Assembly: GCA_046594105.1 (NCBI GenBank)
Contig: JBKJQB010000024.1
Span: 1-63,568, forward strand
From: Thermoanaerobaculia bacterium
Lineage (GTDB): Bacteria; Acidobacteriota; Thermoanaerobaculia; Gp7-AA8
Reading direction: 5' to 3'
Length of the DNA: 63,568 nucleotides
Notes under the pieces: model-generated
Told to the model about the DNA's origin: nothing
Databases searched by the model: none
Seen by the model: only the letters and a program-made list of their open reading frames with translations
Position numbers and translations under genes: made by a program
Part shown: positions 1-63,568 of the stretch, piece by piece
Layout: every line of letters begins with the position of its first letter
Position numbering within the stretch: position 1 is the stretch's first letter

Positions 1-944
1 TCCGGCGCGAAGCGCTGACCATCGGTCAGAGCCCACTTCATGAAGTCGACCATCATCCGCGCGCGCTGCTTATCCTTTGGCCGCTCATAGAAGAGCATCC
101 AGGTAAACGACGAGATCGGATAGACGTTGTGTCCTGGAGCGTTGGTGATGGAGACCCGAAAGTCCTTGGGCATGGCCTTCGTTGCCGCGCCTGCGGCGTT
201 GGTCACGGTTTCCGTGGAGGCGCGCACGAACTCGCCCGCGGCGTTCTGCACCGGCCCATACGGAATCTTGTTCTGGATCGCGTAGATCAGCTCGACGTAG
301 CCGATGGCACCGGGAGTCTGCTTGACCAGACCGGCCACACCCTCATTCCCCTTGCCGCCAACACCAACCGGCCAGTTCACCGAGGTGGCCACGCCGACGG
401 TCTTCTTCCAGTCGGGGGAGAGCTTCGCCAGAAAGTCGCAGAAGATGTAGCTCGTTCCCGAGCCATCGGATCGGTGCACCACGGTGATGTCGAGATCGGG
501 GAGATTGAGGCTGGGATTGACAAACTTGATCGCGGCATCGTTCCACTTCGTGATCTTGCCGAGGAAGATGTCGGCCAGCAGCTTGCCGGTAAAGCGGACC
601 TCGGCGCTAACGCCGGGCACCAGGTACACCGGCACCACCCCTCCCATCACCGTCGGAAGGTGCAGGATCGGGCTTCCTGCCGCGAAGATCTGCTCCTGGG
701 TCATCGGTCCGTCCGTGGCGCCGAAGAAGACGGTCTGGGCGGTGAGCTGCCGGATTCCGCCGCCGGAACCGATGGACTGGTAGTTGATGCGCACGTTCGG
801 ATGCAGATTGTTGTACTCCGAGAACCACTTCGAATAGATCGGGTTGGGAAAGGTAGCGCCGGCACCGTTGATCTGCTGTGCGCCGGCAACGGTGGCAACG
901 AAGAGTGCAGCGATGAGGGCAACGATGGTTTTCATTCGAGTCAT
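1..944 (-). CDS. pstS: Phosphate ABC transporter substrate-binding protein PstS (3' end runs off the window)
   Basis: Hand translation of the minus strand: MTRMKTIVALIAALFVATVAGAQQINGAGATFPNPIYSKWFSEYNNLHPNVRINYQSIGSGGGIRQ, i.e. a signal peptide plus the PstS GAGATFP and GSGGG motifs. Not in the ORF track because it is truncated. Confidence 0.95.
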   Translation of the reverse strand, partial: MTRMKTIVALIAALFVATVAGAQQINGAGATFPNPIYSKWFSEYNNLHPNVRINYQSIGSGGGIRQLTAQTVFFGATDGPMTQEQIFAAGSPILHLPTVMGGVVPVYLVPGVSAEVRFTGKLLADIFLGKITKWNDAAIKFVNPSLNLPDLDITVVHRSDGSGTSYIFCDFLAKLSPDWKKTVGVATSVNWPVGVGGKGNEGVAGLVKQTPGAIGYVELIYAIQNKIPYGPVQNAAGEFVRASTETVTNAAGAATKAMPKDFRVSITNAPGHNVYPISSFTWMLFYERPKDKQRARMMVDFMKWALTDGQRFAP

Positions 945-956
945 TGGTTTCCCCTG

Positions 957-2063
957 TTAGAAATTGATGAGCATCTTGAGACCGTAGCGGGTGTCGTCCG
1001 CCCGGGCCGGCGTGAACTGGTCGGAGCGCAGCTTGTCGTAGTCGAGCAGGAAGGCCGTGGTCACCTTCTGGAGGTTGGGCACCCAGTAGGCCACCCCGAA
1101 GATGTCGCGCCTGGTGCTGGTGGAGCGAAAATCCTTGTTCGGCTTGAAGTGGTCATGACGCAGCAGCAGCTCCCAGCCGCTGGTTCCCAATCGTGGAGTG
1201 GCCCACACGGACCAGCCGTTGCTGCTGACGGTCGGCTTGGTTACGGTGGCCCGGTCCTTGGCGGAAGCCACTTCCACTCCGAGGTTTCCCAGCGGATGCT
1301 CGAAGGTGACCTGCCCGATGGCGCGCTGGCGCTTGGCGCGCTCCACGACGTGATCGTCGTCGAAGAATCCGGTCAGGCGAAGGTTCCGCCACACTCCTCC
1401 GAGAGGCAGCGGACGCACCGTGCCCCGCACCTGAAATGCTTTCTGGTTGTTCGCTTCCGCCCGGGTGTAGCCGTCCCCGTTGTAGTAGCCGGCGTGCAGA
1501 TCGCCGTAGTTCCCCGGAAAGTTGTAGTGGCCGGACAGGCCGGCATCGGCGGACGTCAGGTAGCCGATGCGCTCGGCGAATCCCGTTCCCTGAAACCGGT
1601 AGCGGTAAATGGTATCGGTGTAGTCGACGTAGGGCGTCTGCTGGATTCCCAGCCGGGCCCAGGATCCTTTGGTGGCCCAGTCGTCGAGGTTCACCTGGGC
1701 AAAGGCGTACTTCAAGCGAAAGAGCTGACTGCCGGTGAGCGATGGTCCGGTACTCGTTTCGCGCGAAATGTCAGGGGTGACCCGGAAGGCGATCCAGTGG
1801 TTCAGATTTCCGGTGACGTTGATGTAGGCGCGGTTCACGTTGAACGACGACGGGTGGATGGAGTTCCCGTCGGCGTCCCTGCTGGAAGGCGACCCGATAT
1901 ACGTGTAGTCCGCAAAGATCGTCGTGCCGATCTTGATGGCCGGCGTGTCGTCCGCCGGCGTGACTCCCGCGGCGGGCGTGACCTGAGCGGCAGCCGACAG
2001 CGCGATCAGGGTGGATGCAGCAACGGCGAACACCATTCGATTTCCAGCGGCTCTGAGTCTCAT
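957..2063 (-). CDS. Outer-membrane beta-barrel porin, probably phosphate/anion-selective (OprO/P-like)
   Basis: Start reassigned to ATG 2063 (GAGGAGG upstream). Signal peptide, amphipathic beta-strand pattern and C-terminal Phe (YGLKMLINF). Lies directly upstream of pstS. Confidence 0.75.
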   Translation of the reverse strand: MRLRAAGNRMVFAVAASTLIALSAAAQVTPAAGVTPADDTPAIKIGTTIFADYTYIGSPSSRDADGNSIHPSSFNVNRAYINVTGNLNHWIAFRVTPDISRETSTGPSLTGSQLFRLKYAFAQVNLDDWATKGSWARLGIQQTPYVDYTDTIYRYRFQGTGFAERIGYLTSADAGLSGHYNFPGNYGDLHAGYYNGDGYTRAEANNQKAFQVRGTVRPLPLGGVWRNLRLTGFFDDDHVVERAKRQRAIGQVTFEHPLGNLGVEVASAKDRATVTKPTVSSNGWSVWATPRLGTSGWELLLRHDHFKPNKDFRSTSTRRDIFGVAYWVPNLQKVTTAFLLDYDKLRSDQFTPARADDTRYGLKMLINF

Positions 2064-2407
2064 TCTGCGAAGCCTCCTCATGGGCGGTGATGTTGAGTCA
2101 GAGGAGGTGCAGCGCGATTGGTGGACACGTAAATTCGAAGTGAAAGGAGAGCGAATCCTGCGCGCGCTTCGAAATCCGGCCGATGTCGAGGCAGAGACGC
2201 GTGGCAAGCCCTTTAGGTGAGTCCGGCCGCGGAATGAGTCGGTGAGGCGGGACGGGCGTCCGACGCGCCCCAGCGCCTCCCGAACGACGGGCTCGCCGCC
2301 AAATCGCGCACGATCGATTTCGTGACTGCAACCGCAGTCGACTGGCTGGTCAACAGAAGCCTGAAACGCAGAACGCCGCATTCCTGCGGCGTCGACGATC
2401 GGGGGAT

Positions 2408-2483
2408 TGGTGGAGCCGAGGGGGATCGAACCCCTGACCTCCTGAATGCCATTCAGGCGCTCTCCCAGCTGAGCTACGGCCCC
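2408..2483 (-). tRNA. tRNA-Ala(GGC)
   Basis: 76 nt, GGGGCCGTAGCTCAGCTGGGAGAGCGCCTGAATGGCATTCAGG...GGTTCGATCCCCCTCGGCTCCACCA; anticodon GGC, encoded CCA. Confidence 0.98.
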
Positions 2484-2538
2484 TTGCGTCCGGGACTGGG
2501 TCAACGCGAGGACCGCGTCGAAATTCCAGTGCGCGCGG

Positions 2539-2567
2539 ATTGTAGACGACGAGGCTGAGAGGGGCAA
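2539..2567 (-). promoter_or_regulatory. Sigma70-type promoter of tRNA-Ala
   Basis: TTGCCC-N17-TACAAT followed by a GC-rich discriminator (CCGCGCGC), typical of stable-RNA promoters. Confidence 0.65.
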
Positions 2568-2749
2568 CGACTTCGCGTTTGGCTCCGTCAGACCACCACT
2601 CTGGTTGCGCAATCACCCCCTCCTGTGTCGAACCAGCAGGAACGGCTTCGGGCCCGCGGAACGGCAGACGCACAGAACAGTTGGCATCATCTCTGAACTG
2701 TTCCGTTACTCGTTCCCGGTAGGCCAGAGGCAAAGGGGTTTCCGCCGCC

Positions 2750-3601
2750 ATGTTTGACGATGTCCTGATCGAATCAGCAGGTAGGGACAAGCAGAAAGGT
2801 GGATGGGTCACCGCCTTGATTTCGGGCGCCCTCCACGTCGCCATCATCGGCGGCGTCATCGCTGCGGGTTACTACGTCAAGCAGAACCCGCAGATCATCG
2901 AGAAACCGATCCACGCGTTCGTGGTGTCGCAGGCGGCCCCTCCACCACCGCCGCCCCCTCCGCCGCCACCGGCAGCCCATGCCTCCTCCACCCCGAAGAC
3001 TCCTCACGTGGTCAAGAAGACGCCCATCCTCACTCCGCACAACACCTTTCATCAGCCGACAAAGACTCCCAAAGAGGTTCCCCAGCTGGAGCCGGTGGAG
3101 AGTGACACCGCAGCCGACACCACAGCCTCCACCGACACCGCCGACGATACGGGCGGCGTGGTGGGCGGGGTGGAGGGTGGCGTCAAAGGTGGTGTGGTGG
3201 GCGGTGAGAAAGGCGGAGTGATCGGCGGCGTCATTGGCGGCGTGGTCGGAGGAACCCTGGGCGGCACGCTGGGTGGACAGCTCGGGGGCGAACTGGGTGG
3301 AACCGGCGACAAGCCGATGCGCGTGGGCGGAAATGTTTCCGCTCCGGTGGCCATCAAGCGCGTCGATCCTCAGTACACAGAAGTGGCGCGTTCGGCAAAG
3401 ATCGAAGGCATCGTGATCATCGAAGCCATCATCGACACCGACGGGCGGGTCACCGACGCGCGCGTGCTCAAGACGCTGGGAATGGGCCTGGACGACGCAG
3501 CGCTCGATGCCGTGAAACGATGGAGATTCAAACCGGGAAGACTCAACGGGCAGCCGGTGCCCGTCATTTACAACCTGACGGTCAATTTCCGACTGCAGTG
3601 A
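2750..3601 (+). CDS. tonB: Energy transducer TonB family protein
   Basis: N-terminal TM helix, poly-Pro linker, GGxx repeat, and TonB C-terminal domain (PQYTEVARSAKIEGIVIIEAIIDTDG...AVKRWRFKPG). Confidence 0.92.
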   Translation: MFDDVLIESAGRDKQKGGWVTALISGALHVAIIGGVIAAGYYVKQNPQIIEKPIHAFVVSQAAPPPPPPPPPPPAAHASSTPKTPHVVKKTPILTPHNTFHQPTKTPKEVPQLEPVESDTAADTTASTDTADDTGGVVGGVEGGVKGGVVGGEKGGVIGGVIGGVVGGTLGGTLGGQLGGELGGTGDKPMRVGGNVSAPVAIKRVDPQYTEVARSAKIEGIVIIEAIIDTDGRVTDARVLKTLGMGLDDAALDAVKRWRFKPGRLNGQPVPVIYNLTVNFRLQ

Positions 3602-3626
3602 TCGAGACGTAGAGAGGAGCGTTTGC

Positions 3627-4349
3627 ATGGAAGGTATGGGTAGCAATTTCAGCATGCTGGGGATGTGGGCCTCGATGAACTGGGTGGCCAAGGGTGTGGT
3701 CGTCGTTCTGGCCGCGATGTCGGTATGGTCGCTGACCATTGCCATCGAACGGGTGATCCGGTTCCAGCGCGCCAAGCGCGAGTCGCTGGGCATCGCCCTC
3801 GGTGTCACCCCGATGCTCAAGCAGCACAAGCTCGACGACGCCATCACGCTCACCCGCGACAAGAAGTTCAAGCACAGCCATCTGGCGCGCGTGCTCAAGG
3901 CAGGCCTGACCGAGTTTCAATACCAGGCCAGCGAGAAGCTCCCCGACGACTTCGATCTGGTGGCCTCCGGGCAACGGGCCATCGAACGGGAGACCCTCAT
4001 GACCACCGCGGAGATGAAGAAAGGCCTCGGCAATCTGGCCACCATCTCCACGACCGCGCCATTCGTCGGTCTGTTTGGCACTGTGGCCGGAATCATCCAC
4101 GCCTTCCAGGGCATGGCCCTCAGTGGTTCGGGCGGACTGGGCGCGGTCTCCGCCGGCATCGCCGAGGCGCTGGTGACCACGGCTTTCGGCCTCTTCGTGG
4201 CCATCCCCGCCGTGTGGATGTACAACTACTTCCTCAACAAGGTCGAGCGCTTCCAGGTGGAGATGTCGAACTCCTCCTCGCAGCTGGTCGACTACTTCAT
4301 CAAAAATGAAGCACGCGTGCGCGCCTCAGCGGGAACGCGGCAGGGGTAA
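3627..4349 (+). CDS. exbB: MotA/TolQ/ExbB proton channel protein
   Basis: LATISTTAPFVGLFGTVAGII and GIAEALVTTAFGLFVAIPA motifs. Confidence 0.93.
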   Translation: MEGMGSNFSMLGMWASMNWVAKGVVVVLAAMSVWSLTIAIERVIRFQRAKRESLGIALGVTPMLKQHKLDDAITLTRDKKFKHSHLARVLKAGLTEFQYQASEKLPDDFDLVASGQRAIERETLMTTAEMKKGLGNLATISTTAPFVGLFGTVAGIIHAFQGMALSGSGGLGAVSAGIAEALVTTAFGLFVAIPAVWMYNYFLNKVERFQVEMSNSSSQLVDYFIKNEARVRASAGTRQG

Positions 4350-4352
4350 TCG

Positions 4353-4799
4353 ATGGCATTCGGTGCAGGCGGCGGAAGCCCCGACGAAGTCAAAGGAGAC
4401 ATCAACGTCACCCCGCTGGTGGATGTCTGCCTGGTGCTGCTGATCATCTTCATGGTGGTCACGCCCATGCTCCAGTCAGGAGTGGACGTTCTGCTGCCCG
4501 AGGGCCCGCACTCATCCAAGAAACCGGGAAAGCAGGAAGACCTGGTCGTGTCGATCAAGTCCGACGGCACGATCTTCATCGGCCAGGACTGGATTCCCGA
4601 GCGCGACTTGATCCGCTACCTGAAAGCCGAGCATGCCAAGGATCCCGCTCGCGCAGTGATGGTCAAGGCGGACAAGCGGGTGAACTTCGGCAAGGTGCGG
4701 ACCCTGATGAAGGCGGCCAATGATGCAGAGTTCACCGCGGTGTCTTTCCTGACGCAGAACCAGCAGGCTGGCGAACAGATCGCCAAAGGAAAGACTTAG
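4353..4799 (+). CDS. exbD: ExbD/TolR biopolymer transport protein
   Basis: DINVTPLVDVCLVLLIIFMV motif. Confidence 0.93.
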   Translation: MAFGAGGGSPDEVKGDINVTPLVDVCLVLLIIFMVVTPMLQSGVDVLLPEGPHSSKKPGKQEDLVVSIKSDGTIFIGQDWIPERDLIRYLKAEHAKDPARAVMVKADKRVNFGKVRTLMKAANDAEFTAVSFLTQNQQAGEQIAKGKT

Positions 4800-4801
4800 C
4801 C

Positions 4802-5221
4802 ATGTCCATGAGTGCCAGCAGCGGCAGCGGGGTCCGCTCGGAGATCAACATCACCCCACTGGTGGACGTGGTCCTGGTGCTGCTCATCATCTTCATGGTG
4901 GCCACACCAATTCTTCAGATGGGTCTGGATGTCGAAGTGCCGCCGAAGGTGGAGATCACCGGAGCGCCCCCACCGGAGGAAACCAATCAGCTGGTGGTGA
5001 CCGTGCGCGGCGACGGCGTGTATCTCAACTCGTTGCGGCTGGCCGACACCAAAGCGCTGCGCGACGCGCTGGCACCGCAGCTGATCTCGCGCCCGGCGGC
5101 CGATCGCGTCGTCTTCATCAACTCTGACGACAACATCGCGTTCGACCGCGCTGTCGCGGCGATGGACGCAGCCCGCGAGGCGGGCGCGCGCAAAGTCGGC
5201 TTCCTCACCGACGCGCCGTAG
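4802..5221 (+). CDS. exbD: ExbD/TolR biopolymer transport protein (second copy)
   Basis: EINITPLVDVVLVLLIIFMV motif. Confidence 0.93.
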   Translation: MSMSASSGSGVRSEINITPLVDVVLVLLIIFMVATPILQMGLDVEVPPKVEITGAPPPEETNQLVVTVRGDGVYLNSLRLADTKALRDALAPQLISRPAADRVVFINSDDNIAFDRAVAAMDAAREAGARKVGFLTDAP

Positions 5222-5295
5222 GCGGGCACGGCCGGCGGCGCTGGTTGCCCAGGGCTCCGCCAAGATCACGCTCCAAGACGTTCTGCCGCGCAGGC
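5222..5295 (+). repeat. R1a repeat copy (starts at the exbD stop codon)
   Basis: GCGGGCACGGCCGGCGGCGCTGGTTGCCCAGGGCTCCGCCAAGATCACGCTCCAAGACGTTCTGCCGCGCAGGC; near-identical copies at 31465, 44021, 44644 and 60201. Confidence 0.9.
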
Positions 5296-5344
5296 GCCGT
5301 AGCTCGCTGCGCGGAAACGGCGCGCCGGCCGACCGGCGGACGAA

Positions 5345-5442
5345 TGGCGGAGGCGGGTCGGAATCGAACCAACCCATCGACGCTTCCGCGCCGACACAAC
5401 GGTTTTGAAGACCGCGGGAGCCACCAGACCCCATTCGCCTCC
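5345..5442 (-). tRNA. selC: tRNA-Sec (UCA)
   Basis: 98 nt; anticodon arm GCGGT-CT-TCA-AA-ACCGT, long variable arm, GTTCGATTC T-loop, GCCA end. Confidence 0.93.
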
Positions 5443-5545
5443 TGAAGAAGGACTCACGACAACAGCGCGGATTCCATTCAGAATTTCGCTGCACAACCAC
5501 AGCTCACACTTCTCTCCGCCGCCAATCCCTGTACCCTAGAAACCG

Positions 5546-6346
5546 ATGCAGACGCTGCTTGCCTTTTACGCCCTGGCCATCGGCGCAATCGTCGGCAGCT
5601 TTCTCAACGTGGTCATTCACCGGTACCCGCGTGAAGAATCCATCGCCTTCCCCGCCAGCCACTGTCCGCACTGCAACACGCCGATCCGCTGGTACGACAA
5701 CGTTCCCGTCCTCAGCTTCCTGATCCTGCGGGCACGGTGCCGCGCCTGTGCCGAACCGATTTCCGTCCGCTATCCGCTGGTCGAGCTGGCTAACGCGCTG
5801 CTCTACCTCGCCATTTTCCTGCGCACTGGTGCCACCCTCGGCTTCCTGCCGCTCGCCGCGGCTGCCTCGATGATCATCGCCCTCATCTACATCGATGCCG
5901 ACATCCAGATCCTGCCGGACGTCATCGACCTGCCGGGCATCCTGGTGGGACTTTTCGCAGGATGGCTCGGGCTGGGGACTCTCTATCCGGGACTGGTGCT
6001 GGCCACTTCCCTGCTCGACTCTCTCCTCGGCGCGCTCTTCGGCGCGTCGGTTCTTCTCGCCGTGATCGGCCTCTACTGGCTGGTGCGGCGGGTGGAGGGA
6101 ATGGGACAGGGCGACGTGAAGATGCTGGCCATGATCGGCGCCATCCTCGGCTGGCGCGCCGTGCCGGGCGTCCTGCTGGTGGCCTCCATCACCGGTGCGC
6201 TCATCGGCATTCCCGCAGCGATGCGCAGCGGCCGCGGGATGCAGCTGGCCATCCCGTTCGGCGTCTTCCTCGGATTCGCCATGCTGATCGTGCTGTTCTT
6301 CGGACAGACTCTGGCGGGCTGGTACCTTTCGCTGATCGTGCGGTGA
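5546..6346 (+). CDS. pilD: Prepilin peptidase / N-methyltransferase (peptidase A24)
   Basis: GSFLNVVIHRYP, Zn-binding CPHC and CRAC, catalytic Asp motifs (IDAD, GMGQGDVK), IPFGVFL. Confidence 0.96.
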   Translation: MQTLLAFYALAIGAIVGSFLNVVIHRYPREESIAFPASHCPHCNTPIRWYDNVPVLSFLILRARCRACAEPISVRYPLVELANALLYLAIFLRTGATLGFLPLAAAASMIIALIYIDADIQILPDVIDLPGILVGLFAGWLGLGTLYPGLVLATSLLDSLLGALFGASVLLAVIGLYWLVRRVEGMGQGDVKMLAMIGAILGWRAVPGVLLVASITGALIGIPAAMRSGRGMQLAIPFGVFLGFAMLIVLFFGQTLAGWYLSLIVR

Positions 6347-6465
6347 GGGGAAGTTGAAACCAGAAACCAGAAGGCTCGGAGCGGAGTCCGTCATCCTAAG
6401 CAGTGGACAGCGCGCGCGCTGCGCCTGAGAGAAAGAAACGGGGCGCGGAGGCAAAGCGCCGGAGG

Positions 6466-6652
6466 CGCGATTGACCTTAGCCCAGGACTTCAGTCCTGGG
6501 ACTTTGAGGGGCTCCCCCAGACGAGTCCCGGAGGGACGATTGACGATGCTTCGTTGCGACACTTTCAATCGTCCCTACGGGACTCACTCTTCAGGGGCAT
6601 CAAACCCAGGACTGAAGTCCTGGGCTAAGTTCAATCGTCCCTACGGGACTCT
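6466..6652. repeat. R4 palindromic element (CCCAGGACTGAAGTCCTGGG / CGTCCCTACGGGAC arms)
   Basis: Inverted copies TTAGCCCAGGACTTCAGTCCTGGG and CCCAGGACTGAAGTCCTGGGCTAA, plus three (T)TCAATCGTCCCT(A/C)CGGGACTC units. Confidence 0.85.
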
Positions 6653-6697
6653 CAAATCCGCATAAAACCTGGGAGTTTCTTGAAAGCTGGGAAACAG

Positions 6698-6806
6698 CAC
6701 GATGAGCCGATGAGTGGGCGATGAACGTGCGCTTCGTGGTTCTTGTGAGCGGAGCGAACGGAGCGCTGGCAGGATGCCGGCGCTCCGAAGGCAGCAAGAT
6801 CTCCCG
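6698..6806 (+). repeat. R2 repeat, internally deleted copy
   Basis: Both ends match the reverse complement of 43011-43204, but the central ~85 bp between the two GGAGCGCCGGC arms is missing. Confidence 0.85.
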
Positions 6807-6968
6807 AGAGCTGCAAGAGACGGTTCATTAGAAGCCGCGCAGATGGCGAAGGACCTGCAACGTCGCAACGGCTGCCAGCAGCTTTCTCGTGATTGCAGAT
6901 CCTTCGCTACCCATCCGCCACCCACGCCACTCAGGATGACGGTCGTCAGGGTTGTTCTGCTTTCTGCC

Positions 6969-8039
6969 CTACGAACTCGCCTTCTCGGCGTCCAGCGCGG
7001 CTTTGAACAGTTCTTTGTCGATGGCCTTGTCGTAAGCCGCGCGCGCGCTGACCTTCTTCGCTTCGAAGAGTTGCTTGATCGACGAGTCCATGTCGATCAT
7101 CCCTTCGCGGATGCCGGTCTGGATGGCGGAGGTGATCTGCGGCGTCTTTCCCTCGCGGACCATGTTCCCGATGGCCGGTGAGGCGAACAGGATCTCCAGG
7201 GCGGCCACGCGGCCTCCTCCGATTTTCGGCATGAGCTGCTGCGCCACGACGCCACGAATCGTTTCGCCGAGGACGTTGCGGATGCCTTCCTGCTCCCCGG
7301 CGGGGAACACGCTGATGATGCGATCCATGGTCTTGGCCGCGTTGTTGGTGTGCAGGGTGCCGAAGACCAGCGTGCCGCGCTCGGCGGCGCTCAGGGCCAT
7401 GGAGATGGTCTCCACGTCACGCATCTCTCCGACCAGGATGAGGTCGGGATCTTCGCGGCCGGCCGCCTTGAGCGCCTCGGAGAAACTGGCCGCGTGGGAA
7501 CCGATCTCCCGTTGATGGATCAGGCATTTTTTGTTCGGGTGCACGAACTCGATAGGATCTTCGATGGTGATGATGTGCAGACTGCGCGTCTCGTTGATCA
7601 GATCGATGATCGCCGCCAGCGTGGTGGACTTGCCCGATCCGGTCGGACCGGTCACCAGCACCAGCCCGCTGCGGAACTGCGCCACGCGCTTGACCTGAGG
7701 CGGCAGCCCCAGCTGGTCGATGGTCATGATCTTGGTGGGGATGACCCGGAAGACGGCACCGGCGCCTCGCTGCTGGCGGAACAGGTTGACCCGATAGCGG
7801 GCCACGCCGGGGATCTCGTAGGAGAAGTCGATGTCGCCGCTCTTCACATACTCAGCCCACAGCTTGGTCGCCGTGATGGGCTGCAGCATCTCCGTGAAGT
7901 CGGCCTCGGTGACCACGCGGTAGCGGATGGTCTCGATCTCGCCGGAGGCGCGCAGCATGGGGGGACGGCCCACGGTGAGGTGGAAGTCCGAGGCCCCGCG
8001 GTCATTCATCAGCTTGAGGAAGCGATCGATTTTCTGCAT
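6969..8039 (-). CDS. pilT: Type IV pilus retraction ATPase PilT/PilU family
   Basis: ASDFHLTVG, Walker A GPTGSGKST, TIEDPIE, Walker B PDLILVGEMRD, GTLHTNN, AIGNMVRE. Confidence 0.95.
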   Translation of the reverse strand: MQKIDRFLKLMNDRGASDFHLTVGRPPMLRASGEIETIRYRVVTEADFTEMLQPITATKLWAEYVKSGDIDFSYEIPGVARYRVNLFRQQRGAGAVFRVIPTKIMTIDQLGLPPQVKRVAQFRSGLVLVTGPTGSGKSTTLAAIIDLINETRSLHIITIEDPIEFVHPNKKCLIHQREIGSHAASFSEALKAAGREDPDLILVGEMRDVETISMALSAAERGTLVFGTLHTNNAAKTMDRIISVFPAGEQEGIRNVLGETIRGVVAQQLMPKIGGGRVAALEILFASPAIGNMVREGKTPQITSAIQTGIREGMIDMDSSIKQLFEAKKVSARAAYDKAIDKELFKAALDAEKASS

Positions 8040-8040
8040 G

Positions 8041-10545
8041 TCAGGAGCTCGCCTTCAGAAACTCTGCTGGCACCATCGATTCGAAATCCTCTTTCTTCAG
8101 CGCAGCCATGTACGCAGTCTCGCCGCTGATCTCGCCGCGCTTGACCAGATCGCGCAGCGCCTCGTCGAAGGTCTGCATGCCCAGGCTCTTGCCGATCTGC
8201 ATGGCCGAATAGATCTGGTAGGTCTTCTCGTCCCGGATCATGTTGGCGATGTTGGGCGTGCCTTTGAGCACTTCGAAGACCGCCACCTGCTTCCGTCCCT
8301 GCTTCGCCGGCAGCAGGCGCTGGGCGATGATGTATTTCAGCGACTCGGAGAGCGAAGCGCGGATCTGCGGCTGCTGATCGATGGTGAAGCTGGAGATGAT
8401 GCGGTCGATGGCTTTGGGGGCGCTGGTGGAGCTGAGGGTGCCCAGCACGATGTGACCGGTCTCCGCCGCCGTGAGGGCGAGCAACACCGATTCGTTGTCG
8501 CGCAGCTCCCCGATCACGATCACGTCGGGATCTTCGCGGAGAGCTGCTCGCAGGGCGCGGGCGAACGACTGGGTGTGCGATCCGATCTCCCGCTGGTTGA
8601 TCAGCGAATTTTTGAACGGATGCACGAACTCCACGGGATCTTCCATCGTCAGCACGTGCGCGTTGTGGGTTTCGTTGAACAGGTTGACGAACGCCGCCAG
8701 CGTGGTCGACTTCCCGGAGCCGGCAGGCCCGCAGATGATCACCAGCCCCTGGTGGTAGTCGGCGATCTCGGAGAGCTGCGCCGGCAATCCCAGCTCGTAA
8801 ACCGTCGGAGGCTTCTCCGCGATCACCCGGAACACCGCGTTATAGCCTTTGTGATCGAGGAAGACGTTCGCTCGATAACGGCCACCCTGCGGGATGTAGT
8901 ACGAGAAGTCGATCTGCCGCTTGGTCTGCAGCGTCTCCCATTGCGGTGCGGTCAGGATCTCCTTGATCATGGCCTCGGTCTGCGGTGCGGTCAGCGGCTC
9001 CGCCTGCGCCCGGATCAGATCGGCCGCCATGCGGATGATCGGCGGCTGGCCCACCGACAGATGGAAATCCGATCCGCCCTGATTGCGCGTGGCGATCAGG
9101 TAGCTGTTCAGTTGCGGCCCGCCCGCGGTTGCCTGCGCCACCAGCGCCGCAGCCCGGATCGCGCTGAGATCGGCCGTCGGGCCCTTCGATTTTTTCGCCG
9201 CGGCGTCGATCAGATCGAGAACACGAGTCTTCACGTTCCGATCGGGATCGTTGGTGGCCATCTGCGTGAGCGCCGTCAGCACCTGTGTATGAGGCATCAG
9301 GTGCAGCGCCTCGGCCACGGCGATGCGCACCTCCGCCTTCGGATCTCCCAGCAGCCGCCCCAGAGCGGGAAGCGCGCGCATATCCCCGATCTTGCCCAGC
9401 GCCTCAACCGCCGACCATTTCGCCTCGGGATCAGCCAGCGCTTCAACCAACGCGTCCACCGCACGCGGATCCTTCAGATTGCCGAGCGTGTCTGCAGCGG
9501 CCAGACGGATCCACCAGTCGTCATCCTTGAGCAAAGGGATCGTGGCCGGGACGATTCGCGGATCGTCGAACGCTCCGGCGACGGCCACCGCAGCCGAGCG
9601 GATTTCCGGATCGGCGTCCGAGAGCAACGCAATCACCGGCTCGATCAAGGCGGCGCCGAAGACTCTGAGGGACTCCAGCGCGCGCTCGCGCACGAAGCCG
9701 GCCAGCGTTTTGGAAAACTCGAGGTAGCGGCGGATGACCGGATCAGGGTCGCCCAGCCCCATCAGGATCTTCACCACCGTGGTGCGGATTCCCGCATCGC
9801 CCGAGGCGATCAAGGGCAGGAGTTGATCCACGATCTGCGGACCGGCCTGCGCTCCCAGCCGGGTCAGCCCGGCAATGATGGCCTGCTGCAGCGCGTACGA
9901 GGCGGTGGGGAGTTGGGCGACGAGGATTCCGGCGGAGGAGGGCGTGACGTTCGCGGCCAGCACCTCCAGCGACTTCTCCCGGATGAGAGGATCTTCATCT
10001 TTTGCCAGTTTCTGCCAACGGGCGATGGCCTTCTCGTCGATGGGCAGCGGAACCAGTTTCGCGATGTAGGCCAGTCGCTCTTCTGCCATGCCTGCGTCGG
10101 CCAGCTCCCAGAGGATCGGCTCCATCTGCTTGTTCACCGGCGCTTCCAGAAGGATCTTGCGGGCGATGCCCTGCATCTCCCGGATCGCCGGCGTGGACTT
10201 CTCCTCGAACTTCAGAACGGTGTCGGCCAGCCGGCGCTCCAGACCGGGCAGACCGAGCGCGAAGAGGAAGGGCACCGCGCCTCGCATGGCCACATCCGGC
10301 TTCCCTCTCGCTTCCCCGAGAAAGAGATCGACGGTCTCCGGGTCGCGCAGACGCTGCACCAGTTTGGCTCCCGCGTCGCGCACCGGACGGTCGGGTCGGA
10401 ACAGCATCCACATGACGTCGCGCGCCTTCAGTCCTTCCGCGGTGCTCAGCTGCGTGAGCATCGCGTCTCGTTCTTCCACTGAGCCGAAGCCGCGGTCCGC
10501 CGCCTTTTTCAAAGCTTCGCGGAGATCCGATCCGAACATTGCCAT
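8041..10545 (-). CDS. HEAT-repeat / PilT-ATPase fusion protein (834 aa)
   Basis: About 480 aa of HEAT/PBS-lyase-like helical repeats (e.g. DDDWWIRLAAADTLGNLKDPRAVDALVEAL), then a PilT domain (GPAGSGKST, TMEDPVE, PDVIVIGELRD). Start reassigned to ATG 10545. Confidence 0.88.
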   Translation of the reverse strand: MAMFGSDLREALKKAADRGFGSVEERDAMLTQLSTAEGLKARDVMWMLFRPDRPVRDAGAKLVQRLRDPETVDLFLGEARGKPDVAMRGAVPFLFALGLPGLERRLADTVLKFEEKSTPAIREMQGIARKILLEAPVNKQMEPILWELADAGMAEERLAYIAKLVPLPIDEKAIARWQKLAKDEDPLIREKSLEVLAANVTPSSAGILVAQLPTASYALQQAIIAGLTRLGAQAGPQIVDQLLPLIASGDAGIRTTVVKILMGLGDPDPVIRRYLEFSKTLAGFVRERALESLRVFGAALIEPVIALLSDADPEIRSAAVAVAGAFDDPRIVPATIPLLKDDDWWIRLAAADTLGNLKDPRAVDALVEALADPEAKWSAVEALGKIGDMRALPALGRLLGDPKAEVRIAVAEALHLMPHTQVLTALTQMATNDPDRNVKTRVLDLIDAAAKKSKGPTADLSAIRAAALVAQATAGGPQLNSYLIATRNQGGSDFHLSVGQPPIIRMAADLIRAQAEPLTAPQTEAMIKEILTAPQWETLQTKRQIDFSYYIPQGGRYRANVFLDHKGYNAVFRVIAEKPPTVYELGLPAQLSEIADYHQGLVIICGPAGSGKSTTLAAFVNLFNETHNAHVLTMEDPVEFVHPFKNSLINQREIGSHTQSFARALRAALREDPDVIVIGELRDNESVLLALTAAETGHIVLGTLSSTSAPKAIDRIISSFTIDQQPQIRASLSESLKYIIAQRLLPAKQGRKQVAVFEVLKGTPNIANMIRDEKTYQIYSAMQIGKSLGMQTFDEALRDLVKRGEISGETAYMAALKKEDFESMVPAEFLKASS

Positions 10546-10629
10546 GAAGGGACGGAGTATACGGTCTCTCTCCTGATCAAGGCGATGGTGTCCACCCGCG
10601 GGCCAACCCGTTTGGCCTACACTTTCGCG

Positions 10630-12339
10630 GTGGAGACTTCGGTTCAGGCACCGCTGACACGGATCGGATTCCGTCGCGACGTGCGACTGTTTCTCACCGG
10701 CCTGGTCGGCTTCCTGGTGGTCCTCATCTTCACGCTGCTGCTCCTGCTGCGGGCCAATCTGTCGAGCAGGGAGGAGTCCCTCCATCGCTCTCAGCAGATG
10801 ATTGCGGACGTGGCCGCGGAGAGCGTCAACCGCACCTCGGCCGGCCTCTCCGACCAGGGAGCGCAGCTACTCTTTCTGCGGGGACGGTTTGGAATCGCCG
10901 GCCTGGAAATCGTCCGCCGCGATGGAGGCCGGGTGGTGTCCGGCGCGCGGAGCGGCCAGTTTGACGAGGTGACCCGGCTGGTCGGGCCGGGCACGCTGCT
11001 GCTGCGCTTCGACTCCAGCCAGCGCCGCGAGGCTCACCGCGACTTTCTACTCACCGCCGCCATCTGCATCGCCGCGGCCAGCCTCGGTGCGAGCCTGCTC
11101 CTCTTCTATCTACCGCGCATCACCCGTCCCATCGAGGCCATGCTCGATCATGCCCGCGAGCTCGGCGCCCCGGGCGATCAGGAGGAGACGGCCTATCTCA
11201 TCGATACCTTCCGCAACTCGATTGCCACGCTGAAGACGCAGGAGGCCGAGCTCAAGCAACTCCACGATCGCGAGAAGACCCGCGCGGATGATCTGGAGCG
11301 GGTTACCGCTGCGCTCACCCGGAGCCTGACCTCCGGACTGATCGCCGTCGATGCCGATGGGTTCATTCTGGAGATGAATTCTGCGGGACGCGAAATCCTT
11401 CGCATCGACCCAGCGGCCCTGGTGAACGGAGGGAGGCTGGAGACCATCGTTCCCCTGACGCGTTTCCGGGGAGCGCTTGAGGATTCTTTCCGCGAACAGA
11501 GCGCGGTCAGTCGCATCGAGATCGAGGACGTGCATTCCGACGGCGACGCGGTCAGCATCGGCCTGACCACCGTCCCACTGCGCAACGAGTTTGAGACATT
11601 CCTCGGCTTTCTCGCGCTGTTCACCGACCTCACGCCGATTCGCAGTCTGGAGAGCCGCGTTCAGGACATGACCACGCTGGCCCAGCTCGGCGAGATCTCG
11701 GCGGGCATCGCGCACGAGTTCCGCAGCTCGCTCTCCACGATTCTCGGCTACACCCGACTGGCCCGGAAGGGAGGAGTGGGCGAGGTCGCCGAAGGCCGGC
11801 TGGCCAGCGCCGAGAAGGAGGCATCGCTGCTTCTGCAGGCCATCGAACGGTTGCTGGCCTTCGCGCGGCCCGTCCAGCTGCAGACGGAACCGCTCGACCT
11901 TCGAGAGCTCGTCAGCGAGCAGGTGCGCCAGTTCCACGAAATGGCTCCCGACGTCCCGGTGACCCTCTCCGGTCCTTCCGTAATGATCGACGGCGATCGC
12001 GTGCTGCTCAATCGAGCGGTGGAGAATCTGCTGCGCAATGCCGTCGATGCGGTGCGGGAAAAAGCCGACGGCGGCGGCGTTCAGGTGGCCATCTCGGAAA
12101 AACCAGTGCCCACACTGACCATCACCGATCAGGGAGTGGGCTTCGATCCATCGGAGACCGCGCGCCTTTTCCTTCCCTTCCAGTCGAACAAGCCGAATGG
12201 ATTCGGGATGGGGCTGCCCCTGGCGAAGAAGATCGTGCTGGTCCACGGCGGATCGATCCGCCTGCAGGGCCGCCCGGGCGAGGGCAGCGTCGCCGTGGTG
12301 GAGTTCGCCCCGGCTGCGCCAGCGTCCCCCACGGCGTGA
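10630..12339 (+). CDS. PAS-domain sensor histidine kinase, PilS/NtrB-like
   Basis: Two TM segments, PAS-like region, H-box IAHEFRS, N-box ENLLRNA, DQGVG, GFGMGL. GTG 10630 chosen because TACACT lies 6 nt upstream; the alternative is ATG 10585. Confidence 0.88.
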   Translation: METSVQAPLTRIGFRRDVRLFLTGLVGFLVVLIFTLLLLLRANLSSREESLHRSQQMIADVAAESVNRTSAGLSDQGAQLLFLRGRFGIAGLEIVRRDGGRVVSGARSGQFDEVTRLVGPGTLLLRFDSSQRREAHRDFLLTAAICIAAASLGASLLLFYLPRITRPIEAMLDHARELGAPGDQEETAYLIDTFRNSIATLKTQEAELKQLHDREKTRADDLERVTAALTRSLTSGLIAVDADGFILEMNSAGREILRIDPAALVNGGRLETIVPLTRFRGALEDSFREQSAVSRIEIEDVHSDGDAVSIGLTTVPLRNEFETFLGFLALFTDLTPIRSLESRVQDMTTLAQLGEISAGIAHEFRSSLSTILGYTRLARKGGVGEVAEGRLASAEKEASLLLQAIERLLAFARPVQLQTEPLDLRELVSEQVRQFHEMAPDVPVTLSGPSVMIDGDRVLLNRAVENLLRNAVDAVREKADGGGVQVAISEKPVPTLTITDQGVGFDPSETARLFLPFQSNKPNGFGMGLPLAKKIVLVHGGSIRLQGRPGEGSVAVVEFAPAAPASPTA

Positions 12340-12348
12340 GCGCTTCTC

Positions 12349-12367
12349 GTGTTACTTTTTGTAACAC
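12349..12367. promoter_or_regulatory. Palindromic operator/enhancer candidate upstream of the minor-pilin operon
   Basis: Perfect inverted repeat GTGTTAC-TTTTT-GTAACAC. Confidence 0.5.
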
Positions 12368-12404
12368 ATTGAGCGGCCTCTTCCAGTCACGAATTACCTC
12401 GTGC

Positions 12405-12433
12405 TTGACGTAAACTGTTGCAAGCCATGTAGT
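12405..12433 (+). promoter_or_regulatory. Sigma70-type promoter candidate
   Basis: TTGACG-N17-TGTAGT. Confidence 0.5.
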
Positions 12434-12452
12434 TGAAGGGCCACGCGTCGAG

Positions 12453-12468
12453 TGGCACCTGCGTCGCA
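12453..12468 (+). promoter_or_regulatory. Sigma54 -24/-12 promoter candidate
   Basis: TGGCAC-CTGCG-TCGCA: GG-N10-GC spacing is intact, one mismatch to TGGCAC-N5-TTGCW. The predicted start site would fall close to the ATG. Confidence 0.45.
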
Positions 12469-12483
12469 AAAGGGAGCATCCTC

Positions 12484-13059
12484 ATGAACAAGCAAGATGG
12501 TCGTTCGGAAGGCGGATACAGCATCGCAGAGTTGTTGACGGTGGTGGCCATCGTCGGCGTTCTCTCGCTGGTGACCGTGCCCTCCTTCATCGGTTACTTC
12601 AATTCCAACAAGGTGAAGGCGGCCATGCGCACCTTCAGCTCTGACCTGCGCACCGCGCGGTCCACCGCGATCAGCCAGAGCCGGGAAGTCAAACTCACGT
12701 ACAAGACCGGGACGAAACAACGGGCCTACGACCTGTATCTGGGCGACCGGGCCTTCGGGACCGTTCCCTCGGCGAACTGGACCCGCCTGACCGGACCAGG
12801 TTCCAACCCTCCAAAGCCCAGCAAGATCCTCGACGATGTCGTCTATTTCCCAGCGGACAGCGTGACCACGCCGCAGACGTTCACCGACCTGGATACCACT
12901 GCGGACGGCTGGCTGGACGTCATCTTCTTTCCTGATGGACATGCCCAGCTTCCGACGGCGGCAACCTCCGGGACCATCACCATCAAGACGGACATGAACG
13001 TGCCGAAGTCTTCCTACGCAATCACCATCAGCCCCAGTGGACGCGTTCTGGCGCAATGA
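12484..13059 (+). CDS. Minor pilin, FimT/FimU/GspH-like
   Basis: Class III signal GG|YSIAELLTVVAIVGVL; LRTARSTAISQ and ITISPSGRV are FimT-like motifs. Confidence 0.85.
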   Translation: MNKQDGRSEGGYSIAELLTVVAIVGVLSLVTVPSFIGYFNSNKVKAAMRTFSSDLRTARSTAISQSREVKLTYKTGTKQRAYDLYLGDRAFGTVPSANWTRLTGPGSNPPKPSKILDDVVYFPADSVTTPQTFTDLDTTADGWLDVIFFPDGHAQLPTAATSGTITIKTDMNVPKSSYAITISPSGRVLAQ

Positions 13060-13679
13060 GCCGGAGCAGCGAGGAAATGATGAAGAGACGAGAAGCGAGC
13101 GGCTACAGCCTGATCGAAGTCCTGATCGCCATCGCCATCACCAGCGTGGTGCTGCTGACGGTGATCACCCTGTTCTACATGGGGCGGCGCAACGTCTACA
13201 GCGGCAAGCAGCAGACCATCGCCGTCGCCTCGGGCACCCAGATTCTGGAAGACCTCTCCACCATGACAGCGCAGGATCTGGGATCCAACTTCAACATCAA
13301 TGACGGCACGGCGCTCAGCACGGTCACGCTGCAGGGAGTGGCGGATGGCGTGAACGGGCAGCTGGCCTTCACCAACAGCGTCGGCCGTGACTCCAGCAAC
13401 TGTACCGTCGCTTCGACGACCCCGTACGCCATCACCTGCACGGACGATCCGAACGGGTACATGACCAAATGGCTGCGATTGTTGTCGCCCGCCGGAGACC
13501 GGAACGAAGTGCTCACCAACCCGGTGGTCGGCCTCGTCTTGCGGCCCCGCAATCCCACCGATAACGCCAAGGCATTCAGCACCGCCCGGTTCATCCGGGC
13601 ACGCGTCTATGTCTCGTGGGAAGAAGCACAGAATCGTCGCCGCTACGCGTTCTTCGACACCACGAAAGTGAACCGGTAG
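13056..13679 (+). CDS. Minor pilin, PilV-like
   Basis: SG|YSLIEVLIAIAI prepilin motif; second position in the operon. Confidence 0.8.
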   Translation: MSRSSEEMMKRREASGYSLIEVLIAIAITSVVLLTVITLFYMGRRNVYSGKQQTIAVASGTQILEDLSTMTAQDLGSNFNINDGTALSTVTLQGVADGVNGQLAFTNSVGRDSSNCTVASTTPYAITCTDDPNGYMTKWLRLLSPAGDRNEVLTNPVVGLVLRPRNPTDNAKAFSTARFIRARVYVSWEEAQNRRRYAFFDTTKVNR

Positions 13680-13691
13680 CCAGGAGCAGCC

Positions 13692-16600
13692 ATGAAACCA
13701 ACCGCGCGTCACCAGCAACGGGGATTCACACTCGCAGAGATCCTGGTCACCACGGCGATCTTCGCCGTCATCATGATCGCCGCCCTTTCGGTCTACGACC
13801 AGAGCAACCGTGTGTTCAAGTCGGGAACCGAGTCGGCGGACATGCAGCAGAGCACACGGATCGGCTTCGACAAGCTGGTGGCCGATCTGCGCATGGCCGG
13901 CTTCGACTACAACCGCGGCGGCACTCCCACGAAGACCGGGGAATTTCCGCAACAGGACGAGCAGATCGAATACGCCGGCCCCACCGCGGTGGCCTTCCGG
14001 GGGAATTTCAATTACAACACCGCCTCGTCAAACGGAAACGGGCTGGAACCAACCTTCACTCCGAAGGATCCCACCACCAACGCGGCGATCTTCCCCTTCG
14101 TCACCACCAGCGATGACGAGATCGTCGCCTACGTCACCCGTTCCGCGGACAACACCCAGAACACCGGGTCCATCTCGTTCTACGTGGACGCCGGGAAACC
14201 CCGCAATGTGTATCCCGGCGGTGCCGCGGAAGCGCTGATCACCATCAGCAGCGCTCTCTGCGCCACCTGCGGCGTCGACACCAGCAATGCCAACCCTCCT
14301 TACACGCTGTATCGAATGACCCTGAACGACTACAAGAACCGGCAACCGGGAACGCCGATCGCCGAGAACATCCGCAGCCTCAACTTCTTCTACTACACCG
14401 ACGCGAATGGCCAGACGGTGCTCAAGAACAACGATGCCACGGACATCACCGCGACCCGGAATGCCGATGGCTCCACCGTCCCGGCCACGGCCTCGGTCAC
14501 CATTTTGAATTCCGACGGCACCACGTCGACCACCACCTCGAACACCGGGGCCATCGGAGGGGCGGGACAATACGACCCGGCCAGCCCCGGCACAGCGGCG
14601 AATTTCGTCGACCGGCAGCAGCGCACCACCATCCAGTCGGTGCGCGTGAATGTGATCGGCATGAATGCCAACCCGGAGCCGGGCTATACCCAACGCACCG
14701 AGTCCATCGCCCGCATCAAAAACTACCGGCAATACGCGCTGTCCGCCTTGATCGTGCCCCGGAACCTCGGACTGACCGGGTTCCCCGAGCCCAGCAACTC
14801 CGCGCCTTCGGTTCCGGTGATCACCGGCATCTGCACCGCGCACTGCGCCGCACCCGTCCTCTGCTGGGCCGCCCCGACCGGGGGCGGACCGGTCGATCAG
14901 TACCGCATCGAATGGGACAGCGTGGCCACAGGCTCCTTCCCCAACTCGCTCATCGTGACCGATCCCACCGTCACCACCGCGATCATCCGCGACAACGGCA
15001 TCATGGATCCGTCGATCACCTGGTATTACCGCATCTTCGCGCAGAACGACAACGGTTCGAGCCCGCCGCAAAACCCCACGCCGGCCCAGCCGAAGAACTC
15101 CACCCGGCCCCTGCCGCCCGCGCCCGGCACCATCACCACAAGCAACGCCGTGAATTACGCGGTGACCGTGGGATGGGTGGCCCCCTCCAACAACGACCCT
15201 GCCAAGGCCACCATGAACTGCACCGGGGCCGGCTGCAGCACCGATCCCAGCACCATCCCATCGCAGGAGATCATCAAGTACCGCGTGTATCGCGGGCTCA
15301 CTGCGACGTTTGATCCCACCAACCCTGCCGAGAGCTCCAAAGTCCTGGCCGCTACCACCGGTGTCCAGCCGACATCCGCAGGCCCCGGGTCGCCGATCTC
15401 CTGGGCAGATTCGCCGAGCACCTCGGCCTTCCCCTCTGGAACCTGCGTGGATTACTACTACCGGGTGCAGGCGGTGGATCGCTGCTTCTCCAGCAACAAC
15501 TACAACACCAGCGGCGACCTGAACGATTCGATCAGCACGATTTCACCGCCTCTCGGTTCGAATGCGATTCTGGGCCGGACGAACGACCTCTCCACGGCCA
15601 AAGCGCTGGGGCCGGTGAATCTGAAAGTGAGCAGCGCCACCTCTGCCTGCCCAGCACCCGCATCGCTCAACTGCAAGGTAGATTTGAGCTGGTCCAAGGT
15701 GACCGCCGACAATGCCGGCAACGCCATCGGCGTCGATAAGTACCGCCTGACCCGTTACCGAAAGAAGTATCTCGATCCTGGATTCGTACTCGACACCACG
15801 TTCAATCTCACCGGCTCGCTGGACATGCCTGGTTACTCGCAGAGCGGCACTGGCCTGGTTGGAAAAACCGACACGACCGGCCCCGCCATCGACACGGCAG
15901 ACGGCGCTCCCTGGTACTACCAATATACGGTCACCGCGAACGACTGCCGGCTGGGTCTTCCCTCCAATACGGCGGACTTCCCGACGTTGTGCGCGGGCAC
16001 TCCCTCCACAGTCAGCCAGGTCGGCGCTTCGGGCGGAGGCTCCGGTGACACCGTGGCCCAGGCCTGGGTCATGAATAGTGGGGACCTTCTCCGCATCACC
16101 GCTGCTGCGGGGTTGACCATCGCGAACGTCAAATACGATGTGTTCGCCTATCCCTCCGGTACGGTTGCGGACTCGGTGACCACAACAGCCTCACCGACCT
16201 TCCCCTACGTCTGGTCCGACCGCACCGACAACCAGATCTACCAGATCCGGATCGCCATCACCGACTCCACTGGCTGCACCGAGGTCCATGTGAAGTATGT
16301 GAAGGACGAGCAGGCTGCGCCCTGCGCGTTCGGCAACGTGGCCCTCACGGCATTCACCAGCACAACCTCCGGCCCGACCCGGTCGCTTTTCGAAACCTAC
16401 ACGGTGACGAACGTAGCCACGGAGGCACTGACCTTCAGCGCGAAGCCGATCAAAGTCACATGGGCTATCCCGGCCGGCTTCGCCGCCAGCCACAGCGACA
16501 TGACTCTCGATGACATCACCTACTCACTGGGTGGCTCCGACGGAGGCGCCAATTCGGGCCCCGGAACGGTCACCCGGTCAATCCCGGCCGCAGCGATCCT

Positions 16601-16796
16601 CTCTGCGAGTTCGTCGATGACGGTCCGGCTGCACTGGACTTTCAGAAAGAACGACGACAACCCCACAACCCTGGCCGGTCAACCGCTCTCGAAGATCTGC
16701 CTCGACTACACCATCCTCAGTGAGCCAGGCATCACCAAACACTGCAACCTGGTCGGGCAGAGCGCCAGCACCACCAACCCGACTTCGTGCGATTAG
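13692..16796 (+). CDS. Giant PilW-like minor pilin with fibronectin-III-like and Cys-rich beta domains (1034 aa)
   Basis: RG|FTLAEILVTT, PilW-like QQSTRIGFDKLVADLRMAG, then three FN3-like signatures (W..P...Y.(I/V)...YYY.V.A) and many Cys pairs. Confidence 0.8.
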   Translation: MKPTARHQQRGFTLAEILVTTAIFAVIMIAALSVYDQSNRVFKSGTESADMQQSTRIGFDKLVADLRMAGFDYNRGGTPTKTGEFPQQDEQIEYAGPTAVAFRGNFNYNTASSNGNGLEPTFTPKDPTTNAAIFPFVTTSDDEIVAYVTRSADNTQNTGSISFYVDAGKPRNVYPGGAAEALITISSALCATCGVDTSNANPPYTLYRMTLNDYKNRQPGTPIAENIRSLNFFYYTDANGQTVLKNNDATDITATRNADGSTVPATASVTILNSDGTTSTTTSNTGAIGGAGQYDPASPGTAANFVDRQQRTTIQSVRVNVIGMNANPEPGYTQRTESIARIKNYRQYALSALIVPRNLGLTGFPEPSNSAPSVPVITGICTAHCAAPVLCWAAPTGGGPVDQYRIEWDSVATGSFPNSLIVTDPTVTTAIIRDNGIMDPSITWYYRIFAQNDNGSSPPQNPTPAQPKNSTRPLPPAPGTITTSNAVNYAVTVGWVAPSNNDPAKATMNCTGAGCSTDPSTIPSQEIIKYRVYRGLTATFDPTNPAESSKVLAATTGVQPTSAGPGSPISWADSPSTSAFPSGTCVDYYYRVQAVDRCFSSNNYNTSGDLNDSISTISPPLGSNAILGRTNDLSTAKALGPVNLKVSSATSACPAPASLNCKVDLSWSKVTADNAGNAIGVDKYRLTRYRKKYLDPGFVLDTTFNLTGSLDMPGYSQSGTGLVGKTDTTGPAIDTADGAPWYYQYTVTANDCRLGLPSNTADFPTLCAGTPSTVSQVGASGGGSGDTVAQAWVMNSGDLLRITAAAGLTIANVKYDVFAYPSGTVADSVTTTASPTFPYVWSDRTDNQIYQIRIAITDSTGCTEVHVKYVKDEQAAPCAFGNVALTAFTSTTSGPTRSLFETYTVTNVATEALTFSAKPIKVTWAIPAGFAASHSDMTLDDITYSLGGSDGGANSGPGTVTRSIPAAAILSASSSMTVRLHWTFRKNDDNPTTLAGQPLSKICLDYTILSEPGITKHCNLVGQSASTTNPTSCD

Positions 16797-16808
16797 GAGT
16801 AGACGACA

Positions 16809-19382
16809 ATGAAACGCACATCACGTAGAAAACGACTCCTTCGCAACGACCGAGGCTCCGCGCTGCTGGTGAGCCTCATGGTCATCGTCGGGCTGTCGTT
16901 GCTCGGCCTCGGCTTCGTGGCCATCTCGGAGACGGAGACCGCCATCGCCAAGAACCAGCTGTCGGTCGTGCAGACTCAGGCTGTGGCGGAGGCGGGAGCC
17001 AAGCTCGTCGTGGAATGGTTCCAGGATCCAGTCTGGGCCGAGCTAAATGCAGGATTGCCCTTGAATGACGGGTCGGTGAACGCCAGTCTGGCAGCCATCA
17101 AAACCAACCGGGTGATCGCCGGGACCAACCCCATCAATGGCGTGTACAAGCCAGCCGCCAACATCCGGCTTCTGGAGAAACCATACCGGCCGAAACCGGA
17201 GAATCGATTCTATGGAGACGAGAACTCGGCCGATCTGATCATCAACCGGACCACCGACATCACCACCATCGACACCATCAACAACGTGTTGCTCGGAACG
17301 ACTGCGGAAGAACGCCGCAGTGGCGAGGTCACCGAGGTCAAGATTTACGCGCCGCCCATCGTGGGTGGAACGCTGCTCACCGACGGCACCACCACGAACG
17401 CGGACGGAACACCGCGGCGTTTCTGGGGCGGCACGGCAGAACGATTCGGCGTGGCCACCATCAAGGTCACCGCCACCATGTTCCGCGACCGCACGTTGAC
17501 CGGCGCGGCTCGCATGGCAGCATCGAACATCATGGCCTCCCATGCCGTGCGGCTGGTGGTCGGAGAGATTCCCCTCCCCATCCCCGGCGGCCCCATCCAG
17601 AGCAACACCTCGATTTCGTTCGGCGGCAACTTCGTCGTGCACTGGGGCAATGAGACGTCGACGACCGACCTCACCAACAAGCGGAATCCGAGCTCGCTCC
17701 CCTGGGCCAACGCCTACGAGCGCCCGCACTTCGAGCACGGCTACGAGCCGGGCCAAAGCATCTCCCAGATTCAGCTCACCTCCGGCGGATCGGGCTACCC
17801 GGGAGGAACGACCGTCAATATCGTCGGGGGGGGGGGCTCATTGGCGACCGCCACTGCCACTGTGACCGGCGGGGTCATCACCGCGGTCACTCTGACCGCG
17901 CGCGGCACGGGCTACTCCACCTCATCGCAGCCAACCATCACCTTCACGGGGGTCGGGGGCTCGGGTGCCTCCGCCACTCCCATCGTCGGAGCGGAAGTGT
18001 GGCCCACCACGCAGGCGTCCTTCGAGCAGGAAAACTATCTCAACGAAGTTCTCAACAAGACCTTCGAGGATCCCTGGTTCGGTTCGCGAGCCGTGCGCGA
18101 CAACTTCATCGATGGGGCCACAGCGTCGGGAGTTTTTCCGCAGTGCTACCCCTACTCGGCGTTATCGAACGAAACCAGTCCTCCCGGTTCCTACTTCTTT
18201 CAGTGGCAGGCAGCCAACACCTATCCATTGTTGAAAAAGGTCGTGTTCCCGACGATCAAATACGACTTCTGGAAGAGGATCGCCTCGCAGGGCCGCGGCT
18301 ACAAGGGGATCTACTACTTCAGCTTCGACAAGGCGGCCGGCAGCGGCTACAAGAAGGGTGGAACCGGTACCACTAAGCCGATGGCGTACTGGGCCAATTC
18401 TCTCAAGACCGGGCCGGGCGGGCGCCTCGGCCCCGGCGTGTACTTTTTCGACACCGTCGATGCGATCAACCCGCAGAATCTGATCGGCGGCGCACGCACT
18501 GCCCAGTTCACCCCCGCGGAGTCGTGGAACTCCTCCGATTACGGCTCTTCCTTCCTGATGGAGGGGTTCCTCTACGCGAACAACTCATCCTTCGGCACGC
18601 AGGGACAGGGCAGCTCCGCGGTAACGATCCAGGCAAACTTCCCCGGTGAGCCGTATCGCGATGTCGGTTGCCCCCTGTTTGACCTGGCCTCCAACGACTG
18701 GAACCGTACCTGTGCAGGAGCCATTTGTACGAAGGGCGCCGGCGATGGAATCTTCACCTCCGATGACCTGAATGGAAACCAGAGATTCGATGTCGTCACC
18801 ATGCCTGCCCCGGCCTGGCTGTCGAATGACCCCGGCCCCATTGCTCATGCTGCCGGAAGCACGTACATCGTCAAGACCTGGAAGTCGCCCTTGCAGGCCA
18901 CTGCCGACTACGGCGCACCCTGCACCGTTCCGGCCGTTGGATACAACGGGACGAATCCCGGCCCCAACGACTGCTCGGAGCCGCACGAGCCGTACCTCAA
19001 TCTGATCTACACAGGCACGGCCACCGATCCGCTCACCGTCGGATGGCAACCGTCGAACGGCTCCCAGACGTTTCTGAAGAAGAACACCGGCATCACCTGC
19101 ACCGCTGCGTCCGCGCAGACGGACTGCACCTCGAACGCTTACGACCTCGATGGCTCGCAGGTGCCCATCGACGTCATCCTCGACGGCATCTTCTACAACG
19201 AGGGCGGCTACGACACGCAAGGCAATACCGCCTACTACGGCTCGCTGCTCATCAATGGTGTGGTCACCGGAACCGGTACTCCCGACATCTGGTTCGACGA
19301 GAAACTCATCAAGGGCACCTGGGCTCCCCCGAACATGCCCCGGGTCATCGTCTACAACGAACAAACGGACGAAGAACAGTAA
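16809..19382 (+). CDS. Giant PilX-like minor pilin (857 aa)
   Basis: RG|SALLVSLMVIVGLSLLG lacks Glu5 (PilX/GspK hallmark); AQAVAEAG-type PilX N-domain; long Gly/Thr/Asn-rich extracellular region. Confidence 0.8.
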   Translation: MKRTSRRKRLLRNDRGSALLVSLMVIVGLSLLGLGFVAISETETAIAKNQLSVVQTQAVAEAGAKLVVEWFQDPVWAELNAGLPLNDGSVNASLAAIKTNRVIAGTNPINGVYKPAANIRLLEKPYRPKPENRFYGDENSADLIINRTTDITTIDTINNVLLGTTAEERRSGEVTEVKIYAPPIVGGTLLTDGTTTNADGTPRRFWGGTAERFGVATIKVTATMFRDRTLTGAARMAASNIMASHAVRLVVGEIPLPIPGGPIQSNTSISFGGNFVVHWGNETSTTDLTNKRNPSSLPWANAYERPHFEHGYEPGQSISQIQLTSGGSGYPGGTTVNIVGGGGSLATATATVTGGVITAVTLTARGTGYSTSSQPTITFTGVGGSGASATPIVGAEVWPTTQASFEQENYLNEVLNKTFEDPWFGSRAVRDNFIDGATASGVFPQCYPYSALSNETSPPGSYFFQWQAANTYPLLKKVVFPTIKYDFWKRIASQGRGYKGIYYFSFDKAAGSGYKKGGTGTTKPMAYWANSLKTGPGGRLGPGVYFFDTVDAINPQNLIGGARTAQFTPAESWNSSDYGSSFLMEGFLYANNSSFGTQGQGSSAVTIQANFPGEPYRDVGCPLFDLASNDWNRTCAGAICTKGAGDGIFTSDDLNGNQRFDVVTMPAPAWLSNDPGPIAHAAGSTYIVKTWKSPLQATADYGAPCTVPAVGYNGTNPGPNDCSEPHEPYLNLIYTGTATDPLTVGWQPSNGSQTFLKKNTGITCTAASAQTDCTSNAYDLDGSQVPIDVILDGIFYNEGGYDTQGNTAYYGSLLINGVVTGTGTPDIWFDEKLIKGTWAPPNMPRVIVYNEQTDEEQ
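17826..17836 (+). repeat. G11 homopolymer inside the pilX-like CDS
   Basis: GTC GGG GGG GGG GGC = V-G-G-G-G; 11 consecutive G. Confidence 0.95.
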
Positions 19383-19394
19383 TCGCGGTTCGTT

Positions 19395-19429
19395 CGCGGC
19401 GGGCAGGACTTCCTGCCCGCCGCGTTTTT
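19395..19429 (+). terminator. Intrinsic terminator of the minor-pilin operon
   Basis: CGCGGCGGGCAGG-ACTT-CCTGCCCGCCGCG 13-bp stem followed by TTTTT, 12 nt after the pilX stop. Confidence 0.85.
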
Positions 19430-19722
19430 GGGGGTTCCAGCCCATGGTCAGCGCGTGCACCGCTCAGCAAAGAGACCCACAGGGGTTCCCGACGCAGTCG
19501 GCGAAACGCCGTGAGTCTGCCGGCGCAAGCCGGCAATAGGTCCGTAGACCCCGGCTTCAGCCGGGGGCGGTCGAGCTCCCGACCCTGCGGCGCTGCGGAA
19601 TCCGCCCCCTTCACCCACCGTTGTAAACTACTCCCCTCCCGCATGAGTCCCGGCGGGAAATCCCTCGGCAATCGGAACGTTTGGCATCATCGGCCGTCGT
19701 AAAGGCAGGCCACAGAAGGACA

Positions 19723-20931
19723 ATGCCCGAATTCATCATCAGAGCCGGAACGCCCGATGGGCAGATCGTGGAGCGCCACGTCCAGGCTCTGAATTCGCGT
19801 GCCGCCCAGGAAGAATTGACCCGCCAGGGCATGCATGTCTTCGAGGCCAAGCGCGGGACCATGCACCTGCGCGACCTCCTGCCGCGCGGCGGCAAGATCA
19901 TCTCCACCGAACGATTCCTCGTCTTCAATCAGGAACTGCTGGCCCTGGTCCGGGCCGGACTGCCTATCCTGCAGTCCTTCGACATCATGCTGGAGCGGCA
20001 GAAGAACCTGCGCTTCCGCGACGTACTCATCGACATCCGGGACAAGCTGAAGTCCGGCATCTCGCTGTCCGACGCCTTCGCCTCTTACGGCGACCAGTTT
20101 CCTGCCATCTACTCGACCTCCATCCGGGCGGGAGAGCGATCCGGCGACCTGGAGGGCGTGCTCAAGCGTTTTCTTCGTTACCAGAAGATCATCGTCAACC
20201 TGCGGAAGCGGGTCATCGGCGCAATGATCTACCCCGCAGTGCTGATCGTTCTGTCGGCGGCCATGGTGTTCATCATGCTGACCCGGGTCATCCCGAAGTT
20301 CGCGGAGTTCTACGCCGGGTTCGGTGCCGAGTTGCCCTGGTTCACCACTTTGATGATCAAGGTGGCCAACCTCCTGAATCAGAACCTGATTATTCTCGTC
20401 GTGGTCTCCGTCGTCGGATTCGTCTTTTTCCGGCGCTGGGCATCGACCACCGGTCGCCTGCTTTACGACCGTTTCAAACTGGGAATCCCCCTGGTCGGGG
20501 GGATCCTTCACCGCTTCGCCATTCTGCAGTTCACCCAGTCGCTGGGGACTCTGCTCTCGGGCGGCACTCCCATGGTCCCGGCCATCGAGATCGCCTCGCA
20601 GTCGGTCACCAATCAGCTGGTGGCCACCCGGATCTACAGCATCATCCAGAACGTCCGGAACGGCGAGCCACTGTGGCGCTCGCTGGAGAGCACCAACGCC
20701 GTGAGCGACCTCGCCGTCGAAATGATCAAGGTCGGAGAGTCCACCGGAGCCTTGACGGAAATGCTGTCCAACGTCAGCGAGTTCTACGACGAGGAGATCG
20801 AGGCGCGGCTCACTCGTCTGGTGGCGGCCATTGAGCCGCTCATCCTGGTCTTCATGGGCATCGTGATCGCCACGCTGCTCTACGCCTTCTATCTCCCTCT
20901 GTTCCAGCTTTCGTCAGTGACACAGCAATGA
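19723..20931 (+). CDS. pilC: Type II secretion F / PilC inner-membrane platform protein
   Basis: Two T2SSF domains (AGERSGDL..., VGESTGALTEML...EP). ATG 19723 with GAAGGA RBS. Confidence 0.93.
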   Translation: MPEFIIRAGTPDGQIVERHVQALNSRAAQEELTRQGMHVFEAKRGTMHLRDLLPRGGKIISTERFLVFNQELLALVRAGLPILQSFDIMLERQKNLRFRDVLIDIRDKLKSGISLSDAFASYGDQFPAIYSTSIRAGERSGDLEGVLKRFLRYQKIIVNLRKRVIGAMIYPAVLIVLSAAMVFIMLTRVIPKFAEFYAGFGAELPWFTTLMIKVANLLNQNLIILVVVSVVGFVFFRRWASTTGRLLYDRFKLGIPLVGGILHRFAILQFTQSLGTLLSGGTPMVPAIEIASQSVTNQLVATRIYSIIQNVRNGEPLWRSLESTNAVSDLAVEMIKVGESTGALTEMLSNVSEFYDEEIEARLTRLVAAIEPLILVFMGIVIATLLYAFYLPLFQLSSVTQQ

Positions 20932-20966
20932 CGCGCCCCGACGGCGCCTGACCTTCAAAGAGACCA

Positions 20967-22589
<1,623 letters not shown>

Positions 22590-22655
22590 TGCGCGAGCCT
22601 TCAGTCATGACGAGCCTGCTGCATCGCGGACCCTCTCCTTTGAGTCACCGAACGA

Positions 22656-22711
22656 CCCCTCATCCGCCTTCGGCACCTTCTTCCCGCTGCGGCGGGGAGA
22701 AGGAACTCGAT
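22656..22711 (+). repeat. R3 REP-like element
   Basis: CCCCTCATCCGCCTTCGGCACCTTCTTCCCGCTGCGGCGGGGAGAAGG; related copies at 29912 (-) and 29988 (+). Confidence 0.85.
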
Positions 22712-22862
22712 CGTAAGGGGCCGCGTCCAGTCTGTGTCCTCAGAAGACGCGCAGACGGCGAAGGGCCTGCCTGTGAGAAGAAGCGAGGTCGACTTTCTCT
22801 CAATCCTTCCTTTCCAAGCTCCTTCTCCGCAACTCTGACTGTGCATCCGTCGTCCAACTGAC

Positions 22863-23759
22863 ATGGCTCGATCTTTTCCACCGGACGTGATCGTCCTCGA
22901 TACCGATGCGCTCGTGCATGCGCGCGTGGGACGGGGCGTGAAGAACCCGCAGATCATGCAGGCCAAGAGCTACCGGCTGGCGTCCGACACGTTCCTCCCC
23001 TCCGTGGTCACGCCGGAACTGGCTTCCGACGTGGGGCTGGCCGAGGCGGTGCGGAGGATGAAAGGGGAGACGGGCCGCTGGAGCAAGGCGTCGCTGCTGC
23101 TTCCTGACTCCTGGTTCCGCATGAACATCCTGGAGATCCCCACGCTGCCCGACAAGAGCGACGAGGCAGACGCCATGATCCGGTGGAGCCTCAAGCGCAC
23201 CATGCCGCTGGAGGGTTCCCAGCTCCGTCTGGCCTACGAGGTGCTCGACCGCGGCGCGAGCGGCGTTCGCGTCCTCGCCGTGAGTGCGGTGGAAAAGACT
23301 CTGGTCGCGATCGAACGAGTCTTCGAAGCGGCCGGCATCGAGATCGTCCTGATCGAGCCGGTAGGCCTGAACATCTGGAATGCCGTGACCGTCCGCGAGC
23401 CCTCCACCGCCGGGGACCGCATCTTTTTTTACGTCCGCGATCAGGACTTCACCACCGCCGTGTTTCGTGGTGGTGCTCCCCTGTTCATCCGCTCGCGAAA
23501 CCTCAATGCCCAGCGCAGTCTCCAGCAGGAGATCAAGCTCTCCGCCTCCTATCTCCGCGACACCCTGGGCACGGAGACGATCGAGAACTGTTACCTCTGT
23601 GGCAACCAGCTGGCTGCCGGACTGGCGGATGAAATCGCGACGGAGTTCTCCGCGCCGGTGCGGGTGGTGGCTCTGCGCGACTTCACCGAGCACACCCCCG
23701 AGGGTGTGGGAGCATACGAAGCGGAGCTGACTGCCTGCACGGGAGTGTTCACAGGTTGA
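22863..23759 (+). CDS. pilM: PilM/GspL-like cytoplasmic alignment protein
   Basis: Position before pilN and pilO; actin-like-fold PilM-type segments (LLLPDSWFR...WSLKRTMP). Confidence 0.7.
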   Translation: MARSFPPDVIVLDTDALVHARVGRGVKNPQIMQAKSYRLASDTFLPSVVTPELASDVGLAEAVRRMKGETGRWSKASLLLPDSWFRMNILEIPTLPDKSDEADAMIRWSLKRTMPLEGSQLRLAYEVLDRGASGVRVLAVSAVEKTLVAIERVFEAAGIEIVLIEPVGLNIWNAVTVREPSTAGDRIFFYVRDQDFTTAVFRGGAPLFIRSRNLNAQRSLQQEIKLSASYLRDTLGTETIENCYLCGNQLAAGLADEIATEFSAPVRVVALRDFTEHTPEGVGAYEAELTACTGVFTG

Positions 23760-24331
23760 AACCGATCCATCTGAATCTCGCCGCGCGCCCTCACCGCGAT
23801 TACCGTCCGTATGTCGCCGCCGTGGTGTTCAGCTCTCTGCTGATCGCCTACCTCACCGTGACGAACTTCGACACTTGGTACCGCTATCGAAATGAAACGC
23901 AGACCACACGGACCAGGATCGAGTCGCTCGATCACCAGACCGAAGAGGAGCAGCACCGCACCGACGCAGTGAACCAGCGACTGCGGGCCGTCGACGTGAA
24001 AGTGCTGGCCACCCAGACCCAGTTCGCCAATGCCCGGCTGGCCGAGCGGGCCTTTTCCTGGAGCGAGCTTCTGGATCGACTGGAGCGGGTATTTCCCAAC
24101 AACGTTCGCATCGACTCGATCGCGCCAAGTTTCGGCAAGACCGGCCTGGTGCACCTCACGCTGCAATGCGTAGCCAAGACTGGTGACGGGTTGGTCACCA
24201 CGCTCGATCGCTTCAATCGCGACGGCCATTTCGCCAACGCGTTCCCCGCCAACGAAGACCATGCCGAACAGGGATACCGTTTCCTCCTCGGCGTGGACTA
24301 CCGGCCGTCGATCGCGAGGTCGGTCGAATGA
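23756..24331 (+). CDS. pilN: PilN-like alignment protein
   Basis: IHLNLA N-terminal motif, one TM helix, coiled coil, WSELLDRLERVFP. Confidence 0.8.
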   Translation: MKPIHLNLAARPHRDYRPYVAAVVFSSLLIAYLTVTNFDTWYRYRNETQTTRTRIESLDHQTEEEQHRTDAVNQRLRAVDVKVLATQTQFANARLAERAFSWSELLDRLERVFPNNVRIDSIAPSFGKTGLVHLTLQCVAKTGDGLVTTLDRFNRDGHFANAFPANEDHAEQGYRFLLGVDYRPSIARSVE

Positions 24332-24960
24332 TCTGGCGCGAGAAACGAATCTCCCTGGCCATCCTCGCCGTTCTTCTGCTGGCGAATGTCCTCTTCTTCT
24401 TTACCTACCGGGTGCAGTACCAGAACCGGCTGCAGGATCTCGAGGGCCGCCTGCGCGCCAGTCAGGACCGCCTGGCCCAGGCCCAGCGCATGCGCACCAC
24501 GGCACAACAACAGCTTGATGGTTATCGCAAAGTGCAGCAGGACCTCCAGGCTCTCTACAACCAGCGCTGGTCGACGCAGGCCGCGCGGTTCACATCGTTG
24601 ATCATCGAGGTCAAGCGGCTGGTGGTGGCCAGCCAGCTGGTGTTGCCCCGAAGCTCCTCCTTCAGCCGCACCGAGGCGCGCACCACCAAAGAAACGGGCG
24701 CCATCGACACCGCGGTCGTCGGAATCAACTTCACCGTCCAGGGCTCTTACGAGCAGGTGCGCAGGCTGATCAATCTGCTGGAGCTTTCCAACCAGTTTGT
24801 GATCATCGACGGCATCAGCCTCGGGAGCGGGAACGACAAGATCCTGACCCTCAATCTCCGTCTGAAGACGCTGTTCCGCGAACCAACGCAGCAGAATGCA
24901 CCGCCGGCATTCGGATTCAGTGAGCCGGCCAGAACTCCCGCTCGGAATCAGGGACTGTGA
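24328..24960 (+). CDS. pilO: PilO/GspM-like alignment protein
   Basis: TM helix, coiled coil, V.GSYEQVRRLINLLE ferredoxin-like motif. Confidence 0.8.
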   Translation: MIWREKRISLAILAVLLLANVLFFFTYRVQYQNRLQDLEGRLRASQDRLAQAQRMRTTAQQQLDGYRKVQQDLQALYNQRWSTQAARFTSLIIEVKRLVVASQLVLPRSSSFSRTEARTTKETGAIDTAVVGINFTVQGSYEQVRRLINLLELSNQFVIIDGISLGSGNDKILTLNLRLKTLFREPTQQNAPPAFGFSEPARTPARNQGL

Positions 24961-25631
24961 TGGATTGGATGAGCTGGAAAACCTGGGGCATCATCGGGCT
25001 GGCGCTTCTGGCCGTCTTCGCCATCTATTCGTTCGCCGCCCCATCGGCCCCGGCGGAGTCCGCCATCGTTTCGTCAGAGACGGTGGGCCGGACTCCGGCG
25101 CGCTCGCCGCGCGTGACGGCCGCGCCGGCGCGTGGCGTCGGCGTCCTGCACAGCGAGTGGCTGGATAAAGTCACCGGCAGCTACCGGAGCGAGCGGAATC
25201 TGTTCTCCTACGTGGAGCCGCCCCCTCCCCCGCCTCCTCCACCGCCGAAGCCGCCCCCGCCTCCGCCCGACAAAGACAAGGACGGCATTCCCGACTTCAA
25301 GGACAACTGCCCTGACAAGGCCAACCCCGATCAGGCCGATATCGACGAGAACGGCATCGGCGACGCCTGTCAGGCCGGTGAGATCATCCGCAAGGTTCAC
25401 CTGCCGCCTCCGCCGCAGCCGCCGCCGTTCAGCTTCAAGTACATCGGGACCTTCGGAACGCCGTCGAGCCCGATTGCCACCTTCTCGGGCAACGGTGAGA
25501 TCGTCAACGTGCGTGTGGGGGAGACCTTCGCCGGGAAGTTCGTTCTGCGCAGCATCGGCATCGAGTCGGTGGAGATCGGATTCGTCGGCTTTCCCTCGGA
25601 CATCAAGACGCGCGTTCCTGTCGGAGAGTGA
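24957..25631 (+). CDS. PilP/GspC-like protein with a thrombospondin type-3 Ca-binding repeat
   Basis: N-terminal TM helix, RNLF, Pro-rich linkers, DKDKDGIPDFKDNCPDKANPDQADIDENGIGDAC, C-terminal HR/PilP-like domain (FKYIG...VRVGE). Confidence 0.7.
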   Translation: MMDWMSWKTWGIIGLALLAVFAIYSFAAPSAPAESAIVSSETVGRTPARSPRVTAAPARGVGVLHSEWLDKVTGSYRSERNLFSYVEPPPPPPPPPPKPPPPPPDKDKDGIPDFKDNCPDKANPDQADIDENGIGDACQAGEIIRKVHLPPPPQPPPFSFKYIGTFGTPSSPIATFSGNGEIVNVRVGETFAGKFVLRSIGIESVEIGFVGFPSDIKTRVPVGE

Positions 25632-25720
25632 CGTTTGGACCGTTTGGACCGTCAGAAGCAACGTGTGAGAGAGTGGCCCGGAACGGACACCCGCGCACAG
25701 GACTCAGGACTGAAAACGAA

Positions 25721-28207
25721 ATGAATCGACTGAAGATCGCAATCGCCGCACTGGCCGTCTCCCTTCCCCTGCTCTCGTGCGCCAGCTACAACGCGTACGA
25801 GAAGGCGAGAACCGCTGAGAAGCTGAAGAACTGGGACGACGCTGTCATCGAGTATCAGAAGGCGCTGGAAGTCGATCCGCAGAACCTTCGCTACCGGGTC
25901 TCCCTGCAACGGGCCAAGCTGGAGGCTTCCCGCGTTCACTTCGAGAAGGGCAAGACCCTGCGCACCGCGGCCATGCAGTCGGTCGGTCCGGACCAGCTCC
26001 GCCTGGCCCAGCTGGCATCCGCCGAGCTCGAGCTCACGGTGAAGCTGGATCCCTCCAACCAGTTCGCGGCCGTGGAACGCGACAAGGCGGTGGGAACGAT
26101 CAACGATCTGACCGTGCGCAACGATGCCACCCTCTCCATCGACGACATCAAGAAAAAAGCGCGCAACAACGTTTCCAAAGCACAGCCCCCCCAACTCAAC
26201 CCCGCCTCCGATCAGCCCATCTCTTTGAGCTTTCCGCGGGAGACTCCGATCAAGGAGATCTACAAGGCGCTGGGAAACGCATTCGGCATCAACATCCTCT
26301 TCGATCAGGCCATCAAGGACAGCGACCGGCTCTCCATCGAGCTCAAGGACGTCACCGCGCAGGAAGCTCTCGAGCGGGTCATGCAGGCGGTCAATCACTT
26401 CTACAAAGTGCTGGACTCCCACTCCATCATCGTGGTTCCGGACAACCCGCAGGCGCGCCGTGACTACGAGGATCTGGTCATCCGCACGTTCTATCTCTCC
26501 AACGGCGACGCCGAGCAGGTCACCAACGTGGTGCGGACCATGATCGAGGCGCGCAACGTGTTCCCGCTCAAGGCCCTCAACGCCATCACTATCCGGGACA
26601 CCGCCGACAAGGTGCGCATCGCCGAGAAGATCATTGAGGCGAACGACAAAGCGAAAGCGGAAGTGGTCGTCGACGTGGAACTGGTGCAGCTCGATCTCAA
26701 CCGCGGGCGGGACATGGGATTCGCCCTCAGCGCGCAGAGCGGCTCCATCCAACCGCAGGGCTCGGTCACAGACACCGCCGGCAAAACCACCGGCGGCACC
26801 ATCAGCTCCATCCTTCTGAGCCAGCTCAAGACCCTCGGCCACAGCGGGAACTACTCCATCACCCTGCCCACGGCCAGCTACGCGCTGCTGAAATCGATCA
26901 GCAACGTCTCCCTGCTGGCCAACCCCGAGTTGCGGATTTCCGAGGGGGAGAAGGCCACGCTGCACATCGGCAACCGCATCCCCGTTCCGGTCACCACGTT
27001 CACCACGGCGGTGCAGCAGAACAACTTCGGCAGCCTTCCGGCCACGTCGTACCAATACCAGGACATCGGCATCAAGGTGGCCATCGAACCGCGCGTGCAT
27101 CACAACCGCGAGGTCACGTTGAAGCTGACAGTAGAAGTCTCCAGCCAGGGTCCGGACGCCCCGGCACCGGCAGGTCAGATCGCCCAGCCGACCTTCATCA
27201 CACGCACCATCGAGTCGACCATCCGCCTGAAGGATGGCGAGACCAACTTCCTGGCGGGCCTCATCCGGGAAGACCAGACCAACTCCGATCAGAAGACGCC
27301 ATTCCTGGGCGACCTGCCGTTCATCGGCCGGCTGTTCACCCAGAACCGCCAGCTGTCGCTCAAAACCGACCTCATTCTGACCATGACTCCGCACATCATC
27401 CGGATCCCCGACATCACCGAGGACGATCTGGCGCCGATGTGGGTCGGAACGACCAACAATCTGACCTTCCGCGGGATGTCGCCACGGCTGGAGTCGCGAT
27501 CGGCAACCGATCCGTTCGTCAATCGCTCCTCGGCCAGCAGTCAGTTCGGCACCGACGCAGCGACCGGCCTGCCGCTCGCTGACGGAGAACCGGGCAATGT
27601 GGTCCGTCCTCAAGGCACCGGACCGATCGCACCGGGGACTGCGCCCAACGATAGGTTCCGCAATTCGCCTCCCCCACCACCGCCTGTCCGGCCTCCATCG
27701 AACAGCAGCCTGGTCTGGCCGAAGCCCGTGGGCAGCGAACCGGACGGAACTCTTGCGGCGGCGACGTCGAGATCCGCTTCGTCCGATTCCGATGGCCTCT
27801 CGCCGCGCATCTCGCCGCAACCGGTGCATCTGTCCCTTCGCAGCGGGGAAGAGAAACTGTGGACTGTGGTGGGCATGGACCTCGACGGTCTGAGCACGAA
27901 TCGAATCGTGCTCCACTACGACCCGCGCACGCTCGACGTTTCCGAGGTGTTGTTCGGGCCGGCACTGGCCATCGACATCAAGGTTCCTCCGGTGGTGGTC
28001 ATCGACCGCAACGGCGGAACGATCAAAATCACTTCCTCGAACGGTCAACCCCTGTTGTTCAAAGGCGGGGGAGACATCGCCATGCTGCGGGTGCACGGTG
28101 GCATCGGCGGAGAGACGTTCCTGGTGCTGGAGAATCCTGATTTGAAGAACGGTCACGGAGACACCGTGGCGTCGGCCGTCTCCGGAGGACGCGCGAAGGT
28201 CGAATGA
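25721..28207 (+). CDS. Secretin (GspD/PilQ family) lipoprotein with N-terminal TPRs and a C-terminal cohesin-like domain
   Basis: Lipobox LLSC, TPR-like helices, N domains, secretin core (LLANPELRISEGEKA...LGDLPFIGRLF...LILTMTPHII). Start reassigned to ATG 25721. Confidence 0.9.
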   Translation: MNRLKIAIAALAVSLPLLSCASYNAYEKARTAEKLKNWDDAVIEYQKALEVDPQNLRYRVSLQRAKLEASRVHFEKGKTLRTAAMQSVGPDQLRLAQLASAELELTVKLDPSNQFAAVERDKAVGTINDLTVRNDATLSIDDIKKKARNNVSKAQPPQLNPASDQPISLSFPRETPIKEIYKALGNAFGINILFDQAIKDSDRLSIELKDVTAQEALERVMQAVNHFYKVLDSHSIIVVPDNPQARRDYEDLVIRTFYLSNGDAEQVTNVVRTMIEARNVFPLKALNAITIRDTADKVRIAEKIIEANDKAKAEVVVDVELVQLDLNRGRDMGFALSAQSGSIQPQGSVTDTAGKTTGGTISSILLSQLKTLGHSGNYSITLPTASYALLKSISNVSLLANPELRISEGEKATLHIGNRIPVPVTTFTTAVQQNNFGSLPATSYQYQDIGIKVAIEPRVHHNREVTLKLTVEVSSQGPDAPAPAGQIAQPTFITRTIESTIRLKDGETNFLAGLIREDQTNSDQKTPFLGDLPFIGRLFTQNRQLSLKTDLILTMTPHIIRIPDITEDDLAPMWVGTTNNLTFRGMSPRLESRSATDPFVNRSSASSQFGTDAATGLPLADGEPGNVVRPQGTGPIAPGTAPNDRFRNSPPPPPPVRPPSNSSLVWPKPVGSEPDGTLAAATSRSASSDSDGLSPRISPQPVHLSLRSGEEKLWTVVGMDLDGLSTNRIVLHYDPRTLDVSEVLFGPALAIDIKVPPVVVIDRNGGTIKITSSNGQPLLFKGGGDIAMLRVHGGIGGETFLVLENPDLKNGHGDTVASAVSGGRAKVE

Positions 28208-28734
28208 GCTCATTCTCCTTTCCGCTCCGGAACGCCAGGTCCGTCCGGGAAACGAGTCCCCGGCCGAACGGCTTCACCATCGCCGAGTTGATCACGGTGG
28301 TGGCCATCATTGGAGTCCTGGCCTCCGTCGCCGTTCCGATCGCCAGCTTCGGGATCCGCCGGCAGAAGGAACTGGAATTGAGGGAGAAGCTTCGCCGGAT
28401 CACCGATGCCATCGATCGCTACCATGACCTCCGGCTGGGCGGCGCGTTGAATCCGACGCTGGGAATCAAGAAACCGCCTGACTTCGGACAGGGCGAATGG
28501 CCCAAGAATCTCGAGGAGCTGAGCAAGCCCATCGAGCTGGGAAACGGGAAACATGTGCGGTTTCTGCGCGAGCGCGATCTGATCGATCCGATGACGCGAA
28601 AGAATGACTGGATCACCCTCAGCATCAGCGACGATCCGGACAAGAGCGACTCCAACTCGGAGCAGGTCTTCGAGGTGCACTCTCGTTCCACCGCCCTGGC
28701 ACTCGATGGAAAGACGCACTACAACGAATGGTGA
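28204..28734 (+). CDS. GspG/PulG-like pseudopilin
   Basis: NG|FTIAELITVVAIIGVLA; KELELREKL...AIDRY; FLRERDLIDPMT. Confidence 0.85.
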   Translation: MSSFSFPLRNARSVRETSPRPNGFTIAELITVVAIIGVLASVAVPIASFGIRRQKELELREKLRRITDAIDRYHDLRLGGALNPTLGIKKPPDFGQGEWPKNLEELSKPIELGNGKHVRFLRERDLIDPMTRKNDWITLSISDDPDKSDSNSEQVFEVHSRSTALALDGKTHYNEW

Positions 28735-28768
28735 AACGAACTGCCTCAGCCCGCACGACCAAAAGCGA

Positions 28769-29221
28769 ATGATGACCAAACCGAAGATTCGACGCACCAT
28801 GCAGCAGGGATTCACGCTCATCGAGCTGATCGTCGTGGTGACGATCATCGGGATCCTGGCCGGCCTGGCCCTCACCAATGTGAGATGGGCGCAGCAGAAG
28901 GCGCGCGAGGCCGCTCTGCGCCATGACCTGTTCGAGCTGCGAAAAGGCATCGACGATTACTACGCGGACAAACAGAAGTATCCCGAGAATCTCGAAGCGC
29001 TGAAGGCCGCCCACTACCTCCGCAGCATTCCCAAGGACCCCATCACCAACGCGGCCGACTGGAAGGAAGAGGCGGTGCAGGTCGATCCCACCGGCAGCGA
29101 TCCGAACGCCGCTCCGGTCGACCCGACCATCCCTCAGGACAGCGGGCCGCCCGGCATCGGCGACGTCCACAGCAACGCGACGGGCAATGGGCTCGATGGC
29201 ACTCCCTACGCGAGCTGGTAG
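28769..29221 (+). CDS. GspG/OxpG-like pseudopilin
   Basis: QG|FTLIELIVVVTIIGILA; REAALRHDL...IDDYYAD...YLRSIPKDP. Confidence 0.88.
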   Translation: MMTKPKIRRTMQQGFTLIELIVVVTIIGILAGLALTNVRWAQQKAREAALRHDLFELRKGIDDYYADKQKYPENLEALKAAHYLRSIPKDPITNAADWKEEAVQVDPTGSDPNAAPVDPTIPQDSGPPGIGDVHSNATGNGLDGTPYASW

Positions 29222-29858
29222 CGATTCGGAGCGGGGCTTCACCCTCGCCGGCGTCATCGTGCTGATGACGCTGATGATGATCATCGTCGCCTACACCGTG
29301 CCGCGACAGTGGTCCGCGGTTCTGCAGCGGGACCGCGACCGCCAGACCATCTTCGCCATGCGCCAGTACGCCCGGGCCTGCCGCGAATGGAACAAGAAGC
29401 ACGCCGGCATCTATCCCACCAGCATCACTCAGCTGAAAGAAGCGCGCTCTCCTCGTTTCATGCGCGGGGTCAAGAGCGAGATGATCGATCCCCTGACCGG
29501 ACAGGTGGACTGGCTGATCATTCCGCAGGCCGCCGCAACCCAGCCGGGCGCACCGGGTCCCGGCAGCCCTCCCCCAACCGGCGGCCCCGCACCCACCACT
29601 CCGACCGGATCACCCACCCAGCCGGGCCTCGGACAACCCACGCTGCCGAATGGCCAGCCCGCCACTCAAGCCCTGCCGGGCGTCCCGATGAAAGACTACG
29701 CTGGCGGCCCCTTCGTCGGCGTGCGCCCCCCGAAAACCGGCAAGAGCATGCTGCGGCTCAAGGACGCCGACACCTACGAAACCTGGATGTTCACGGCCCT
29801 GGACCTCGAGCAGGAAATCGCCGCGAGAATGGCGGCCATGAACAATCCCTGGAAGTAG
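29187..29858 (+). CDS. Glu5-less pseudopilin (GspK-like position)
   Basis: RG|FTLAGVIVLM with Gly in place of Glu5; DP(L)TG and W.F motifs. Confidence 0.72.
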   Translation: MGSMALPTRAGSDSERGFTLAGVIVLMTLMMIIVAYTVPRQWSAVLQRDRDRQTIFAMRQYARACREWNKKHAGIYPTSITQLKEARSPRFMRGVKSEMIDPLTGQVDWLIIPQAAATQPGAPGPGSPPPTGGPAPTTPTGSPTQPGLGQPTLPNGQPATQALPGVPMKDYAGGPFVGVRPPKTGKSMLRLKDADTYETWMFTALDLEQEIAARMAAMNNPWK

Positions 29859-29911
29859 GGGCTTCGTCGAACTTCTTGCCTGCTTTTTTTCTTCGACGGC
29901 CGCGCTCTTCC

Positions 29912-30044
29912 ATCGAGTGTCCTTCTCCCCGCGCACGAGGAGAAGGTGCCGAAGGCGGATGAGGGGTGCTCTCGCGACGTAGAAGGACCCCTCATCCCCG
30001 CTTCGCGGACCTTCTCCCCGTGCGCGGGGAGAAGGACACTCGAT
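29912..30044. repeat. Inverted pair of R3 REP-like elements (BIME-like) between convergent genes
   Basis: 29912-29966 (-) and 29988-30044 (+) both match the 22656 copy. Confidence 0.85.
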
Positions 30045-30071
30045 GGGGATGCTCCGCGCGACGACAAAACC

Positions 30072-31361
30072 TTAAATTGCGATGGCGTCGCGCAGCATCT
30101 CTGCGGAGAATCCTGGCGTCTTGATGTTGCCGAGGAGCGTGAGCGAGAGGCTGTCGGGATCGACGATGGTCTGCGCGGCGCGCTGGATGTCCTCCAGTGA
30201 CACCTCGTCGATGTGCTGGATGATCTCGTCGGGAGAGAACTGCTGGCCGAAGTAATACTCCTGACGGACCATTCCCGACATCCGGCTGACGGTGGACTCC
30301 AGCGACAGGAGGATCGAGCCCTTCAGGTGCAGCTTGGCCGCGCTCAACTCGTCCGCGGTGACACCACTGTTCCGGATGGTGCGCATCTCCTCGAGGGTGA
30401 TGGTGAGCACCTTCTTGAGGTTCTTCGGCACGCAGGCCGCGTAGATCGCCTCATAGCCGCCGTGCAGGTACCCGTTGTGGTACGACAGCACCGTGTAGAC
30501 CAGGCCTTCCTTCTCCCGGATCCTCTGGAAGAGCCGTGACGACATACCGCCACCAAAGACGGTATTGAAGAGCGCCGCGGCGTAGCGTTCCTGGTTCTGC
30601 TGCGGGAATCCTCTCGATCCGAGACAAAGATGGACCTGCTCGAGCTCGCGCTTCTGGCGCAGCAGAACGTGTTGATTGGGAGTGGGGGCGATCCAGGTTC
30701 GAGTCTCCGGCGCTTTGGAGTTCTTCGGAAATGCCCGTTCCAGAAACGGGATGATCTGCTCCGGCCGGACGTTCCCCGACGCGCAGAAAATCAGGTTGGC
30801 GGGATGGAAGGTTTCCTTGTAGTGGGCGACGATCTGTTCCCGTCGCAGCCGGTTGACGGTCTCCTCGGTGCCCAGGATGGGCCGGCCCAGCGGATGGTTG
30901 GCCCAGAACGCGGTGACGAACAGCTCGTGCACCAGATCGTCCGGCGTGTCTTCCACCATCTTGATCTCTTCGAGGATGACGCTGCGCTCCGACTCGACGT
31001 CGTCTTCGGTGAAACGGGGAGAGGCCACGATCTCCGTCAACAGGTCGAGGGCCAGCTCCACCTGCTCATCGAGCACGTGGGCGTAGAACGAGGTGTACTC
31101 CTTCCCGGTGAAGGCATCGACGTCCCCACCGAGAATGTCGATCACCTGAGCGATCTCGGTGGTGGAACGGTTTGCCGTTCCTTTGAACACCAGATGCTCC
31201 AGAAAATGAGAAGCGCCGCTGTGCTCCTCCGACTCCACGGCCGAGCCGGTGCGCAAGGTGTAGCCGAGGGCCACCGACCGCACGTAGGGAAGCGTCTCAA
31301 TGAGGATGGTCAAGCCGGACGGAAGGACGTACCGGCTGACCTGAAGGGGATTCGATTTCAT
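30072..31361 (-). CDS. M16 family zinc peptidase (pitrilysin-like)
   Basis: Inverted zincin HFLEH, NAFT-like DAFTGKEYT, LFQRIREKEGLVY. Start reassigned to ATG 31361. Confidence 0.92.
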   Translation of the reverse strand: MKSNPLQVSRYVLPSGLTILIETLPYVRSVALGYTLRTGSAVESEEHSGASHFLEHLVFKGTANRSTTEIAQVIDILGGDVDAFTGKEYTSFYAHVLDEQVELALDLLTEIVASPRFTEDDVESERSVILEEIKMVEDTPDDLVHELFVTAFWANHPLGRPILGTEETVNRLRREQIVAHYKETFHPANLIFCASGNVRPEQIIPFLERAFPKNSKAPETRTWIAPTPNQHVLLRQKRELEQVHLCLGSRGFPQQNQERYAAALFNTVFGGGMSSRLFQRIREKEGLVYTVLSYHNGYLHGGYEAIYAACVPKNLKKVLTITLEEMRTIRNSGVTADELSAAKLHLKGSILLSLESTVSRMSGMVRQEYYFGQQFSPDEIIQHIDEVSLEDIQRAAQTIVDPDSLSLTLLGNIKTPGFSAEMLRDAIAI

Positions 31362-31464
31362 CGCGGCCGATTGTAGCCGCGGAATCGGAATGACGTCGTC
31401 AGCATTCGCGGAGGGTCTCTGAAAGCCATCCCTGACGCACAACACGAACTGGCGGCGCATTGCA

Positions 31465-31540
31465 GGAGCCTACGCGGCAGAACGTCTTGGAGCGTGGTCT
31501 TGGCGGAGCCTTGGGCAACAGCGCCGCCGGCCGTGCCGGC
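31465..31540 (-). repeat. R1a repeat copy (starts at the L,D-transpeptidase stop)
   Basis: TAG|GCCGGCACGGCCGGCGGCGCTGTTGCCCAAGGCTCCGCC... Confidence 0.9.
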
Positions 31541-32884
31541 CTAGGGCGTCTTTTCTTCGGCCTTCTTCGCTACTTCCGGCATGCCCTCACGGCTGCTGTC
31601 GACGAACGAGACCTCGACCCCTTCGCTGATCCGATGAGAGACCTCGACGGCGTCCCAGTTGGTCAGGCGCACGCACCCATGTGATGACGCGTAGCCGATC
31701 GAGTCGGGGTCAGGATTGCCATGCATCCCGTAATGCGGTTTGCTCAGGGCCATCCACACCAGGCCCACCGGAGAGTTGGGGCCGGGCTTCAACTGCGCAT
31801 CGGGCTCGCTGTCGGCGACCTCATGATAGAGCTTCGGGTTGTAGTGAAACTGGGGGAGTGGAGCAATTCGGGTGACCTTGACGGTCTCGTCGGGTGAGGG
31901 GTCGTACCCGGCGCCGAGGGTCGTTGGCGCATGGAAGATCACATTGCCGGCGCCGTCGAACGCATTGTAGGAGTTGCCGGCGATGGAGATGATCACCCTG
32001 GCGATGTCCTTTGCATCCGCCGTCATCGCCGGCCGGACATTCGGGACGTTGATGGAGCTCCCCTCCTGGAGATCGGAGAATTTCACGCCCGGGTTGAGCA
32101 ACTCCAGGAAATCTTCGGTGCTGTGGAAGTGCTCTGAGAGCTTTTCGCGCAGCGACTCGTAGCACAGGCAATCGAGCTTGGCCTTCTCGTAGGGGCTGGA
32201 GGGAATGCTGACGAAGGGACCTTTCACGTCATCCGCAGTCAACCGGTACGAGATCACCACCGGGACATTTCCCGCCGCCTGGGCGATGGAGCGGAAGGTG
32301 GCCTCGTCGACGTCGCCGGTCGGCTCCATGCCGTGGGACCGCTGCCACCACCAGACGGTGATCGCAGAGTTCCGTCCCCATCGCCCATCCAGGGATCCCA
32401 CCGAGAAATGATTGCGATCGAGGTAGACCTGCGTACGGAGTACCGACGGGCCGCCGACGTCACCGCTGATGGGGAGACTGACCGGAGCGGCGTTGATCCC
32501 GTTCGCGTCGAGCCCCTTGAACTTCTGTTTGACGCCGGTCACGAATTGGAACGGTGACGGAGCGAGCGGCGCAGCAGGGCTGGGGGTGGTCGCGGTCTGG
32601 GCAGCTTGAGCAGCCTGCGCCTTCGCGGCCTGCTGCGCTCGGAACGACTGCAACTGTCGGAACTGCTGGTTGAATCGTTCTTTCTCGCGCTGCTGCCGCG
32701 CCGCAGCGATCGACGCTGGGTCATCCGGCTTCCCGATCGGCGTCGAAATGTCGAACGTTTCGTCCACCTTTGAGGCGACCTTCTCGATGACGTTCTTGTG
32801 TTCCCCGCTGGCGTCGCTGGATTGTTCGCGCGAGCAGCCCGCCATCACCATCGCAATCACGACCAGTCCGAAAATTCTTTTCAT
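31541..32884 (-). CDS. L,D-transpeptidase (YkuD) lipoprotein with a peptidoglycan-binding domain
   Basis: Lipobox MAGC, PG-binding LDGRWGRNS, catalytic YGMHG...SHGCVRLTN. Confidence 0.92.
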   Translation of the reverse strand: MKRIFGLVVIAMVMAGCSREQSSDASGEHKNVIEKVASKVDETFDISTPIGKPDDPASIAAARQQREKERFNQQFRQLQSFRAQQAAKAQAAQAAQTATTPSPAAPLAPSPFQFVTGVKQKFKGLDANGINAAPVSLPISGDVGGPSVLRTQVYLDRNHFSVGSLDGRWGRNSAITVWWWQRSHGMEPTGDVDEATFRSIAQAAGNVPVVISYRLTADDVKGPFVSIPSSPYEKAKLDCLCYESLREKLSEHFHSTEDFLELLNPGVKFSDLQEGSSINVPNVRPAMTADAKDIARVIISIAGNSYNAFDGAGNVIFHAPTTLGAGYDPSPDETVKVTRIAPLPQFHYNPKLYHEVADSEPDAQLKPGPNSPVGLVWMALSKPHYGMHGNPDPDSIGYASSHGCVRLTNWDAVEVSHRISEGVEVSFVDSSREGMPEVAKKAEEKTP

Positions 32885-33054
32885 GAACTCACCCCGTGTC
32901 GTCTGCTGAAGCAAACTTGCTGCCCGGGTCATGGGGCCGCGTTCGATGTCGAAGTGCGAGTGCGTCACAACGGCGACGCTCCGTGGCGCGTCGTAGCCGA
33001 GGACCTCCCCCCATCCACTCTCCGATCCTGCTTCTCGGTTAGACTTTTCCCTCG

Positions 33055-34800
33055 GTGATCACCTATCTCAAAGTCCGGAACCTGGCCATCGTCGAAGAGT
33101 TCGTCATCGAGCCAGGCCCCGCACTGAACGTCCTGACCGGCGAGACGGGGGCGGGAAAGTCCCTGCTCATCGACTCGCTGGAGCTCCTCCGCGGCGCTCG
33201 AAGCTCCTCGGAGATGATCCGCACCGGTGCCGAAAAAATGTCCGCTGAGGCGGTCTTTCATCTCCCGGCCGCGGCAGCGGACGCGCTGGAGGAGATTGGC
33301 GTGGAGATCGATCGCAGCGGGGAAGTTCTCGAGTTGATCGTGAAACGGGAGCTCTCCACGAACGGTCGAGGGCGCGTTCTCCTCAATGGCTCTCCCCTCT
33401 CCGTGCGCGAGCTTGCCATGGCCATGGAGCCGGCGCTGGAGATTCACGGCCAGCACGATTCCCACGCACGTGTCGCCGGACAAGGCTACCGGGAACTGGT
33501 GGACGACTTCGCCGGCAATGAGTCGTTGCGCGGGGCCACTGCCCTGGCCCATTCCACGTGGCGCACCGCCTCGGAAAGCCTGCAGCAACTGACCGAAGCA
33601 CAACGCGACCGCGCCCTCCGGCTCGATCTGCTCCAGTATCAGATCGAAGAGATCTCCACCGCCAGAGTCGATCCGGGGGAAGAAGATCCGTTGCGCAACG
33701 AACGGAGCCTGCTAGCCAATGCGCGGGAGCTGGCCGACGCCACCGGCGGCGCCTTCGCCCTGCTCGATGAAGAGGACTCCTCCGCGCTGGCGCAGCTCGG
33801 TCGGGCCTCTCATCTCCTGGCGCCGCTGTCACGGGACATCGCGGACGTCCGCGCGATCACCGCCGATCTTCAGGAAACGATCTACCGCCTGCAGGAGACC
33901 TCGCGAGCTCTCTCGCGCATGGCGGAGTCGATCCGCCATGACCCGGCTCGCCTCGAGGAGATCGAAGACCGGCTGATCACACTGGAACGGTTGAAGAAAA
34001 AGTACGGAGGATCGATCGAAGAGGTGCTGCGTCATCTGAGCGGCGCCCAGGACGAATTCGAGCAGCTTCGCGACTACGAAGCGAACCTGGAAAAGCTCGA
34101 ACGGATCGAGTCCGAACGCTTCTCCCAGTTCCAGGAGGCCGCGGCAGCGCTCTCCGCATCGCGGAAAAAGGCGGCCAGAGTCTTCCAGGAGGCGATCCAG
34201 GCGGAGTTGAACGATCTGGCCATGGAACGCACCACCGTGCGCATCGCGGTCAGCACCGCGCCGGCAACGGACTCACGACTGAGCATCGACGATCAGCCCG
34301 TAGCCTTCGGCGCTGATGGCTTCGACCGCATCGAGATTCTGATCGCTCCGAACCGAGGCGAAGAGCCAAAGGCCATGCAGAGAATCGCATCCGGTGGCGA
34401 GCTCTCCCGGATCCAGCTGGCCATTGCCGCCGCCCTGTTCAAAGCGTCGGAGGACACCGCTTCCGCCACTCTGGTCTTCGACGAGATCGATGCCGGAATC
34501 GGAGGAAGGGTGGCCGAGGTGGTGGGCCGCAAGCTTCAGGAACTGGCGACACGCAACCAGGTCATCTGCGTGACGCATCTTCCCCAGATCGCCAGCTTCG
34601 GGACCACTCACTTCTTCGTGTGGAAGGAGGATGCCGCCGGTCACACCCGCGCCCGCATCCGCCGGCTCGACGAACGCGAGGAACGCGTCCAGGAAGTGGC
34701 TCGGATGCTCGGAGGCCAGTCCATCCCGGCGTCGGCAGTCCTGCACGCGCGGGAGCTGCTCGACGCGGCTCTGCAGAAACCGGCGAAAGCGCGGCCATGA
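33055..34800 (+). CDS. recN: DNA repair protein RecN
   Basis: LTGETGAGKS, coiled coil, ASGGELSRIQLA, LVFDEIDAGIGG, VTHLPQIA. Confidence 0.96.
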   Translation: MITYLKVRNLAIVEEFVIEPGPALNVLTGETGAGKSLLIDSLELLRGARSSSEMIRTGAEKMSAEAVFHLPAAAADALEEIGVEIDRSGEVLELIVKRELSTNGRGRVLLNGSPLSVRELAMAMEPALEIHGQHDSHARVAGQGYRELVDDFAGNESLRGATALAHSTWRTASESLQQLTEAQRDRALRLDLLQYQIEEISTARVDPGEEDPLRNERSLLANARELADATGGAFALLDEEDSSALAQLGRASHLLAPLSRDIADVRAITADLQETIYRLQETSRALSRMAESIRHDPARLEEIEDRLITLERLKKKYGGSIEEVLRHLSGAQDEFEQLRDYEANLEKLERIESERFSQFQEAAAALSASRKKAARVFQEAIQAELNDLAMERTTVRIAVSTAPATDSRLSIDDQPVAFGADGFDRIEILIAPNRGEEPKAMQRIASGGELSRIQLAIAAALFKASEDTASATLVFDEIDAGIGGRVAEVVGRKLQELATRNQVICVTHLPQIASFGTTHFFVWKEDAAGHTRARIRRLDEREERVQEVARMLGGQSIPASAVLHARELLDAALQKPAKARP

Positions 34801-35390
34801 GACTGTGGAAGGTGGACGGCGAACCGTCGGAGGAGATCATTGCAGCCGTTGCCACGATCCTGAAAGCGCGAGGCGTGGTTCTGATGCCCACGGACACCAT
34901 CTACGGCCTTCATGGTCTAGCCGGCAATCCCGCGATCAACGAGAGGATCGCTCGGATCAAGGGACGCTCGGAGGACAAACCATTTGTCATCATCGCGGCG
35001 AACCTCGTCCAGCTCATAGAGCTCGATCTTCTCATCCCGGAAGTGCTCGAGAGTCTGTGGCCCGCTCCGCTCACAGCAATCCTGCCGAGAAAAAGCAGCA
35101 CTGCATTGGCGGTTCGCGTTCCAGACAGTCGATGGCTGCGCGATCTGCTCGAGCTCACCGGACCTCTCGTCTCCACCAGCGCGAATCCAAGCGGAGAACT
35201 TCCGATAACTTCTCCATCGCAGCTTCCGGACAGCCTGCAATCCGCGCTCGACGCGATCGTTGATGGCGGTGTGCGCGAGGCGAAAGCCTCAGCGATCGTG
35301 GACTTTACCGGGGCACAGCCCAGGCTGACCCGGGAGGGCGATCCGGGCTTTACACAGAAACTGCGGAAAACGCTGCGGAAAAGCCTGTGA
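34797..35390 (+). CDS. tsaC: L-threonylcarbamoyladenylate synthase (TsaC/Sua5/YrdC)
   Basis: PTDTIYGL, KGRSEDKPF, LVSTSANPSG; ATG overlaps the recN stop. Confidence 0.9.
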   Translation: MRLWKVDGEPSEEIIAAVATILKARGVVLMPTDTIYGLHGLAGNPAINERIARIKGRSEDKPFVIIAANLVQLIELDLLIPEVLESLWPAPLTAILPRKSSTALAVRVPDSRWLRDLLELTGPLVSTSANPSGELPITSPSQLPDSLQSALDAIVDGGVREAKASAIVDFTGAQPRLTREGDPGFTQKLRKTLRKSL

Positions 35391-35580
35391 AAAACTCACA
35401 GAATCGCAAAAAACCGGCCGCTTGCAGCGATTTGCACAATGAGTTGGGCGAATTCTGCTAAACCGTTCTTTTTTTAACTAGTTAAGTTCGTCGAAGCGCG
35501 AAATAGCAGCACCTCTTGTGCACTTTGTGAAGCGACGAACCAAGTTTCCACAGAGAATTTTGCACCGCGCCTCTGGAAAA
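35348..35580. promoter_or_regulatory. Cluster of DnaA-box-like 9-mers with an AT-rich core (oriC candidate)
   Basis: Eight sites within one mismatch of TTWTNCACA (35348, 35362, 35374, 35386 perfect, 35430, 35544, 35558, 35572) flanking TTCTTTTTTTAACTAGTTAAGTT. Confidence 0.65.
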
Positions 35581-35674
35581 GGCGCGCTGGGACGAGGCCA
35601 CGGGGCCCGTGAGACTCAGCCTTCCAATCGAGAAATACGCGAATAGCGCCTGCGCCATCAAGGAATCGAGGCGC

Positions 35675-37072
35675 TCAACCGCGCCCGAGATAGCGCAGGG
35701 CCAGGCTGGCCAGACCGAGAAAGGAGAAGAAACCTCCCACATCGGTGAATGTCGTTACGAAGATCGAGGAAGCGATGGCCGGATCGAAGCCGAGCTTCTC
35801 CAGGAGCAGAGGAACCAATCCTCCGGCAAATCCTGCGATGACCAGATTGAAAGTCATGGCCAGCAGAAGGATCGTGGCGAGGATCCAGTCCCCTGTCCAG
35901 AACCCGACCACGACCGAGGTGAGCAGCCCATTGGCCGCACCATTGAAGAAGCCGACGAAGACTTCCTTCCAGATCGGACGCCAGCCGGTCGACCAGTCGA
36001 CCTCGCCGAGCGCAAGACCGCGCACGAACACAGTCAGCGTCTGCGTGCCGGCGTTTCCACCCATCCCCGCAACGATGGGCATGAACACGGCGAGCGCAGC
36101 CCACTTGGCGATGGTTCCCTGAAACATGCTGACCACCCAGGACGCCAGGAAGGCGGTGGCCAGATTGATGGCCAGCCAGGGGAAGCGCATCCGGAACGAC
36201 TGAATCCCGGGAGTGCTCACCCGCTCGGCCGCGGCGACGCCGGCGAGATGGAGAAGATCTTCTTCGGCCTGCTCCTGGATGACGTCGATGACGTCGTCGA
36301 CGGTGACCACGCCGACCAGGCGGTTCTGCCGATCGACCACCGGAACGGAGAGCAAGTCGTACTTGGAAACAATCTGGGCGACTTCTTCCGGCTCCGCGTC
36401 GATCTGGCAGCGCACCACGCTCTGCACCATGGTGTCGCGCAGGTGAGCAAGTGGAGGAGCCAGAATGAGGCTGCGCAGCGAGAGCACTCCGTCCAGATGA
36501 CCTTCGCTGTCGGTGCAATAGACGTAGAAGAACGAGTCCTTGCTCGGATACTGCCGGATGGCCTCGATGGCCTGCCCCACGGTCAGGTCCACATCGAGTG
36601 CGAGGTACTGCGTGGTCATCAGCGAGCCGGCGGTCTCTTCCTCTCCCTCCAGCAGGGACTCCAGTTTGGCGCCCTGAGCAGCGCCGAGGAGGCCGAAGAT
36701 GCGCTGGCGGCGATCCTGGTCCAGAGAGTCGAGCAGATCGGCAGCGTCGTCGGGAGCCGACGAACTGCAGATGGCAGCGAGGGTGGGATCGTCGACGGCG
36801 TCGACCATCTCCGCGAGATCAGAATCGTCCAGCGAGAGAATCGCGCGCGCGGCTTTTCCGGCCTCGATGAGCAGCGAGAGGACGCGGTTCCGGTCGTCTT
36901 CCAGCAGCAGTGGCAACGCCGGTGCGATGTCCGCGGCCATGGTCTTGTCCACGATCTTCCGCAGTTGCGGATATGCGCCATGGCGCAGCAGCTTGGTCAG
37001 CAGCTGCTGATAGGACCGCGCGTTGGCGGTCGGAGGCGCGGGCGCCGGAGCGGGACGGTTCACGCTCCGCAT
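35675..37072 (-). CDS. mgtE: Magnesium transporter MgtE
   Basis: MgtE_N, paired CBS domains (TAGSLMT..., LVGVVTVDDV), GMGGNAGTQ, TTFTDVGG. Alternative start GTG 37063. Confidence 0.95.
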   Translation of the reverse strand: MRSVNRPAPAPAPPTANARSYQQLLTKLLRHGAYPQLRKIVDKTMAADIAPALPLLLEDDRNRVLSLLIEAGKAARAILSLDDSDLAEMVDAVDDPTLAAICSSSAPDDAADLLDSLDQDRRQRIFGLLGAAQGAKLESLLEGEEETAGSLMTTQYLALDVDLTVGQAIEAIRQYPSKDSFFYVYCTDSEGHLDGVLSLRSLILAPPLAHLRDTMVQSVVRCQIDAEPEEVAQIVSKYDLLSVPVVDRQNRLVGVVTVDDVIDVIQEQAEEDLLHLAGVAAAERVSTPGIQSFRMRFPWLAINLATAFLASWVVSMFQGTIAKWAALAVFMPIVAGMGGNAGTQTLTVFVRGLALGEVDWSTGWRPIWKEVFVGFFNGAANGLLTSVVVGFWTGDWILATILLLAMTFNLVIAGFAGGLVPLLLEKLGFDPAIASSIFVTTFTDVGGFFSFLGLASLALRYLGRG

Positions 37073-37135
37073 GCTAAATCAGATGCCCGTCCGTTGATCC
37101 CTCCAATCGGAAGGCCGCGCTACAATCCCGGCATC

Positions 37136-37873
37136 ATGACCACCACCGCCGAGCCCCAAACGAAACCTGCGTCACCCGAAGCGCCGGCCATCCGACGCCA
37201 GTTCGTCAACTTCCTTTTCTTCCGCGCCGACCGTGCGCTGCGCCACGAGAGCCGCGAATTGAAAGAGCAGGCCTCCCGTGAATTTTCGGAGATCGTTCAC
37301 CGCTATACCGGGCCGATGATGATCCTTCCCTACTCGACGATCGGATTGAAGTCGAACACCGATTTCATGCTCTGGCGCATTGGCTACGAGCTCGAGCCGT
37401 TCCAGCAGATGATCTCCGACATCAACAAGTCCATCCTGGGCCGTTACCTCGACGTGCCGGCCTCGTACCTCTCCATGACCAAGCATTCGCAGTACGTCGA
37501 CGAGCACGTGCATGAAGGGCAGGAAGGGCGGCGCCTGAAAATCGTTCCCGGCAAAAAGCCGCTCCTGTTTGTCTATCCCTTCGTGAAAACGCGCGACTGG
37601 TACCTGCTCCCCATGGCCGAAAGGCAGCGCATCATGAACGAGCACATCGCCATCGGGCACAAGTACCCCCGTGTGAAAATCAACACGACCTACTCGTTCG
37701 GACTGGACGATCAGGACTTTGTGGTGGCCTTCGAGGCCGACTCCGCCGCCGAGTTCCTCGACCTGGTGCAGGAGTTGCGCGAGACGGAGTCGTCGAAGTT
37801 CACCCTGCGCGATACGCCGATGTACACCTGCAAGCGCGCCTCGATCGAAGAGATTCTGGAGTCGCTGGCGTAG
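37136..37873 (+). CDS. Chlorite dismutase / coproheme decarboxylase (ChdC/HemQ) family heme protein
   Basis: YPFVKTRDWYLLP..ERQRIMNEHIAIG..Y, YSFGLDDQDFVVAFE. The true start is ATG 37136; the 754-aa track ORF is an artefact. Confidence 0.85.
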   Translation: MTTTAEPQTKPASPEAPAIRRQFVNFLFFRADRALRHESRELKEQASREFSEIVHRYTGPMMILPYSTIGLKSNTDFMLWRIGYELEPFQQMISDINKSILGRYLDVPASYLSMTKHSQYVDEHVHEGQEGRRLKIVPGKKPLLFVYPFVKTRDWYLLPMAERQRIMNEHIAIGHKYPRVKINTTYSFGLDDQDFVVAFEADSAAEFLDLVQELRETESSKFTLRDTPMYTCKRASIEEILESLA

Positions 37874-37923
37874 CCTGGCCAGTGGTCAGAATCCCCCACA
37901 GTCATTCTGAAGCTGGGAAGCTG

Positions 37924-38098
37924 CGCGATGCTCCGTTGGCCAGGCGATGAACGCGCCTCCGCGGTCCTGAGCGAAGCGAACGGAGCGCCGCATCCTTGCC
38001 GGCCGGTCCGCCGGCTTCCAAGCCGGCGAACTTCTGCGAGCTCCTGCGGGCAGGATGCCCGAGGATCGGCCGGCAGGATGCCGGCGCTCCGAAGGCAG
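37924..38098 (+). repeat. R2 repeat copy
   Basis: GGAGCGCCGCATCCTTGCCGGCCGGTCCG...CGGCCGGCAGGATGCCGGCGCTCCGAAGGCA; matches 43011-43204 (-). Confidence 0.88.
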
Positions 38099-38162
38099 CC
38101 GATTCCCCGAGCACCATACTGTCCATCCCCCACCTCGCGAACTCGCTATCATCGCGCTCCGA

Positions 38163-39383
38163 ATGTTCGAGGCCTTTCAGGAGCGGGACTACCGCGGTTT
38201 CTGGACCACACAATTCATCTCGAACATCGGTTCGTGGATGCAGACGGTCGCTCAGGGATGGCTGGTCTATCGCCTCACCGACTCACCCTTCCTCCTCGGC
38301 TTCGTCGGCTTCGCCAGCTCTGCTCCCGCTTTTTTTCTGATGCTGCCGGGCGGTGTGGTGGCCGATCACTTCGACCGCCGTCGCGTCGTGAAGATCTCGC
38401 AGTGGGCGCAGGCGCTCTCGGCACTCTTCCTGGCCGTGGCCATCCGCACCGGCCAGATCAGCGTCTGGCAGATTCTTCTCTCCTCGGTCGTGGTCGGCAT
38501 GGCCATGTCCTTCTCCGCGCCGGCCTATCAGGCCATGGTGGTCGATCTCCTCGACGACCGCTCGCGACTGTCGAACGCCGTGGCCATGAACTCGCTGCAG
38601 TTCAACCTTTCCAGGGCCATTGGACCGCTCCTGGCGGGCCTTACCCTCGCCGCATGGGGCAGCTTCTGGTGCTTTCTCTTCAACGCGCTCTCGTTCCTTC
38701 CCTTGATCTGGATGCTCGGACGTCTGAAGGAACGCCAGCAGCTTGCTGCGTCCACCGGAGCTCTCTGGGAAAAACTGCGCGAGGGATTCCGCTACGTGCT
38801 CACCCAGCGCGTGGTGCTGCTGCTACTGGCCGTGGTGGCCGCGGCCAGTCTCTTCGGCTATCCCTACATGACCATCATGCCGATGGTGGCGCGCACACTG
38901 TTCGGCAGCGACGATGCGCGCGGCCTGGGGGTGCTGATGTCCGGCATCGGCGGCGGGGCACTGGCCGGCTCCCTGGCGCTTTCGGTCAGCACACCGCCGG
39001 AGCGGCGCATGGTGCCGGCAGTACTGGCCAGCATGGCCACGTTCGGAGCGGCGCTGCTGGGCATCGCCTTCTTTCGCGATCACGACGTGGTGATCGGACT
39101 GCTGGCGGTGTGCGGCTGCTCCATGGTCATCTGCACTGCGCTCTGCAACACCTCGATCCAGCGTCGCATCCCCGACGCCATGCGGGGACGGGTGCTGAGC
39201 ATGTACACCTTCGCCTTCTCCGGATTTCTCCCTTTTGGAAATCTCACCGCCGGAATCATGGCGGAGCATCGAGGACTGACGCCCACGATGATGGTGCTGG
39301 GGGGCGGACTGTTGATCTGCGCGGCGGCGGCCGCAGGCGCAGTGTGGTGGGTGGGATCGCGGCGAGCGGCAACGGTGGTGTGA
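38163..39383 (+). CDS. MFS transporter
   Basis: About 12 TM segments, GGVVADHFDRRR motif A. Confidence 0.92.
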   Translation: MFEAFQERDYRGFWTTQFISNIGSWMQTVAQGWLVYRLTDSPFLLGFVGFASSAPAFFLMLPGGVVADHFDRRRVVKISQWAQALSALFLAVAIRTGQISVWQILLSSVVVGMAMSFSAPAYQAMVVDLLDDRSRLSNAVAMNSLQFNLSRAIGPLLAGLTLAAWGSFWCFLFNALSFLPLIWMLGRLKERQQLAASTGALWEKLREGFRYVLTQRVVLLLLAVVAAASLFGYPYMTIMPMVARTLFGSDDARGLGVLMSGIGGGALAGSLALSVSTPPERRMVPAVLASMATFGAALLGIAFFRDHDVVIGLLAVCGCSMVICTALCNTSIQRRIPDAMRGRVLSMYTFAFSGFLPFGNLTAGIMAEHRGLTPTMMVLGGGLLICAAAAAGAVWWVGSRRAATVV

Positions 39384-39410
39384 ACGCGGCACAGACATGC
39401 AGGCCCCCGC

Positions 39411-40946
39411 CTACGCGCGCCGCAACACCACGATGGTCTTGTCGTCCGTGGGACGGGAGCCGCGCTCGAATTCAGTGATCGACCGCAGCACCTGGCGAGG
39501 AATCTCGGTGGCCTCCTCGCCGGTGTGCGAAGCGAATAGCTCGCGCAGGCGCGGATTTCCGTACTCCTCTTCCTCCGGGTCCGCTGCTTCGTTCAACCCG
39601 TCGGTGTAGAGAAACAGCGTTGAGCCGGGGGGGAGCCAGACCTCCCGCGACTGGAAGGAGGAGTCGGGCAGGATGCCGATGGGCTTGCCGGTGGAGGCCA
39701 GCTCGACCAGGCCATGCTCGGTGGCCACAAACGGCGGGTTGTGGCCGGCATTCACATAGCGCAGCATCCCGGTCGAGGGGGTGTAGCGGCCGAAGAAGAA
39801 GGTTACGTACTTCCGGCCGCGCGTGCTGCGGAAGATGAGGGCGTTCAGCCGGGTGACCAGCCTGGCCAGGTCCTCCTCGATCGGAGCAGCCACCCGGAGC
39901 GCCGCCTGCAGGCTGGACATGATCAGCGCGGCGGACACGCCCTTCCCCGACACGTCGCCGATGGCCAGGCCCAGGTCGCCATCGGGCAGCTCCACGAAGT
40001 CGTAGTAATCGCCCCCCACCTCGTAACAAGGCAGGCTCAAAGCGGCGAGACTGATGCCAGCCACGTCGCTGGGGGGCGTGGGAAAGAGGCGGCTCTGGAT
40101 CTCGCGGCCCAACTGCAGCTCCTGCTCCATGCGCTGCTTTTCGAGCAGCTCCAGATGCAGCGTGGCATTCTCCATGGCGATGGCCATGTGATCGGAGATC
40201 CCGCTCAGGAAATCGAGGTCGCGGGCGCCGAACGCTCCGGTGGTCTTGTTGAGCAGCTGCAGCACGCCGACCACTTTCTGTTCCCGGTTCTTGATGGGCA
40301 CGCAGAGCATGGAGCGGGTGCGATAGCCGGTGCGTTGATCGAGCGACCGGTCGAAGCGCTCGTCGTCGTACGCGTCGTGCAGGATGACCGGCTCTCCCGT
40401 CGCGGCCACCGTCCCGGCCAGACCCTGGCCGATCGGAAGGCGGATCGCATTCGAAAGCTCGCCGGCGATCTTGGTCCAGATCTCCTTCTTTGCCTCGTCG
40501 ACGAAATACAACGTGCCACGATCGACGTGCAACTCCTGGCGCGCCACCTTCAGAATCGAGGCGAACAACGCGTCCGCATCGATGGAGGAGTTGATGAGCT
40601 TCGAGGCCTCCACCAGCTTGCGCAACCGTTCCATCTCGTCCCGATCCCCGATGGAGGAAACCACCCGCCGCACCGAATCGGGCTGGCTCCCGGCGAACAT
40701 CACACCGCTGGTGAACGTCGCCTCGTGACGCTCGGAGTGCACGATGGTGCAGGCCACGGTGACCAGCTCGCCATCCCATTCGAACTGCAGTGACTGCGGC
40801 TTGCCGACCGTCAGCGGCTCTTCGTGCTCGATCCGAGTTCCTTTATGTCCGATGTCGATCAGCCGGACCGGATGGTCCTGCACCACGCCAGCGAGGGGAG
40901 GAGAAAGGAGCAGGCGCTCCACGCGCCGCCGTTCCTGATTGAGCAT
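39411..40946 (-). CDS. PilZ-GAF-PP2C (SpoIIE/RsbU-like) phosphatase
   Basis: N-terminal ERRRVER...DIGHKG (PilZ RxxxR / DxSxxG-like), GAF domain (GQGLAGTV...YRTRSMLCVP), PP2C motifs (VGGDYYD, GDVSGKG, YTDGL, DDKT). Confidence 0.85.
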   Translation of the reverse strand: MLNQERRRVERLLLSPPLAGVVQDHPVRLIDIGHKGTRIEHEEPLTVGKPQSLQFEWDGELVTVACTIVHSERHEATFTSGVMFAGSQPDSVRRVVSSIGDRDEMERLRKLVEASKLINSSIDADALFASILKVARQELHVDRGTLYFVDEAKKEIWTKIAGELSNAIRLPIGQGLAGTVAATGEPVILHDAYDDERFDRSLDQRTGYRTRSMLCVPIKNREQKVVGVLQLLNKTTGAFGARDLDFLSGISDHMAIAMENATLHLELLEKQRMEQELQLGREIQSRLFPTPPSDVAGISLAALSLPCYEVGGDYYDFVELPDGDLGLAIGDVSGKGVSAALIMSSLQAALRVAAPIEEDLARLVTRLNALIFRSTRGRKYVTFFFGRYTPSTGMLRYVNAGHNPPFVATEHGLVELASTGKPIGILPDSSFQSREVWLPPGSTLFLYTDGLNEAADPEEEEYGNPRLRELFASHTGEEATEIPRQVLRSITEFERGSRPTDDKTIVVLRRA

Positions 40947-41028
40947 GAAGTCGCGAAGTGTACCGGATTCAGCGACGCCGGCAGTGCATCACCAGCCGTC
41001 ACCCTCGGGGCTGATGGAGGCAGCTCTC

Positions 41029-41298
41029 CTACCACCAGAACAGCAACCGCACTTTCTCCAGCGTCCAGGTAAAGAAGGAGTCTCCGAACTTTGCAGCGAG
41101 GACGCCGCCGGTCAAAGCGATGAGCACAATCGAGAGCAGCTCGCCGCCGGTGGTCGGAAGGTAGAGGGCCAGACCGAGAATCAGGGCCATCGCCGTCCCG
41201 CAGCCAAAGCCGAGCACCCCTCCGCCCTGCACCCGTTTCGATGGAGGGACCACATGCAGGATGCGCTTTGCAGGATCATGAGGTCGATGTTCAGTCAT
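41029..41298 (-). CDS. Small hypothetical membrane protein (89 aa)
   Basis: AGGA RBS; two hydrophobic helices. Confidence 0.55.
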   Translation of the reverse strand: MTEHRPHDPAKRILHVVPPSKRVQGGGVLGFGCGTAMALILGLALYLPTTGGELLSIVLIALTGGVLAAKFGDSFFTWTLEKVRLLFWW

Positions 41299-41352
41299 TT
41301 CCTATGGCGTGAAAACAGGGCGTGTGAGGCGCGGTCAAAGGGTTATTTTTCA

Positions 41353-41381
41353 ATGACTTCCTGCTCTTTCTGAGGTATCAT
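41353..41381 (+). promoter_or_regulatory. Sigma70-type promoter candidate for the RRM gene
   Basis: ATGACT-N17-TATCAT in an AT-rich patch. Confidence 0.5.
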
Positions 41382-41571
41382 AATCCTGCTGAGGAACCTT
41401 CCTCGGCATCGGGCACCTCTGGACTAAGTCAGGACGCCTGGGCCCACCCTCTTAGCAAATCAAATCTTCGATTCCCGATCGTCATTTGCGCATGTGGGCG
41501 CTTCTTCCGCTTGCACGGAGTGTCTCGACGAGAATCGCAGCAACGGCCGGCGAGTCGGCCAAGGAGTCACC

Positions 41572-41817
41572 ATGAAAGTGTATTTCGGAAATCTTTCCAA
41601 AGAGACCAGCGACGCACAGTTGACCGAACTGGTCAAAGAGTACGGTGCGACCAGCTCGGTCGAGATCGTCAAAGAGCACGGCAACGGCGGATCGAAGGGT
41701 TTCGGCTTCGTCGAATTCCCGGATGACGCGCACGCTCGCGCCGCGATTGCCGGTCTCAATGGCAAGGAAGTCCAGGGCAACGCCCTGAAGGTCAACGAAG
41801 CAAAGCCACGCAAGTAG
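41572..41817 (+). CDS. RRM (RNP-1) RNA-binding protein
   Basis: RNP2 VYFGNL, RNP1 KGFGFVEF, LKVNEAKPR; AAGGAG RBS. Confidence 0.93.
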   Translation: MKVYFGNLSKETSDAQLTELVKEYGATSSVEIVKEHGNGGSKGFGFVEFPDDAHARAAIAGLNGKEVQGNALKVNEAKPRK

Positions 41818-41901
41818 TCCAGATTGTGCGTGGGGCGGAGTCGTTCCGCTCCACGCTCGCTGTTCATCAACCGATCACCGAACACCCTGAGGAGCGAACT
41901 C

Positions 41902-42132
41902 ATGAAGATCAAGCCCGCGACGACCGTCACCCGCAAGCGCTCTCCCAAGATGCGCGTTTCCGAAGGCAACATCAAAAAGGCCGCGGTACGGCTGCTGTCA
42001 CCCGCACTGGTCTCCAGCGAGATCCACTACATCCAGCGCGTCCTCGGCGCCTCAGCCACCCAGGACGAAGTCGATGCAAAGGTCCTCGAAGTCCGCAAGA
42101 TGCCCTGGACCAGCATCGTCCTCCCGGAGTAA
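41902..42132 (+). CDS. Small basic hypothetical protein (76 aa)
   Basis: GAGGAG RBS, GC3-rich codon usage; no family recognised. Confidence 0.6.
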   Translation: MKIKPATTVTRKRSPKMRVSEGNIKKAAVRLLSPALVSSEIHYIQRVLGASATQDEVDAKVLEVRKMPWTSIVLPE

Positions 42133-42206
42133 AGGCGAGCACCGAGGGACGGGGCGCGGCGTTGGCGCCCCCGACCCGCTGGCGTCCTTTCTGCAGCGAG
42201 CAGGTC

Positions 42207-42935
42207 GTGAACATTCGACCTGCCCTTCGCTCCATCCCGCTCCTCCTCGCCGCATTCATGTCCCTCTCATGCGGTAGCTCCGGCAACTCGACGTTTCAGA
42301 ATCCCTCCCGTGAGGGACGGAGTTTCGGAACTGGAGATAGAACCCTGACCTACGTTGTGATCGGCGACAGCACCGCGGCGGGGCAAGGCGCAGATTATGA
42401 GAAGGGGATCGCCGTCGCCACTGCGCGTGTCCTGGCCACGCCGGGATTCCGGGTCACCATGACGAATCTTGCGGTGTCCGGTGCGACGATGGGCGACGTA
42501 GCCCGCGATCAACTGCGCCAGGCGGAGAGCCTCCATCCCGATGTCGTTCTTCTTTCGGCCTCGGCCAATGACGTCACCCATCTGACCTGGACCTCCTCGG
42601 TCCGGCGCAGCCTGCTGGAGATCGTCGACGGCCTGCGGAGCGTCAATCCCAAAGCTGCCATCGTCGTCACCGGCTCGCCCGATATGGGAGCGCCTCCGCG
42701 GATTCCGGCGATTCTGCGCCCACTGGCGTCGCTACGAACGAAGCGGGTCAACCGGATGGTGCGCGCGGTCGCGGCCGACCGCCACCTGATCTTCGCGCCG
42801 ATCGCCGACGTAACCGGACCGCAGTTCCGGGCCGATCACACCCTGTTCGCAGCCGATCGCTTTCATCCGAACGAGCGCGGATACGCCACATGGATCGCGG
42901 TGCTGACCGACGCCATGGCCCAGACGCAGCGCTGA
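42207..42935 (+). CDS. SGNH/GDSL hydrolase lipoprotein
   Basis: Lipobox MSLSC, GDSTAAG, ANDV, DRFHP. GTG start inferred. Confidence 0.88.
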   Translation: MNIRPALRSIPLLLAAFMSLSCGSSGNSTFQNPSREGRSFGTGDRTLTYVVIGDSTAAGQGADYEKGIAVATARVLATPGFRVTMTNLAVSGATMGDVARDQLRQAESLHPDVVLLSASANDVTHLTWTSSVRRSLLEIVDGLRSVNPKAAIVVTGSPDMGAPPRIPAILRPLASLRTKRVNRMVRAVAADRHLIFAPIADVTGPQFRADHTLFAADRFHPNERGYATWIAVLTDAMAQTQR

Positions 42936-42987
42936 GCCGGCACGGCCGGCGGCGTTGCTTCGCAAAGCCTCCGCCACGATTTTCGCC
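42936..42987 (+). repeat. R1b repeat copy (starts at the SGNH TGA stop)
   Basis: TGA|GCCGGCACGGCCGGCGGCGTTGCTTCGCAAAGCCTCCGCCACGATTTTCGCC. Confidence 0.85.
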
Positions 42988-43010
42988 TCAGACGCGTTCA
43001 CTCCATTGCA

Positions 43011-43204
43011 GCGGGAGATCTTGATGCCTTCGGAGCGCCGGCATCCTGCCGGCCGGTCCGCGGGCATCCTGCCCGCAGGAGCTCGCCGAACAGCGCCGGC
43101 TTGGAAGCCGGCGGACCGGCCGGCAAGGATGCCGGCGCTCCGTTCGCTCCGCTCACAAGAACCACGAAGCGCACGTTCATCGCTCCACTCATCGGCTCAT
43201 CGCG
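43011..43204 (-). repeat. R2 repeat, longest copy
   Basis: Long imperfect palindrome bounded by GGAGCGCCGGCATCCT(T)GCCGGCCGGTCCG arms. Confidence 0.9.
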
Positions 43205-43977
43205 CGCTGGCCGGCCGGAGTGGTGTTGAAGATCTCGACGAAGCGTCGCCAGACTCTCGCTCGATCGAGATCTGTGCACACCTTCACCGGTCTCGTACCG
43301 GCATGGAACTCAAGGAATGTGTTGCGTCGCATCGTCGCCGTGGTGTGCTCGAAGGTGAAGCCGCTTTCCCCCAGAACGTACATTGCCGCAGCGAGGTCGT
43401 AAACCGGGAAGCGGGCTGTCATGCGCACACGGCGGAGGTGGGTGAACCATCGCTCTGAGCCGGAGCGAAGGAACCTTCCAGCCACGCCCTCGAGCATGGC
43501 GACGTCTTCGGCGGTGACCCACAGTTGACGGGCAACGTTGAGGGGAAACAGGGTCAGCGGAAGATCGGATTGAAACAGCGCGCGCGCTGCCGGTCGATCG
43601 TGCGTCAGGTTGAATTCGAAAGGCCAGATGGGCGGCCAGCGTCCGCCTGAGTTCGAGTTTCCACCGACCACGATCACTTCCGAAGCCTGACGGGCCCCGA
43701 TCAGATTGGTGCAAGGCCCGAGGGCAAGGATCCGTCCGGAAAAACTGCGCAGAGCCTCGCGTGATTCAGGTGCGGGGACGACCGCGCCGTCCCATCGCAG
43801 AACCGACGCCAGCTGGCGGTGGTTCTCCAGCGCCCTGGTTTCGGTGGTGTTGCCGGCGCACGGAGAAAGCGCGCGAATGGAAGCGCCGCTGCGAATCATC
43901 GCGGCAATGGCGTAGGCGTCATCGACATCGCCACTGGCGGAGCCGAGCGCGTTGTCGCTGTCGATCCAAAGTTCCAT
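43189..43977 (-). CDS. Inosine/uridine-preferring nucleoside hydrolase family protein
   Basis: N-terminal IDSDN...DVDDAYA Asp motif, LGPCTN, EFN..HD..AA, YDLAA. Confidence 0.85.
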   Translation of the reverse strand: MELWIDSDNALGSASGDVDDAYAIAAMIRSGASIRALSPCAGNTTETRALENHRQLASVLRWDGAVVPAPESREALRSFSGRILALGPCTNLIGARQASEVIVVGGNSNSGGRWPPIWPFEFNLTHDRPAARALFQSDLPLTLFPLNVARQLWVTAEDVAMLEGVAGRFLRSGSERWFTHLRRVRMTARFPVYDLAAAMYVLGESGFTFEHTTATMRRNTFLEFHAGTRPVKVCTDLDRARVWRRFVEIFNTTPAGQRAMSR

Positions 43978-44020
43978 CGGCAGCGTATCTTCGCATCTGC
44001 TGCTCGAGAGTTGTGCGTTA

Positions 44021-44097
44021 GGAACCTGCGCGGCAGCGCGTCTTGAGCGTGATCCTGGCGGAGCCTTGGGCAACCAACGCCGCCGGCCGTGCCGGCC
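44021..44097 (-). repeat. R1a repeat copy (starts at the RraB-like stop)
   Basis: TAG|GGCCGGCACGGCCGGCGGCGTTGGTTGCCCAAGGCTCCGCC... Confidence 0.9.
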
Positions 44098-44445
44098 CTA
44101 GATCGCCGTGCCCCAGCCGTCGAACTCGGCCAGATACTTGACGCACATCCGCACGATGCGCTCCACGAACGTTTCCTCGGTGACGTTGGTGACCGAATCC
44201 ATCCGGATGGCCTGAACGGACCACTTCCCCTCGATCTCTTCGACCGCTACGTGAGTGCTGTCGAAACCGGCATCCTCAAGATCCGTGGCCAGAGCCCGCG
44301 CCTCCGACTCGGAGGACGTGTAGAAGAAAAAGTCGATCGGCCGGATCTCGTCGAGATCCCCTCCGTGCTGCTCGATGGTCTCGACCAGCTTGACGTTCCT
44401 CGCTGCCTGCGTGGCCAGCTCCTCTTCGATGAACGACCCTGCCAT
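44098..44445 (-). CDS. RraB-like (regulator of ribonuclease activity B domain) protein
   Basis: Acidic 115 aa; G.DL...R.IDFFF and EFDGWGT resemble the RraB domain (recognised from memory). Confidence 0.65.
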   Translation of the reverse strand: MAGSFIEEELATQAARNVKLVETIEQHGGDLDEIRPIDFFFYTSSESEARALATDLEDAGFDSTHVAVEEIEGKWSVQAIRMDSVTNVTEETFVERIVRMCVKYLAEFDGWGTAI

Positions 44446-44472
44446 GTTCCTGGTTCCTCTTCCCTCTCAGGC

Positions 44473-44607
44473 TCAGAGAATCATCAGCAATGCCCCGGTG
44501 GAGGCCAGCGCCGCGATTGCGGTCACGCAGCCGAATGGAATGCAGCCGATGCACCCGCCGCCGTGAACCCGTACGCCGGGGCGTTTCGTCGCCCAGAAAA
44601 ACGCCAT
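44473..44607 (-). CDS. Candidate 44-aa Cys-containing small membrane protein
   Basis: MAFFWATKRPGVRVHGGGCIGCIPFGCVTAIAALASTGALLMIL*; co-oriented with neighbours; below the ORF-track cutoff. Confidence 0.4.
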   Translation of the reverse strand: MAFFWATKRPGVRVHGGGCIGCIPFGCVTAIAALASTGALLMIL

Positions 44608-44643
44608 CGGTGTCCAGGAACTGCAAGGCTGGCGCCGGAGTGC

Positions 44644-44721
44644 GGCCGGCACGGCCGGCGGCGCTGGTTGCCCAAGGCTCCGCCACGATTACGCTCCAAA
44701 ACGTTCTGCCGCGCAGGCTCC
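44644..44721 (+). repeat. R1a repeat copy (not at a stop codon)
   Basis: GGCCGGCACGGCCGGCGGCGCTGGTTGCCCAAGGCTCCGCCACGATTACGCTCCAAAACGTTCTGCCGCGCAGGCTCC. Confidence 0.9.
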
Positions 44722-44795
44722 GGCTCCCTCCGTTCGCAGAAGCGCGGGCAACCGGAGTGCCGCAGCGACAAGCTGGCAGAAGATGAAGTGCGGGA

Positions 44796-45302
44796 TCAGA
44801 TTTTCCGGGAGTCGTAGGCCCAATGCAGCAGCGCCTGCCGCTGGCGGCGGCGGCACCCCAGGTCGCCGCGCATGCAGCCGGCCCGCACCTGCGCGATGTG
44901 GCGGGTCATGGCGCGCCACCGTCCGATCTGCCGCTGGTCATCCTCCATCCGGCGCCCCATGTAATAGCGGCAATACCACTGAAACCAGCCGCGCGGGTCG
45001 TCCTGGTGGATCCAGCCTTTCCTCCGCCACTCGGCGAGCGGCTGCGAGGCGTTGACGCCGAAGAAATTCAGCGAAGCATCGTGACGCTCGTGGCACAGCC
45101 GGGCCTTGCGAAACCACGAGGCTGGAAACTCGTCCTGACAATCGGTCAGGTAGCGCCCGCCGAAAACGCCGAGCGCGAGCATCTCCGCGGGGGTGAGCTG
45201 CGGCTGAAACTCCGGGTCGAAATGGCGGCCCACCGGCTCCACCAGGCGATACTCGTAGCCCCGCTGCATGAGGTCATTGACCAGGACGCGTTTCGTTCGC
45301 AT
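44796..45302 (-). CDS. Conserved hypothetical protein (GWFQWYCRY motif)
   Basis: LTPAEML.LGVFGG.Y, DPRGWFQWYCRYYMGRR, RQALLHWAYD; aromatic-rich and well-formed. Confidence 0.75.
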   Translation of the reverse strand: MRTKRVLVNDLMQRGYEYRLVEPVGRHFDPEFQPQLTPAEMLALGVFGGRYLTDCQDEFPASWFRKARLCHERHDASLNFFGVNASQPLAEWRRKGWIHQDDPRGWFQWYCRYYMGRRMEDDQRQIGRWRAMTRHIAQVRAGCMRGDLGCRRRQRQALLHWAYDSRKI

Positions 45303-45312
45303 AACCCAGAGC

Positions 45313-45885
45313 TCAGCGCTCCGCCGCCACCGAGGGAACCGCGCCGCTTCCGCGGTGGAAGTGCTCGGTGGTCTCGGCGAGGATCACTCCCAGCTTGCTG
45401 ATGATCACGCGGTTGATCATCACCTCGCTCCCCTCCTGCAGGTACATCCAGTGGTTCATGTGGACTCGCGTGAAGGGATTGTGAGGGGTGAGGGCGAGCA
45501 TGTACTCCCAGTGAAAGGTATTTCCGTATGCTTCTCCCGACGCCACGCCTTCGACGTCCGGCGCGGTCGCCTGGTAGTGATGTTCGTCCATTCGCTTGAT
45601 CCGCCAGATCCGCTGCTGTTTCCGGCCGTCTTCGAATGTGAAGTCCTGGGTGATGACCAAGCTGTCACCCTCTCGACGTCCCATCATCTCAGTCCGAAAT
45701 CGGCTCCTGGGATTTCCGCGCCGGGACTCCATCACCCCCCACGAGCGGGTGGGTCCTTCGAAATACTTCTCCGGCTCGAAGCGGGGCGAGGACCGATCGA
45801 AGGCCTGCGGCGCCATGCTCGAACAACCGGCAACGAGAAGGAGAGCGGAGAGAAGGAGAGCGGGGACTCCAGGGCGACGGATCAT
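45313..45885 (-). CDS. DUF3833 family lipoprotein
   Basis: Lipobox VAGC, F.PEKYFEG..RSWG, E.F.FEDG..QQR.W, MINR..ISKLGV. Confidence 0.82.
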   Translation of the reverse strand: MIRRPGVPALLLSALLLVAGCSSMAPQAFDRSSPRFEPEKYFEGPTRSWGVMESRRGNPRSRFRTEMMGRREGDSLVITQDFTFEDGRKQQRIWRIKRMDEHHYQATAPDVEGVASGEAYGNTFHWEYMLALTPHNPFTRVHMNHWMYLQEGSEVMINRVIISKLGVILAETTEHFHRGSGAVPSVAAER

Positions 45886-46005
45886 CGGCAGACCACTATT
45901 GCCGGGTGCATGCCCGAACCGACTTTCCTGTGGGAAAAGTCTGAACACAAAGAAAAGAGCCGGCACGTCGTAGCGCCGGCTCTCTCTCTCATCGAGCTCC
46001 AGTCT

Positions 46006-48825
46006 TTAAAACCCGTTCAGGTCGAATCCGCCGCATGCGCTTCCTGCCGGCTTCAGGTAGCTGCGCATCTTTCCCGTCAACGTATCGACGACTTTGAGTG
46101 TGTACTCAAAGTCCGTCAAGCCGCCGTAGAAGAGCCAGAAGTGACCGTCCAGCGTCCGCGCGTCGACCATCTTCACAAAGACCTCGAGGTTGTCGGGGTC
46201 TCCGGTCAAGCCGACCAGGTTGTAGAAGCCAAAGGCATTGTCCTTTGACAGCGACACGCCCGGCGCGGTCTTCGAGGTGCGGGGATCGCGCGCGCTCAGC
46301 GTAAGCTGGAAGCGCCCGTTGAGCATGCAGAGCTCCGAGCTGTTCCCCGCGCAGCTTCGGGGACTGACCTGCGTCTGCGTGACCGGTCCAACCGGGCAAT
46401 CATTGCCGGTGGGAAGCTGGCCGCTGCCGGTATCGTAACCGCCCTTCGCGCTGCCTGGATCCTTGTGGTAGGTGCTGAGGCGTCCGGTAAACGTATCGAA
46501 CACCGAGATGGTGTATTCAACATCCGTCAGTCCGCCGAAGAAGACCCAGTACCCGCCGTTGACTGGACCGAGGATCTTGACGAAGACCTCCGGGTTGTCG
46601 GCGTTGCCGGTCAGATCAGGCAGGCTGAAGTACCCAAAGACCGGCGTCTGCACGATGGCCACGCCGCCGGCCGTGCGGCCGGTGCGCTGATCGCGCGCGC
46701 TGAGGGTCACAGTGAAGCGGCTGCCGTTGAGCGCCAGCTGATTGCGCTGGGTCACCGTGATGACGCGCACGGCCACACTGCTCGAGGTCGCGCTGGAGGC
46801 AGTCATGTCGACCCGGTAGCTGCCGACAGCGGCGTAAGCATGGGTCGGGCTCTTCAGCGTCGACGAGCTGCCGTCGCCGAAGGACCACAGCCATGAGGTG
46901 GGGTTGCCGCTGGAACGGTCGCTGAAGCTGACCGCGTCTCCCGGATGAGGCGAGACCAGACTGGTGTCGAATGCCGCAGAGACGGGGGGACCGGCGGGCG
47001 ACGAGCTGGCCACGCTCACACCGTGGGTCACTGACGTGGATGACGACCCGTTGGAGACCGTCAACACGATGTTGTAGCTGCCCGCGGCGTTGTAAACATG
47101 GGTGGGATTAGCGGCCGACGACGACGTGCCATCACCAAAGGTCCAGGAGCGGGCGGTCACGCTGCCCGTGGACTGGTCCACGAAGGCGAAGACCGTCGAA
47201 CCGGCGACGCCGGAGCTGGGGGTCACGACGAACGCTGCGGTCAGAGGGCTGGCCTGCGTTCCCGTGAGCGCCGATGTCACGACGTTGGATGTGGCCGATT
47301 CCCCGCCTGCATTCACAGCAGTGACATAGAACTGATAGTTCACTCCACCGCTTAGACCGCTGATGTTGGCGCCGGTGGTATTCACTCCCAGCGGCGAGCT
47401 GCCCACTCGGGAGAAGGCCCCACCGGCGATGGCCGCATAGATCCAGAAACCAGTTTCGTTACTTGAGTTGTCGGCCCACTGCAGCGTGATGACCGTGGGG
47501 CTCGCCGTCGCCGTCAGACCGGAAGGCGCCGCCGGGGCGGGCGTCGTGGTGGGAGGCGGAGTGCTGGTCGTCCCGCTCGGATAGAGCCAGCGTGCGGCGA
47601 CCTGATCGTCGCCTCTGAGCGACGGCCCCAGGCCGGTGACCTGGAAGTACATCAGCGCCGTGCTGTCCGCGCTGTGACCAAATCCGAGCGTGTGGCCGAA
47701 TTCGTGAGCCACGATCTCCGCCAGCCGGGTGCTGGAGAGTCCATTCGCCGGGCTGACCCCGTCCTGAATGGTGAGGTTCCCCTCGATGATGTTGTAAGCC
47801 TGAAACGTGGTCTGGGGATGGGCGGCATCGACGGCGAATGGCGACGTCCACGCGAGCGGACCGTTCACCCCGTTGAAGCCACCCTGTCCGACCACACCGC
47901 CTGTCGACGGGTTGAAGCTCCCGGCAATCTCGCCGAGGGGATCGCTGAACAGGATCTCGTTGACGCCGTTCCGCCCGCCGAGGCCCGCCGGAGAGCCGCT
48001 TCCTGCTCCGGAGTAGACATAGTCGATCTTTGCCGCACTGTATCCATTCCATGAGCTCATGGCCGTGGAGATCTCGTTGACCCCACCGCCTGTGTATCCC
48101 GTCTGCGTTCCGTAGCTAAACCACTTCGCCGAGCTGCCGTTCTGGAAGGCGAACCAGCGATAGACGGTCCCTTCCTGGATCAGCGTGAAATTGGCATTGA
48201 TCGAATGCCCTCCGCTCTTCGGCATTGCAACCTGCCCTGCCAGCACCGGATTCTCGACCCCATAGTTCACGGCCATCGGCTTGTGTCCAGCCACCCGCGC
48301 GTGAATGAAGGACTCGAAGGCGCCCGCATCGCGCTGCACATTGTTCGACTGGATCGGTTCGAACTGCGCGTCGAGCAGAAGGGTGTCCGCGCCCGCATCA
48401 TCGCGAGTCCAAAGCCGCTGGCCGGCCATGGTGCGTCGCTCCGCAAACTTCCCGACAAACAGATCGATGGTCTGGTAATCGCCGCGAACGGTGGGCGTCA
48501 GGAAGGCGAGCACACGTTCTCCCGCAGCGTAAACCGGGCTGCCAAAAACCTTCGTGATCCGATTCTCGACCTGCCCCCCCACTTCGCGAATGGTGATTTC
48601 AGAGGAAGCCGACCCTTTCAAGGTCTGCTCGACGAGGAGACGCGTTTCGGTCCAGATGCCCCTCTCGCCCTCGATTGGCTGGGACGAGATGACCATCCCC
48701 GCTACGATGACGGGAGACTTGCTCACGAGTTGCTCGTCGGTCGGCAATACGATCGTGGTCGCCGAAGCAGCAACGGCGGCCAGAATCGCAACACAGGTCA
48801 ACCAGTACACTCGGATCGATTTCAT
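46006..48825 (-). CDS. Secreted metzincin (matrixin/M10-like) with FN3, two PKD domains and a tandem C-terminal repeat
   Basis: Signal peptide, HEFGHTLGFGH plus Met-turn ALMY, FN3 (LQWADNSSNE), PKD (WTFGDG, WSFGDG), two ~105-aa repeats. ATG 48825 has a GAGGA RBS. Confidence 0.88.
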   Translation of the reverse strand: MKSIRVYWLTCVAILAAVAASATTIVLPTDEQLVSKSPVIVAGMVISSQPIEGERGIWTETRLLVEQTLKGSASSEITIREVGGQVENRITKVFGSPVYAAGERVLAFLTPTVRGDYQTIDLFVGKFAERRTMAGQRLWTRDDAGADTLLLDAQFEPIQSNNVQRDAGAFESFIHARVAGHKPMAVNYGVENPVLAGQVAMPKSGGHSINANFTLIQEGTVYRWFAFQNGSSAKWFSYGTQTGYTGGGVNEISTAMSSWNGYSAAKIDYVYSGAGSGSPAGLGGRNGVNEILFSDPLGEIAGSFNPSTGGVVGQGGFNGVNGPLAWTSPFAVDAAHPQTTFQAYNIIEGNLTIQDGVSPANGLSSTRLAEIVAHEFGHTLGFGHSADSTALMYFQVTGLGPSLRGDDQVAARWLYPSGTTSTPPPTTTPAPAAPSGLTATASPTVITLQWADNSSNETGFWIYAAIAGGAFSRVGSSPLGVNTTGANISGLSGGVNYQFYVTAVNAGGESATSNVVTSALTGTQASPLTAAFVVTPSSGVAGSTVFAFVDQSTGSVTARSWTFGDGTSSSAANPTHVYNAAGSYNIVLTVSNGSSSTSVTHGVSVASSSPAGPPVSAAFDTSLVSPHPGDAVSFSDRSSGNPTSWLWSFGDGSSSTLKSPTHAYAAVGSYRVDMTASSATSSSVAVRVITVTQRNQLALNGSRFTVTLSARDQRTGRTAGGVAIVQTPVFGYFSLPDLTGNADNPEVFVKILGPVNGGYWVFFGGLTDVEYTISVFDTFTGRLSTYHKDPGSAKGGYDTGSGQLPTGNDCPVGPVTQTQVSPRSCAGNSSELCMLNGRFQLTLSARDPRTSKTAPGVSLSKDNAFGFYNLVGLTGDPDNLEVFVKMVDARTLDGHFWLFYGGLTDFEYTLKVVDTLTGKMRSYLKPAGSACGGFDLNGF

Positions 48826-49024
48826 GGGTTCCTCAGGGATGGGCAACATGGACTTCGCCCCTCGTACGCCGGCTGGTGAACGTCGGGGCGGTGCTGGAAA
48901 GCATGGTGGTGATTGTTATTCGCAATCAACCGAGGAGCCGTGGCGGCCATTCCAGGAGTTGCGCCCGGCCCGTGCGCGAAGAGCCATCATGCCCGAAGCG
49001 GGCGAACTGCCGCTGTGCCCCGGA

Positions 49025-49786
49025 TCACAGCCTCGGGACCAGCGCGATCAACTCCCGCAGATCCTGAATGGTCGCGTCGGGGACGATTTTCAGTCCATGC
49101 TCCACCGGAGGGGCCACCGCGGTTCCCCGCTTCGCCGGCTGGAAGAGGATCGCCTTCATTCCACAGCTCTGGGCGCCATGAACATCCGCGTACGGGTTGT
49201 CGCCGACGAAGGCGATCTCCTCGAACGGCAGGCCGAGGGCGGACCGCAGCGACTCGAAAATCGAGCGTTGCGGCTTGCAGGCGCCGTGTTCGTTCGAGAA
49301 CACCATCGCCTGAATCGAGTCGGCAAGCCCCAGCCCTCCCAGCACGTCGCGGAGAGCGGAACCGGGAGTGCGGCCGGTGTTGCTGATCAGACCGATCTGG
49401 TAACCGTGATCCCTGAGAGCCCTCAGGGTTTCCGCGGCGCCGTCCACCGTCGATGGCGGCAGCTCGACGGCTGCGGTGGCGTAGACCGCTTCGAGCGCAT
49501 CGAGAGCCTCGGGGGCAAAGGTCTGCGGATCCAGCTCCAGCGCTTCGAGAAAGTGCTCGATCTGCACGCGGCAGGCGATGTCCTGATCGCGCGACCAGTA
49601 GAGCTCCTGGCAACGGTGCCAGAGCGCGCGATACGCATGCTCGATCCGCTCGGCGGTCACCGGGAATCCGCGGTCGACGAGCACGCGCTCCATGCGATCG
49701 AGGCGGATCCGCTCTTGTTGACGAGACACATGCGGCGTGTCGGTGATGAGGGTTTCCCATAGGTCGAAGGCGATGGCTTTCAGCAT
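49025..49786 (-). CDS. HAD-superfamily hydrolase
   Basis: AIAFDLWETL (motif I), ISNTG, CKP, FVGDN..ADV.GA. Confidence 0.9.
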   Translation of the reverse strand: MLKAIAFDLWETLITDTPHVSRQQERIRLDRMERVLVDRGFPVTAERIEHAYRALWHRCQELYWSRDQDIACRVQIEHFLEALELDPQTFAPEALDALEAVYATAAVELPPSTVDGAAETLRALRDHGYQIGLISNTGRTPGSALRDVLGGLGLADSIQAMVFSNEHGACKPQRSIFESLRSALGLPFEEIAFVGDNPYADVHGAQSCGMKAILFQPAKRGTAVAPPVEHGLKIVPDATIQDLRELIALVPRL

Positions 49787-49793
49787 GGGAAAA

Positions 49794-50090
49794 TTACTGG
49801 AGCGGAACCCTGGCGCCGAAGCCTTCATCGTAGCCATGGAAGTACTGGAGAGACTCTTCCGGATAGTGCCAGCAGTAGTAGCCGCTGCCATTGTCGAAAT
49901 CGATGAGCCAGAGACCCTTGACCTCGATGCCCATGGCGATGAGTGTTTCCGCCCAGCGGGTGACCAGCCGTTCGTGATCCTCGGTGGCACCGTCGGGAAG
50001 GGCGTCGAGCTCCTCCACGGCCAACTGGGTCAGCTCCTGAACGCTGGGGAGCAATGCCGCTGCCTCTTCATAGGTAAACAGTTTTTTCAC
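49794..50090 (-). CDS. DUF2203 family protein
   Basis: FTYEEA..LLP, VKG..LIDF, YCWHYPE....FHG..EGF..R. GTG start inferred. Confidence 0.8.
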   Translation of the reverse strand: MKKLFTYEEAAALLPSVQELTQLAVEELDALPDGATEDHERLVTRWAETLIAMGIEVKGLWLIDFDNGSGYYCWHYPEESLQYFHGYDEGFGARVPLQ

Positions 50091-50255
50091 TTCGATCCCA
50101 CCTGGCGACTCCTGCGCGGATCCAGGGCGTCCGCTGCGGCCCCAGTGTCTCAAACCTCGAGGCGCATTGCGCATTCTGCATTCGAAAACCATTTGTGCTA
50201 AAACCCTCATGCATTTTCCGAGGGATTCTGCGAGTAGAGGATGGAGGACAAACCG

Positions 50256-50495
50256 ATGTCGGTTGAAGAAAGAGTCAAGGCAATCATCGTCGAGCAACTG
50301 GGCGTCGACGCTGACGAAGTCGCTCCGGATGCATCGTTCGTGGAGGACCTCGGCGCCGATTCCCTCGATACCGTTGAGCTGATCATGGCGTTCGAGGAAG
50401 AATTCGGCGTCGAGATCTCTGACGACGAAGCCGAGAAGATCCGCAAGGTCAAAGACGCTGTCGAGTACATCGACAAGCGCGCCAAAGCGTCCTGA
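50256..50495 (+). CDS. acpP: Acyl carrier protein
   Basis: [11 protein letters not shown] phosphopantetheine site; GGAGG RBS. Confidence 0.97.
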
Positions 50496-50535
50496 ATCAT
50501 CCCCGTGTGGAGACCGGCCAGCGGCGGGCACCGCA

Positions 50536-50551
50536 CCGGCCTTCGGGCCGG
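50536..50551 (+). other. cUUCGg tetraloop hairpin between acpP and fabF
   Basis: CCGGCC-TTCG-GGCCGG with no U-tract; possible mRNA stabiliser or partial terminator. Confidence 0.5.
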
Positions 50552-50608
50552 CCTCCACACCCGCACGGGAATGAGATCGCCGCCGCCCGTGTCCCCTCAC
50601 ACTGAACT

Positions 50609-51853
50609 ATGAAACCGCGCCGCGTCGTCGTTACCGGAATCGGCATGCTGTCTCCGCTGGGAGTCGGAAACGAGCCCACCTGGCAGGGCCTCATCGAGGG
50701 GCGGTCCGGCATCGATCGCATCACCAAGTTCGACGCCTCCGACTACAGCTGCCAGATCGCCGGGGAAGTGCGCGGCTTCGATCCTGAGCAGTGGATGGAA
50801 AAGAAGGAAGTCAAGAAGTCCGATACCTTCATCCACTACGCCATTGCGGCGGCGGAGATGGCGGTCCGGGATGCATCCCTGATCCACGACCAACTAGACG
50901 GCGAGCGCTTCGGAGTGATCATCGGCTCCGGAATCGGCGGCCTTCCCCTCATCGAGGAGATGCACAAGAAACTCCTCGAGCGCGGGCCCAGCCGCATCTC
51001 CCCCTTCTTCATTCCGGGACTGATCGTGAACATGGCCTCCGGTCTGATCTCCATCCGTTATGGATGCAAGGGGCCGAGCTCCGCCCCGGCGACGGCCTGC
51101 GCCACCGGCGCGCACGCCATCGGCGACGCATTCAAGTTGATCCAGCGCGACGCCGCCGACATCATGTTCGCCGGCGGCAGCGAGGCAGTGATCACCCCGC
51201 TGGCGGTGGGAGGCTTCGCCGCCATGCGTGCGCTCTCGACGCGCAACGATGATCCGCAGCATGCATCGCGCCCCTGGGACCTCAACCGCGACGGCTTCGT
51301 CATGGGTGAAGGAGCGGGCATCCTCATTCTCGAGGAGTTGGAGCACGCCAAAAAGCGCGGCGCGACGATTTACTGCGAGATCACCGGTTACGGCATGTCC
51401 AGCGATGCGTACCACATCACCTCCCCGGCCGAGGATGGCAGCGGCATGATGCGGGTGATGCGCCTGGCGCTGCGCGACGCGAACCTGCAGCCGGCGGCCA
51501 TCGACTACATCAATGCGCACGGGACCTCGACCTCCGTCGGCGACAAGACGGAGACCATCGCCATCAAGGGCGTCTTCGGCGAGGACGCAAAGACGGTGGC
51601 CATCAGCTCCACCAAGTCGATGACCGGTCACCTCCTCGGCGCTGCCGGCGGTCTGGAAGCCGCCATCGCCGCCATGACCATCAAGACCGGCATCATCCCC
51701 CCCACCATCAACTACCAGACACCCGATCCGGAATGCGATCTCGACTACGTTCCGAATACCGCGCGCAAGAAGACGATCCGCAACGTGCTGTCGAATTCCT
51801 TCGGCTTCGGAGGAACCAACGCCACGCTGGTTCTGTCCGCGATTCAGGACTGA
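50609..51853 (+). CDS. fabF: 3-oxoacyl-ACP synthase II
   Basis: [38 protein letters not shown]. Confidence 0.97.
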
Positions 51854-51914
51854 TCGCCATGCCGGCCGCTCCGCTGCGCGATGAGGCGGATCCGATCCTG
51901 CCGCGCCGACTGCG

Positions 51915-52934
51915 ATGAGCACCTCAACCTTCCGCCCCGCCTGGTGGCTACGCGGCCCGCATGGCCAGACCATCTGGGGCAGCGTCACCAGGACCCGGCG
52001 CCGGGTCCGGCTTCGCCGCGAGACGCTGATCACCCCCGACGACGACGATCTGGTGCTCGATCACCTCGATGTCCCGAACCCACGCGAAGGATTTCGCTTC
52101 GTACTCCTGCACGGTCTGGAAGGCAGCACCTACTCCGTCTACATGCAGGGACTGCTGTCATCGATCGCCGAGCTGGGCTTTTCGGCGACCGCCGTGAACT
52201 TCCGCTCCTGCGCCCGCGACCCCATGCGCATCTTCCGCTCGCTACCGAATCGAAGGCCGCGCTTCTACCATTCCGGCGAGACCAGCGATTTCGACTTCGT
52301 CGTCCGCACGCTCCGAACGCGCGATCCGAAAACGCAGCTCCTGGGATGCGGAATCTCCCTCGGCGGCAACGTTCTGCTCAAGTGGCTCGGCGAACATCCC
52401 GGCTCGAACGGCGTCGTCGCTGCCGCCACTCTTTCCGTCCCTTACGATCTGGGCGCTGGCGCCGAGTACATGACCGGCGGAGGCGGCCCGTTTTACGTCG
52501 GGAGATTTCTCAAGTCCCTGCGCGGGAAGGCAGCGGAAGTGGTGCGCAGATTCCCGGAAGTGGCCACTCTCGTCGATCTGAACGCCGTGCGCACCGCGCG
52601 CACGTTTCGCGAATTCGACGATGCCGTCACCGGCCCTCTGCACGGGTTCACCGGCGCGGACGATTACTACACGCGGTCGAGCTCCATTCATTTTCTCCAT
52701 GGCATCACCGTTCCCACACTCTGCATCAGCGCGGAGGACGATCCCTTCCTTCCCCCCGAGGTCCTTGCGCTGGCACGATCGGTCGCATCGTCGTCGGTCG
52801 AGTTTCTGGTCACGCCGGTGGGAGGCCACACCGGTTTCGTCGGAGGACGGTTGCCATGGCGCTCAGAGTACTGGGCCGAAAAAGTGATGACGCGGTGGCT
52901 GGCCTCTCAAGCGGATCGGATCGAGAAGCGATGA
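51915..52934 (+). CDS. YheT-like alpha/beta hydrolase
   Basis: QTIW, LHGLEGS, GISLGG, DDPF, GGHTGF. Confidence 0.9.
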   Translation: MSTSTFRPAWWLRGPHGQTIWGSVTRTRRRVRLRRETLITPDDDDLVLDHLDVPNPREGFRFVLLHGLEGSTYSVYMQGLLSSIAELGFSATAVNFRSCARDPMRIFRSLPNRRPRFYHSGETSDFDFVVRTLRTRDPKTQLLGCGISLGGNVLLKWLGEHPGSNGVVAAATLSVPYDLGAGAEYMTGGGGPFYVGRFLKSLRGKAAEVVRRFPEVATLVDLNAVRTARTFREFDDAVTGPLHGFTGADDYYTRSSSIHFLHGITVPTLCISAEDDPFLPPEVLALARSVASSSVEFLVTPVGGHTGFVGGRLPWRSEYWAEKVMTRWLASQADRIEKR

Positions 52935-55330
52935 GCGTGCATAGAGAACGGCTGATTCGCCTGGGCGTCGCGTTCTGGGGCCTGGCCATCGCCATTGCGC
53001 TGCGTCCATGGTGGTCCGGGCCGGCACCGCCCGCACAGCTTCCCGGAATCATGACCTCCCTGGGACTTGATGCGTCCGCGGCGCCGCGTTTTGTGCTCGG
53101 ACTGATGCTCCTTCCCGTCATGGCCGCCGCGATGATGCGTCCGGTCAGTCGCCGGTTGTCCGCCCGCGATGTTCAGCCATGGGCGTGGGTCTCATTCAGT
53201 CTCTCCACCATCGCGGCGCTGTGGTTCGTGCTGATCGAACCGAGCCTGTCGTGGGTCCTGGCCATTCCGATGGCCATGCTCGTTCTAACCATGGCGCTCC
53301 GTCACTTCGACGCGCGCTTCGATCGGCATGACTGGATACTTTTTCCGGTGGCCGCGGCGATCGAGCTCGCCTTGCTCGACCTCACCGGGCAACCGGTTCA
53401 TCACGTAGCGGTCCTCGCCGTGGCCATCGTTCTGGCGCTCCGTCTGGTGGTGCGCGCGCTTCAGCGTACGGTCATCTCTCCCGGACTCTGTTTCACTCTG
53501 GCTCCTCTGGCCCTCCTCTTCCAGACCCACTTGCGCACCGAGCACCAGCGTCATGCTCCGTGGCCTCCGCTGCTGGTGGCCGTGCTCACACCGCTCCTGA
53601 TCGCGTTGCTCCGATGGAACTCCGCGCGCATGCAGCGGTCGCTCACGCTGCTCGTGAGCTGGTTCATCTATCCCATGGCCATCCTGGCGTACCTCAGCGC
53701 CACCAGCGTGCTGGCTACGGAGGGATTGCCGCGAGCCGATCTGTTCGAGGACGCCCATCATCTGGTGCCGGCATCGGAGATGCTGCGGGGCGAAACGCCG
53801 TATCGCGACATCATTCCCGCGCATGGCCTCATCCAGGACGCGCTGCTCGACTACGTCTCGTTGTCGACGGGCGCACCCTCGATGGGACGAGCGCTGACGT
53901 TCCGTTCGATGACGGCGAGCCTGTGCATCGTTGCCCAGTACGCGCTCGCCGCCGCGGCCACCGGGTCGGCAGCGGCCGGCCTGGGCGCAGCGATGCTGGT
54001 CGTGCTCCTGGGGACCACCGCGGCCACCGTTCGAGCCTTGCCCGCGCTGATCGCCGTCGCGCTCATCGCGCTGGCCGTCCGGCAACGCCGCCCGCGGGTT
54101 CTTCTGTTCGCGGGGGTGATGGTCGTGATCAGCATTCTCACCAGCCTGGACTTCGGCGCCTACGCAACCCTTTGCCTGCTCCTCGCTCTTCTTCGCTCCG
54201 GAATCCGGGGAGGAGAGGGTGCGCGCGCGATTCGCGCGCGTTCCTGGCGAAACGCGACGGCCGGGGCGGGAATCGCAGGAATCGCCGCCCTGATCATGAT
54301 GGCGTTCCGCGGCTTTGCCGGCGACTTTCTCCGCGCGACCCTTTTCGAGATTCCTTCGCTGCGAACGGTCTACGCCCTCGCACCCTTCGACGCTCCCGCG
54401 GCGCTGCAGGCGGTTCACAACGTCCCCGAAGTGCTGGCCATGCTGTTCGACAAATCTGCCTACCTCTATCTCGCGTGGGTGGGAGCGGCCCTCTTCGTCG
54501 CCGTGATGATCACCGCAGGCAGGCAAAAGAACGCTTCCGAACACGTTGCTGGTGTGCCGGTGCCGGATCCAACGGAGTCTGCTCCGGGTCCACTGGAAAA
54601 CAGCACAGCCATGAGTGTCTGGGCCATACCATCTCGCTTGGCCGAGGCCGCGCTGATCGTCGCCTTCTTCACCATGATCAGTGCGTTCTCGTACGCGGAA
54701 CGCCATCACACCTACTGGCAGTTCGGCATTCCGGCACTGCTCTCCATCACCCTCTTTGCGCTGATCAGCATTCGGACGCGGATGGCGAATGCGGCTGCCG
54801 GCCTGTTGACCCTCATCCTGCTCGTCACCGCCCAGCCCACCACCCACCTGGCCATCGCGGCATCGCTGCGTCGGACGCACGGGCCGCTCGATCCCGGCTG
54901 GCGAACGCTCGACCTGCCGCGTGCATACGGCGCCTTGTTTCGCGATCGCGACGTGCGGGTGGTCGACATCGTCGGCCGCTACACCGCCGCGCATCTCCAG
55001 CCTGGCGACACGTTCTTTGATTTCACCAATCGAGGCGGGCTTTATTTTCTCCTCGATCGCGATTGTCCCATCCGCCAGATCGAGGTTGCCTTCTACGAGC
55101 CGGTCGAGCGGCAGCGTGACGTGATCTCCCGCATCGAAGGGAATCCGCGGATCCGTTTCGCCCTGGTTCCTTCCGCGGGCGACGACTCTTCCGTGGACGG
55201 GATTCCGAACGCCACGCGCGCGCCGCTGGTCTGGGAGTACCTGCAACGGCACTTCAGCCCCGACCACGAAGAGGACGGGGTCACCTTCTGGCGGCGCAAC
55301 GCGGCTCAGCCAGCGGCCCTCTTGCGTTAG
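52931..55330 (+). CDS. Polytopic membrane protein, GT-C glycosyltransferase-like (799 aa)
   Basis: Many TM helices, loop DLFEDAHHL...LRGETPYRDIIPAHG, C-terminal soluble domain. The GT-C call is inference. Confidence 0.6.
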   Translation: MSVHRERLIRLGVAFWGLAIAIALRPWWSGPAPPAQLPGIMTSLGLDASAAPRFVLGLMLLPVMAAAMMRPVSRRLSARDVQPWAWVSFSLSTIAALWFVLIEPSLSWVLAIPMAMLVLTMALRHFDARFDRHDWILFPVAAAIELALLDLTGQPVHHVAVLAVAIVLALRLVVRALQRTVISPGLCFTLAPLALLFQTHLRTEHQRHAPWPPLLVAVLTPLLIALLRWNSARMQRSLTLLVSWFIYPMAILAYLSATSVLATEGLPRADLFEDAHHLVPASEMLRGETPYRDIIPAHGLIQDALLDYVSLSTGAPSMGRALTFRSMTASLCIVAQYALAAAATGSAAAGLGAAMLVVLLGTTAATVRALPALIAVALIALAVRQRRPRVLLFAGVMVVISILTSLDFGAYATLCLLLALLRSGIRGGEGARAIRARSWRNATAGAGIAGIAALIMMAFRGFAGDFLRATLFEIPSLRTVYALAPFDAPAALQAVHNVPEVLAMLFDKSAYLYLAWVGAALFVAVMITAGRQKNASEHVAGVPVPDPTESAPGPLENSTAMSVWAIPSRLAEAALIVAFFTMISAFSYAERHHTYWQFGIPALLSITLFALISIRTRMANAAAGLLTLILLVTAQPTTHLAIAASLRRTHGPLDPGWRTLDLPRAYGALFRDRDVRVVDIVGRYTAAHLQPGDTFFDFTNRGGLYFLLDRDCPIRQIEVAFYEPVERQRDVISRIEGNPRIRFALVPSAGDDSSVDGIPNATRAPLVWEYLQRHFSPDHEEDGVTFWRRNAAQPAALLR

Positions 55331-55339
55331 CATCGCCCT

Positions 55340-57892
55340 ATGACTGCCACCGCCGAGACAGCCAGGGCGCGGACCGCCGGACTGCTGGGGCGATTTGCCG
55401 CGTTCCTCGCCGAGCGCCATCCCTTTGCTCTGCGGCCCGCACTGACCGCCTGCGATCAGGCCTTGAGCGGACTGCAGATCGAGGACGGAAACGCAAAGTG
55501 GATCGACGCGCTCCGGGAGTCGCTGTCTCGAAGCCTTTCCAGCTCCCTGGCTCCGGCTCTCGCTCCGGACGCCAGTGTCGCCGCTCGCCTCGAAGGCGGC
55601 GTGCCCGAAACCACGCCCGGCGTGAACGTCAGCGAGCGGCTGCATCTCGCCGTGACCGAAGTGGTCGATGCCTGTGAGGGATTCCTCCGCCGGGAGGCCA
55701 TCGCCGCATCGCTCACCGCGGACGAACGGAAAGAAATGCTGCGCGGCATGCTGCTGACGCGGGCCACCGACAACCGGCTCAAACAGTTCTTTACCGGGGG
55801 CGAAGTGCGTTACGGCAACGCGTCGTTTCAGGGAAAGGGATTCCGTTCCCTCGGGCAGGAAGCGATTTACGCCGCAACCATCCGCCTCCATCGCCATCCA
55901 GGCTTGCAGTCGCCCGACGGCAACTGGCGCGGCGATGTCGTCTCCCCCATGATCCGCGACCTCGGTGTCGTTCTCGGCATGCACAACAACCGCTCCACCG
56001 TGCGCATGGTCCTCAGCACCCAGATGGGAAAGGCCGGGCCGCCGATGAACGGCAGGGATCTCCACGTCGGCGACTGGTCCCGCGGCATTCTTCCAGCCAT
56101 GGCTCCTCTCGGCACGCCGGCCCTGACCATCGCCGGCATCGCGCTTTCCTTCGCCCTGGATGCCGGGGCTGATCCAGGCGGTGACCTCGCTCCCCGCCGC
56201 GTGGCCATCTCCTTCATCGGCGAAGGGGCCACCTCCCTCGGTGAGTGGCACGAGGCCATCAACGCCTGCGCGGCGCGACGTCTCCCGGCGGTCTTTTGCG
56301 TCCAGAACAACCAGACGGCGCTCTCCACACCGGTCAGCGAGCAATCGGCGGTCCGCGTCTTCGCCGATAAGGCCGCCGGCTACGGCATTCCCAGCGTCAC
56401 CGTGGACGGCACCGATCCCGACGCCATCGCTGCGGCGGTCACCTGGGCCGCCGATCGCGCACGCGAGGGAAAGGGGCCGGCGCTGATCGAGCTCGTGTCC
56501 ATGCGCATGTGCGGCCATGCCCACCACGACGACATGCTGTACCTCGGCAAGGATCCTCAAACCTCCTGGACCTACCCGGCCGTGCTCGATGGGGGGTACG
56601 CCGATCGCGAGCTCTACGACTTCTGGTCGCGCAAAGACCCCATCGCCACCTACGCCGCTCGACTCGAGGCGGAAGGCGTCATCAGTGCGGACGATCTCGG
56701 GAAATGGAAAACCGAAATCGAAGCTCTGGTCGAGATCGAAGCGCGTGCGGTGATCGATGCTCCGTGGCCGGACGGATCGCTGGCAGGCCAAGGCGTCCTC
56801 GCCGGCGAGCCGTGTCGCTCCCGCATCGAAGTGCTCGATGACTCCGTTCGTCAGGCGGTCGCGCAATCCCATCCCCTGCCGGAGGTGGAAGCGGCACCGC
56901 CGTTCGACCCCAGGGGAAGAACGTTCCTCGAGGCGGTCATGCTCGGCGTGGGCGACGTGCTGCGAAGCGACCCGCGAGCGTTCGTCTATGGAGAGGATGT
57001 CGGCGGCAAGTACGGGAACGCCTTCCTGCTGCTCAAGCCGTTGCTGAAGGATTTCGGCGATCGGATGATCAACTCCATTCTGTCCGAGAGCGCCACAGTC
57101 GGCGTCTGCATCGGGGCCGCTCTGGCCGGAAAGCGGCCGATCGGAGAAATCCAGTTCAACGACTTCATCGCCACCGGGTTCAATCCGCTGGTCAATCAGG
57201 CGGCGAAGATCCGTTATCGCTGGGGCGGCTCCGTCCCCATGGTCCTGCGCATGCCGTGGGGAGGCTTGCGCCACGCCGGTCCGTACCACAGCCAGAACAC
57301 CGAGGCGTGGTTCTATCGGGTGCCCGGCCTGAAGATCGTGGCTCCCTCGACACCGCACGATGCGAGAGCCTTGATGGCCGCTGCGGTGGCGGATCCCGAT
57401 CCGGTTCTCTACTACGAGCACATCGCCCTCTATCGCGATCCGAAAGTGAAACAAGCCATTGGGGATGACGCGCCGCAGTCGCTCACGATCGGCAGAGCGG
57501 CGCTGCGCCGCGCTGGCGACGACCTGGCCATCATCTCGTACGGCGCCTACGTGCACGTAGGGATGCGGGTGGCCGAACGGCTGGCCGGAGACGGCATCGA
57601 GGCGTCGGTGCTTGACCTGCGCACGCTCTCTCCCCTCGATCGCGAAACGGTCCTCACGGTGGCGCGCCATTGCAATCGCGTGCTCTTCATCGAGGAAGAT
57701 ACCCGGACCGGTTCGATCGGCGAGTCGGTGGCTGCGATCATTCAGGAAGAAGCCTTCGAGTCCCTCGACGCGCCGGTTCGGGTGATCGGCGCGCTGGACA
57801 CGCCGGTACCGTATTCCCCGCCGCTGGAAGAAGTGTTTCTGGCGGGAGAAGCGGAGATCGAGCGGGCGGCGCGGTTGTTGATGGCGTACTGA
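55340..57892 (+). CDS. Fused alpha/beta E1 component of a 2-oxoacid dehydrogenase with an N-terminal extension
   Basis: TPP motif GEGA...QNN, RMCGHAHHD, beta-half YGEDV, GEIQF.DF, GPYHSQ, LDLRTL.PLD. Confidence 0.9.
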   Translation: MTATAETARARTAGLLGRFAAFLAERHPFALRPALTACDQALSGLQIEDGNAKWIDALRESLSRSLSSSLAPALAPDASVAARLEGGVPETTPGVNVSERLHLAVTEVVDACEGFLRREAIAASLTADERKEMLRGMLLTRATDNRLKQFFTGGEVRYGNASFQGKGFRSLGQEAIYAATIRLHRHPGLQSPDGNWRGDVVSPMIRDLGVVLGMHNNRSTVRMVLSTQMGKAGPPMNGRDLHVGDWSRGILPAMAPLGTPALTIAGIALSFALDAGADPGGDLAPRRVAISFIGEGATSLGEWHEAINACAARRLPAVFCVQNNQTALSTPVSEQSAVRVFADKAAGYGIPSVTVDGTDPDAIAAAVTWAADRAREGKGPALIELVSMRMCGHAHHDDMLYLGKDPQTSWTYPAVLDGGYADRELYDFWSRKDPIATYAARLEAEGVISADDLGKWKTEIEALVEIEARAVIDAPWPDGSLAGQGVLAGEPCRSRIEVLDDSVRQAVAQSHPLPEVEAAPPFDPRGRTFLEAVMLGVGDVLRSDPRAFVYGEDVGGKYGNAFLLLKPLLKDFGDRMINSILSESATVGVCIGAALAGKRPIGEIQFNDFIATGFNPLVNQAAKIRYRWGGSVPMVLRMPWGGLRHAGPYHSQNTEAWFYRVPGLKIVAPSTPHDARALMAAAVADPDPVLYYEHIALYRDPKVKQAIGDDAPQSLTIGRAALRRAGDDLAIISYGAYVHVGMRVAERLAGDGIEASVLDLRTLSPLDRETVLTVARHCNRVLFIEEDTRTGSIGESVAAIIQEEAFESLDAPVRVIGALDTPVPYSPPLEEVFLAGEAEIERAARLLMAY

Positions 57893-57987
57893 AAAGTTCC
57901 GTCCGTTTTCGGGATGCGCCGATGATGCTAAGAAATGGGAGCCTCTCCCGCGTCATCTGCAATCAAAGGCGGCCGAGTCGCGGCTGG

Positions 57988-58040
57988 GGCGAAAATCGTG
58001 GCGGACGCTTTGCGAACCAACGCCGCCGGCCGTGCCGGCC
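57988..58040 (-). repeat. R1b repeat copy (starts at the aldo/keto reductase TGA stop)
   Basis: TGA|A-GGCCGGCACGGCCGGCGGCGTTGGTTCGCAAAGCGTCCGCCACGATTTTCGCC. Confidence 0.85.
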
Positions 58041-58041
58041 T

Positions 58042-59010
58042 TCACTCTCCGCGATACAGCTTCCGCACCCAGGCCGCATCCACCGCATTGAGAACCTCGC
58101 CGGCCGTGGCCGCCGCCTCGACCTGCCGGCGATTGCGTTGACCGAGGAGCACGGTGGCGGTGTCGTTGCCGGCGAGGAGAACGCCAGTCAGCGCGTTCAG
58201 GACGGGCTCCTGACGCGACGCGAAACGGCGGGTCACCTCGTCGCGCGCGTTGCCCATCCGGGCGATGAACGAAGGATCGCGGAACTGCGGGATCCCGCTG
58301 CGAAAGTCTCCTTCCGGGAACTCCGCAGGGGCGTCGTACTTGCCCAGCAGCAGGCCATGCTTGAGCGGCGAGAAGAAGGCCACGCCCAGATCGTGAGCAT
58401 CCACCCACGCCTTCAGGCCGCTGGGCTCGTAATCGTCGTCGATGACGTTGCGGAACGGCTGCACCACATCGGGATCGACGCGCTCGATGAACCGCATGAG
58501 CTTGCGCAGGTCCCAGTCGGAGAGTCCGATGAATCGGATCTTCCCTTCCTCCTGCAGCTTACGCATCGCCGCAAGCGCGTCATCGAAATAGCGATCCTCG
58601 GGCCCGAAATCGCAGTGGTGAAAGTAGTGCAGGTCGATGACGTCGGTCTTCATGTTGCGCAACGACTGCTCGCATTGCGAGCGGAGGAACCCGGCGTCGT
58701 AGAAATGATCGTGCCGGCCTTTGACCCAGCCGAACTTTGTGGCCAGGAAGATGTCCTGGCGGGGAACGCCGGCGGCGAAGACTTCGCCGATGAGCTGCTC
58801 GGCGTGGCCGTTGCCGTACGCATCGGCGGTGTCCCAGTGCGTAATCCCCCGCCGGTGCGCCTCGATCAACGCCTCTCTGGCCTGATCGTCGTCGTGGCCG
58901 GTCCATCCCACCGAAGCACCGTTGCTCACGTTCGGCCCACCGTGCCCCCAGGTTCCCAGACTGATGACCGGAACCTGAACATCCGTTCTGCCCAATCGCA
59001 CCATTCGCAT
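58042..59010 (-). CDS. Aldo/keto reductase
   Basis: ISLGTWG, WDTADAYG.G..E, ATKFG, SLRNM.TD.IDL, GKIRFIGLS. Confidence 0.93.
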   Translation of the reverse strand: MRMVRLGRTDVQVPVISLGTWGHGGPNVSNGASVGWTGHDDDQAREALIEAHRRGITHWDTADAYGNGHAEQLIGEVFAAGVPRQDIFLATKFGWVKGRHDHFYDAGFLRSQCEQSLRNMKTDVIDLHYFHHCDFGPEDRYFDDALAAMRKLQEEGKIRFIGLSDWDLRKLMRFIERVDPDVVQPFRNVIDDDYEPSGLKAWVDAHDLGVAFFSPLKHGLLLGKYDAPAEFPEGDFRSGIPQFRDPSFIARMGNARDEVTRRFASRQEPVLNALTGVLLAGNDTATVLLGQRNRRQVEAAATAGEVLNAVDAAWVRKLYRGE

Positions 59011-59090
59011 GGGCCGGATTATGACAGTGGTGCCCATTTCGTCCGAAGTCCGCGAGCGCCCTGGCGCCGATCCGGGAGTAGGATTTCTCT

Positions 59091-59510
59091 ATGACCTGCG
59101 TTCTCTGCGACACCCCTGACCAGACCGGCGAAATCGTCTTCGAAGACGGCAGCGCCCTGGTCATCATTCACGACGACTGGGCCACACGCGGCCATCTGAT
59201 GGTGGTGTGGAAGGCCCACGTGCAGAATCTTTCGGATTTGAGTGACGATGAGGCTGCGCGCTTTGTTCGCCTCTACCTCCTTGCCGAACGGGCAGCGCTC
59301 CAGGCCACCGGAGCCGAGCGCGCCATCATCCTGAAACTGGGCATCGCTGTGCCACACCTGCACGTCCATATCTATCCGGTGTCGGCATCGCTCGACCGGC
59401 TCGCGGTGATGCAGATCCTCGACTCAAAGGTGAGGGAGGTCCCGGAGGACAGAGAACGGCGAGCGCTCGTGGACCATCTGCGGAGGGAATTGGCTGCCTT
59501 CCCCTTGTGA
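59091..59510 (+). CDS. HIT family protein
   Basis: CVLC, GHLMVV...H, histidine triad HLHVHIY. Confidence 0.9.
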   Translation: MTCVLCDTPDQTGEIVFEDGSALVIIHDDWATRGHLMVVWKAHVQNLSDLSDDEAARFVRLYLLAERAALQATGAERAIILKLGIAVPHLHVHIYPVSASLDRLAVMQILDSKVREVPEDRERRALVDHLRRELAAFPL

Positions 59511-59548
59511 GGCGATCGCCATCGGCATGACCGCTCCCGCCAGATTCC

Positions 59549-59585
59549 TTGACAGCACGCCTGCTGCTGAATGAGCATTCATTCA
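59549..59585 (+). promoter_or_regulatory. -35 box (TTGACA) and FadR(YsiA)-type operator of the tetR gene
   Basis: TTGACA at 59549-59554; perfect inverted repeat TGAATGA-GCAT-TCATTCA at 59568-59585, 1 nt before the ATG. Confidence 0.8.
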
Positions 59586-59586
59586 C

Positions 59587-60201
59587 ATGGCCCGGCTCTC
59601 CGCACCCCCCGCACCTCCTGAAGCCACCCGCGCCACTCCCAAGCGCGAGCGCATCCTCCGAGCGGCCATCGACGTCTTCGCCCGCAACGGTTACTTCAAC
59701 GCGAAGGTCTCGGAGATTGCAAAGGCTGCGGGCGTCGCCGACGGAACGATCTACCTCTACTTCGACGGCAAGGAGGATCTGCTGGTGACGGTTTTCCGGG
59801 AGCACACCCGCAGCTACCTGCAATCACTGGAGCGCGACCTTGCCCATGTCCGGCGGCCGGAGGAACGGCTGCGGATCGCCATCCGTCATCACCTGGAAAC
59901 GCTGGGCCGCGATCGCTCGCTGGCCATCGTGGCGCAGGTGGAACTGCGCCACAGCCTGAAGTTCATGAGCCTTCTGTCGCAGCAGGAGGTGGCCGACTAT
60001 CTCAACATGCTCCGGAAGATCGTCGAGCACGGACAGTCCGACGGCTCTTTCCGCCGCACCCTCCATCCCCAACTGGTGGCCAAGGCGCTCTTCGGCATCC
60101 TGGACGAGATGGTGACATCGTGGATTCTCTCCGAAAAAGAGTACGAGCTCGCCGCCCACTCGGATCAGATCGCCGATCTGATCCTGACTGGACTGCTGTA
60201 G
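59587..60201 (+). CDS. TetR-family regulator, FadR(YsiA)-like
   Basis: HTH ILRAAIDVFARNGY...GVADGTIYLYFDGKEDLL; G.LDEMVT.W C-terminal domain. Confidence 0.9.
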   Translation: MARLSAPPAPPEATRATPKRERILRAAIDVFARNGYFNAKVSEIAKAAGVADGTIYLYFDGKEDLLVTVFREHTRSYLQSLERDLAHVRRPEERLRIAIRHHLETLGRDRSLAIVAQVELRHSLKFMSLLSQQEVADYLNMLRKIVEHGQSDGSFRRTLHPQLVAKALFGILDEMVTSWILSEKEYELAAHSDQIADLILTGLL

Positions 60202-60277
60202 CCGGCACGGCCGGCGGCGCTGGTTGCCCAAGGCTCCGCCGAGATCACGCTCCATGACGTTCTGCCGCGCAGGCTCC
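60201..60277 (+). repeat. R1a repeat copy (shares its first G with the tetR TAG stop)
   Basis: TA|GCCGGCACGGCCGGCGGCGCTGGTTGCCCAAGGCTCCGCC... Confidence 0.9.
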
Positions 60278-60301
60278 TACGGGTCTCTCGGCGGCACGCC
60301 C

Positions 60302-61285
60302 TTACTCCGCTGCGGCGATCTGCGCTGCCGACGGTGCCTCTTCCCAATCCGTATGCGGCTTGCGGTTGAGCACGAGGTACTGCCAGATCAGCTCCCCGTA
60401 ACCATGTCCGGCGATGCCCCGCTTCTCGTAGAACGGCAGCAGGAGCCGCTGCAGACGCGGCAGGTTGTAGAAGGGCACGCCGGGAAAGTAGTGATGCTCG
60501 AGGTGATAGTTCGAGAAGAGATACGCCACATCCCAGAACCACGATCCCCGCATCAACGTGGCCCACTTCGCCGGGTCGGAGGGATCGATGTCGTAGTGCT
60601 GCCCCAGGCGATTCAAGGCGAAGGCGATGGGGAACACAAAGAAGACTGGAACGACGTACAACTTCCAGGCGATGAAACCGCCGCCGACCCAGGCGATCGT
60701 CGCCAGGACAGCGAGCTGGAAAGCGATGGTTGCCAGCCGCTCGCGGGCGATCAGCTTCCTGAGCTCGGGCGGGTACGAATCGGTCTCCTGCTTCGCCGCT
60801 CGAAAGTAAATCGGGAACAAGGCCGGCGTGAAGTAGAGCGCTTTCAGCCACCGGACATTTCGTTTCGGCGACAGGTAGTGACGCTTCGGATCCGCTTCGT
60901 ACGATCCGAGGTTGGCGTGATGATCGAGATGCCACTTCGTGAACTGGGAGGCGGAGATACCGCTGGGGACCGCGTACATCAGCCCGAGGAGCCGGTAAAT
61001 CGCCGGTCTGGCCTCGTTGAGCACAGCGCGATGGACGACCTCATGCAGCAGAACCGTGAAATCGAACACGGCGAAACCGGCCACCAGGGCAAAGGGCACC
61101 CACAGATACCACCGCTGGAAGTGGACGATGGCCGCGCCGGCCAGGATGAGCACCGCTACGTTGGCGATTCCAATGGCGACATGGAGGAGCGGCCTCTTCT
61201 TGTGCAGAAGGCGCAGCTCCTCGACCGGGACCTCGGCTGCGAGGTCCTTCTTCAACTGTCGAGCATGGTCGTCGTAATAGGCCAT
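60302..61285 (-). CDS. Fatty acid desaturase family protein
   Basis: His boxes HEVVH, HLDHH, HLEHH with TM segments. Confidence 0.9.
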   Translation of the reverse strand: MAYYDDHARQLKKDLAAEVPVEELRLLHKKRPLLHVAIGIANVAVLILAGAAIVHFQRWYLWVPFALVAGFAVFDFTVLLHEVVHRAVLNEARPAIYRLLGLMYAVPSGISASQFTKWHLDHHANLGSYEADPKRHYLSPKRNVRWLKALYFTPALFPIYFRAAKQETDSYPPELRKLIARERLATIAFQLAVLATIAWVGGGFIAWKLYVVPVFFVFPIAFALNRLGQHYDIDPSDPAKWATLMRGSWFWDVAYLFSNYHLEHHYFPGVPFYNLPRLQRLLLPFYEKRGIAGHGYGELIWQYLVLNRKPHTDWEEAPSAAQIAAAE

Positions 61286-61419
61286 TGTTTCGTCTGAGGA
61301 ATCGTAGGACAGAACCGCTCGCGGGCGAGGGTTATTCGTGCTCTTCCGAGGGGAAAATAGAGGACTTGCTGACGATCGATCGGGAACGGCACGAGGTTCG
61401 AAGGCATCCGAGACAGAGC

Positions 61420-61977
61420 ATGCGCGCACCTCTCTACACGATCAATCACTCCACCCGCTCTCTCGAAGAGTTCCTCGATCTGCTTCGAGAGAGCGGCGTA
61501 CTCCAGCTGGCGGACATCCGGCGGTATCCAGGCTCCCGCCGGTTTCCCCACTTTTCCCGCGATGCCCTCAACGAATCGCTGCCGCAGGCGGGGATCGACT
61601 ATGGCCACATGGCCGAGCTCGGCGGGCGGAGGAAATCGTCGCCGAACTCTTCCAACGGCGGCTGGCGCAACGAGCAGTTCCGAGCCTACGCGGATCACAT
61701 GGCCAGCGACGAGTTCCGCCAGGCGGTCGACCATCTTCTGGAGAGGGGTGCGCAGGGCTCGCTGGCGGTCATGTGCGCCGAGGCAGTGCCCTGGCGATGC
61801 CACCGCAACCTCCTGTCGGATGAGCTGGTCCGTCGCGGTCTGAACGTCGTTCACATCCTTGGATCGCAAGCCGTCAAGCTCCACGAATTGAATCCGATGG
61901 CCCGCGACTGCGGCGACCACCTTGAATACCCGCCGGAACAGCGCGATCTCGCACTGGGATCCACGAAGGTCTGCTGA
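61420..61977 (+). CDS. DUF488 family protein
   Basis: YTINHST (TIGHS variant), DIRRYPGS, LGGRR, MCAE..PWRCHR.L. Confidence 0.88.
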   Translation: MRAPLYTINHSTRSLEEFLDLLRESGVLQLADIRRYPGSRRFPHFSRDALNESLPQAGIDYGHMAELGGRRKSSPNSSNGGWRNEQFRAYADHMASDEFRQAVDHLLERGAQGSLAVMCAEAVPWRCHRNLLSDELVRRGLNVVHILGSQAVKLHELNPMARDCGDHLEYPPEQRDLALGSTKVC

Positions 61978-62082
61978 TCGGAAGGAGACAGGCGGATCCA
62001 GCGTCGGGTTGTGGAGCGCAGACCCGCCGTATGCCATGATCCGCGCTCGGTGGCGATTCCTGCGACGCCGCGACCCCCATCC

Positions 62083-63054
62083 ATGATCGTTCTTCCCGAC
62101 CCTCTCCGTCAGACGGACCTCCCTCGAGGGTGTGTCGCCACCATCGGAAACTTCGATGGGCTGCACGTCGGTCATCAGGCCATCATCAGCAGCGTGGTGG
62201 AGCGGGCCCGGGCGGCGCAACGGCCGTCGGTGGTGATCACCTTTCATCCCCATCCGCTGTCGGTGGTTGCACCCGATCGCGTGCCGCGGCAGATCCTGAC
62301 CATGTCCCAGAAAGAGGAAATCCTGCGTGACCTGGGGGTCGATGCGCTTCTGATCGTCCCCTTCAGCCACGAGTTCGCGCAGTGGACGGCGGACCGCTTC
62401 ATCGAAGAGTTCCTTGTCGCCGCGCTGCAGGTTCGGGAGGTGCTCATCGGACGGGACTTCTGTTTCGGCGCGAGGCGTGAGGGCAATCTGGCGAAGCTGG
62501 GCGAAGCGGGAGCGCGCTTTCGCTTCGCCGTCGACGGGATCGATGACGTGCAGGTCCGCGGAATCCGGGTCTCCAGCTCCATCATCCGCGATGCCATCAT
62601 CAAAGGCGCGATCCGCACCGCAACCCTGGGCCTTGGGCGACCTTACTTCATCGAAGGACGCGTGGCCACAGGCCGCAAACTGGGCCGCAAGATGGGGTTT
62701 CCCACCGTCAACGTCGATCCAGCCAACGAGCTTTTTCCGGGTGGTGGGGTGTACATCACCACGTCCCGTTTCGAGAGCTTCAGCCGCTCCTTCGAGAGCG
62801 TCACCAACATCGGCGTCCGTCCCACGCTCTACGAAAATTACGCCACGACCATCGAGAGCCACATTCTGGACTTTGACTCCAACGTGTACGGAGACACCGT
62901 GCGGCTCTACTTTCACGAGCTCCTGCGGCGCGAGCAGCAGTTCCGCTCGGCGCTCGAGCTGACCAACCAGATCCGCCATGACATCGAACGGTCCCGTGCG
63001 TACTTTCTCCGGCATCCGGTTCGCTTTGATGAAGCCGGATACTCCATGCGATGA
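62083..63054 (+). CDS. ribF: Bifunctional riboflavin kinase / FAD synthetase
   Basis: TIGNFDGLHVGHQ, VSSSIIR, GRKMGFPT.N, NIGVRPT, IESHILDF. Confidence 0.96.
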   Translation: MIVLPDPLRQTDLPRGCVATIGNFDGLHVGHQAIISSVVERARAAQRPSVVITFHPHPLSVVAPDRVPRQILTMSQKEEILRDLGVDALLIVPFSHEFAQWTADRFIEEFLVAALQVREVLIGRDFCFGARREGNLAKLGEAGARFRFAVDGIDDVQVRGIRVSSSIIRDAIIKGAIRTATLGLGRPYFIEGRVATGRKLGRKMGFPTVNVDPANELFPGGGVYITTSRFESFSRSFESVTNIGVRPTLYENYATTIESHILDFDSNVYGDTVRLYFHELLRREQQFRSALELTNQIRHDIERSRAYFLRHPVRFDEAGYSMR

Positions 63055-63568
63055 CCGATCCCGTTCTGACCCTGGTCGTGCTCGCGGGATTTCTCGCCCT
63101 GATGGCCCTCATGCACTTCTTCAAGACGCTCGACGGCGACCTGGCCGCTGCGTGGCGCACCCCCATCCTGGCTGGGGTCGCCGTCGGAGCGGTGCTGCGA
63201 TTTGCCATCCCCCCTCACCCCCTCTGGCAGGGCCTCCTGCTGAGCGGCGCCGCTCTATGGGCTCGTCACACCGGTCAGGAGAGCGAACCGATCGAAGGGA
63301 TGGTGATGGGAAGCGCCATGGGTGCCGCAGCGGGAGTTCCCTTCCTGCTCGGGGGTGGCGATCTGGAGATGCGCATGGTGGCCTCGCTGATCCTCACCGG
63401 TGCGGTGGCCGGCTTCGGAATCACCTTCGCCGCGTTCCACGTCGCGGACAGATTCCGCCAGCTCCTGTGGGATGCCGTCACCGCCTCGCTCGCCGTGGGC
63501 GCCGCCTGCGTCCCGTCGATCCTGGCTGGCCACGGCATCCGGGATCAGGAAACGCTCCTGGGAGTCGC
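63051..63568 (+). CDS. Hypothetical polytopic membrane protein (5' part; runs off the window)
   Basis: ATG overlaps the ribF stop; hand translation MTDPVLTLVVLAGFLALMALMHFF... is open to the edge and very hydrophobic. Confidence 0.7.
   Translation, partial: MTDPVLTLVVLAGFLALMALMHFFKTLDGDLAAAWRTPILAGVAVGAVLRFAIPPHPLWQGLLLSGAALWARHTGQESEPIEGMVMGSAMGAAAGVPFLLGGGDLEMRMVASLILTGAVAGFGITFAAFHVADRFRQLLWDAVTASLAVGAACVPSILAGHGIRDQETLLGV

Follow-up and report, generated by a model that had tools for sequence, protein, structure and literature searches.

Docking at stop codons is known for REP repeats. GTAG-REPs supply TAG stops (Di Nocera et al. 2013, PMC3733652), and GTAG-tagged REPs, BIMEs and REPINs are moved by RAYT (Y1 HUH) transposases (PMC3733652; Nunvar et al. 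2010, PMC2817692; Bertels & Rainey 2011, PMC3116915). According to passages in PMC12306157, which refer to Liang, Rudd & Deutscher (2015), E. coli REPs at most 15 nt from a stop codon stall ribosomes and lower translation, and only a minority of REPs (~11%) lie that near a stop, at varied distances. Among insertion sequences, IS630 prefers the TA in CTAG, as stated in a passage of PMC2170065 that cites Tenzen & Ohtsubo (1991). Here we describe R1, a small mobile repeat that is real and occurs in great abundance in soil Acidobacteriota of the class Thermoanaerobaculia, and which docks at stop codons with unusual precision.

R1 copies in the window and beyond

The window, i.e., the whole stretch of DNA analysed, comprises 63,568 nt. 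The 19-mer GCCGGCACGGCCGGCGGCG has eight matches in it at up to three mismatches where 0.40 are expected, and a covariance model of the R1 head scores seven copies at 59-75 bits, against 21.7 bits for the best non-R1 match. These seven are the true R1 copies in the window (Table 1). As the first-pass annotation had claimed, and as reading of the junctions confirms, in six of them the head starts 0-2 nt from a stop codon, in sense orientation. The upstream genes are full-length and unrelated, and their Pfam domains (ExbD, YkuD L,D-transpeptidase, GDSL lipase, RraB, aldo-keto reductase and TetR) reach the C-termini. Several measurements in that annotation needed correction: three head starts were off by 1 nt, the head stem has 6 bp with an ACG loop rather than 5 bp, and instead of 52-78 bp, R1a measures 79-81 nt in the window and R1b is conserved over ~70-77 nt, not 52. 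A head-like 19-mer at 46662-46680 (minus strand, two mismatches) lies inside a long ORF, a PKD/fn3 protein gene, and with 19.7 bits was rejected as a chance match.

Table 1. Positions of the R1 copies and of the head module in the window.
Feature	Position	Length	Strand	Junction or structure	Score (bits)
R1a copy 1	5222..5302	81 nt	+	offset 0 from TAG (5219-5221) of second ExbD gene	62.3
R1a copy 2	31462..31540	79 nt	-	offset 0 from TAG (31541-31543) of YkuD/PG-binding gene	59.5
R1b copy 1	42936..43004	~69 nt conserved	+	offset 0 from TGA (42933-42935) of GDSL lipase gene	63.3
R1a copy 3	44018..44096	79 nt	-	one G between head and TAG (44098-44100) of RraB-family gene	74.6
R1a copy 4	44645..44724	80 nt	+	exception, no stop before head	75
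R1b copy 2	57963..58039		-	AG (2 nt) between head and TGA (58042-58044) of aldo-keto reductase gene	71.9
R1a copy 5	60201..60280	80 nt	+	TA of TetR stop + first G of head = TAG (60199-60201)	72.1
Head module (on copy 5)	60201..60245		+	hairpin 1 GCCGGC-ACG-GCCGGC; hairpin 2 outer pairs GGCG/CGCC, apical stem GCC-CAA-GGC	

The surroundings of the copies vary. The tail of R1a copy 1 finishes with GCGCCGTAG, which repeats 9 nt of the upstream flank in direct orientation, and R1a copy 2 occupies the entire spacer to the ATG (31460) of a downstream M16 peptidase gene. Directly 3' of the tail stand TAA in R1a copy 3 and TAC in R1a copy 5; R1a copy 4, which is antisense between two minus-strand genes, has no TA there. 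In R1b copy 2 the common R1b sequence stops at ...CCTTTGA (57963), and relative to L107, where the site is empty, the insert reaches ~57924, an inserted stretch of ~116 nt. R1a copy 1 is convergent with a minus-strand tRNA-Sec gene (5349-5442), and R1b copy 1 is followed by R2 (43031-43142), an unrelated palindromic repeat.

For a wider survey, 174 non-redundant copies were collected from at least 17 Acidobacteriota species and from soil metagenomes. The genomes with true copies are exclusively Acidobacteriota (at least 17 species-level genomes, mostly Thermoanaerobaculia), and none was found in viral contigs. In soil metagenomes, the contig depth of R1 is 300-1500 times that of its flanks. 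The conserved unit is a ~45-nt head with two hairpins, kept across species. About one-third of the copies also carry a tail, ...CTGCCGCGCAGRCTCC-TAG, with a variable middle between head and tail, and an imperfect terminal inverted repeat, GCCGGCACGGC versus GCCTGCGCGGC, matches at 9 of 11 positions (read by eye from window sequences).

Docking at stop codons and a model of integration

The distance of R1 to stops over this wider set is non-random: 81 of the 174 heads (47%) lie at offset 0 or +1 of the stop of a long, high-GC3 ORF, compared with 154 of 34,800 random positions (0.4%), i.e., R1 is enriched 100-fold at exact stop junctions. The associated stops are TAG 65, TGA 13 and TAA 3 against a background of 113, 186 and 57, so that TAG is over-represented (80% versus 32%); offset exactly 0 occurs also at the 13 TGA and 3 TAA stops. 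The first-pass annotation proposed that R1 supplies stop codons, which holds in a limited sense: the first G of the head completes TAG in 29 copies, and in 10 of 62 full-length copies a convergent gene takes its TAG stop from a TA together with the last base of the element, read on the opposite strand. The proposed match between subtype and stop type is true of the window, but elsewhere it is a tendency and not a rule, since R1a-type heads follow TAG 45 times, TGA 7 times and TAA twice. In full-length copies it is the head that faces the stop in 30 cases and the tail in 5. At tRNA-Sec and tRNA-Ser genes, heads start 0-1 nt 3' of the CCA end; R1 is thus not linked to translation termination alone.

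The flanks of full-length copies bear on target duplication. TA stands directly 3' of the tail in 28 of 62, and TA(G) is found at both ends in 21, on the left only in 17, on the right only in 7 and at neither end in 17, the two ends being correlated. The earlier statement that there is no consistent target duplication was therefore too strong. In metagenome communities the consensus flanks are CTA|G-GCCGGC...GGCTCC|TAG. Tandem copies, in arrays with an 80-nt period, join as CTCC-TAG-GCCGGC, and tail-to-tail dimers, CTCCTAGGAG, share one TA.

Comparison of orthologous sites, at which R1 is present or absent, shows that R1 is mobile. In line with the earlier suggestion to look for empty sites, R1 is lacking after TetR, aldo-keto reductase and LptD genes in related syntenic contigs. 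The TetR loci L107 (95% amino-acid identity), L108/L109 and L110/L111 have no R1 after either TetR or the reductase, and L233 and L234 also lack it at the TetR site; the LptD site carries R1 in L109 but not in L107, L110 or L111. One spacer has sense, antisense and empty alleles (L164, L216 and L211), and other filled/empty pairs exist. At two filled TAG sites the empty orthologue has TGA. This lineage-specific presence or absence at 88-95% protein identity shows that copies arrived recently and can be dispensed with. Among the compared loci, none gave a clean empty allele at >97% identity, so target duplication is read from the flanks and not directly.

In our estimate, with a probability of roughly 0.55, R1 is a non-autonomous REP/BIME/MITE-like family of small mobile repeats, restricted to Thermoanaerobaculia and related Acidobacteriota, which inserts at TA(G) and rebuilds the amber codon. 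The orthologous presence and absence, the lack of a transposase in the window and the enrichment at stop junctions support the earlier idea of a non-autonomous element targeting stop codons. R1 would integrate beside a TAG, or at a (C)TAG site whose TA is duplicated. The element has G as its first base, and on the other strand also as its last, so that a TAG stop would be restored at the junction, and an amber (or ochre) insertion would thus leave the protein unchanged. Such insertions could then survive in a TAG-poor genome: at 63% G+C, TAG occurs at 377 sites on both strands of 63.5 kb, with 14 of them serving as stop codons and 43 being non-coding. Since TAG is rare and intragenic insertions are purged by selection, amber stops would be one of the principal classes of site at which insertions persist. 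Copies at TGA and TAA would be older ones, the stop codon having drifted since; these copies are more diverged (3.4 versus 2.6 mismatches, one-sided p = 0.016) and retain the tail in 2/9 versus 24/45. Once the element is inserted, selection may preserve the head as a hairpin at the 3' end, as happens with REPs.

Mobilisation would occur in trans, by an enzyme encoded outside the window. The window contains no transposase gene, as noted earlier, and HUH motif scans and clustering of recurrent ORFs over 1.77 Mb of R1-bearing loci found no partner enzyme, including the RAYT/IS200-family nuclease that the first-pass annotation had in mind. The fixed orientation favours a Y1 HUH transposase (RAYT/IS200-like) as the candidate enzyme, and the TA...TA flanks and shared-TA dimers favour an IS630-type DDE transposase acting on the TA in CTAG.

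Some observations fit integration at TA(G) poorly. A strict TAG target predicts TAG before non-stop heads too, but TA(G) precedes just 9 of these 93. The exact offset-0 TGA/TAA junctions, the heads at tRNA CCA ends and the TGA in empty orthologues of two TAG sites also speak against it, and the orientation bias is not predicted for a symmetric transposase that duplicates TA or CTAG. By our arithmetic, TAG targeting combined with selection should place ~25-40% of copies at stops, compared with the observed value of at least 47%.

Other readings of the head and its position

The head might instead be primarily a selected 3'-end signal, held at gene ends by selection for function, with mobility as raw material only. 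This is unlikely, though it has a real claim to attention, and the same grade covers all its candidate roles: an RNA hairpin that stabilises or terminates the upstream message, an RNA hairpin that modulates termination or ribosome release at the stop codon, and a DNA protein-binding site. The head is kept across at least 17 species while about two-thirds of copies are "solo heads", unique beyond ~45 nt, a majority that suggests either a unit made up of the head alone or selection acting on the head. Both hairpins are preserved by compensatory changes (pair 27-33 is CG in 74 sequences and GC in 26, pair 26-34 GC in 95 and CG in 5, and pair 3-13 has double changes, n=2; covariation score 0.106 versus 0.046 in shuffles), and the G-U pair 23-35 can form on the sense strand only. 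The sense orientation fits this reading, as do the location of heads at mRNA stops and tRNA 3' ends, which are ends of functional RNAs, their position between cistrons, directly 5' of the next ribosome-binding site, and the effect on translation reported in passages of PMC12306157. However, the copies are recent and dispensable, and a 0/+1-nt junction in about half of the recent insertions needs targeted integration, for which positional selection is insufficient. In addition, folding energies are no better than those of shuffled sequence (z -0.6 to +0.9), no Rfam family was matched, RNA runs gave no match to the sequence, and the window copies have no T-run 3' of their hairpins, in agreement with the earlier note of a missing U-tract, so that R1 is not a canonical intrinsic terminator.

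Placement may alternatively depend on a mechanism that reads gene ends and not a fixed DNA word, either subtype-specific guide pairing as in IS200/IS605 (R1a with TAG, R1b with TGA) or a link with RNA 3' ends or with ribosomes at termination. This would account for offset-0 junctions with all three stop codons, for heads 0-1 nt from tRNA CCA ends, for the missing TAG before non-stop copies and for the fixed orientation to the gene on both DNA strands within 1.2 kb. Moreover, R1b copies with a nearby stop always follow TGA and share the end ...CCTTTGA, and R1a ends in TAG. Nevertheless we regard it as improbable: R1b comprises only eight copies, all from two related genomes, and its 3' boundary is ambiguous, a longer variant running past TGA; no head nucleotide co-varies with stop type on inspection of sequence listings (an informal reading and not a tabulation); no enzyme or guide was found; and the TGA/TAA copies of R1a look older, so that drift is the simpler explanation.

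Spread without transposition, in which GC-rich terminator hairpins already present at gene ends underwent gene conversion or concerted evolution, is very improbable: a GCCGG unit is slipped or partly duplicated immediately 5' of the head in 15 of 93 non-stop copies, and several filled/empty alleles differ by replacement and not clean insertion (L118 vs L198; L216 and L164 vs L211), but empty orthologous sites have no similar hairpin at the stop codon, the tandem arrays and shared-TA dimers are typical of transposition, and the junction coincides with the stop codon instead of lying a few nt 3' of it.

Comparison with described systems

R1 resembles IS630/Tc1-mariner MITEs in its size (~80 nt), its imperfect terminal inverted repeat, the TA on both flanks of one-third of full-length copies (consensus CTA|G...C|TAG) and its tandem and tail-to-tail copies with one common TA; remodelled spacers could be excision footprints. 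It differs in its orientation bias, TGA junctions and mostly head-only copies, and no IS with ends matching R1 was found. Like PATEs (IS200/IS605-derived palindrome-associated elements), R1 has hairpins near both ends and is inserted, in fixed orientation, 3' of a short word with which the element itself also terminates (TAG...TAG), and duplication is not obligatory. However, R1 copies lie on both strands within 1.2 kb and so have no lagging-strand bias, unlike PATEs; the left hairpin, 0-1 nt from the junction, leaves no room 5' for an IS608-type guide, and no TnpA was found.

With GTAG-REPs, BIMEs and REPINs, R1 has in common that it is a short GC-rich hairpin repeat in hundreds of copies, without an internal transposase, extragenic and mostly at gene 3' ends between convergent or co-directional ORFs, and that it occurs as single units, inverted pairs and clusters. 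As in GTAG-REPs, the repeat-terminal TAG is often the stop codon of the flanking ORF. On the other hand, the R1 head is a 45-nt two-hairpin unit and not one 20-40-nt palindrome, it has no conserved G before TAG, most non-stop copies have no preceding TAG, no RAYT was found, and the head sequence is conserved throughout a class instead of inside one genus. The 0/+1 junction is also sharper than PMC3733652 describes in words. Finally, R1 resembles the stop-proximal REPs of E. coli in that a stable GC hairpin would lie inside the footprint of the terminating ribosome; in E. coli, by contrast, only a minority of REPs lie that close, and at varied distances.

R1 copies in the window and the structure of the element

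The window contains eight matches to the 19-mer GCCGGCACGGCCGGCGGCG of the R1 head at three mismatches or fewer, against 0.4 expected. A covariance model of the head, a two-hairpin unit of about 45 nt, was built from 102 distinct heads collected outside the window; seven window sites reach 59-75 bits with this model, and no other match exceeds 21.7 bits. The eighth 19-mer match (46662-46680, minus strand) is due to chance: it lies inside the gene of a PKD/fn3 protein and scores 19.7 bits. R1 is a genuine, statistically solid feature. Its window copies, five of subtype R1a and two of subtype R1b, are all located outside ORFs (see the table) and are named here by the start of their heads. The first-pass annotation had described seven copies, six in sense orientation at stop codons and an exceptional one at 44644 (here 44645), and the 19-mer and the covariance model confirm this description. 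In contrast, the head stem, given there as 5 bp, is actually 6 bp with an ACG loop, and the length, given as 52-78 bp, is 79-81 nt for R1a and a conserved stretch of about 70-77 nt for R1b. The inserted stretch at the aldo-keto reductase site (R1b copy 58039) is about 116 nt.

Coordinates of the R1 copies, of tRNA genes by R1 and of the TetR-desaturase spacers (L-numbers are other loci compared with the window)
Feature	Sequence	Position	Strand	Basis or remark
R1a	window	5222-5302	+	19-mer, covariance model
R1a	window	31462-31540	-	19-mer, covariance model
R1a	window	44018-44096	-	19-mer, covariance model
R1a	window	44645-44724	+	exception: antisense, between two minus-strand genes
R1a	window	60201-60280	+	19-mer, covariance model
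R1b	window	42936 to ~43004	+	19-mer, covariance model
R1b	window	58039 down to ~57963	-	19-mer, covariance model
tRNA-Sec	window	5349-5442	-	
tRNA-Sec	L172	3124-3221		
tRNA-Sec	L122	6807-6904		
tRNA-Ser-CGA	L113	3763-3852		
TetR-desaturase spacer	window	60202-60301		
TetR-desaturase spacer	L233	2247-2250		
TetR-desaturase spacer	L234	3616-3659		
TetR-desaturase spacer	L107	3082-3154		
TetR-desaturase spacer	L108	7232-7523		
TetR-desaturase spacer	L232	3616-3685		

The six sense heads have offsets of 0, 0, 0, -1, -2 and +1 from the stop of the preceding gene, where 0 means that the head starts directly after the stop and +1 that TA and the first G of the head together make TAG. The preceding genes are unrelated (ExbD, YkuD L,D-transpeptidase, GDSL lipase, RraB, aldo-keto reductase and TetR). 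Since Pfam domains reach the C-terminus of the upstream proteins at these six heads, the stops before the heads are native gene ends. Four copies are on the plus strand and three on the minus strand, and copies 42936 (plus) and 44096 (minus) are only 1.2 kb apart. Exact look-ups of the window ExbD and RraB proteins gave no match.

Some features of the surrounding sequence are recorded here. A TonB-ExbB-ExbD-ExbD operon occupies 2750-5221, and at 5546-29200 the genes of a type IV pilus / type II secretion system form a large cluster, including those for prepilin peptidase, PilT/PilB-like ATPases, GspF, secretin and several N-methyl pilins. A possible unannotated ORF of 44 codons (44474-44607, minus strand; read by eye), with the hydrophobic peptide MAFFWATKRPGVRVHGGGCIGCIPFGCVTAIAALASTGALLMIL, adjoins the antisense R1a copy 44645 on its downstream side.

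Comparison of 174 non-redundant copies shows a conserved unit that comprises the first ~45 nt, GCCGGCACGGCCGGCGGCGYTGGTTGCCCAAGGCTCSGCCACCAT. Hairpin 1 is formed by positions 1-6 paired with 10-15 (a 6-bp GC stem) and the apical stem of hairpin 2 by positions 26-28 paired with 32-34, and both hairpins show compensatory changes: C-G alternates with G-C at pair 27-33 (74 and 26 sequences), as does G-C with C-G at pair 26-34 (95 and 5), and two double changes affect pair 3-13. Covariation is scored at 0.106, compared with 0.046 ± 0.004 for shuffles and at most 0.035 when the partners are slid. The folding energy of full elements and of heads is no better than that of shuffled sequence. Only covariation, not thermodynamics, argues for these predicted hairpins.

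The alignable length of the copies is bimodal: about 80 copies end at 40-47 nt (solo heads), and about 55 reach 75-90 nt. The sequence after solo heads is mostly unique, and the conservation of the head when everything after nt 45 is unique suggests either selection on the head or a head-only mobile unit. Full-length R1a copies fall into subfamilies that differ in the middle and share a tail, ...(A)CGTTCTGCCGCGCAGRCTCC, and the word after this tail is TAG in 21 of 62 full-length copies and TAA, TAT or TAC in 7 of 62. A candidate terminal inverted repeat is imperfect, with GCCGGCACGGC and GCCTGCGCGGC agreeing at 9 of 11 positions. Copies also occur as tandem arrays with an 80-nt period and the junction CTCC-TAG-GCCGGC, as tail-to-tail dimers with a common CTCCTAGGAG (L087, L228 and L210), and as inverted head doublets (L058 and L190). 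In addition, there is a chimeric repeat family in which an R1-type head lies between GTCATCC...GGATGAC inverted ends (…GTCATCCTGA/GCCGGC…, where the slash marks the junction; L191, L174, L201, L208, L131, L204 and L218); the TGA before these heads is part of the other repeat, not a gene stop.

In a scan of one genome per prokaryotic species, the 19-mer alone has chance matches in many phyla, and the full head (19-mer plus ...TGGTTGCCCAAGGCTC...) is present in Acidobacteriota only, where it is carried by at least 17 species-level genome bins, mostly labelled Thermoanaerobaculia. A metagenome scan added 120 further R1 loci, and the viral contigs searched contain no copy. In soil metagenome assemblies containing this genome, R1 positions are 300-1500x deeper than their flanks, and by extrapolation from 7 copies in 63.5 kb a whole genome of this kind would hold several hundred. 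In Thermoanaerobaculia, an uncultured and little-studied soil lineage, R1 is a very abundant, structured and class-wide repeat; its copy number is a cause of assembly breaks in soil metagenomes, and in Acidobacteriota genome bins the covariance model of the head can serve for marking gene 3' ends and masking repeats.

Two other repeats are found in the window. R2, a second, unrelated palindromic family of about 112 nt (CGGAGCGCCGGCATCCTGCCGGCCGG...CCGGCAAGGATGCCGGCGCTCCG), lies at 43031-43142, 37981-38091 and, in part, 6746-6795; like R1, it is hundreds-fold over-covered in soil metagenomes, and it comes after R1b in the window and in L063. Two matches to the Acido-Lenti-1 RNA motif (RF01687, 54-57 bits; 6455-6500, minus strand, and 6605-6650, plus strand), consistent with Acidobacteriota, are the arms of a 42-nt inverted repeat, 90% complementary and 104 nt apart, with further 21-nt inverted repeats inside. 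Here, the "sRNA" motif seems to belong to a palindromic MITE-like element.

Association with stop codons and mobility

The association with stops was evaluated on the 174 non-redundant copies, where a long ORF is defined as one of at least 80 codons with a GC3 of at least 0.6. A long-ORF stop is found at offset 0 (52 copies) or +1 (29 copies) in 81 of 174, while 0.44% of random positions drawn from these loci give a positive result, so that the docking at stops noticed in the window extends beyond it. A further 23 copies have a long-ORF stop 1-23 nt upstream of the head, often because the GCCGG unit of the head has slipped or is partly duplicated. The associated stops are TAG in 65 cases, TGA in 13 and TAA in 3, against a background usage in the same loci of 113, 186 and 57, respectively; therefore, TAG is strongly preferred. 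The earlier suggestion that the subtype matches the stop type holds within the window and is only a tendency outside it, where R1a-type heads follow TAG (45), TGA (7) and TAA (2). R1b copies with a nearby stop all have TGA (offsets 0, 0, -2, -6 and -6), the R1b total being eight copies from two related genomes.

TA(G) is present directly 5' of the head in 74 of the 174 copies. The base before the TAG/ junctions is approximately C 17, G 12, T 6 and A 3 by hand count, i.e., G is not conserved. Only 9 of 93 non-stop heads are preceded by TA(G), which is absent in the other 84. Composite repeats, tandem copies and slipped heads account for many of the non-stop heads, leaving about 30 plain exceptions; a CTCC-like word before non-stop heads is weakly enriched (12.9% vs 4.8%), mostly owing to tandem copies and tRNA ends. 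At some tRNA genes, namely the orthologous tRNA-Sec (L172 and L122) and tRNA-Ser-CGA (L113 and L210), a head begins 0-1 nt after the CCA end; in the window, 47 nt separate the tRNA-Sec gene from the tail of R1a copy 5222.

In sixteen cases TGA or TAA abuts the head with an offset of exactly 0, and at two filled sites with TAG the empty orthologue has TGA. The R1a heads associated with TGA or TAA are slightly more diverged (3.4 vs 2.6 mismatches, p = 0.016) and rarely keep the tail. These junctions would fit a drift of the stop after insertion (TAG to TAA to TGA, each step being silent).

R1 is mobile. The TetR regulator of the window has many orthologues, and the synteny reductase - HIT - TetR - desaturase is kept in L107-L111, where the TetR protein is 95% (L107), 93% (L108 and L109) and 88% (L110 and L111) identical to that of the window. 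These loci provide the empty orthologous sites: none has R1 after the TetR stop or after that of the reductase. Further along, an R1 head follows LptD at offset 0 in L109, and none is present in L107, L110 and L111. Further filled and empty pairs were collected by an all-against-all flank search, in which a single spacer shows three alleles at more than 97% flank identity: sense R1 (L164), antisense R1 (L216) and empty (L211).

A problem arises when the target duplication is to be read from such pairs. The spacer between the convergent TetR and fatty-acid desaturase genes measures 4 nt (L233), 44 nt (L234), 73 nt (L107) or, with other small repeats, 292 nt (L108/L109); it is filled by R2 in L232 and holds R1a in the window. 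With a length of 4-292 nt and different small repeats by lineage, it is a hot spot for small mobile elements. Since spacers are remodelled as well as filled, the loci compared give no clean insertion-only allele from which the duplication could be read directly. Closer TetR orthologues have a hypervariable spacer in place of a clean empty allele, and metagenome contigs aligned to the window show no precise skip of any window copy, only tandem or chimeric joints.

A 9-nt direct repeat, GCGCCGTAG, flanks copy 5222 (5213-5221 and 5294-5302), the tail of which departs from the consensus GGCTCC-TAG exactly where it matches the end of the ExbD coding sequence. This repeat is an isolated case: flank-to-tail microhomology beyond TAG is generally absent (1.58 vs 1.66 matches), and 12 other TAG...TAG copies have no such likeness.

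A proposed model of integration at TA(G) and its rivals

The community consensus flanks in metagenomes are CTA/G-GCCGGC at the head and GGCTCC/TAG at the tail. Of the 62 full-length copies, 38 have TA(G) before the head, 28 have TA after the tail, 21 have both and 17 have neither. In 10 of 62, read on the opposite strand, a convergent gene gets its TAG stop from the flanking TA and the complement of the last C of the element, and five of these 10 have stop codons at both ends. Taken together, the head and tail junctions mean that the element reads TA/G...C/TA, remaking an outward-facing TAG at each end. A 3-base TAG duplication with random orientation does not fit, because the tail never abuts a stop as TAG/GGAG, only as TA/GGAG.

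We propose that R1 would integrate at TA(G), that its G terminus would remake the amber codon, and that insertions breaking genes would be removed by purifying selection. TAG is rare in the window: it occurs 377 times on both strands, an estimated quarter of the base-composition expectation, compared with 1,825 for TGA and 149 for TAA; 14 of the TAG occurrences are stop codons and 43 are in non-coding DNA. The stop usage of a crude gene set of the window is TGA 25, TAG 14 and TAA 7. If gene-breaking copies are purged, an element integrating at TA(G) would, with TAG so rare, accumulate at amber stops. From the TAG counts, an estimated 25-40% of copies are predicted at stops, and 47% or more are observed. 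The docking at stops is plausibly explained by the combination of a TA(G) target and a terminal G with the scarcity of TAG in the genome and purifying selection, and it has a published precedent. For the persistence of mobile elements in compact genomes, R1 provides a clean example from nature, since integration at the stop and its rebuilding would leave the protein intact. Note that the docking is unusually sharp and orientation-specific: among full-length copies, 30 have the head to the stop, 5 the tail and 5 both ends.

As to the enzyme that moves R1, there are two candidates, and we do not choose between them. One is a TA-duplicating DDE transposase of the IS630 type; a preference of IS630 for CTAG is reported (Tenzen & Ohtsubo 1991, as cited in PMC2170065). 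On this route the partner IS (IS630 or IS5 type) would be expected to have GGCCGGCACGGC.../...GCCGCGCAGGCTCC ends. The TA...TA flanks, the dimers with one common TA and the imperfect candidate inverted repeat all speak for it, and the remodelled spacers could be excision footprints; the orientation bias speaks against it. The other is a single-strand Y1 HUH enzyme (RAYT or IS200/IS605-like), which would explain the fixed orientation, the hairpins near both ends, the recurrence of TAG, which stands both at the left flank and at the right end, and the arrangement in REP-like singlets, doublets and clusters. The IS608 model in particular is difficult to reconcile with copies on both strands within 1.2 kb and with the lack of space for a guide 5' of the left hairpin. 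In Acidobacteria, Y1 transposases with atypical flanking hairpins have been described as class 3 (PMC6006769) and as the "TIRYT" group (PMC3733652).

No gene for either candidate was found. The window has no transposase, integrase or phage gene, and Pfam analysis of its ~50 proteins agrees with the first-pass annotation that a transposase is lacking. The RAYT/HUH gene flanked by R1 that it had envisaged was detected neither in the window nor in the R1-bearing loci (232 loci, 1.77 Mb), where one scan of all ORFs for HUH/Y1 motifs gave no match and another a single false one. An all-against-all clustering of 1,606 ORFs yielded only common housekeeping families, and head/tail pairs 0.3-4 kb apart enclose ordinary genes and no candidate enzyme gene. 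As a single-copy RAYT would be expected about once in 1.77 Mb, its absence is weak evidence.

The non-stop heads, the TGA/TAA junctions, the tRNA ends, the solo heads and the repeat at copy 5222 keep two rivals of TA(G) integration alive. In one, the head would be a selected 3'-end RNA or DNA signal; in the other, R1 would truly home to gene ends. We consider it unlikely that gene-end homing or a post-termination function lies behind these unexplained observations. It is likewise improbable that a homing machinery reads the 3' boundary of genes (the three stops and the tRNA CCA), with R1a directed to TAG, R1b to TGA and the head serving as a post-stop signal. Such homing would be tuned to stops via a guide-like interaction or linked to RNA ends or terminating ribosomes. 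None of the RNA runs searched contains the ExbD-R1 region or R1 itself. If the features that the simple model does not cover, such as the TGA and TAA junctions, the tRNA ends, the orientation bias and the conserved solo heads, did reflect homing or a post-termination function, R1 would offer a handle on the 3'-end biology of the phylum, and if homing were true it might yield a gene-end-specific integration system.

Comparison with known systems

The closest published description is that of the GTAG-tagged REP superfamily, which is found within 20 bp of ORF 3' ends and the ends of which "often provide" the TAG stop of flanking ORFs (PMC3733652). R1 cannot be assigned to it: there is no conserved G before TAG, most non-stop copies are not preceded by TAG, the 45-nt unit consists of two hairpins, and the sequences searched contain no RAYT. 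With regard to IS200/IS605 PATEs, which insert 3' of a fixed tetra- or pentanucleotide in one orientation and without duplication, R1 does keep a fixed orientation to TAG, the word with which the element also ends, but TGA, TAA and CCA junctions and non-TAG flanks occur too. With four plus and three minus copies in the window, R1 does not show the replication strand bias (lagging-strand template) of an IS200/IS605 element, nor does it show the insertion in either orientation at a palindromic target that a symmetric TA-duplicating MITE (IS630/Tc1-mariner) would have (30 vs 5 vs 5 both).

Other known elements do not fit R1. A recoding or read-through signal (SECIS, PYLIS or stimulator) disagrees with head offsets of +1, 0, -1 and -2, which do not keep the frame, and with upstream protein domains that end at the stop; likewise, the frame is open through R1a after the stop, yet four offsets leave no fixed frame for a read-through peptide. 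An intrinsic terminator is rejected, as the window copies all lack a T-run, be it after hairpin 1, hairpin 2 or the tail hairpin, in keeping with the absence of a U-tract noted earlier. No Rfam 15 family matches R1 at the gathering score, permissive searches giving only noise (E above 0.4), and an integron attC is excluded by the lack of RYYYAAC / GTTRRRY core sites and by upstream housekeeping genes in conserved synteny.

In its general behavior, R1 is like a REP/BIME or a MITE: a short, GC-rich, imperfect palindrome of high copy number and extragenic location. As with REPs, BIMEs and REPINs, it occurs as inverted doublets, tandem arrays and clusters. R1 represents a new family within a known kind of element, and descriptions of such repeats in this phylum are scarce.

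Follow-up and report, generated by a model that had tools for sequence, protein, structure and literature searches.

The 24-kb "super-locus" of a Thermoanaerobaculia bacterium, read previously as a hybrid of a type II secretion system (T2SS) and a type IV pilus, probably consists of two neighboring type-IV-filament modules with separate histories, and not of one hybrid machine. The locus is part of the window, the whole 63,568-nucleotide stretch of DNA analyzed here, and is divided into modules A and B (Table 1). The two modules are inherited independently and are separated by a terminator-like hairpin. The locus is mostly ordinary, the exception being a pair of PilT-type motor proteins. The gene content that the preliminary description had listed for positions 5546–29858 was confirmed at those coordinates by Pfam and NCBIfam matches. 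The host assembly is fragmented (370 contigs) and 94.75% complete.

Table 1 Features of the two modules and of the junction between them.
Feature	Position	Strand	Content or evidence
Module A	5.5–19.4 kb		PilD, HEAT-repeat::PilT fusion and partner PilT, sensor kinase, four minor pilins; strong terminator at end
Prepilin peptidase PilD	5546..6346	+	Pfam A24_N_bact 7.8e-37, Peptidase_A24 1.6e-15
PilT-family ATPase (PilT356), 356 aa	6969..8039	-	TIGR01420 434 bits (cut-off 319)
HEAT-repeat::PilT fusion (HEAT-PilT)	8041..10545	-	Pfam HEAT_2 8.9e-40, T2SSE 3.3e-39; TIGR01420 412 bits (cut-off 319)
PAS-HisKA-HATPase sensor kinase	10585..12339	+	Pfam matches; between PilD and minor pilins across the class
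GspH/FimU-type minor pilin	12433..13059	+	Pfam GspH 1.2e-9; prepilin motif GYSIAEL
PilV/GspI-type minor pilin	13056..13679	+	N_methyl 1.4e-6; PilV and GspI matches weak, below cut-off
Giant prepilin-type minor pilin in PilW/GspJ position, 1034 aa	13692..16796	+	N_methyl 5.4e-7; weak fn3 match
Giant PilX_N/GspK-type minor pilin without Glu5, 857 aa	16809..19382	+	Homologues named "PilX N-terminal domain-containing", some with PF14341
Intrinsic-terminator-like hairpin	19395..19424	+	13-bp stem with 12 G-C pairs, T5 tail; between modules A and B, after the last minor pilin
Module B	19.7–29.9 kb		10-gene core: GspF/PilC-like, GspE/PilB-like, PilM-, PilN-, PilO- and PilP-like proteins, lipoprotein secretin, two GspG-like pilins, one pilin without Glu5
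GspF/PilC-type platform protein	19681..20931 (likely start near 19723)	+	Pfam T2SSF x2, 6.1e-52; GspF 286 bits, PilC 266 bits, both below cut-offs
Assembly ATPase, distinct clade	20967..22589	+	T2SSE 5.9e-130 and MshEN
PilM-fold cytoplasmic protein, 298 aa	22863..23759	+	No Pfam match; profile match to PilM 2ych, 6.8e-13
PilN-like bitopic protein, 191 aa	23756..24331	+	Conserved N-terminal K-P-I-H-L-N-L-A-x-R-P motif, TM segment; position
PilO/GspM-like protein, 210 aa	24328..24960	+	T2SSM_b 3.3e-4; GspM 1e-6, 28.5 bits (cut-off 60)
PilP/GspC-position protein, 224 aa	24957..25631	+	TM anchor, polyproline linkers, thrombospondin type-3 Ca2+ repeat (TSP_3 1.8e-6), C-terminal β domain
Secretin lipoprotein	25628..28207	+	Secretin 8.7e-40, Secretin_N, N-terminal TPR; ~260-aa extension past the secretin domain
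Pilin G1	28204..28734	+	N_methyl; GFTIAEL motif; conserved across the phylum
GspG-like pilin G2	28772..29221	+	TIGR01710 47.7 bits, below cut-off 88.85; GspG-like globular motif in alignment
Pilin-like protein without Glu5 (GFTLAG...), 223 aa	29187..29858	+	Last core gene in distant families as well

Organization of the locus

Module A is headed by PilD, as it is in relatives. No second PilD copy was detected by tblastn across the genome assembly, and as the sole prepilin peptidase found, PilD presumably matures the pilins of both systems. The sensor kinase, which is absent from the preliminary description, has no response regulator adjacent to it, and a weak terminator-like site is present at 12333–12353. 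The 1034-residue minor pilin is conserved in relatives and has weak matches to GspJ and to the cassette-protein C N-terminal. The AF2 model of the 857-residue minor pilin (pLDDT 82.9) has a large β-rich body, for which a fold search against the PDB gave no match at E ≤ 0.001. Profile searches of the PDB with the families of the 210-, 224- and 857-residue proteins returned nothing useful.

In relatives, the junction between the modules contains unrelated inserts of 3–4.6 kb. Given these inserts and the terminator after the last minor pilin, modules A and B are not joined in one operon. A consensus promoter scan was uninformative. The gene recN, which functions in DNA metabolism, is located near module B.

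Inheritance of modules A and B

The PilM-like marker of module B is single-copy in 116 of the 121 genomes of the order, and the module was detected in 112 of 151 Acidobacteriota genomes. Its gene order, F-E-M-N-O-P-secretin-G1-G2-X, is kept across four distant acidobacterial families, where no PilD, kinase, minor pilin or PilT gene is present within 10 kb upstream of the core. Module A of families f6 and f10 begins with pilins, PilD and the kinase, followed by the oppositely oriented PilT and HEAT-PilT genes and by the minor pilins H-I-J-K. The 20-kb pieces around it contain no core genes; the module B core is on the same contigs, 110 kb to 2.3 Mb away. Pilins, kinase and minor pilins are also free-standing in families f5 and f9, in f9 together with PilD. 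The module A pilins of the sister families are full-length relatives (40–58% identity) of pilins encoded on contigs C39, C210 and C235 of this genome, whereas they resemble G1 and G2 at the N-terminus only.

HEAT-PilT is present in 70 of the 121 genomes of the order (51 are without a HEAT-domain match), as against 116 with the core marker, and is thus dispensable for module B. Most genomes of family f1 have the PilT pair located elsewhere; where it is not dispersed, three arrangements place the pair at the A|B boundary or close to it. The HEAT-PilT gene of genus g40 precedes the platform gene by about 150 bp on the same strand and could be co-transcribed with module B, and in genera g17 and g18 the pair and the platform gene are divergently oriented. 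An independent recruitment of the pair to a Pul-type core, considered for its three positions in four genera, was dropped because class-level synteny puts the pair ancestrally in module A, which in this order happens to lie beside the core. The two modules are adjacent in f1, f2 and f3, all three families sampled in the order, and this lasting adjacency might be due to functional coupling and not to inheritance.

Composition and classification of module B

The module B ATPase scores 539 bits on GspE (TIGR02533, cut-off 630.25) and 531 bits on PilB (cut-off 676). The preliminary description had named pilM, pilN, pilO and pilP by position, and this naming holds to different degrees. The AF2 model of the 298-residue protein (pLDDT 90.9) has the fold of PilM, with Foldseek TM-scores of 0.81 and 0.78 to PilM of M. 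xanthus and T. thermophilus, respectively, and of about 0.5 to cytoplasmic domains of GspL. The 191-residue protein carries a PilN-like motif. The 210-residue protein has a weak GspM match, and its family profile weakly matches (E = 0.0047) the genome's own canonical PilO reading frame. The 224-residue protein was assigned from its architecture alone: its PDB matches are solely to TSP3 repeats, and no T2SSC or PDZ match was found by Pfam and PDB profile searches. HMMs of the M, N and P families have no match among the genome's own canonical PilMNOP genes, as the divergence of these proteins exceeds the reach of the method.

On GspD the secretin reaches 154 bits (cut-off 351), compared with 106 bits on PilQ (cut-off 284); it lacks an AMIN domain, and a lipobox cysteine is present in its orthologues. 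Among the PDB pilin matches, only those to GspG entries (5wda, 48 bits; 3g20) extend past the N-terminus through position 92 of the G2 profile, into the globular part. The last pilin-like protein had been called GspK-like; the missing Glu5 is the only basis for this name.

The gene order given in the preliminary description agrees with the published Pul cluster of Pelobacter and Geobacter, pulF-E-M-N-O-P-Q(lipoprotein)-G-oxpG (PMC3543383 Table S4). Compared by gene order and annotation, module B and the clusters of G. sulfurreducens and P. carbinolicus share the identical F-E-M-N-O-P-Q-G-G order, a lipoprotein secretin, two or three pseudopilins, the absence of PilT from the cluster, and DNA-metabolism genes nearby. 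Module B differs in its acidobacterial host, in the TPR and C-terminal extension of the secretin, and in the thrombospondin-type Ca2+ repeat of the PilP-position protein. No OmpB-like gene was seen in the present case. Module B also resembles the canonical Gsp/Pul/Eps T2SSs (E. coli K-12 gspC-O, Vibrio Eps) in its ATPase, platform, secretin, putative GspG-like major subunit, dependence on a prepilin peptidase, and core without PilT. However, it has split PilM and PilN in place of a fused GspL, no PDZ-bearing GspC was found, and its gene order is unlike that of E. coli K-12 or Vibrio. No retraction ATPase belongs to the core, which is without PilT in the four distant families; where the two modules are separated, the PilT pair accompanies module A. 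This agrees with the published loss of PilT from T2SSs (PMC6668835); the preliminary description, too, had stated that T2SSs lack PilT. As for type IVa features, module B has no Pfam match to PilM_2, PilN, PilO or PilP, and its PilB and PilQ scores are below cut-off.

The ATPase tree that we calculated included paralogues of this genome along with E. coli GspE and HofB, Vibrio GspE, and PilB or PilF of Myxococcus, Geobacter and Thermus. The module B ATPase forms a distinct clade outside that of E. coli and Vibrio GspE, although a placement within the latter is not rejected (AU p = 0.34). Since the backbone is unresolved, the phylogeny proposed earlier as a check of the locus assigns module B to neither T2SS nor type IVa pilus (T4aP). 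The genes of module B indicate that it is an atypical Pul-type T2SS and not an ordinary one; the PilM/PilN split replaces GspL and all NCBIfam equivalog cut-offs are missed.

Canonical type IVa pilus and module A

The preliminary description had proposed to look for a second pilBC/pilQ/pilA set; pilB, pilC and pilQ are present on other contigs, as are candidates for pilA. Contig C163 encodes PilB (805 bits on TIGR02538, cut-off 676) together with pilT, pilC and pilS, and contig C96 encodes pilMNOPQ. These genes have the marks of a T4aP: the PilB equivalog, the Pfam families PilM_2, PilN, PilO and PilP, and a PilQ with an AMIN domain. No PilA-type pilin is encoded in the 63,568-nucleotide window, as had been stated for a canonical short PilA, and the candidates are the pilins on C39, C210 and C235. 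The genome contains a second small minor-pilin set, a trio on C9 and a FimT-like protein on C223. This set could supply the T4aP minor pilins; H-I-J-K would then be available to module B.

Module A is similar to the dispersed accessory loci of type IVa systems of P. aeruginosa, M. xanthus and Geobacter (fimS-algR/fimU-pilVWXY1E and pilT-pilU). In both, a sensor kinase neighbors minor pilins of the FimU/PilV/PilW/PilX type, PilD is next to pilins, and ATPases of the PilT family are in tandem. Module A differs in that it has no PilY1 and instead has giant pilins in the PilW and PilX positions, one ATPase of its tandem carries fused HEAT repeats, and its kinase has no neighboring response regulator.

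HEAT-PilT and its partner PilT

HEAT-PilT is formed by about 470 residues of HEAT repeats fused N-terminally to a PilT-family ATPase. It has about 834 residues when counted from Met81 of the 914-residue open reading frame, a start inferred from orthologues. The HEAT fusion was not noticed in the preliminary description. Both HEAT-PilT and PilT356 have intact Walker A, Walker B and Asp boxes, and both exceed the cut-off of the PilT/PilU subfamily, yet neither has an intact HIS box (T221...H230). The HIS box of PilT356, ERGTLVFGTLHT, has T221 replaced by R and H223 by T, and retains H230. In the HIS box of HEAT-PilT, ETGHIVLGTLSS, H230 is replaced by S, and by N in most orthologues. H230 coordinates the γ-phosphate and is reportedly conserved in all members of the PilT/VirB11 family, and the H229A substitution in P. 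aeruginosa PilT abolishes twitching (PMC6858323). HEAT-PilT of families f6, f10 and f70 has a canonical HIS box.

Orthologues of PilT356 (83–89% identity) were found solely in genomes that also encode HEAT-PilT, and the two proteins are gained and lost together. In this lineage the HIS-box changes, H230 to S/N in HEAT-PilT and T221 to R in PilT356, are coupled and affect an inter-subunit contact pair. Because the coupled residues touch across the subunit interface, we hypothesize that the two proteins may form a heteromeric PilT-family motor, which is a concrete and testable proposal. PilT and PilU are reportedly homohexamers (PMC6821130). The pair resembles the PilT/PilU retraction pair in its tandem genes and its matches to the PilT/PilU subfamily model, but differs in the N-terminal HEAT domain of one partner and in the coupled HIS-box substitutions. 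A HEAT-PilT fusion and pili of Thermoanaerobaculia were both looked for in the literature, with no relevant result, and the pair appears to be undescribed so far.

Proposed function of the modules

In module B, the assembly ATPase and platform protein would form the motor, and the PilM-, PilN-, PilO- and PilP-like proteins the alignment complex. The TPR-bearing lipoprotein secretin would be located in the outer membrane, and the fiber would be built of the two GspG-like pilins and the cap-like pilin without Glu5. By analogy with Geobacter Pul, module B may polymerize a short fiber that pushes proteins through the secretin, with no retraction ATPase. Secretion is thus its probable role; this gene order has been studied experimentally only as Geobacter Pul/OxpG, where the data point to secretion of the exoprotein OmpB (PMC3543383).

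Module A probably serves as a filament and accessory module of a PilA-type pilus, and its four minor pilins, including the two giant ones, would act in priming or at the tip. It has no platform of its own, and its platform partner is probably the canonical T4aP, so that its products would act in trans with pilB-pilT-pilC and pilMNOPQ on other contigs. The PilT pair may function as accessory, PilU-like retraction ATPases or regulatory ATPases. We consider it most likely that the pair and the minor pilins serve the PilA-type pilus and not the Pul-type core, because the modules are separate, PilA-type pilins accompany module A in sister families, and the canonical core is on other contigs.

Alternative explanations

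It is rather unlikely that module B builds a second genuine surface pilus of G1 and G2, used in adhesion, DNA uptake or electron transfer, instead of a secretion system. The split PilM/PilN/PilO/PilP architecture and the PilM fold fit such a pilus, as do the weak grouping of the module B ATPase with canonical PilB in the best tree (60/82) and its higher PDB score to PilB than to GspE (426 versus 347 bits); the so-called T2SS of Bacteroidetes likewise branches with T4aP (PMC6668835). The GspG-like globular motif of G2, the GspD-leaning secretin without AMIN, the PilT-less core of the four distant families, and the Geobacter experiments speak for the atypical Pul type instead. A role of the PilT pair not as retraction motors but as regulatory or scaffold ATPases, for example in a sensor module with the adjacent kinase, is suggested by the degenerate HIS boxes. 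HEAT-PilT has lost the γ-phosphate-coordinating histidine, its HEAT domain is protein-binding, and the pair is always beside the sensor kinase in sister families. We regard this role as doubtful, since the Walker and Asp boxes are intact, PilT356 retains H230, HEAT-PilT of f6, f10 and f70 has a canonical HIS box, and both proteins score above the subfamily cut-off.

A functional hybrid restricted to this order, in which a Pul-type core, once adjacent to module A, adopted both the HEAT-PilT/PilT pair and the giant tip pilins H-I-J-K to make a retractile secretion or adhesion fiber, is quite improbable. The adjacency maintained in f1–f3, the positions of the PilT genes relative to the platform gene in g40, g17 and g18, and the absence of H-, I- and J-type minor pilins from module B itself would suit it. 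Nevertheless, each module also exists, conserved, apart from the other, the junction holds a terminator here and unrelated inserts in relatives, HEAT-PilT is far less widespread than the core marker, and PilA-type pilins travel with module A. It is very unlikely that H-I-J-K prime the core of one merged machine whose fiber, for secretion or adhesion, is reversed by a dedicated HEAT-PilT/PilT motor, an alternating heterohexamer as suggested by the T221/H230 coupling. The earlier idea that a single machine may both secrete and retract finds no support in view of the canonical core with pilT elsewhere, the free-standing module A and the PilT-less core. The preliminary description had also reasoned that a complete T4aP locus elsewhere would leave an ordinary T2SS here. 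Such a locus is largely present (C163, C96 and module A of sister families), but the remainder is of the atypical Pul type.

Implications

Loci that look like T2SS/type IV pilus hybrids are easily over-read from adjacency, and comparative synteny separates this one into two units. The general absence of PilT from T2SS-type systems is not called into question. The HEAT-repeat PilT with its obligate partner would represent a new variant of retraction-motor paralogues. The PilM-like core protein is a usable marker for the Pul-type system, which is widespread yet unstudied in Acidobacteriota.

Gene content of the window

The assembly holding the window is fragmented, with 4.29 Mb in 370 contigs, a G+C content of 63%, and a completeness of 94.75%. 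Pfam and NCBIfam scans bear out the gene list of the preliminary description and add two items, a fusion of PilT to HEAT repeats (HEAT-PilT) and a kinase. Module A comprises PilD, the PilT pair, the kinase, and four minor pilins (H-I-J-K). Module B, the core, is ordered F-E-M-N-O-P-secretin-G1-G2-X, where X is a pilin without Glu5. The large β-rich body of the 857-aa pilin K has no fold match in the PDB. A very strong terminator-like hairpin, with a 13-bp stem containing 12 G-C pairs and a T5 tail, directly follows the last minor pilin gene. The N-terminus of a 947-aa exported protein resembles that of a 1649-aa protein (locus L033, 15842–20791) from another Thermoanaerobaculia contig, where the PilT pair lies some 2 kb away.

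Features of the window and their coordinates
Feature	Position	Strand	Module	Description
PilD	5546–6346	+	A	
PilT pair	6969–10545	−	A	Coupled HIS-box changes
PilT partner	6969–8039	−	A	356 aa
HEAT-PilT	8041–10545	−	A	PilT fused to HEAT repeats (~470 aa)
Kinase	10585–12339	+	A	PAS-HisKA-HATPase
Minor pilins, n = 4	12433–19382	+	A	Prepilin-type: GspH/FimU-like; PilV/GspI-like; 1034 aa; 857-aa PilX_N-type without Glu5
Hairpin	19395–19424	+		Terminator-like
Module B genes	last gene ends 29858		B	GspF/PilC-like platform, GspE/PilB-like ATPase, four small proteins, secretin, two GspG-like pilins, Glu5-less pilin
224-aa protein	24957–25631	+	B	PilP/GspC position
Secretin extension	~27430–28207	+	B	~260 aa past the secretin domain
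M16-family peptidase	30072–31460	−		
Exported protein	46006–48849	−		947 aa

Composition of module B

The 298-aa protein of module B has no Pfam match, and its family profile matches PilM (2ych, 6.8e-13). Its AF2 model (pLDDT 90.9) has TM scores of 0.78–0.81 to PilM, as against about 0.5 to GspL cytoplasmic domains. The following protein bears a PilN-like motif at its N-terminus, and the 210-aa protein has a weak GspM match. In the 224-aa protein, a transmembrane anchor and a small C-terminal β domain accompany polyproline linkers and a thrombospondin type-3 repeat. The polyproline-flanked, Ca2+-binding repeat is shared by the window protein and the eight orthologues aligned with it, nine sequences in all. 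The secretin, a lipoprotein, carries an N-terminal TPR, lacks an AMIN domain, and scores higher as GspD than as PilQ. Its C-terminal extension has a weak cohesin-like match, and its similarity to the orthologue from a related genome (G031) stops at residue 624. Pilin G2 carries a GspG-type globular motif. No NCBIfam equivalog cut-off is reached in module B.

An ATPase tree took its references from E. coli, Vibrio, Myxococcus, Geobacter, and Thermus. In it, the core ATPases group as one long-stemmed clade (100/100), outside both the GspE and the canonical PilB clades. The best tree joins this clade weakly to PilB (60/82), and the AU test does not reject its grouping with GspE (p=0.34). Module B shares its gene order and lipoprotein secretin with the Pul cluster of Pelobacter/Geobacter, which OmpB secretion is reported to require (PMC3543383). 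On this likeness of order and secretin type, we place module B with the Pul-type, atypical T2SS-like systems. The F-E-M-N-O-P-Q-G-G order that the preliminary description gave for the Geobacter cluster agrees with the published one.

A canonical type IVa pilus outside the window

A canonical type IVa pilus is encoded on other contigs of the genome, which largely corresponds to the finding that the preliminary description had named as refuting its proposal. Contig C163 carries pilB (TIGR02538, 805 bits, cut-off 676), pilT (504 bits), pilC, and a PilS-type kinase, and contig C96 carries pilM (PilM_2, 251 bits), pilN, pilO, pilP, and an AMIN-domain PilQ (354 bits, cut-off 284). PilA-type pilins are located on contigs C39, C210, and C235. 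The genome encodes 11 T2SSE-family ATPases, only two platforms, and only two secretins, and no prepilin peptidase other than the PilD of the window was found in it.

Further filament genes are scattered across the 4.3-Mb genome. Seven PilT-family paralogues are spread over C163, C192, C6, C159, C84, and the window; relatives have four to eight. Outside any pilus cluster there is another small minor-pilin set, made up of a trio of ~137–196 aa, the last without Glu5 (C9, 11408–12778), and a FimT/GspH-like gene at the edge of its contig (C223, 3–692). Two adjoining orphan PilB/GspE-type ATPases on C85 (37171–41514, L067) have no nearby platform gene; one, of 793 aa, has a GAF domain at its N-terminus, and the other, of 600 aa, scores highest on the TfpB model.

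Independent inheritance of modules A and B

The core is phylum-wide and lacks PilT. Its PilM-like profile, which does not pick up the canonical PilM of this genome, was found in 112 of 151 Acidobacteriota genomes, mostly in one copy, and is single-copy in 116 of the 121 genomes of the order. Four distant families retain the F-E-M-N-O-P-secretin-G1-G2-X order, and the 10 kb upstream of it contain neither PilD nor the kinase, the minor pilins, or PilT.

Module A extends across the class, independently of the core. In sister families f6 and f10 it reads [1–3 pilins]-PilD-kinase, followed by PilT and HEAT-PilT in reverse orientation and by H-I-J-K. The 20-kb pieces around it hold no core genes, and on the same contigs module A and the core marker are 110 kb to 2.3 Mb apart. 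Pilins, kinase, and minor pilins are also free-standing in f5 and f9, the f9 set including PilD. The sister-family module A pilins are full-length relatives of the C39, C210, and C235 pilins (40–58% identity), and their match to G1/G2 is limited to the N-terminal helix. Because module A occurs free-standing and its pilins are so related, the PilT pair, PilD, kinase, and H-I-J-K travel with PilA-type pilins.

Module A adjoins the core as a derived trait of this order, in which about 12 relatives share ExbD-ExbD-PilD-kinase-H-I-J-K-[variable]-F-E-M-N-O-P-secretin-G1-G2-X-M16 peptidase. In relatives, unrelated inserts separate the last minor pilin from the platform gene, and this junction is an insertion hot spot in G003, G017, and G010 (L003, L007, L011), where it holds an opposite-strand membrane protein (1052–1153 aa), response regulators, or a GGDEF protein. 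The G017 junction also holds an extra FimT-like pilin. The M16 peptidase, directly downstream of the core, keeps its position both in the family of the window and in a distant acidobacterial family (G220, L074/L075), and may therefore act with the core as a conserved partner or process its cargo.

The PilT pair

The HEAT domain occurs in only 70 of the 121 genomes of the order, and the partner orthologue is likewise absent from genomes without HEAT-PilT. Most f1 genomes of the order carry the pair as a two-gene operon remote from the cluster. Repeated recruitment of the pair to the core in four genera was considered and dropped; a better fit is that genes were rearranged locally, within module A or at its edge. 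In the literature searched, no HEAT-PilT fusion is described.

Both proteins pass the PilT/PilU cut-off, and Walker A, Walker B, and the Asp box are intact in each. In families f1 and f8, the HIS box of HEAT-PilT reads ETGHIVLGTL(S/N)S, with H230 replaced by S/N, and that of the partner reads E(R/K)GTLVFGTLHT, with T221 replaced by R/K and H223 by T. These coupled changes are confined to f1 and f8 (L021–L036, L087–L096). Families f6, f10, and f70 have a canonical HEAT-PilT HIS box with H230, and a partner reading ETGL...TLHT. H230 coordinates the γ-phosphate and is reported to be conserved in all family members, and its replacement in P. aeruginosa PilT (H229A) abolishes twitching (PMC6858323). 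T221 contacts H230 of the neighboring subunit in PilT structures. Taken together, the coupled substitutions, the strict co-occurrence of the two genes, and their operon arrangement point to a possible direct contact between HEAT-PilT and its partner, and the inter-subunit position of the T221–H230 contact hints at a heterohexamer.

Proposed roles of the two modules

The single hybrid secretion and pilus machine that the preliminary description raised as one possibility is not borne out, as module A and the core occur separately and the canonical pilus genes lie on C163 and C96. A true hybrid of both modules in this order is unlikely. By analogy with the Pul cluster, module B may serve secretion; that it is a second surface pilus instead is a less probable reading, which bears on function alone and fits a composite of two systems. 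It is similarly doubtful that the PilT pair acts as regulators and not as motors.

We consider it probable that module B forms a short fiber without retraction, that module A serves the PilA-type pilus, and that PilD serves both. Module B would assemble a G1/G2 fiber, capped by the Glu5-less pilin, that works without being retracted. Module A would equip the PilA-type pilus, a product of the C163 and C96 genes, with its peptidase, its priming or tip pilins, and accessory PilT-family ATPases, and PilD would process pilins for the two systems alike.

Follow-up and report, generated by a model that had tools for sequence, protein, structure and literature searches.

PilT and PilU, the two retraction ATPases closest to the proteins described here, coordinate by ring-to-ring contacts (bioRxiv 10.1101/2025.10.30.685630; PMC13584747). 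Active questions are why many bacteria maintain more than one PilT paralogue and how a pair of retraction ATPases is coordinated (PMC13584747; bioRxiv 10.1101/2025.10.30.685630). Mutation of either His-box histidine affects Pseudomonas aeruginosa PilT (PaPilT): H229A supports no twitching and has lowered ATPase activity, with partial function in the presence of PilU (PMC6858323, PMC10187167, PMC12607626), and H222A still retracts, about three times more slowly (bioRxiv 10.1101/2020.02.12.946426).

Here we describe a gene pair of Acidobacteriota that amounts to a natural experiment on this motif: two adjacent PilT-family proteins, each without a different His-box histidine, one of which carries a large putative docking arm. 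The gene pair is genuine, and it is conserved widely. A search of the literature turned up no relevant work on HEAT-PilT fusions or on the PilT of acidobacteria.

A HEAT solenoid joined to a complete PilT module

We analysed a 63,568-nucleotide stretch of DNA from a Thermoanaerobaculia bacterium, referred to below as the window. The fusion gene and its downstream partner lie on the minus strand (Table 1). A longer, 914-residue open reading frame starting at 10785 was rejected as the model of the fusion gene because it overlaps the divergent histidine-kinase gene and because orthologues span 824-865 residues, with about 832 typical.

Table 1. Features of the fusion gene, its partner and the surrounding pilus genes in the window; open reading frames of the pilus cluster with no Pfam match were assigned by position only.
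Feature	Position	Strand	Evidence
Prepilin peptidase (PilD-like)	5546..6346	+	Pfam A24_N_bact + Peptidase_A24
Partner PilT, 356 aa	6969..8039	-	TIGR01420 434 bits; 371 bits to PaPilT
Partner His box GTLVFGTLHTN; Thr223 (ACG, nt 7371-7373) at PaPilT His222; second His kept	7344..7376	-	PaPilT alignment
Gene junction tcc TGA c ATG; TGA 8043-8041, spacer base 8040, first base of ATG 8039	8039..8043	-	Sequence read
HEAT-PilT fusion gene, 834 aa	8041..10545	-	ORF; Pfam HEAT_2 + T2SSE; TIGR01420; at least 120 full-length orthologues
Complete PilT module (N-domain + ATPase C-domain), residues 479-819	8089..9111	-	TIGR01420 end to end; 321 bits to 3jvu
Altered His box GHIVLGTLSST of fusion; His698 kept, Ser705 (AGC, nt 8431-8433)	8425..8457	-	Alignment to PaPilT
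Walker B DPDVIVIGELRD of fusion; catalytic Glu680, equivalent to PaPilT Glu204	8497..8532	-	Invariant in family
Walker A GPAGSGKST (Lys612) of fusion	8704..8730	-	Motif read; invariant residues in family
Linker, ~26 aa, residues 453-478, SKGPTADLSAIRAAALVAQATAGGPQ	9112..9189	-	Lower pLDDT (60-69), between solenoid and PilT N-domain
HEAT-type alpha-solenoid, N-terminal, residues 6-452, ~27 helices	9190..10530	-	AF2; Pfam HEAT_2/HEAT/HEAT_PBS; Foldseek + PDB matches
Divergent PAS-HisKA-HATPase sensor kinase	10585..12339	+	Pfam; same layout in 94%-identical relatives
Type IVa pilus cluster	12433..28734	+	Pfam GspH, N_methyl, T2SSF, T2SSE + MshEN, T2SSM_b, Secretin
Minor pilins	12433-19382	+	Type IVa pilus cluster
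PilC	19681-20931	+	Type IVa pilus cluster
PilB (with MshEN)	20967-22589	+	Type IVa pilus cluster
PilMNOP-like	22863-25631	+	Type IVa pilus cluster
Secretin PilQ	25628-28207	+	Type IVa pilus cluster
Pilin	28204-28734	+	Type IVa pilus cluster

Pfam searches identified HEAT_2 (1e-40, in three stretches) and T2SSE in the fusion. The repeat profiles score 137 bits for HEAT_2 (cut-off 27.7), 59 bits for HEAT and 44 bits for HEAT_PBS, and these profile scores above cut-off, together with a stacked helical-hairpin fold, place the N-terminal part among HEAT-repeat proteins (PF13646 HEAT_2 / PF03130 HEAT_PBS). In the AlphaFold2 model, this part forms a single continuous alpha-solenoid with pLDDT mostly 76-92 in blocks of ten residues; the solenoid is modeled well in the full-length prediction and the ATPase C-domain with low confidence, and the model says nothing on oligomers. 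The PilT module aligns to positions 2-342 of the 343-position NCBIfam model TIGR01420 (pilT_fam) with 412 bits, against a curated whole-protein cut-off of 319 bits.

The partner begins a single base beyond the fusion's stop codon, and in relatives the junction is a 4-nt ATGA overlap or a gap of a few nucleotides. A promoter and terminator scan of positions 6300-10900 found no terminator between the two genes and no signal beyond shuffle expectation. The size of the partner fits the statement in the first-pass annotation, which was made from the sequence alone, that PilT and PilU are single-module proteins of about 350 residues; the fusion, at 834 residues with a 450-residue solenoid, does not, and as a general rule the statement is incomplete, since only 12 of the best 150 cluster representatives in an exhaustive search are shorter than 420 residues.

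Conserved catalytic motifs and two altered His boxes

Both proteins possess a Walker A motif (GxxGxGK[ST]), an Asp box and a Walker B motif with its catalytic glutamate. The Asp box of the fusion reads MEDPVEF, and the partner has GPTGSGKST, IEDPIEF and DPDLILVGEMRD in the three positions. In an ungapped alignment of the fusion with PaPilT (3jvu), Ser705 falls at the gamma-phosphate-coordinating His229 and His698 at His222; the His box with both histidines (His222 and His229 of PaPilT) is found in neither fusion nor partner. The AIRNLIRE motif is represented by NIANMIRD in the fusion (4/8 identical) and by AIGNMVRE in the partner (5/8 identical). Moreover, Asp31, Arg123 and Asp242 of PaPilT have no equivalents in either protein (fusion/partner: D31 to A/S, R123 to Q/S, D242 to S/S), so that ring behaviour may differ from that of model PilTs. 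The first-pass annotation had noted HEAT-like repeats ahead of a PilT domain, the replacement of the second histidine by serine in GHIVLGTLSST, a downstream PilT starting 1 nt after the stop with its own first histidine replaced, and intact Walker A and B motifs in both proteins; each of these observations was borne out.

The architecture of HEAT_2 followed by T2SSE recurs in at least 120 full-length orthologues (63-94% identity, 824-865 residues), and we found the fusion at 80 GTDB genome loci in Thermoanaerobaculia, Vicinamibacteria and other Acidobacteriota. More distant HEAT-PilT relatives of about 820 residues occur in Myxococcota (Polyangiales), and an exact look-up of the window's own fusion protein in the contig index returned no record. 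The His-to-Ser change first noticed in one sequence proved to be part of a general loss: no orthologue has the second histidine, and its position is occupied by Asn or Ser in all of the approximately 114 of 120 proteins whose His box was captured by the search pattern and at all 74 loci with a readable His box. Serine is the minority state (22-24 of 120 proteins), the remainder of the captured boxes having Asn. For the partner we identified 117 orthologues (84-89% identity). Its first histidine is replaced by Thr in 119 of the 120 proteins listed; at the loci the residue is Thr or Met and in distant relatives Leu or Val, and it is never His. The His changes are thus fixed across classes of soil Acidobacteriota, in an architecture that extends to Myxococcota.

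The remaining catalytic residues of the fusion are invariant among its orthologues: in Walker A, Gly606, Pro607, Gly609-Ser613 (including Lys612) and Thr615, and beyond it the Asp-box Glu, the Walker B Glu, His698 and Arg715. Mean identity among orthologues is 79.5% in the ATPase module, 54.7% in the HEAT arm and 85.8% in the partner. The term "pseudo-ATPase" used in the first-pass annotation was therefore overstated: a catalytically dead paralogue would be expected to have lost the Walker A Lys, the Walker B Glu or both, and Lys612 and Glu680 are both retained throughout. Because these residues do not vary and the ATPase module is more conserved than the HEAT arm, the data fit altered gamma-phosphate sensing in the fusion rather than decay.

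Catalytic residues vary more in the wider HEAT-PilT class. In a set of 35 cluster representatives (50% identity) that share the architecture of about 830 residues, the second His position is H in 14, N in 13, P in 4, Q in 2, R in 1 and K in 1; the Walker B Glu position is E in 29, D in 4, Q in 1 and P in 1; and the Walker A Lys is retained in 34. This erosion is consistent with a low-turnover ATPase. One relative, 42% identical to the fusion, keeps both histidines, yet its gene overlaps by 4 nt that of a PilT lacking the first His. Because this two-His relative has the same pairing, the HEAT-PilT architecture and the pairing predate the loss of the second His in the fusion. Metagenomes commonly contain PilT-family ATPases fused to scaffolds such as HEAT, WD40 and MshEN or to another PilT module. 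Among them we identified single chains in which two PilT modules stand in tandem, often with one of them degenerate (P0142, P0146, P0151, P0153, P0173, P0175 and P0182), and a relative that combines MshEN, HEAT and PilT (P0230). Databases label all such fusions merely "PilT".

A predicted two-gene module and alternative readings

The partner lies directly downstream of the fusion at 70 of the 72 loci with room for it, mostly at a gap of -7 to +35 nt; this count takes in four loci where the partner is split by frameshifts, apparently in long-read MAGs. Clustering of neighboring ORFs across the 80 loci identified the partner as the sole conserved neighbor and no conserved third gene, the other clusters being antisense artefact ORFs and one ORF present at 14 loci. 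The latter is a secreted-looking ORF of about 215 residues, located upstream. A functional partnership of the fusion with the downstream PilT is well supported by this adjacency, the short gaps and the lack of any other conserved neighbor.

We propose with moderate confidence that the fusion acts as an accessory paralogue of PilT, slow or regulated, and that its solenoid docks it to a partner; the neighbouring PilT and the pilus platform are the likeliest candidates. In this model, the two genes would encode a conserved motor module that retracts the type IVa pili of Acidobacteriota. The 356-residue protein, the more conserved of the two and the nearer to canonical PilT, would be the main PilT, and the 834-residue protein would retain ATP binding and conformational cycling. 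With Asn or Ser in place of the histidine that senses the gamma-phosphate, this protein probably hydrolyses ATP slowly or needs a trigger to do so, in keeping with the published phenotypes of the PaPilT mutants. The 450-residue solenoid would extend as a protein-docking arm from the N-domain face of the predicted ring and tether or regulate the motor. Its likeliest targets would be the PilT made alongside it, the PilC/PilM platform, or a protein involved in polarity or signalling. The fusion would thereby play a PilU-like role, as an accessory ATPase acting via PilT, with its ancestry in the PilT clade and not in PilU.

A bolder version of this model, which we consider unlikely, is an obligate two-component motor whose coordination would work otherwise than in PilT-PilU. 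Here a hydrolysis-impaired but ATP-sensing HEAT-PilT ring would serve as a clutch or stator, with six arms gripping the partner ring or the PilC/PilM platform to keep the motor in place on the machine and gate retraction. PaPilT H222A has been tabulated as likelier to drop off the pilus machine, and under this reading the ancient loss of the first His in the partner would therefore call for a tether.

The fusion might instead be a fully active second motor, an independent retraction or even extension ATPase in which Asn or Ser substitutes for His with little loss and the arm serves localisation or cargo only. Polar residues sense the gamma-phosphate in other P-loop ATPases, and Asn or Ser might do so well enough here for full activity: the position is limited to these two small polar residues in the clade, the other catalytic residues do not vary, and the ATPase module is nearly as conserved as the partner. 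Moreover, since 14 of the 35 same-architecture representatives keep the His, the architecture itself does not demand impaired catalysis. However, PaPilT H229A loses twitching and ATPase activity, only half of the AIRNLIRE motif is retained in the fusion, and the Pro, Gln, Arg and Lys found at the His position in the wider class, along with occasional Asp, Gln or Pro in place of the catalytic Glu, point to a relaxed demand for turnover. Overall, we consider a fully active motor unlikely.

Alternatively, fusion and partner could assemble into one predicted heterohexamer, for example in alternation. Such a ring would combine two sorts of ATP site and bear six, or three, HEAT arms. Stop and start codons that overlap or nearly so, and near-universal adjacency, are typical for subunits of one complex; the His-box changes are reciprocal; the departures from PaPilT at the ring-interface positions D31, R123 and D242 are common to both proteins; and the tandem polypeptides in metagenomes indicate that hetero-pairs of PilT modules are structurally viable. 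Yet the ATPase modules of fusion and partner are just 45% identical, known PilT and PilU form separate, stacked homohexamers (PMC13584747; bioRxiv 10.1101/2025.10.30.685630), and two loci carry the fusion with no adjacent partner. Published PilT structures suggest that the Walker A motif of each chain works in cis, with both His-box residues of that same chain, in which case neither protein would complement the missing His of the other. In addition, the partner lost its first His earlier than the fusion lost its second, so that the two changes are not a matched pair in origin. We regard a mixed ring as quite doubtful.

It is very unlikely that the pair serves a process other than the pilus and lies in a pilus cluster incidentally. 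Most of the 80 loci have no other pilus gene within ±6 kb and their flanking genes vary widely, so that outside this lineage a pilus role is predicted from homology; in model organisms, however, pilT commonly lies apart from the pilus clusters. Fusion and partner each match the PilT/PilU model end to end, with PilT as the best solved match. A complete type IVa pilus cluster surrounds the pair in the window and in the 94%-identical relatives, the pair also lies amid pilus genes at six other loci, and besides PilB the fusion and partner are the only PilT-family genes in the window, leaving its pilus cluster with no other PilT. An artificial fusion of a HEAT and a pilT gene, by misassembly or frameshift, can be dismissed, given that the same 824-865-residue architecture recurs across 80 genomes and at least 120 protein clusters of diverse origin, and that independent contigs from separate soil-metagenome runs cross both the HEAT/PilT and the stop/start junctions with no indels.

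Comparison with known pilus ATPases and HEAT scaffolds

Both proteins most closely resemble PilT (PaPilT 3jvu/3jvv; Geobacter PilT4 6ojx), to which residues 479-819 of the fusion and the whole partner align end to end. Equivalents of the PilT Walker A, Asp box, Walker B and Arg239 are present in both, and here the genes lie in a pilus cluster. The fusion differs by its solenoid and by Ser/Asn at His229, the partner by Thr at His222, and both by the three missing charged residues and the altered AIRNLIRE motif.

Like PilU, the PilT-dependent accessory retraction ATPase (PMC6762196; PMC13584747; bioRxiv 10.1101/2025.10.30.685630), the fusion is a second PilT-family ATPase encoded beside pilT, for which we propose an accessory role via PilT. 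Identification of the fusion as PilU itself was rejected: its ATPase module scores 321 bits to PilT 3jvu versus 221 to PilU 9n32, and gene order is also opposed, the fusion gene lying upstream of pilT and not downstream. The partner, too, is nearer to solved PilT than to PilU (371 versus 222 bits). An N-terminal solenoid is absent from PilU, whose His box is intact (PMC13584747) and which contacts PilT by its C-terminus (bioRxiv 10.1101/2025.10.30.685630).

The solenoid resembles HEAT / PBS-lyase-type scaffolds in repeat sequence and fold over residues ~150-450, with Foldseek matches to alphaRep designs and the PP2A A subunit. Such scaffolds bind proteins generically, and the match names no ligand and no functional link to pili. 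By description, the pair also resembles MXAN_6705/MXAN_6706 of Myxococcus xanthus, adjacent, lineage-conserved PilT paralogues of which one has a long N-terminus (PMC13584747). Deletion of MXAN_6706 causes a partial motility defect, but the N-terminus of MXAN_6705 is reported to be intrinsically disordered and not a HEAT solenoid, and intact His boxes are reported for every M. xanthus paralogue (PMC13584747).

Finally, PilB and MshE share with the fusion the build of a secretion-family hexameric ATPase bearing an N-terminal add-on for regulator docking, in their case MshEN, which is also present in the window's PilB. MshEN is a small c-di-GMP-binding domain. PilB and MshE belong to another ATPase clade and act in extension rather than retraction, and in place of MshEN the fusion has a 13-repeat solenoid.

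Domain organization of the HEAT-PilT fusion

The fusion gene encodes a protein in which Pfam identifies three HEAT_2 stretches and a T2SSE ATPase domain, and residues 479-819 match the NCBIfam PilT/PilU family model TIGR01420 end to end (412 bits; cut-off 319 bits). We thus recover the HEAT repeats ahead of a PilT domain described in the first-pass annotation, along with its Walker A (GPAGSGKST), Walker B (DPDVIVIGELRD) and His box (GHIVLGTLSST) motifs; the Asp box reads MEDPVEF. Ungapped alignment with P. aeruginosa PilT (PaPilT; PDB 3jvu) equates Lys612 with Lys136, Glu680 with Glu204, His698 with the first His-box histidine, His222, and Ser705 with the second, His229. We rejected a longer ORF starting at 10785, since it would cross the divergent histidine-kinase gene and disagrees with orthologue lengths of 824-865 aa (median 833).

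An AlphaFold2 model of the fusion, built on 26 orthologues, predicts one unbroken alpha-solenoid of ~27 helices at residues 6-452 (pLDDT mostly 76-92 in 10-residue blocks), followed by a lower-confidence linker (453-478), the PilT N-domain and the ATPase domain, whose C-domain is poorly modelled. Structure and sequence searches with the C-terminal part matched only PilT, PilU and DotB, and the N-terminal part matched generic HEAT scaffolds (among them alphaRep designs, karyopherins and the PP2A A subunit). By the model and these matches, the entire N-terminal 450 residues form a solenoid, beyond the Pfam-flagged stretch.

Features of the window and of related genome loci (L-numbers)
Feature	Location	Coordinates	Strand	Description
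HEAT-PilT fusion gene	window	8041-10545	-	834 aa; ORF with start at 10545
HEAT/PilT junction	window	about 9100-9190		within the fusion gene
Stop/start junction	window	8039-8043		fusion to partner
Partner PilT gene	window	6969-8039	-	356 aa; TIGR01420, 434 bits
Histidine-kinase gene	window	10585-12339		divergent from the fusion gene
1034-aa gene	window	13692-16796	+	prepilin N-methylation motif; weak fn3 match
857-aa gene	window	16809-19382	+	no Pfam match
754-aa gene	window	35609-37873	+	sole Pfam match a C-terminal chlorite-dismutase domain (residues 553-743), after a 550-aa N-terminal part
~215-aa ORF (example)	L006	3692-4273		ends 21 nt ahead of the fusion gene
Fusion ORF without stop	L024	5980-9528
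Split partner	L086 (Polyangiales MAG)	9137-10085		two ORFs; looks frameshifted

Loss of the second histidine and constraint on the ATPase module

Among 5.8 billion proteins covered by a word-indexed search, at least 120 are full-length fusion orthologues, 63-94% identical and every one combining HEAT and T2SSE; those that carry a database name are labelled just "PilT" or "PilT/PilU family" and come from Acidobacteriota or Thermoanaerobaculia. Scanning the GTDB species genomes added 80 loci, distributed over Thermoanaerobaculia, Vicinamibacteria and MAGs of unclassified Acidobacteriota. One 5.3-kb contig (L065, CAXMOH010000040.1) places an acidobacterial-type HEAT-PilT in a MAG labelled Hyphomicrobium and is probably mis-binned.

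The His229-equivalent is His in none of the 120 listed proteins (His box captured in ~114), nor in any of the 74 genome loci with a readable His box. Loss of the second histidine is therefore fixed across orthologues; the residue is mostly Asn, and Ser is a minority state (22-24 of 120, the window's nearest relatives among them). Asn (AAC) and Ser (AGC, the codon in the window) are one transition apart.

In a 26-sequence alignment, all other residues required to bind nucleotide and for catalysis are invariant: those of Walker A (Gly606, Pro607, Gly609 to Ser613 including Lys612, and Thr615), Glu635, Asp636 and Glu639, those of Walker B (Asp672-Val675 and Val677-Asp683, Glu680 among them), and His698 and Arg715. 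Compared with the window protein, orthologues average 79.5% identity in the ATPase module and 54.7% in the HEAT arm. Together, these data argue for a constrained enzyme with one changed catalytic contact rather than a pseudo-enzyme in decay, and the earlier suggestion of a pseudo-ATPase is not borne out, since both the Lys of Walker A and the Glu of Walker B remain.

Searching 1.84 billion cluster representatives exhaustively with HMMER extends the ~830-aa HEAT-PilT architecture to about 30% identity and to Myxococcota (Polyangiales). Among 35 representatives of this architecture, the second His position is H in 14, N in 13, P in 4, Q in 2, and R and K in 1 each; the Walker B Glu position is E in 29, D in 4, and Q and P in 1 each; and the Walker A Lys is present in 34. 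By these tallies, the fusion predates loss of the second His, and the class has undergone repeated erosion of catalytic residues while the P-loop persists. All but 12 of the best 150 representatives reach 420 aa or more, in a list that is skewed by the query's HEAT part and is no census. The search also found ~920-aa HEAT-PilT proteins, a 1336-aa MshEN-HEAT-PilT protein (P0230), a 937-aa protein joining a seven-bladed WD40 propeller to PilT (P0252), and tandem PilT-PilT proteins from metagenomes, roughly 540-1020 aa long and for the most part above 700 (P0142, P0146, P0151, P0153, P0173, P0175, P0182, P0191, P0192, P0218 and P0232; P0146 also bears an N-terminal DUF4388). One tandem copy is often degenerate, with for example a GPTGHGKST Walker A, a Walker B reading NPD/SPD or changes in the His box.

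The partner PilT and its pairing with the fusion

As first read from the sequence, the partner PilT begins 1 nt past the fusion's stop codon (TGA-c-ATG), and its His box, GTLVFGTLHTN, has lost the first histidine: Thr223 aligns with His222. Fusion and partner alike pass the PilT/PilU family model, and neither has a two-histidine His box; the fusion is also not a single-module PilT. The partner is the better conserved gene (117 orthologues, 84-89% identical, mean 85.8%) and lies nearer canonical PilT, scoring 371 bits to 3jvu versus 321 for the fusion's module. Its first-His position is Thr in 119 of 120 listed proteins (pattern AE[RK]GTLVF[GA]TLH[TK]N) and Thr or Met in the genome loci.

Clustering of all neighbouring ORFs across the 80 loci identified the partner as the fusion's sole consistently conserved neighbour. 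Of the 72 loci with room for it, 70 have it as the next gene downstream, on the fusion's strand; in four of the 70 it is broken by frameshifts, in apparent long-read MAGs. The intervening gap is -7 to +35 nt in about 50 loci and 59-520 nt in the remainder, and the genes overlap by 4 nt in 94%-identical relatives of the window. In a 42%-identical HEAT-PilT (P0132) both histidines are present, and its gene overlaps by 4 nt that of a 390-aa PilT with Leu in place of the first His; in a Polyangiales relative, this position of the partner is Val. Pairing and loss of the first His in the partner are thus ancestral, and loss of the second His in the fusion is the later event.

In one sublineage (L001, L083, L055, L066) the two genes lie ~500 nt apart; in the two loci with called genes, L001 and L083, the interval holds a 141-aa SnoaL_3/DUF4440 gene that overlaps the end of the fusion gene by 4 nt, stop codon included. 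In 14 of 80 loci, the fusion's strand also carries a ~215-aa ORF whose N-terminus resembles a signal peptide. On one ENA contig the HEAT-PilT 3' end runs on into the partner as a single 582-aa product (P0280), and in L024 the fusion ORF has no stop; each comes from one assembly, and a sequencing indel is likelier than a genuine three-module fusion. In L086, the split partner downstream of a distant HEAT-PilT (P0143) may reflect either a pseudogene or faulty assembly, and P0143 is closely preceded by a phage-type integrase.

Proposed function and comparison with known systems

PaPilT H229A loses twitching and has lowered ATPase activity but retains phage sensitivity and weak PilU-dependent function (PMC6858323, PMC10187167, PMC12607626), and H222A lowers twitching, with retraction ~3 times slower (PMC10187167; bioRxiv 10.1101/2020.02.12.946426). 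Extrapolating from these phenotypes, we infer a working motor in the partner, possibly a slower one or one held less firmly on the machine, and a fusion that should bind ATP with slow or conditional turnover; Asn or Ser may serve better than Ala as a gamma-phosphate sensor. We see about an even chance that the fusion is an accessory PilT paralogue, PilU-like in role and PilT-clade in ancestry. Produced together with the main PilT, its partner, it would be docked by its solenoid to the partner ring, the PilC/PilM platform, or a polarity or signalling factor, and would thereby regulate retraction. That the fusion is instead a second, fully active motor is unlikely.

A mixed heterohexamer of fusion and partner, which is favoured to a degree by the tight coupling of their genes and by the natural tandem PilT-PilT proteins, we consider quite unlikely. 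Mutation of the ring-interface residues Asp31, Arg123 and Asp242 impairs or alters PaPilT function, and these residues are absent from both proteins (Ala507, Gln599 and Ser718 in the fusion; Ser32, Ser124 and Ser243 in the partner), a shared substitution that would fit a mixed ring. However, the two modules are only 45% identical, their histidine losses differ in time of origin, and PilT and PilU are known as separate homohexamers (PMC13584747; bioRxiv 10.1101/2025.10.30.685630).

A non-pilus function for the pair is very unlikely. In the window, a prepilin peptidase gene, the pair and a divergent PAS sensor kinase are followed by minor pilins, PilC, PilB (with MshEN), PilMNOP-like genes, a secretin and a pilin, and apart from the pair, the 63 kb hold a single T2SSE-family gene, PilB. 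Close relatives share this layout; pilus genes adjoin the pair in six other loci, and the pair lies apart from them in most. The window's 1034-aa product would be a giant minor-pilin-like protein, and the 857-aa protein encoded after it is possibly PilY1-like, by position; homologues of both adjoin the HEAT-PilT gene in L007, L035 and L084/L085, and L071 and L075 match the 857-aa protein alone. We dismiss an artefactual fusion almost entirely: besides the full-length orthologues and 80 loci, separate soil-metagenome-run contigs span both the HEAT/PilT and the stop/start junctions with substitutions only and no indels.

HEAT-PilT sequences are already in databases under generic PilT names, and our literature search found no paper on such fusions. 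The nearest described analogue is M. xanthus MXAN_6705/6706, adjacent paralogues of which one has a long N-terminus; unlike in the fusion, this N-terminus is reported to be disordered and the His boxes to be intact (PMC13584747).
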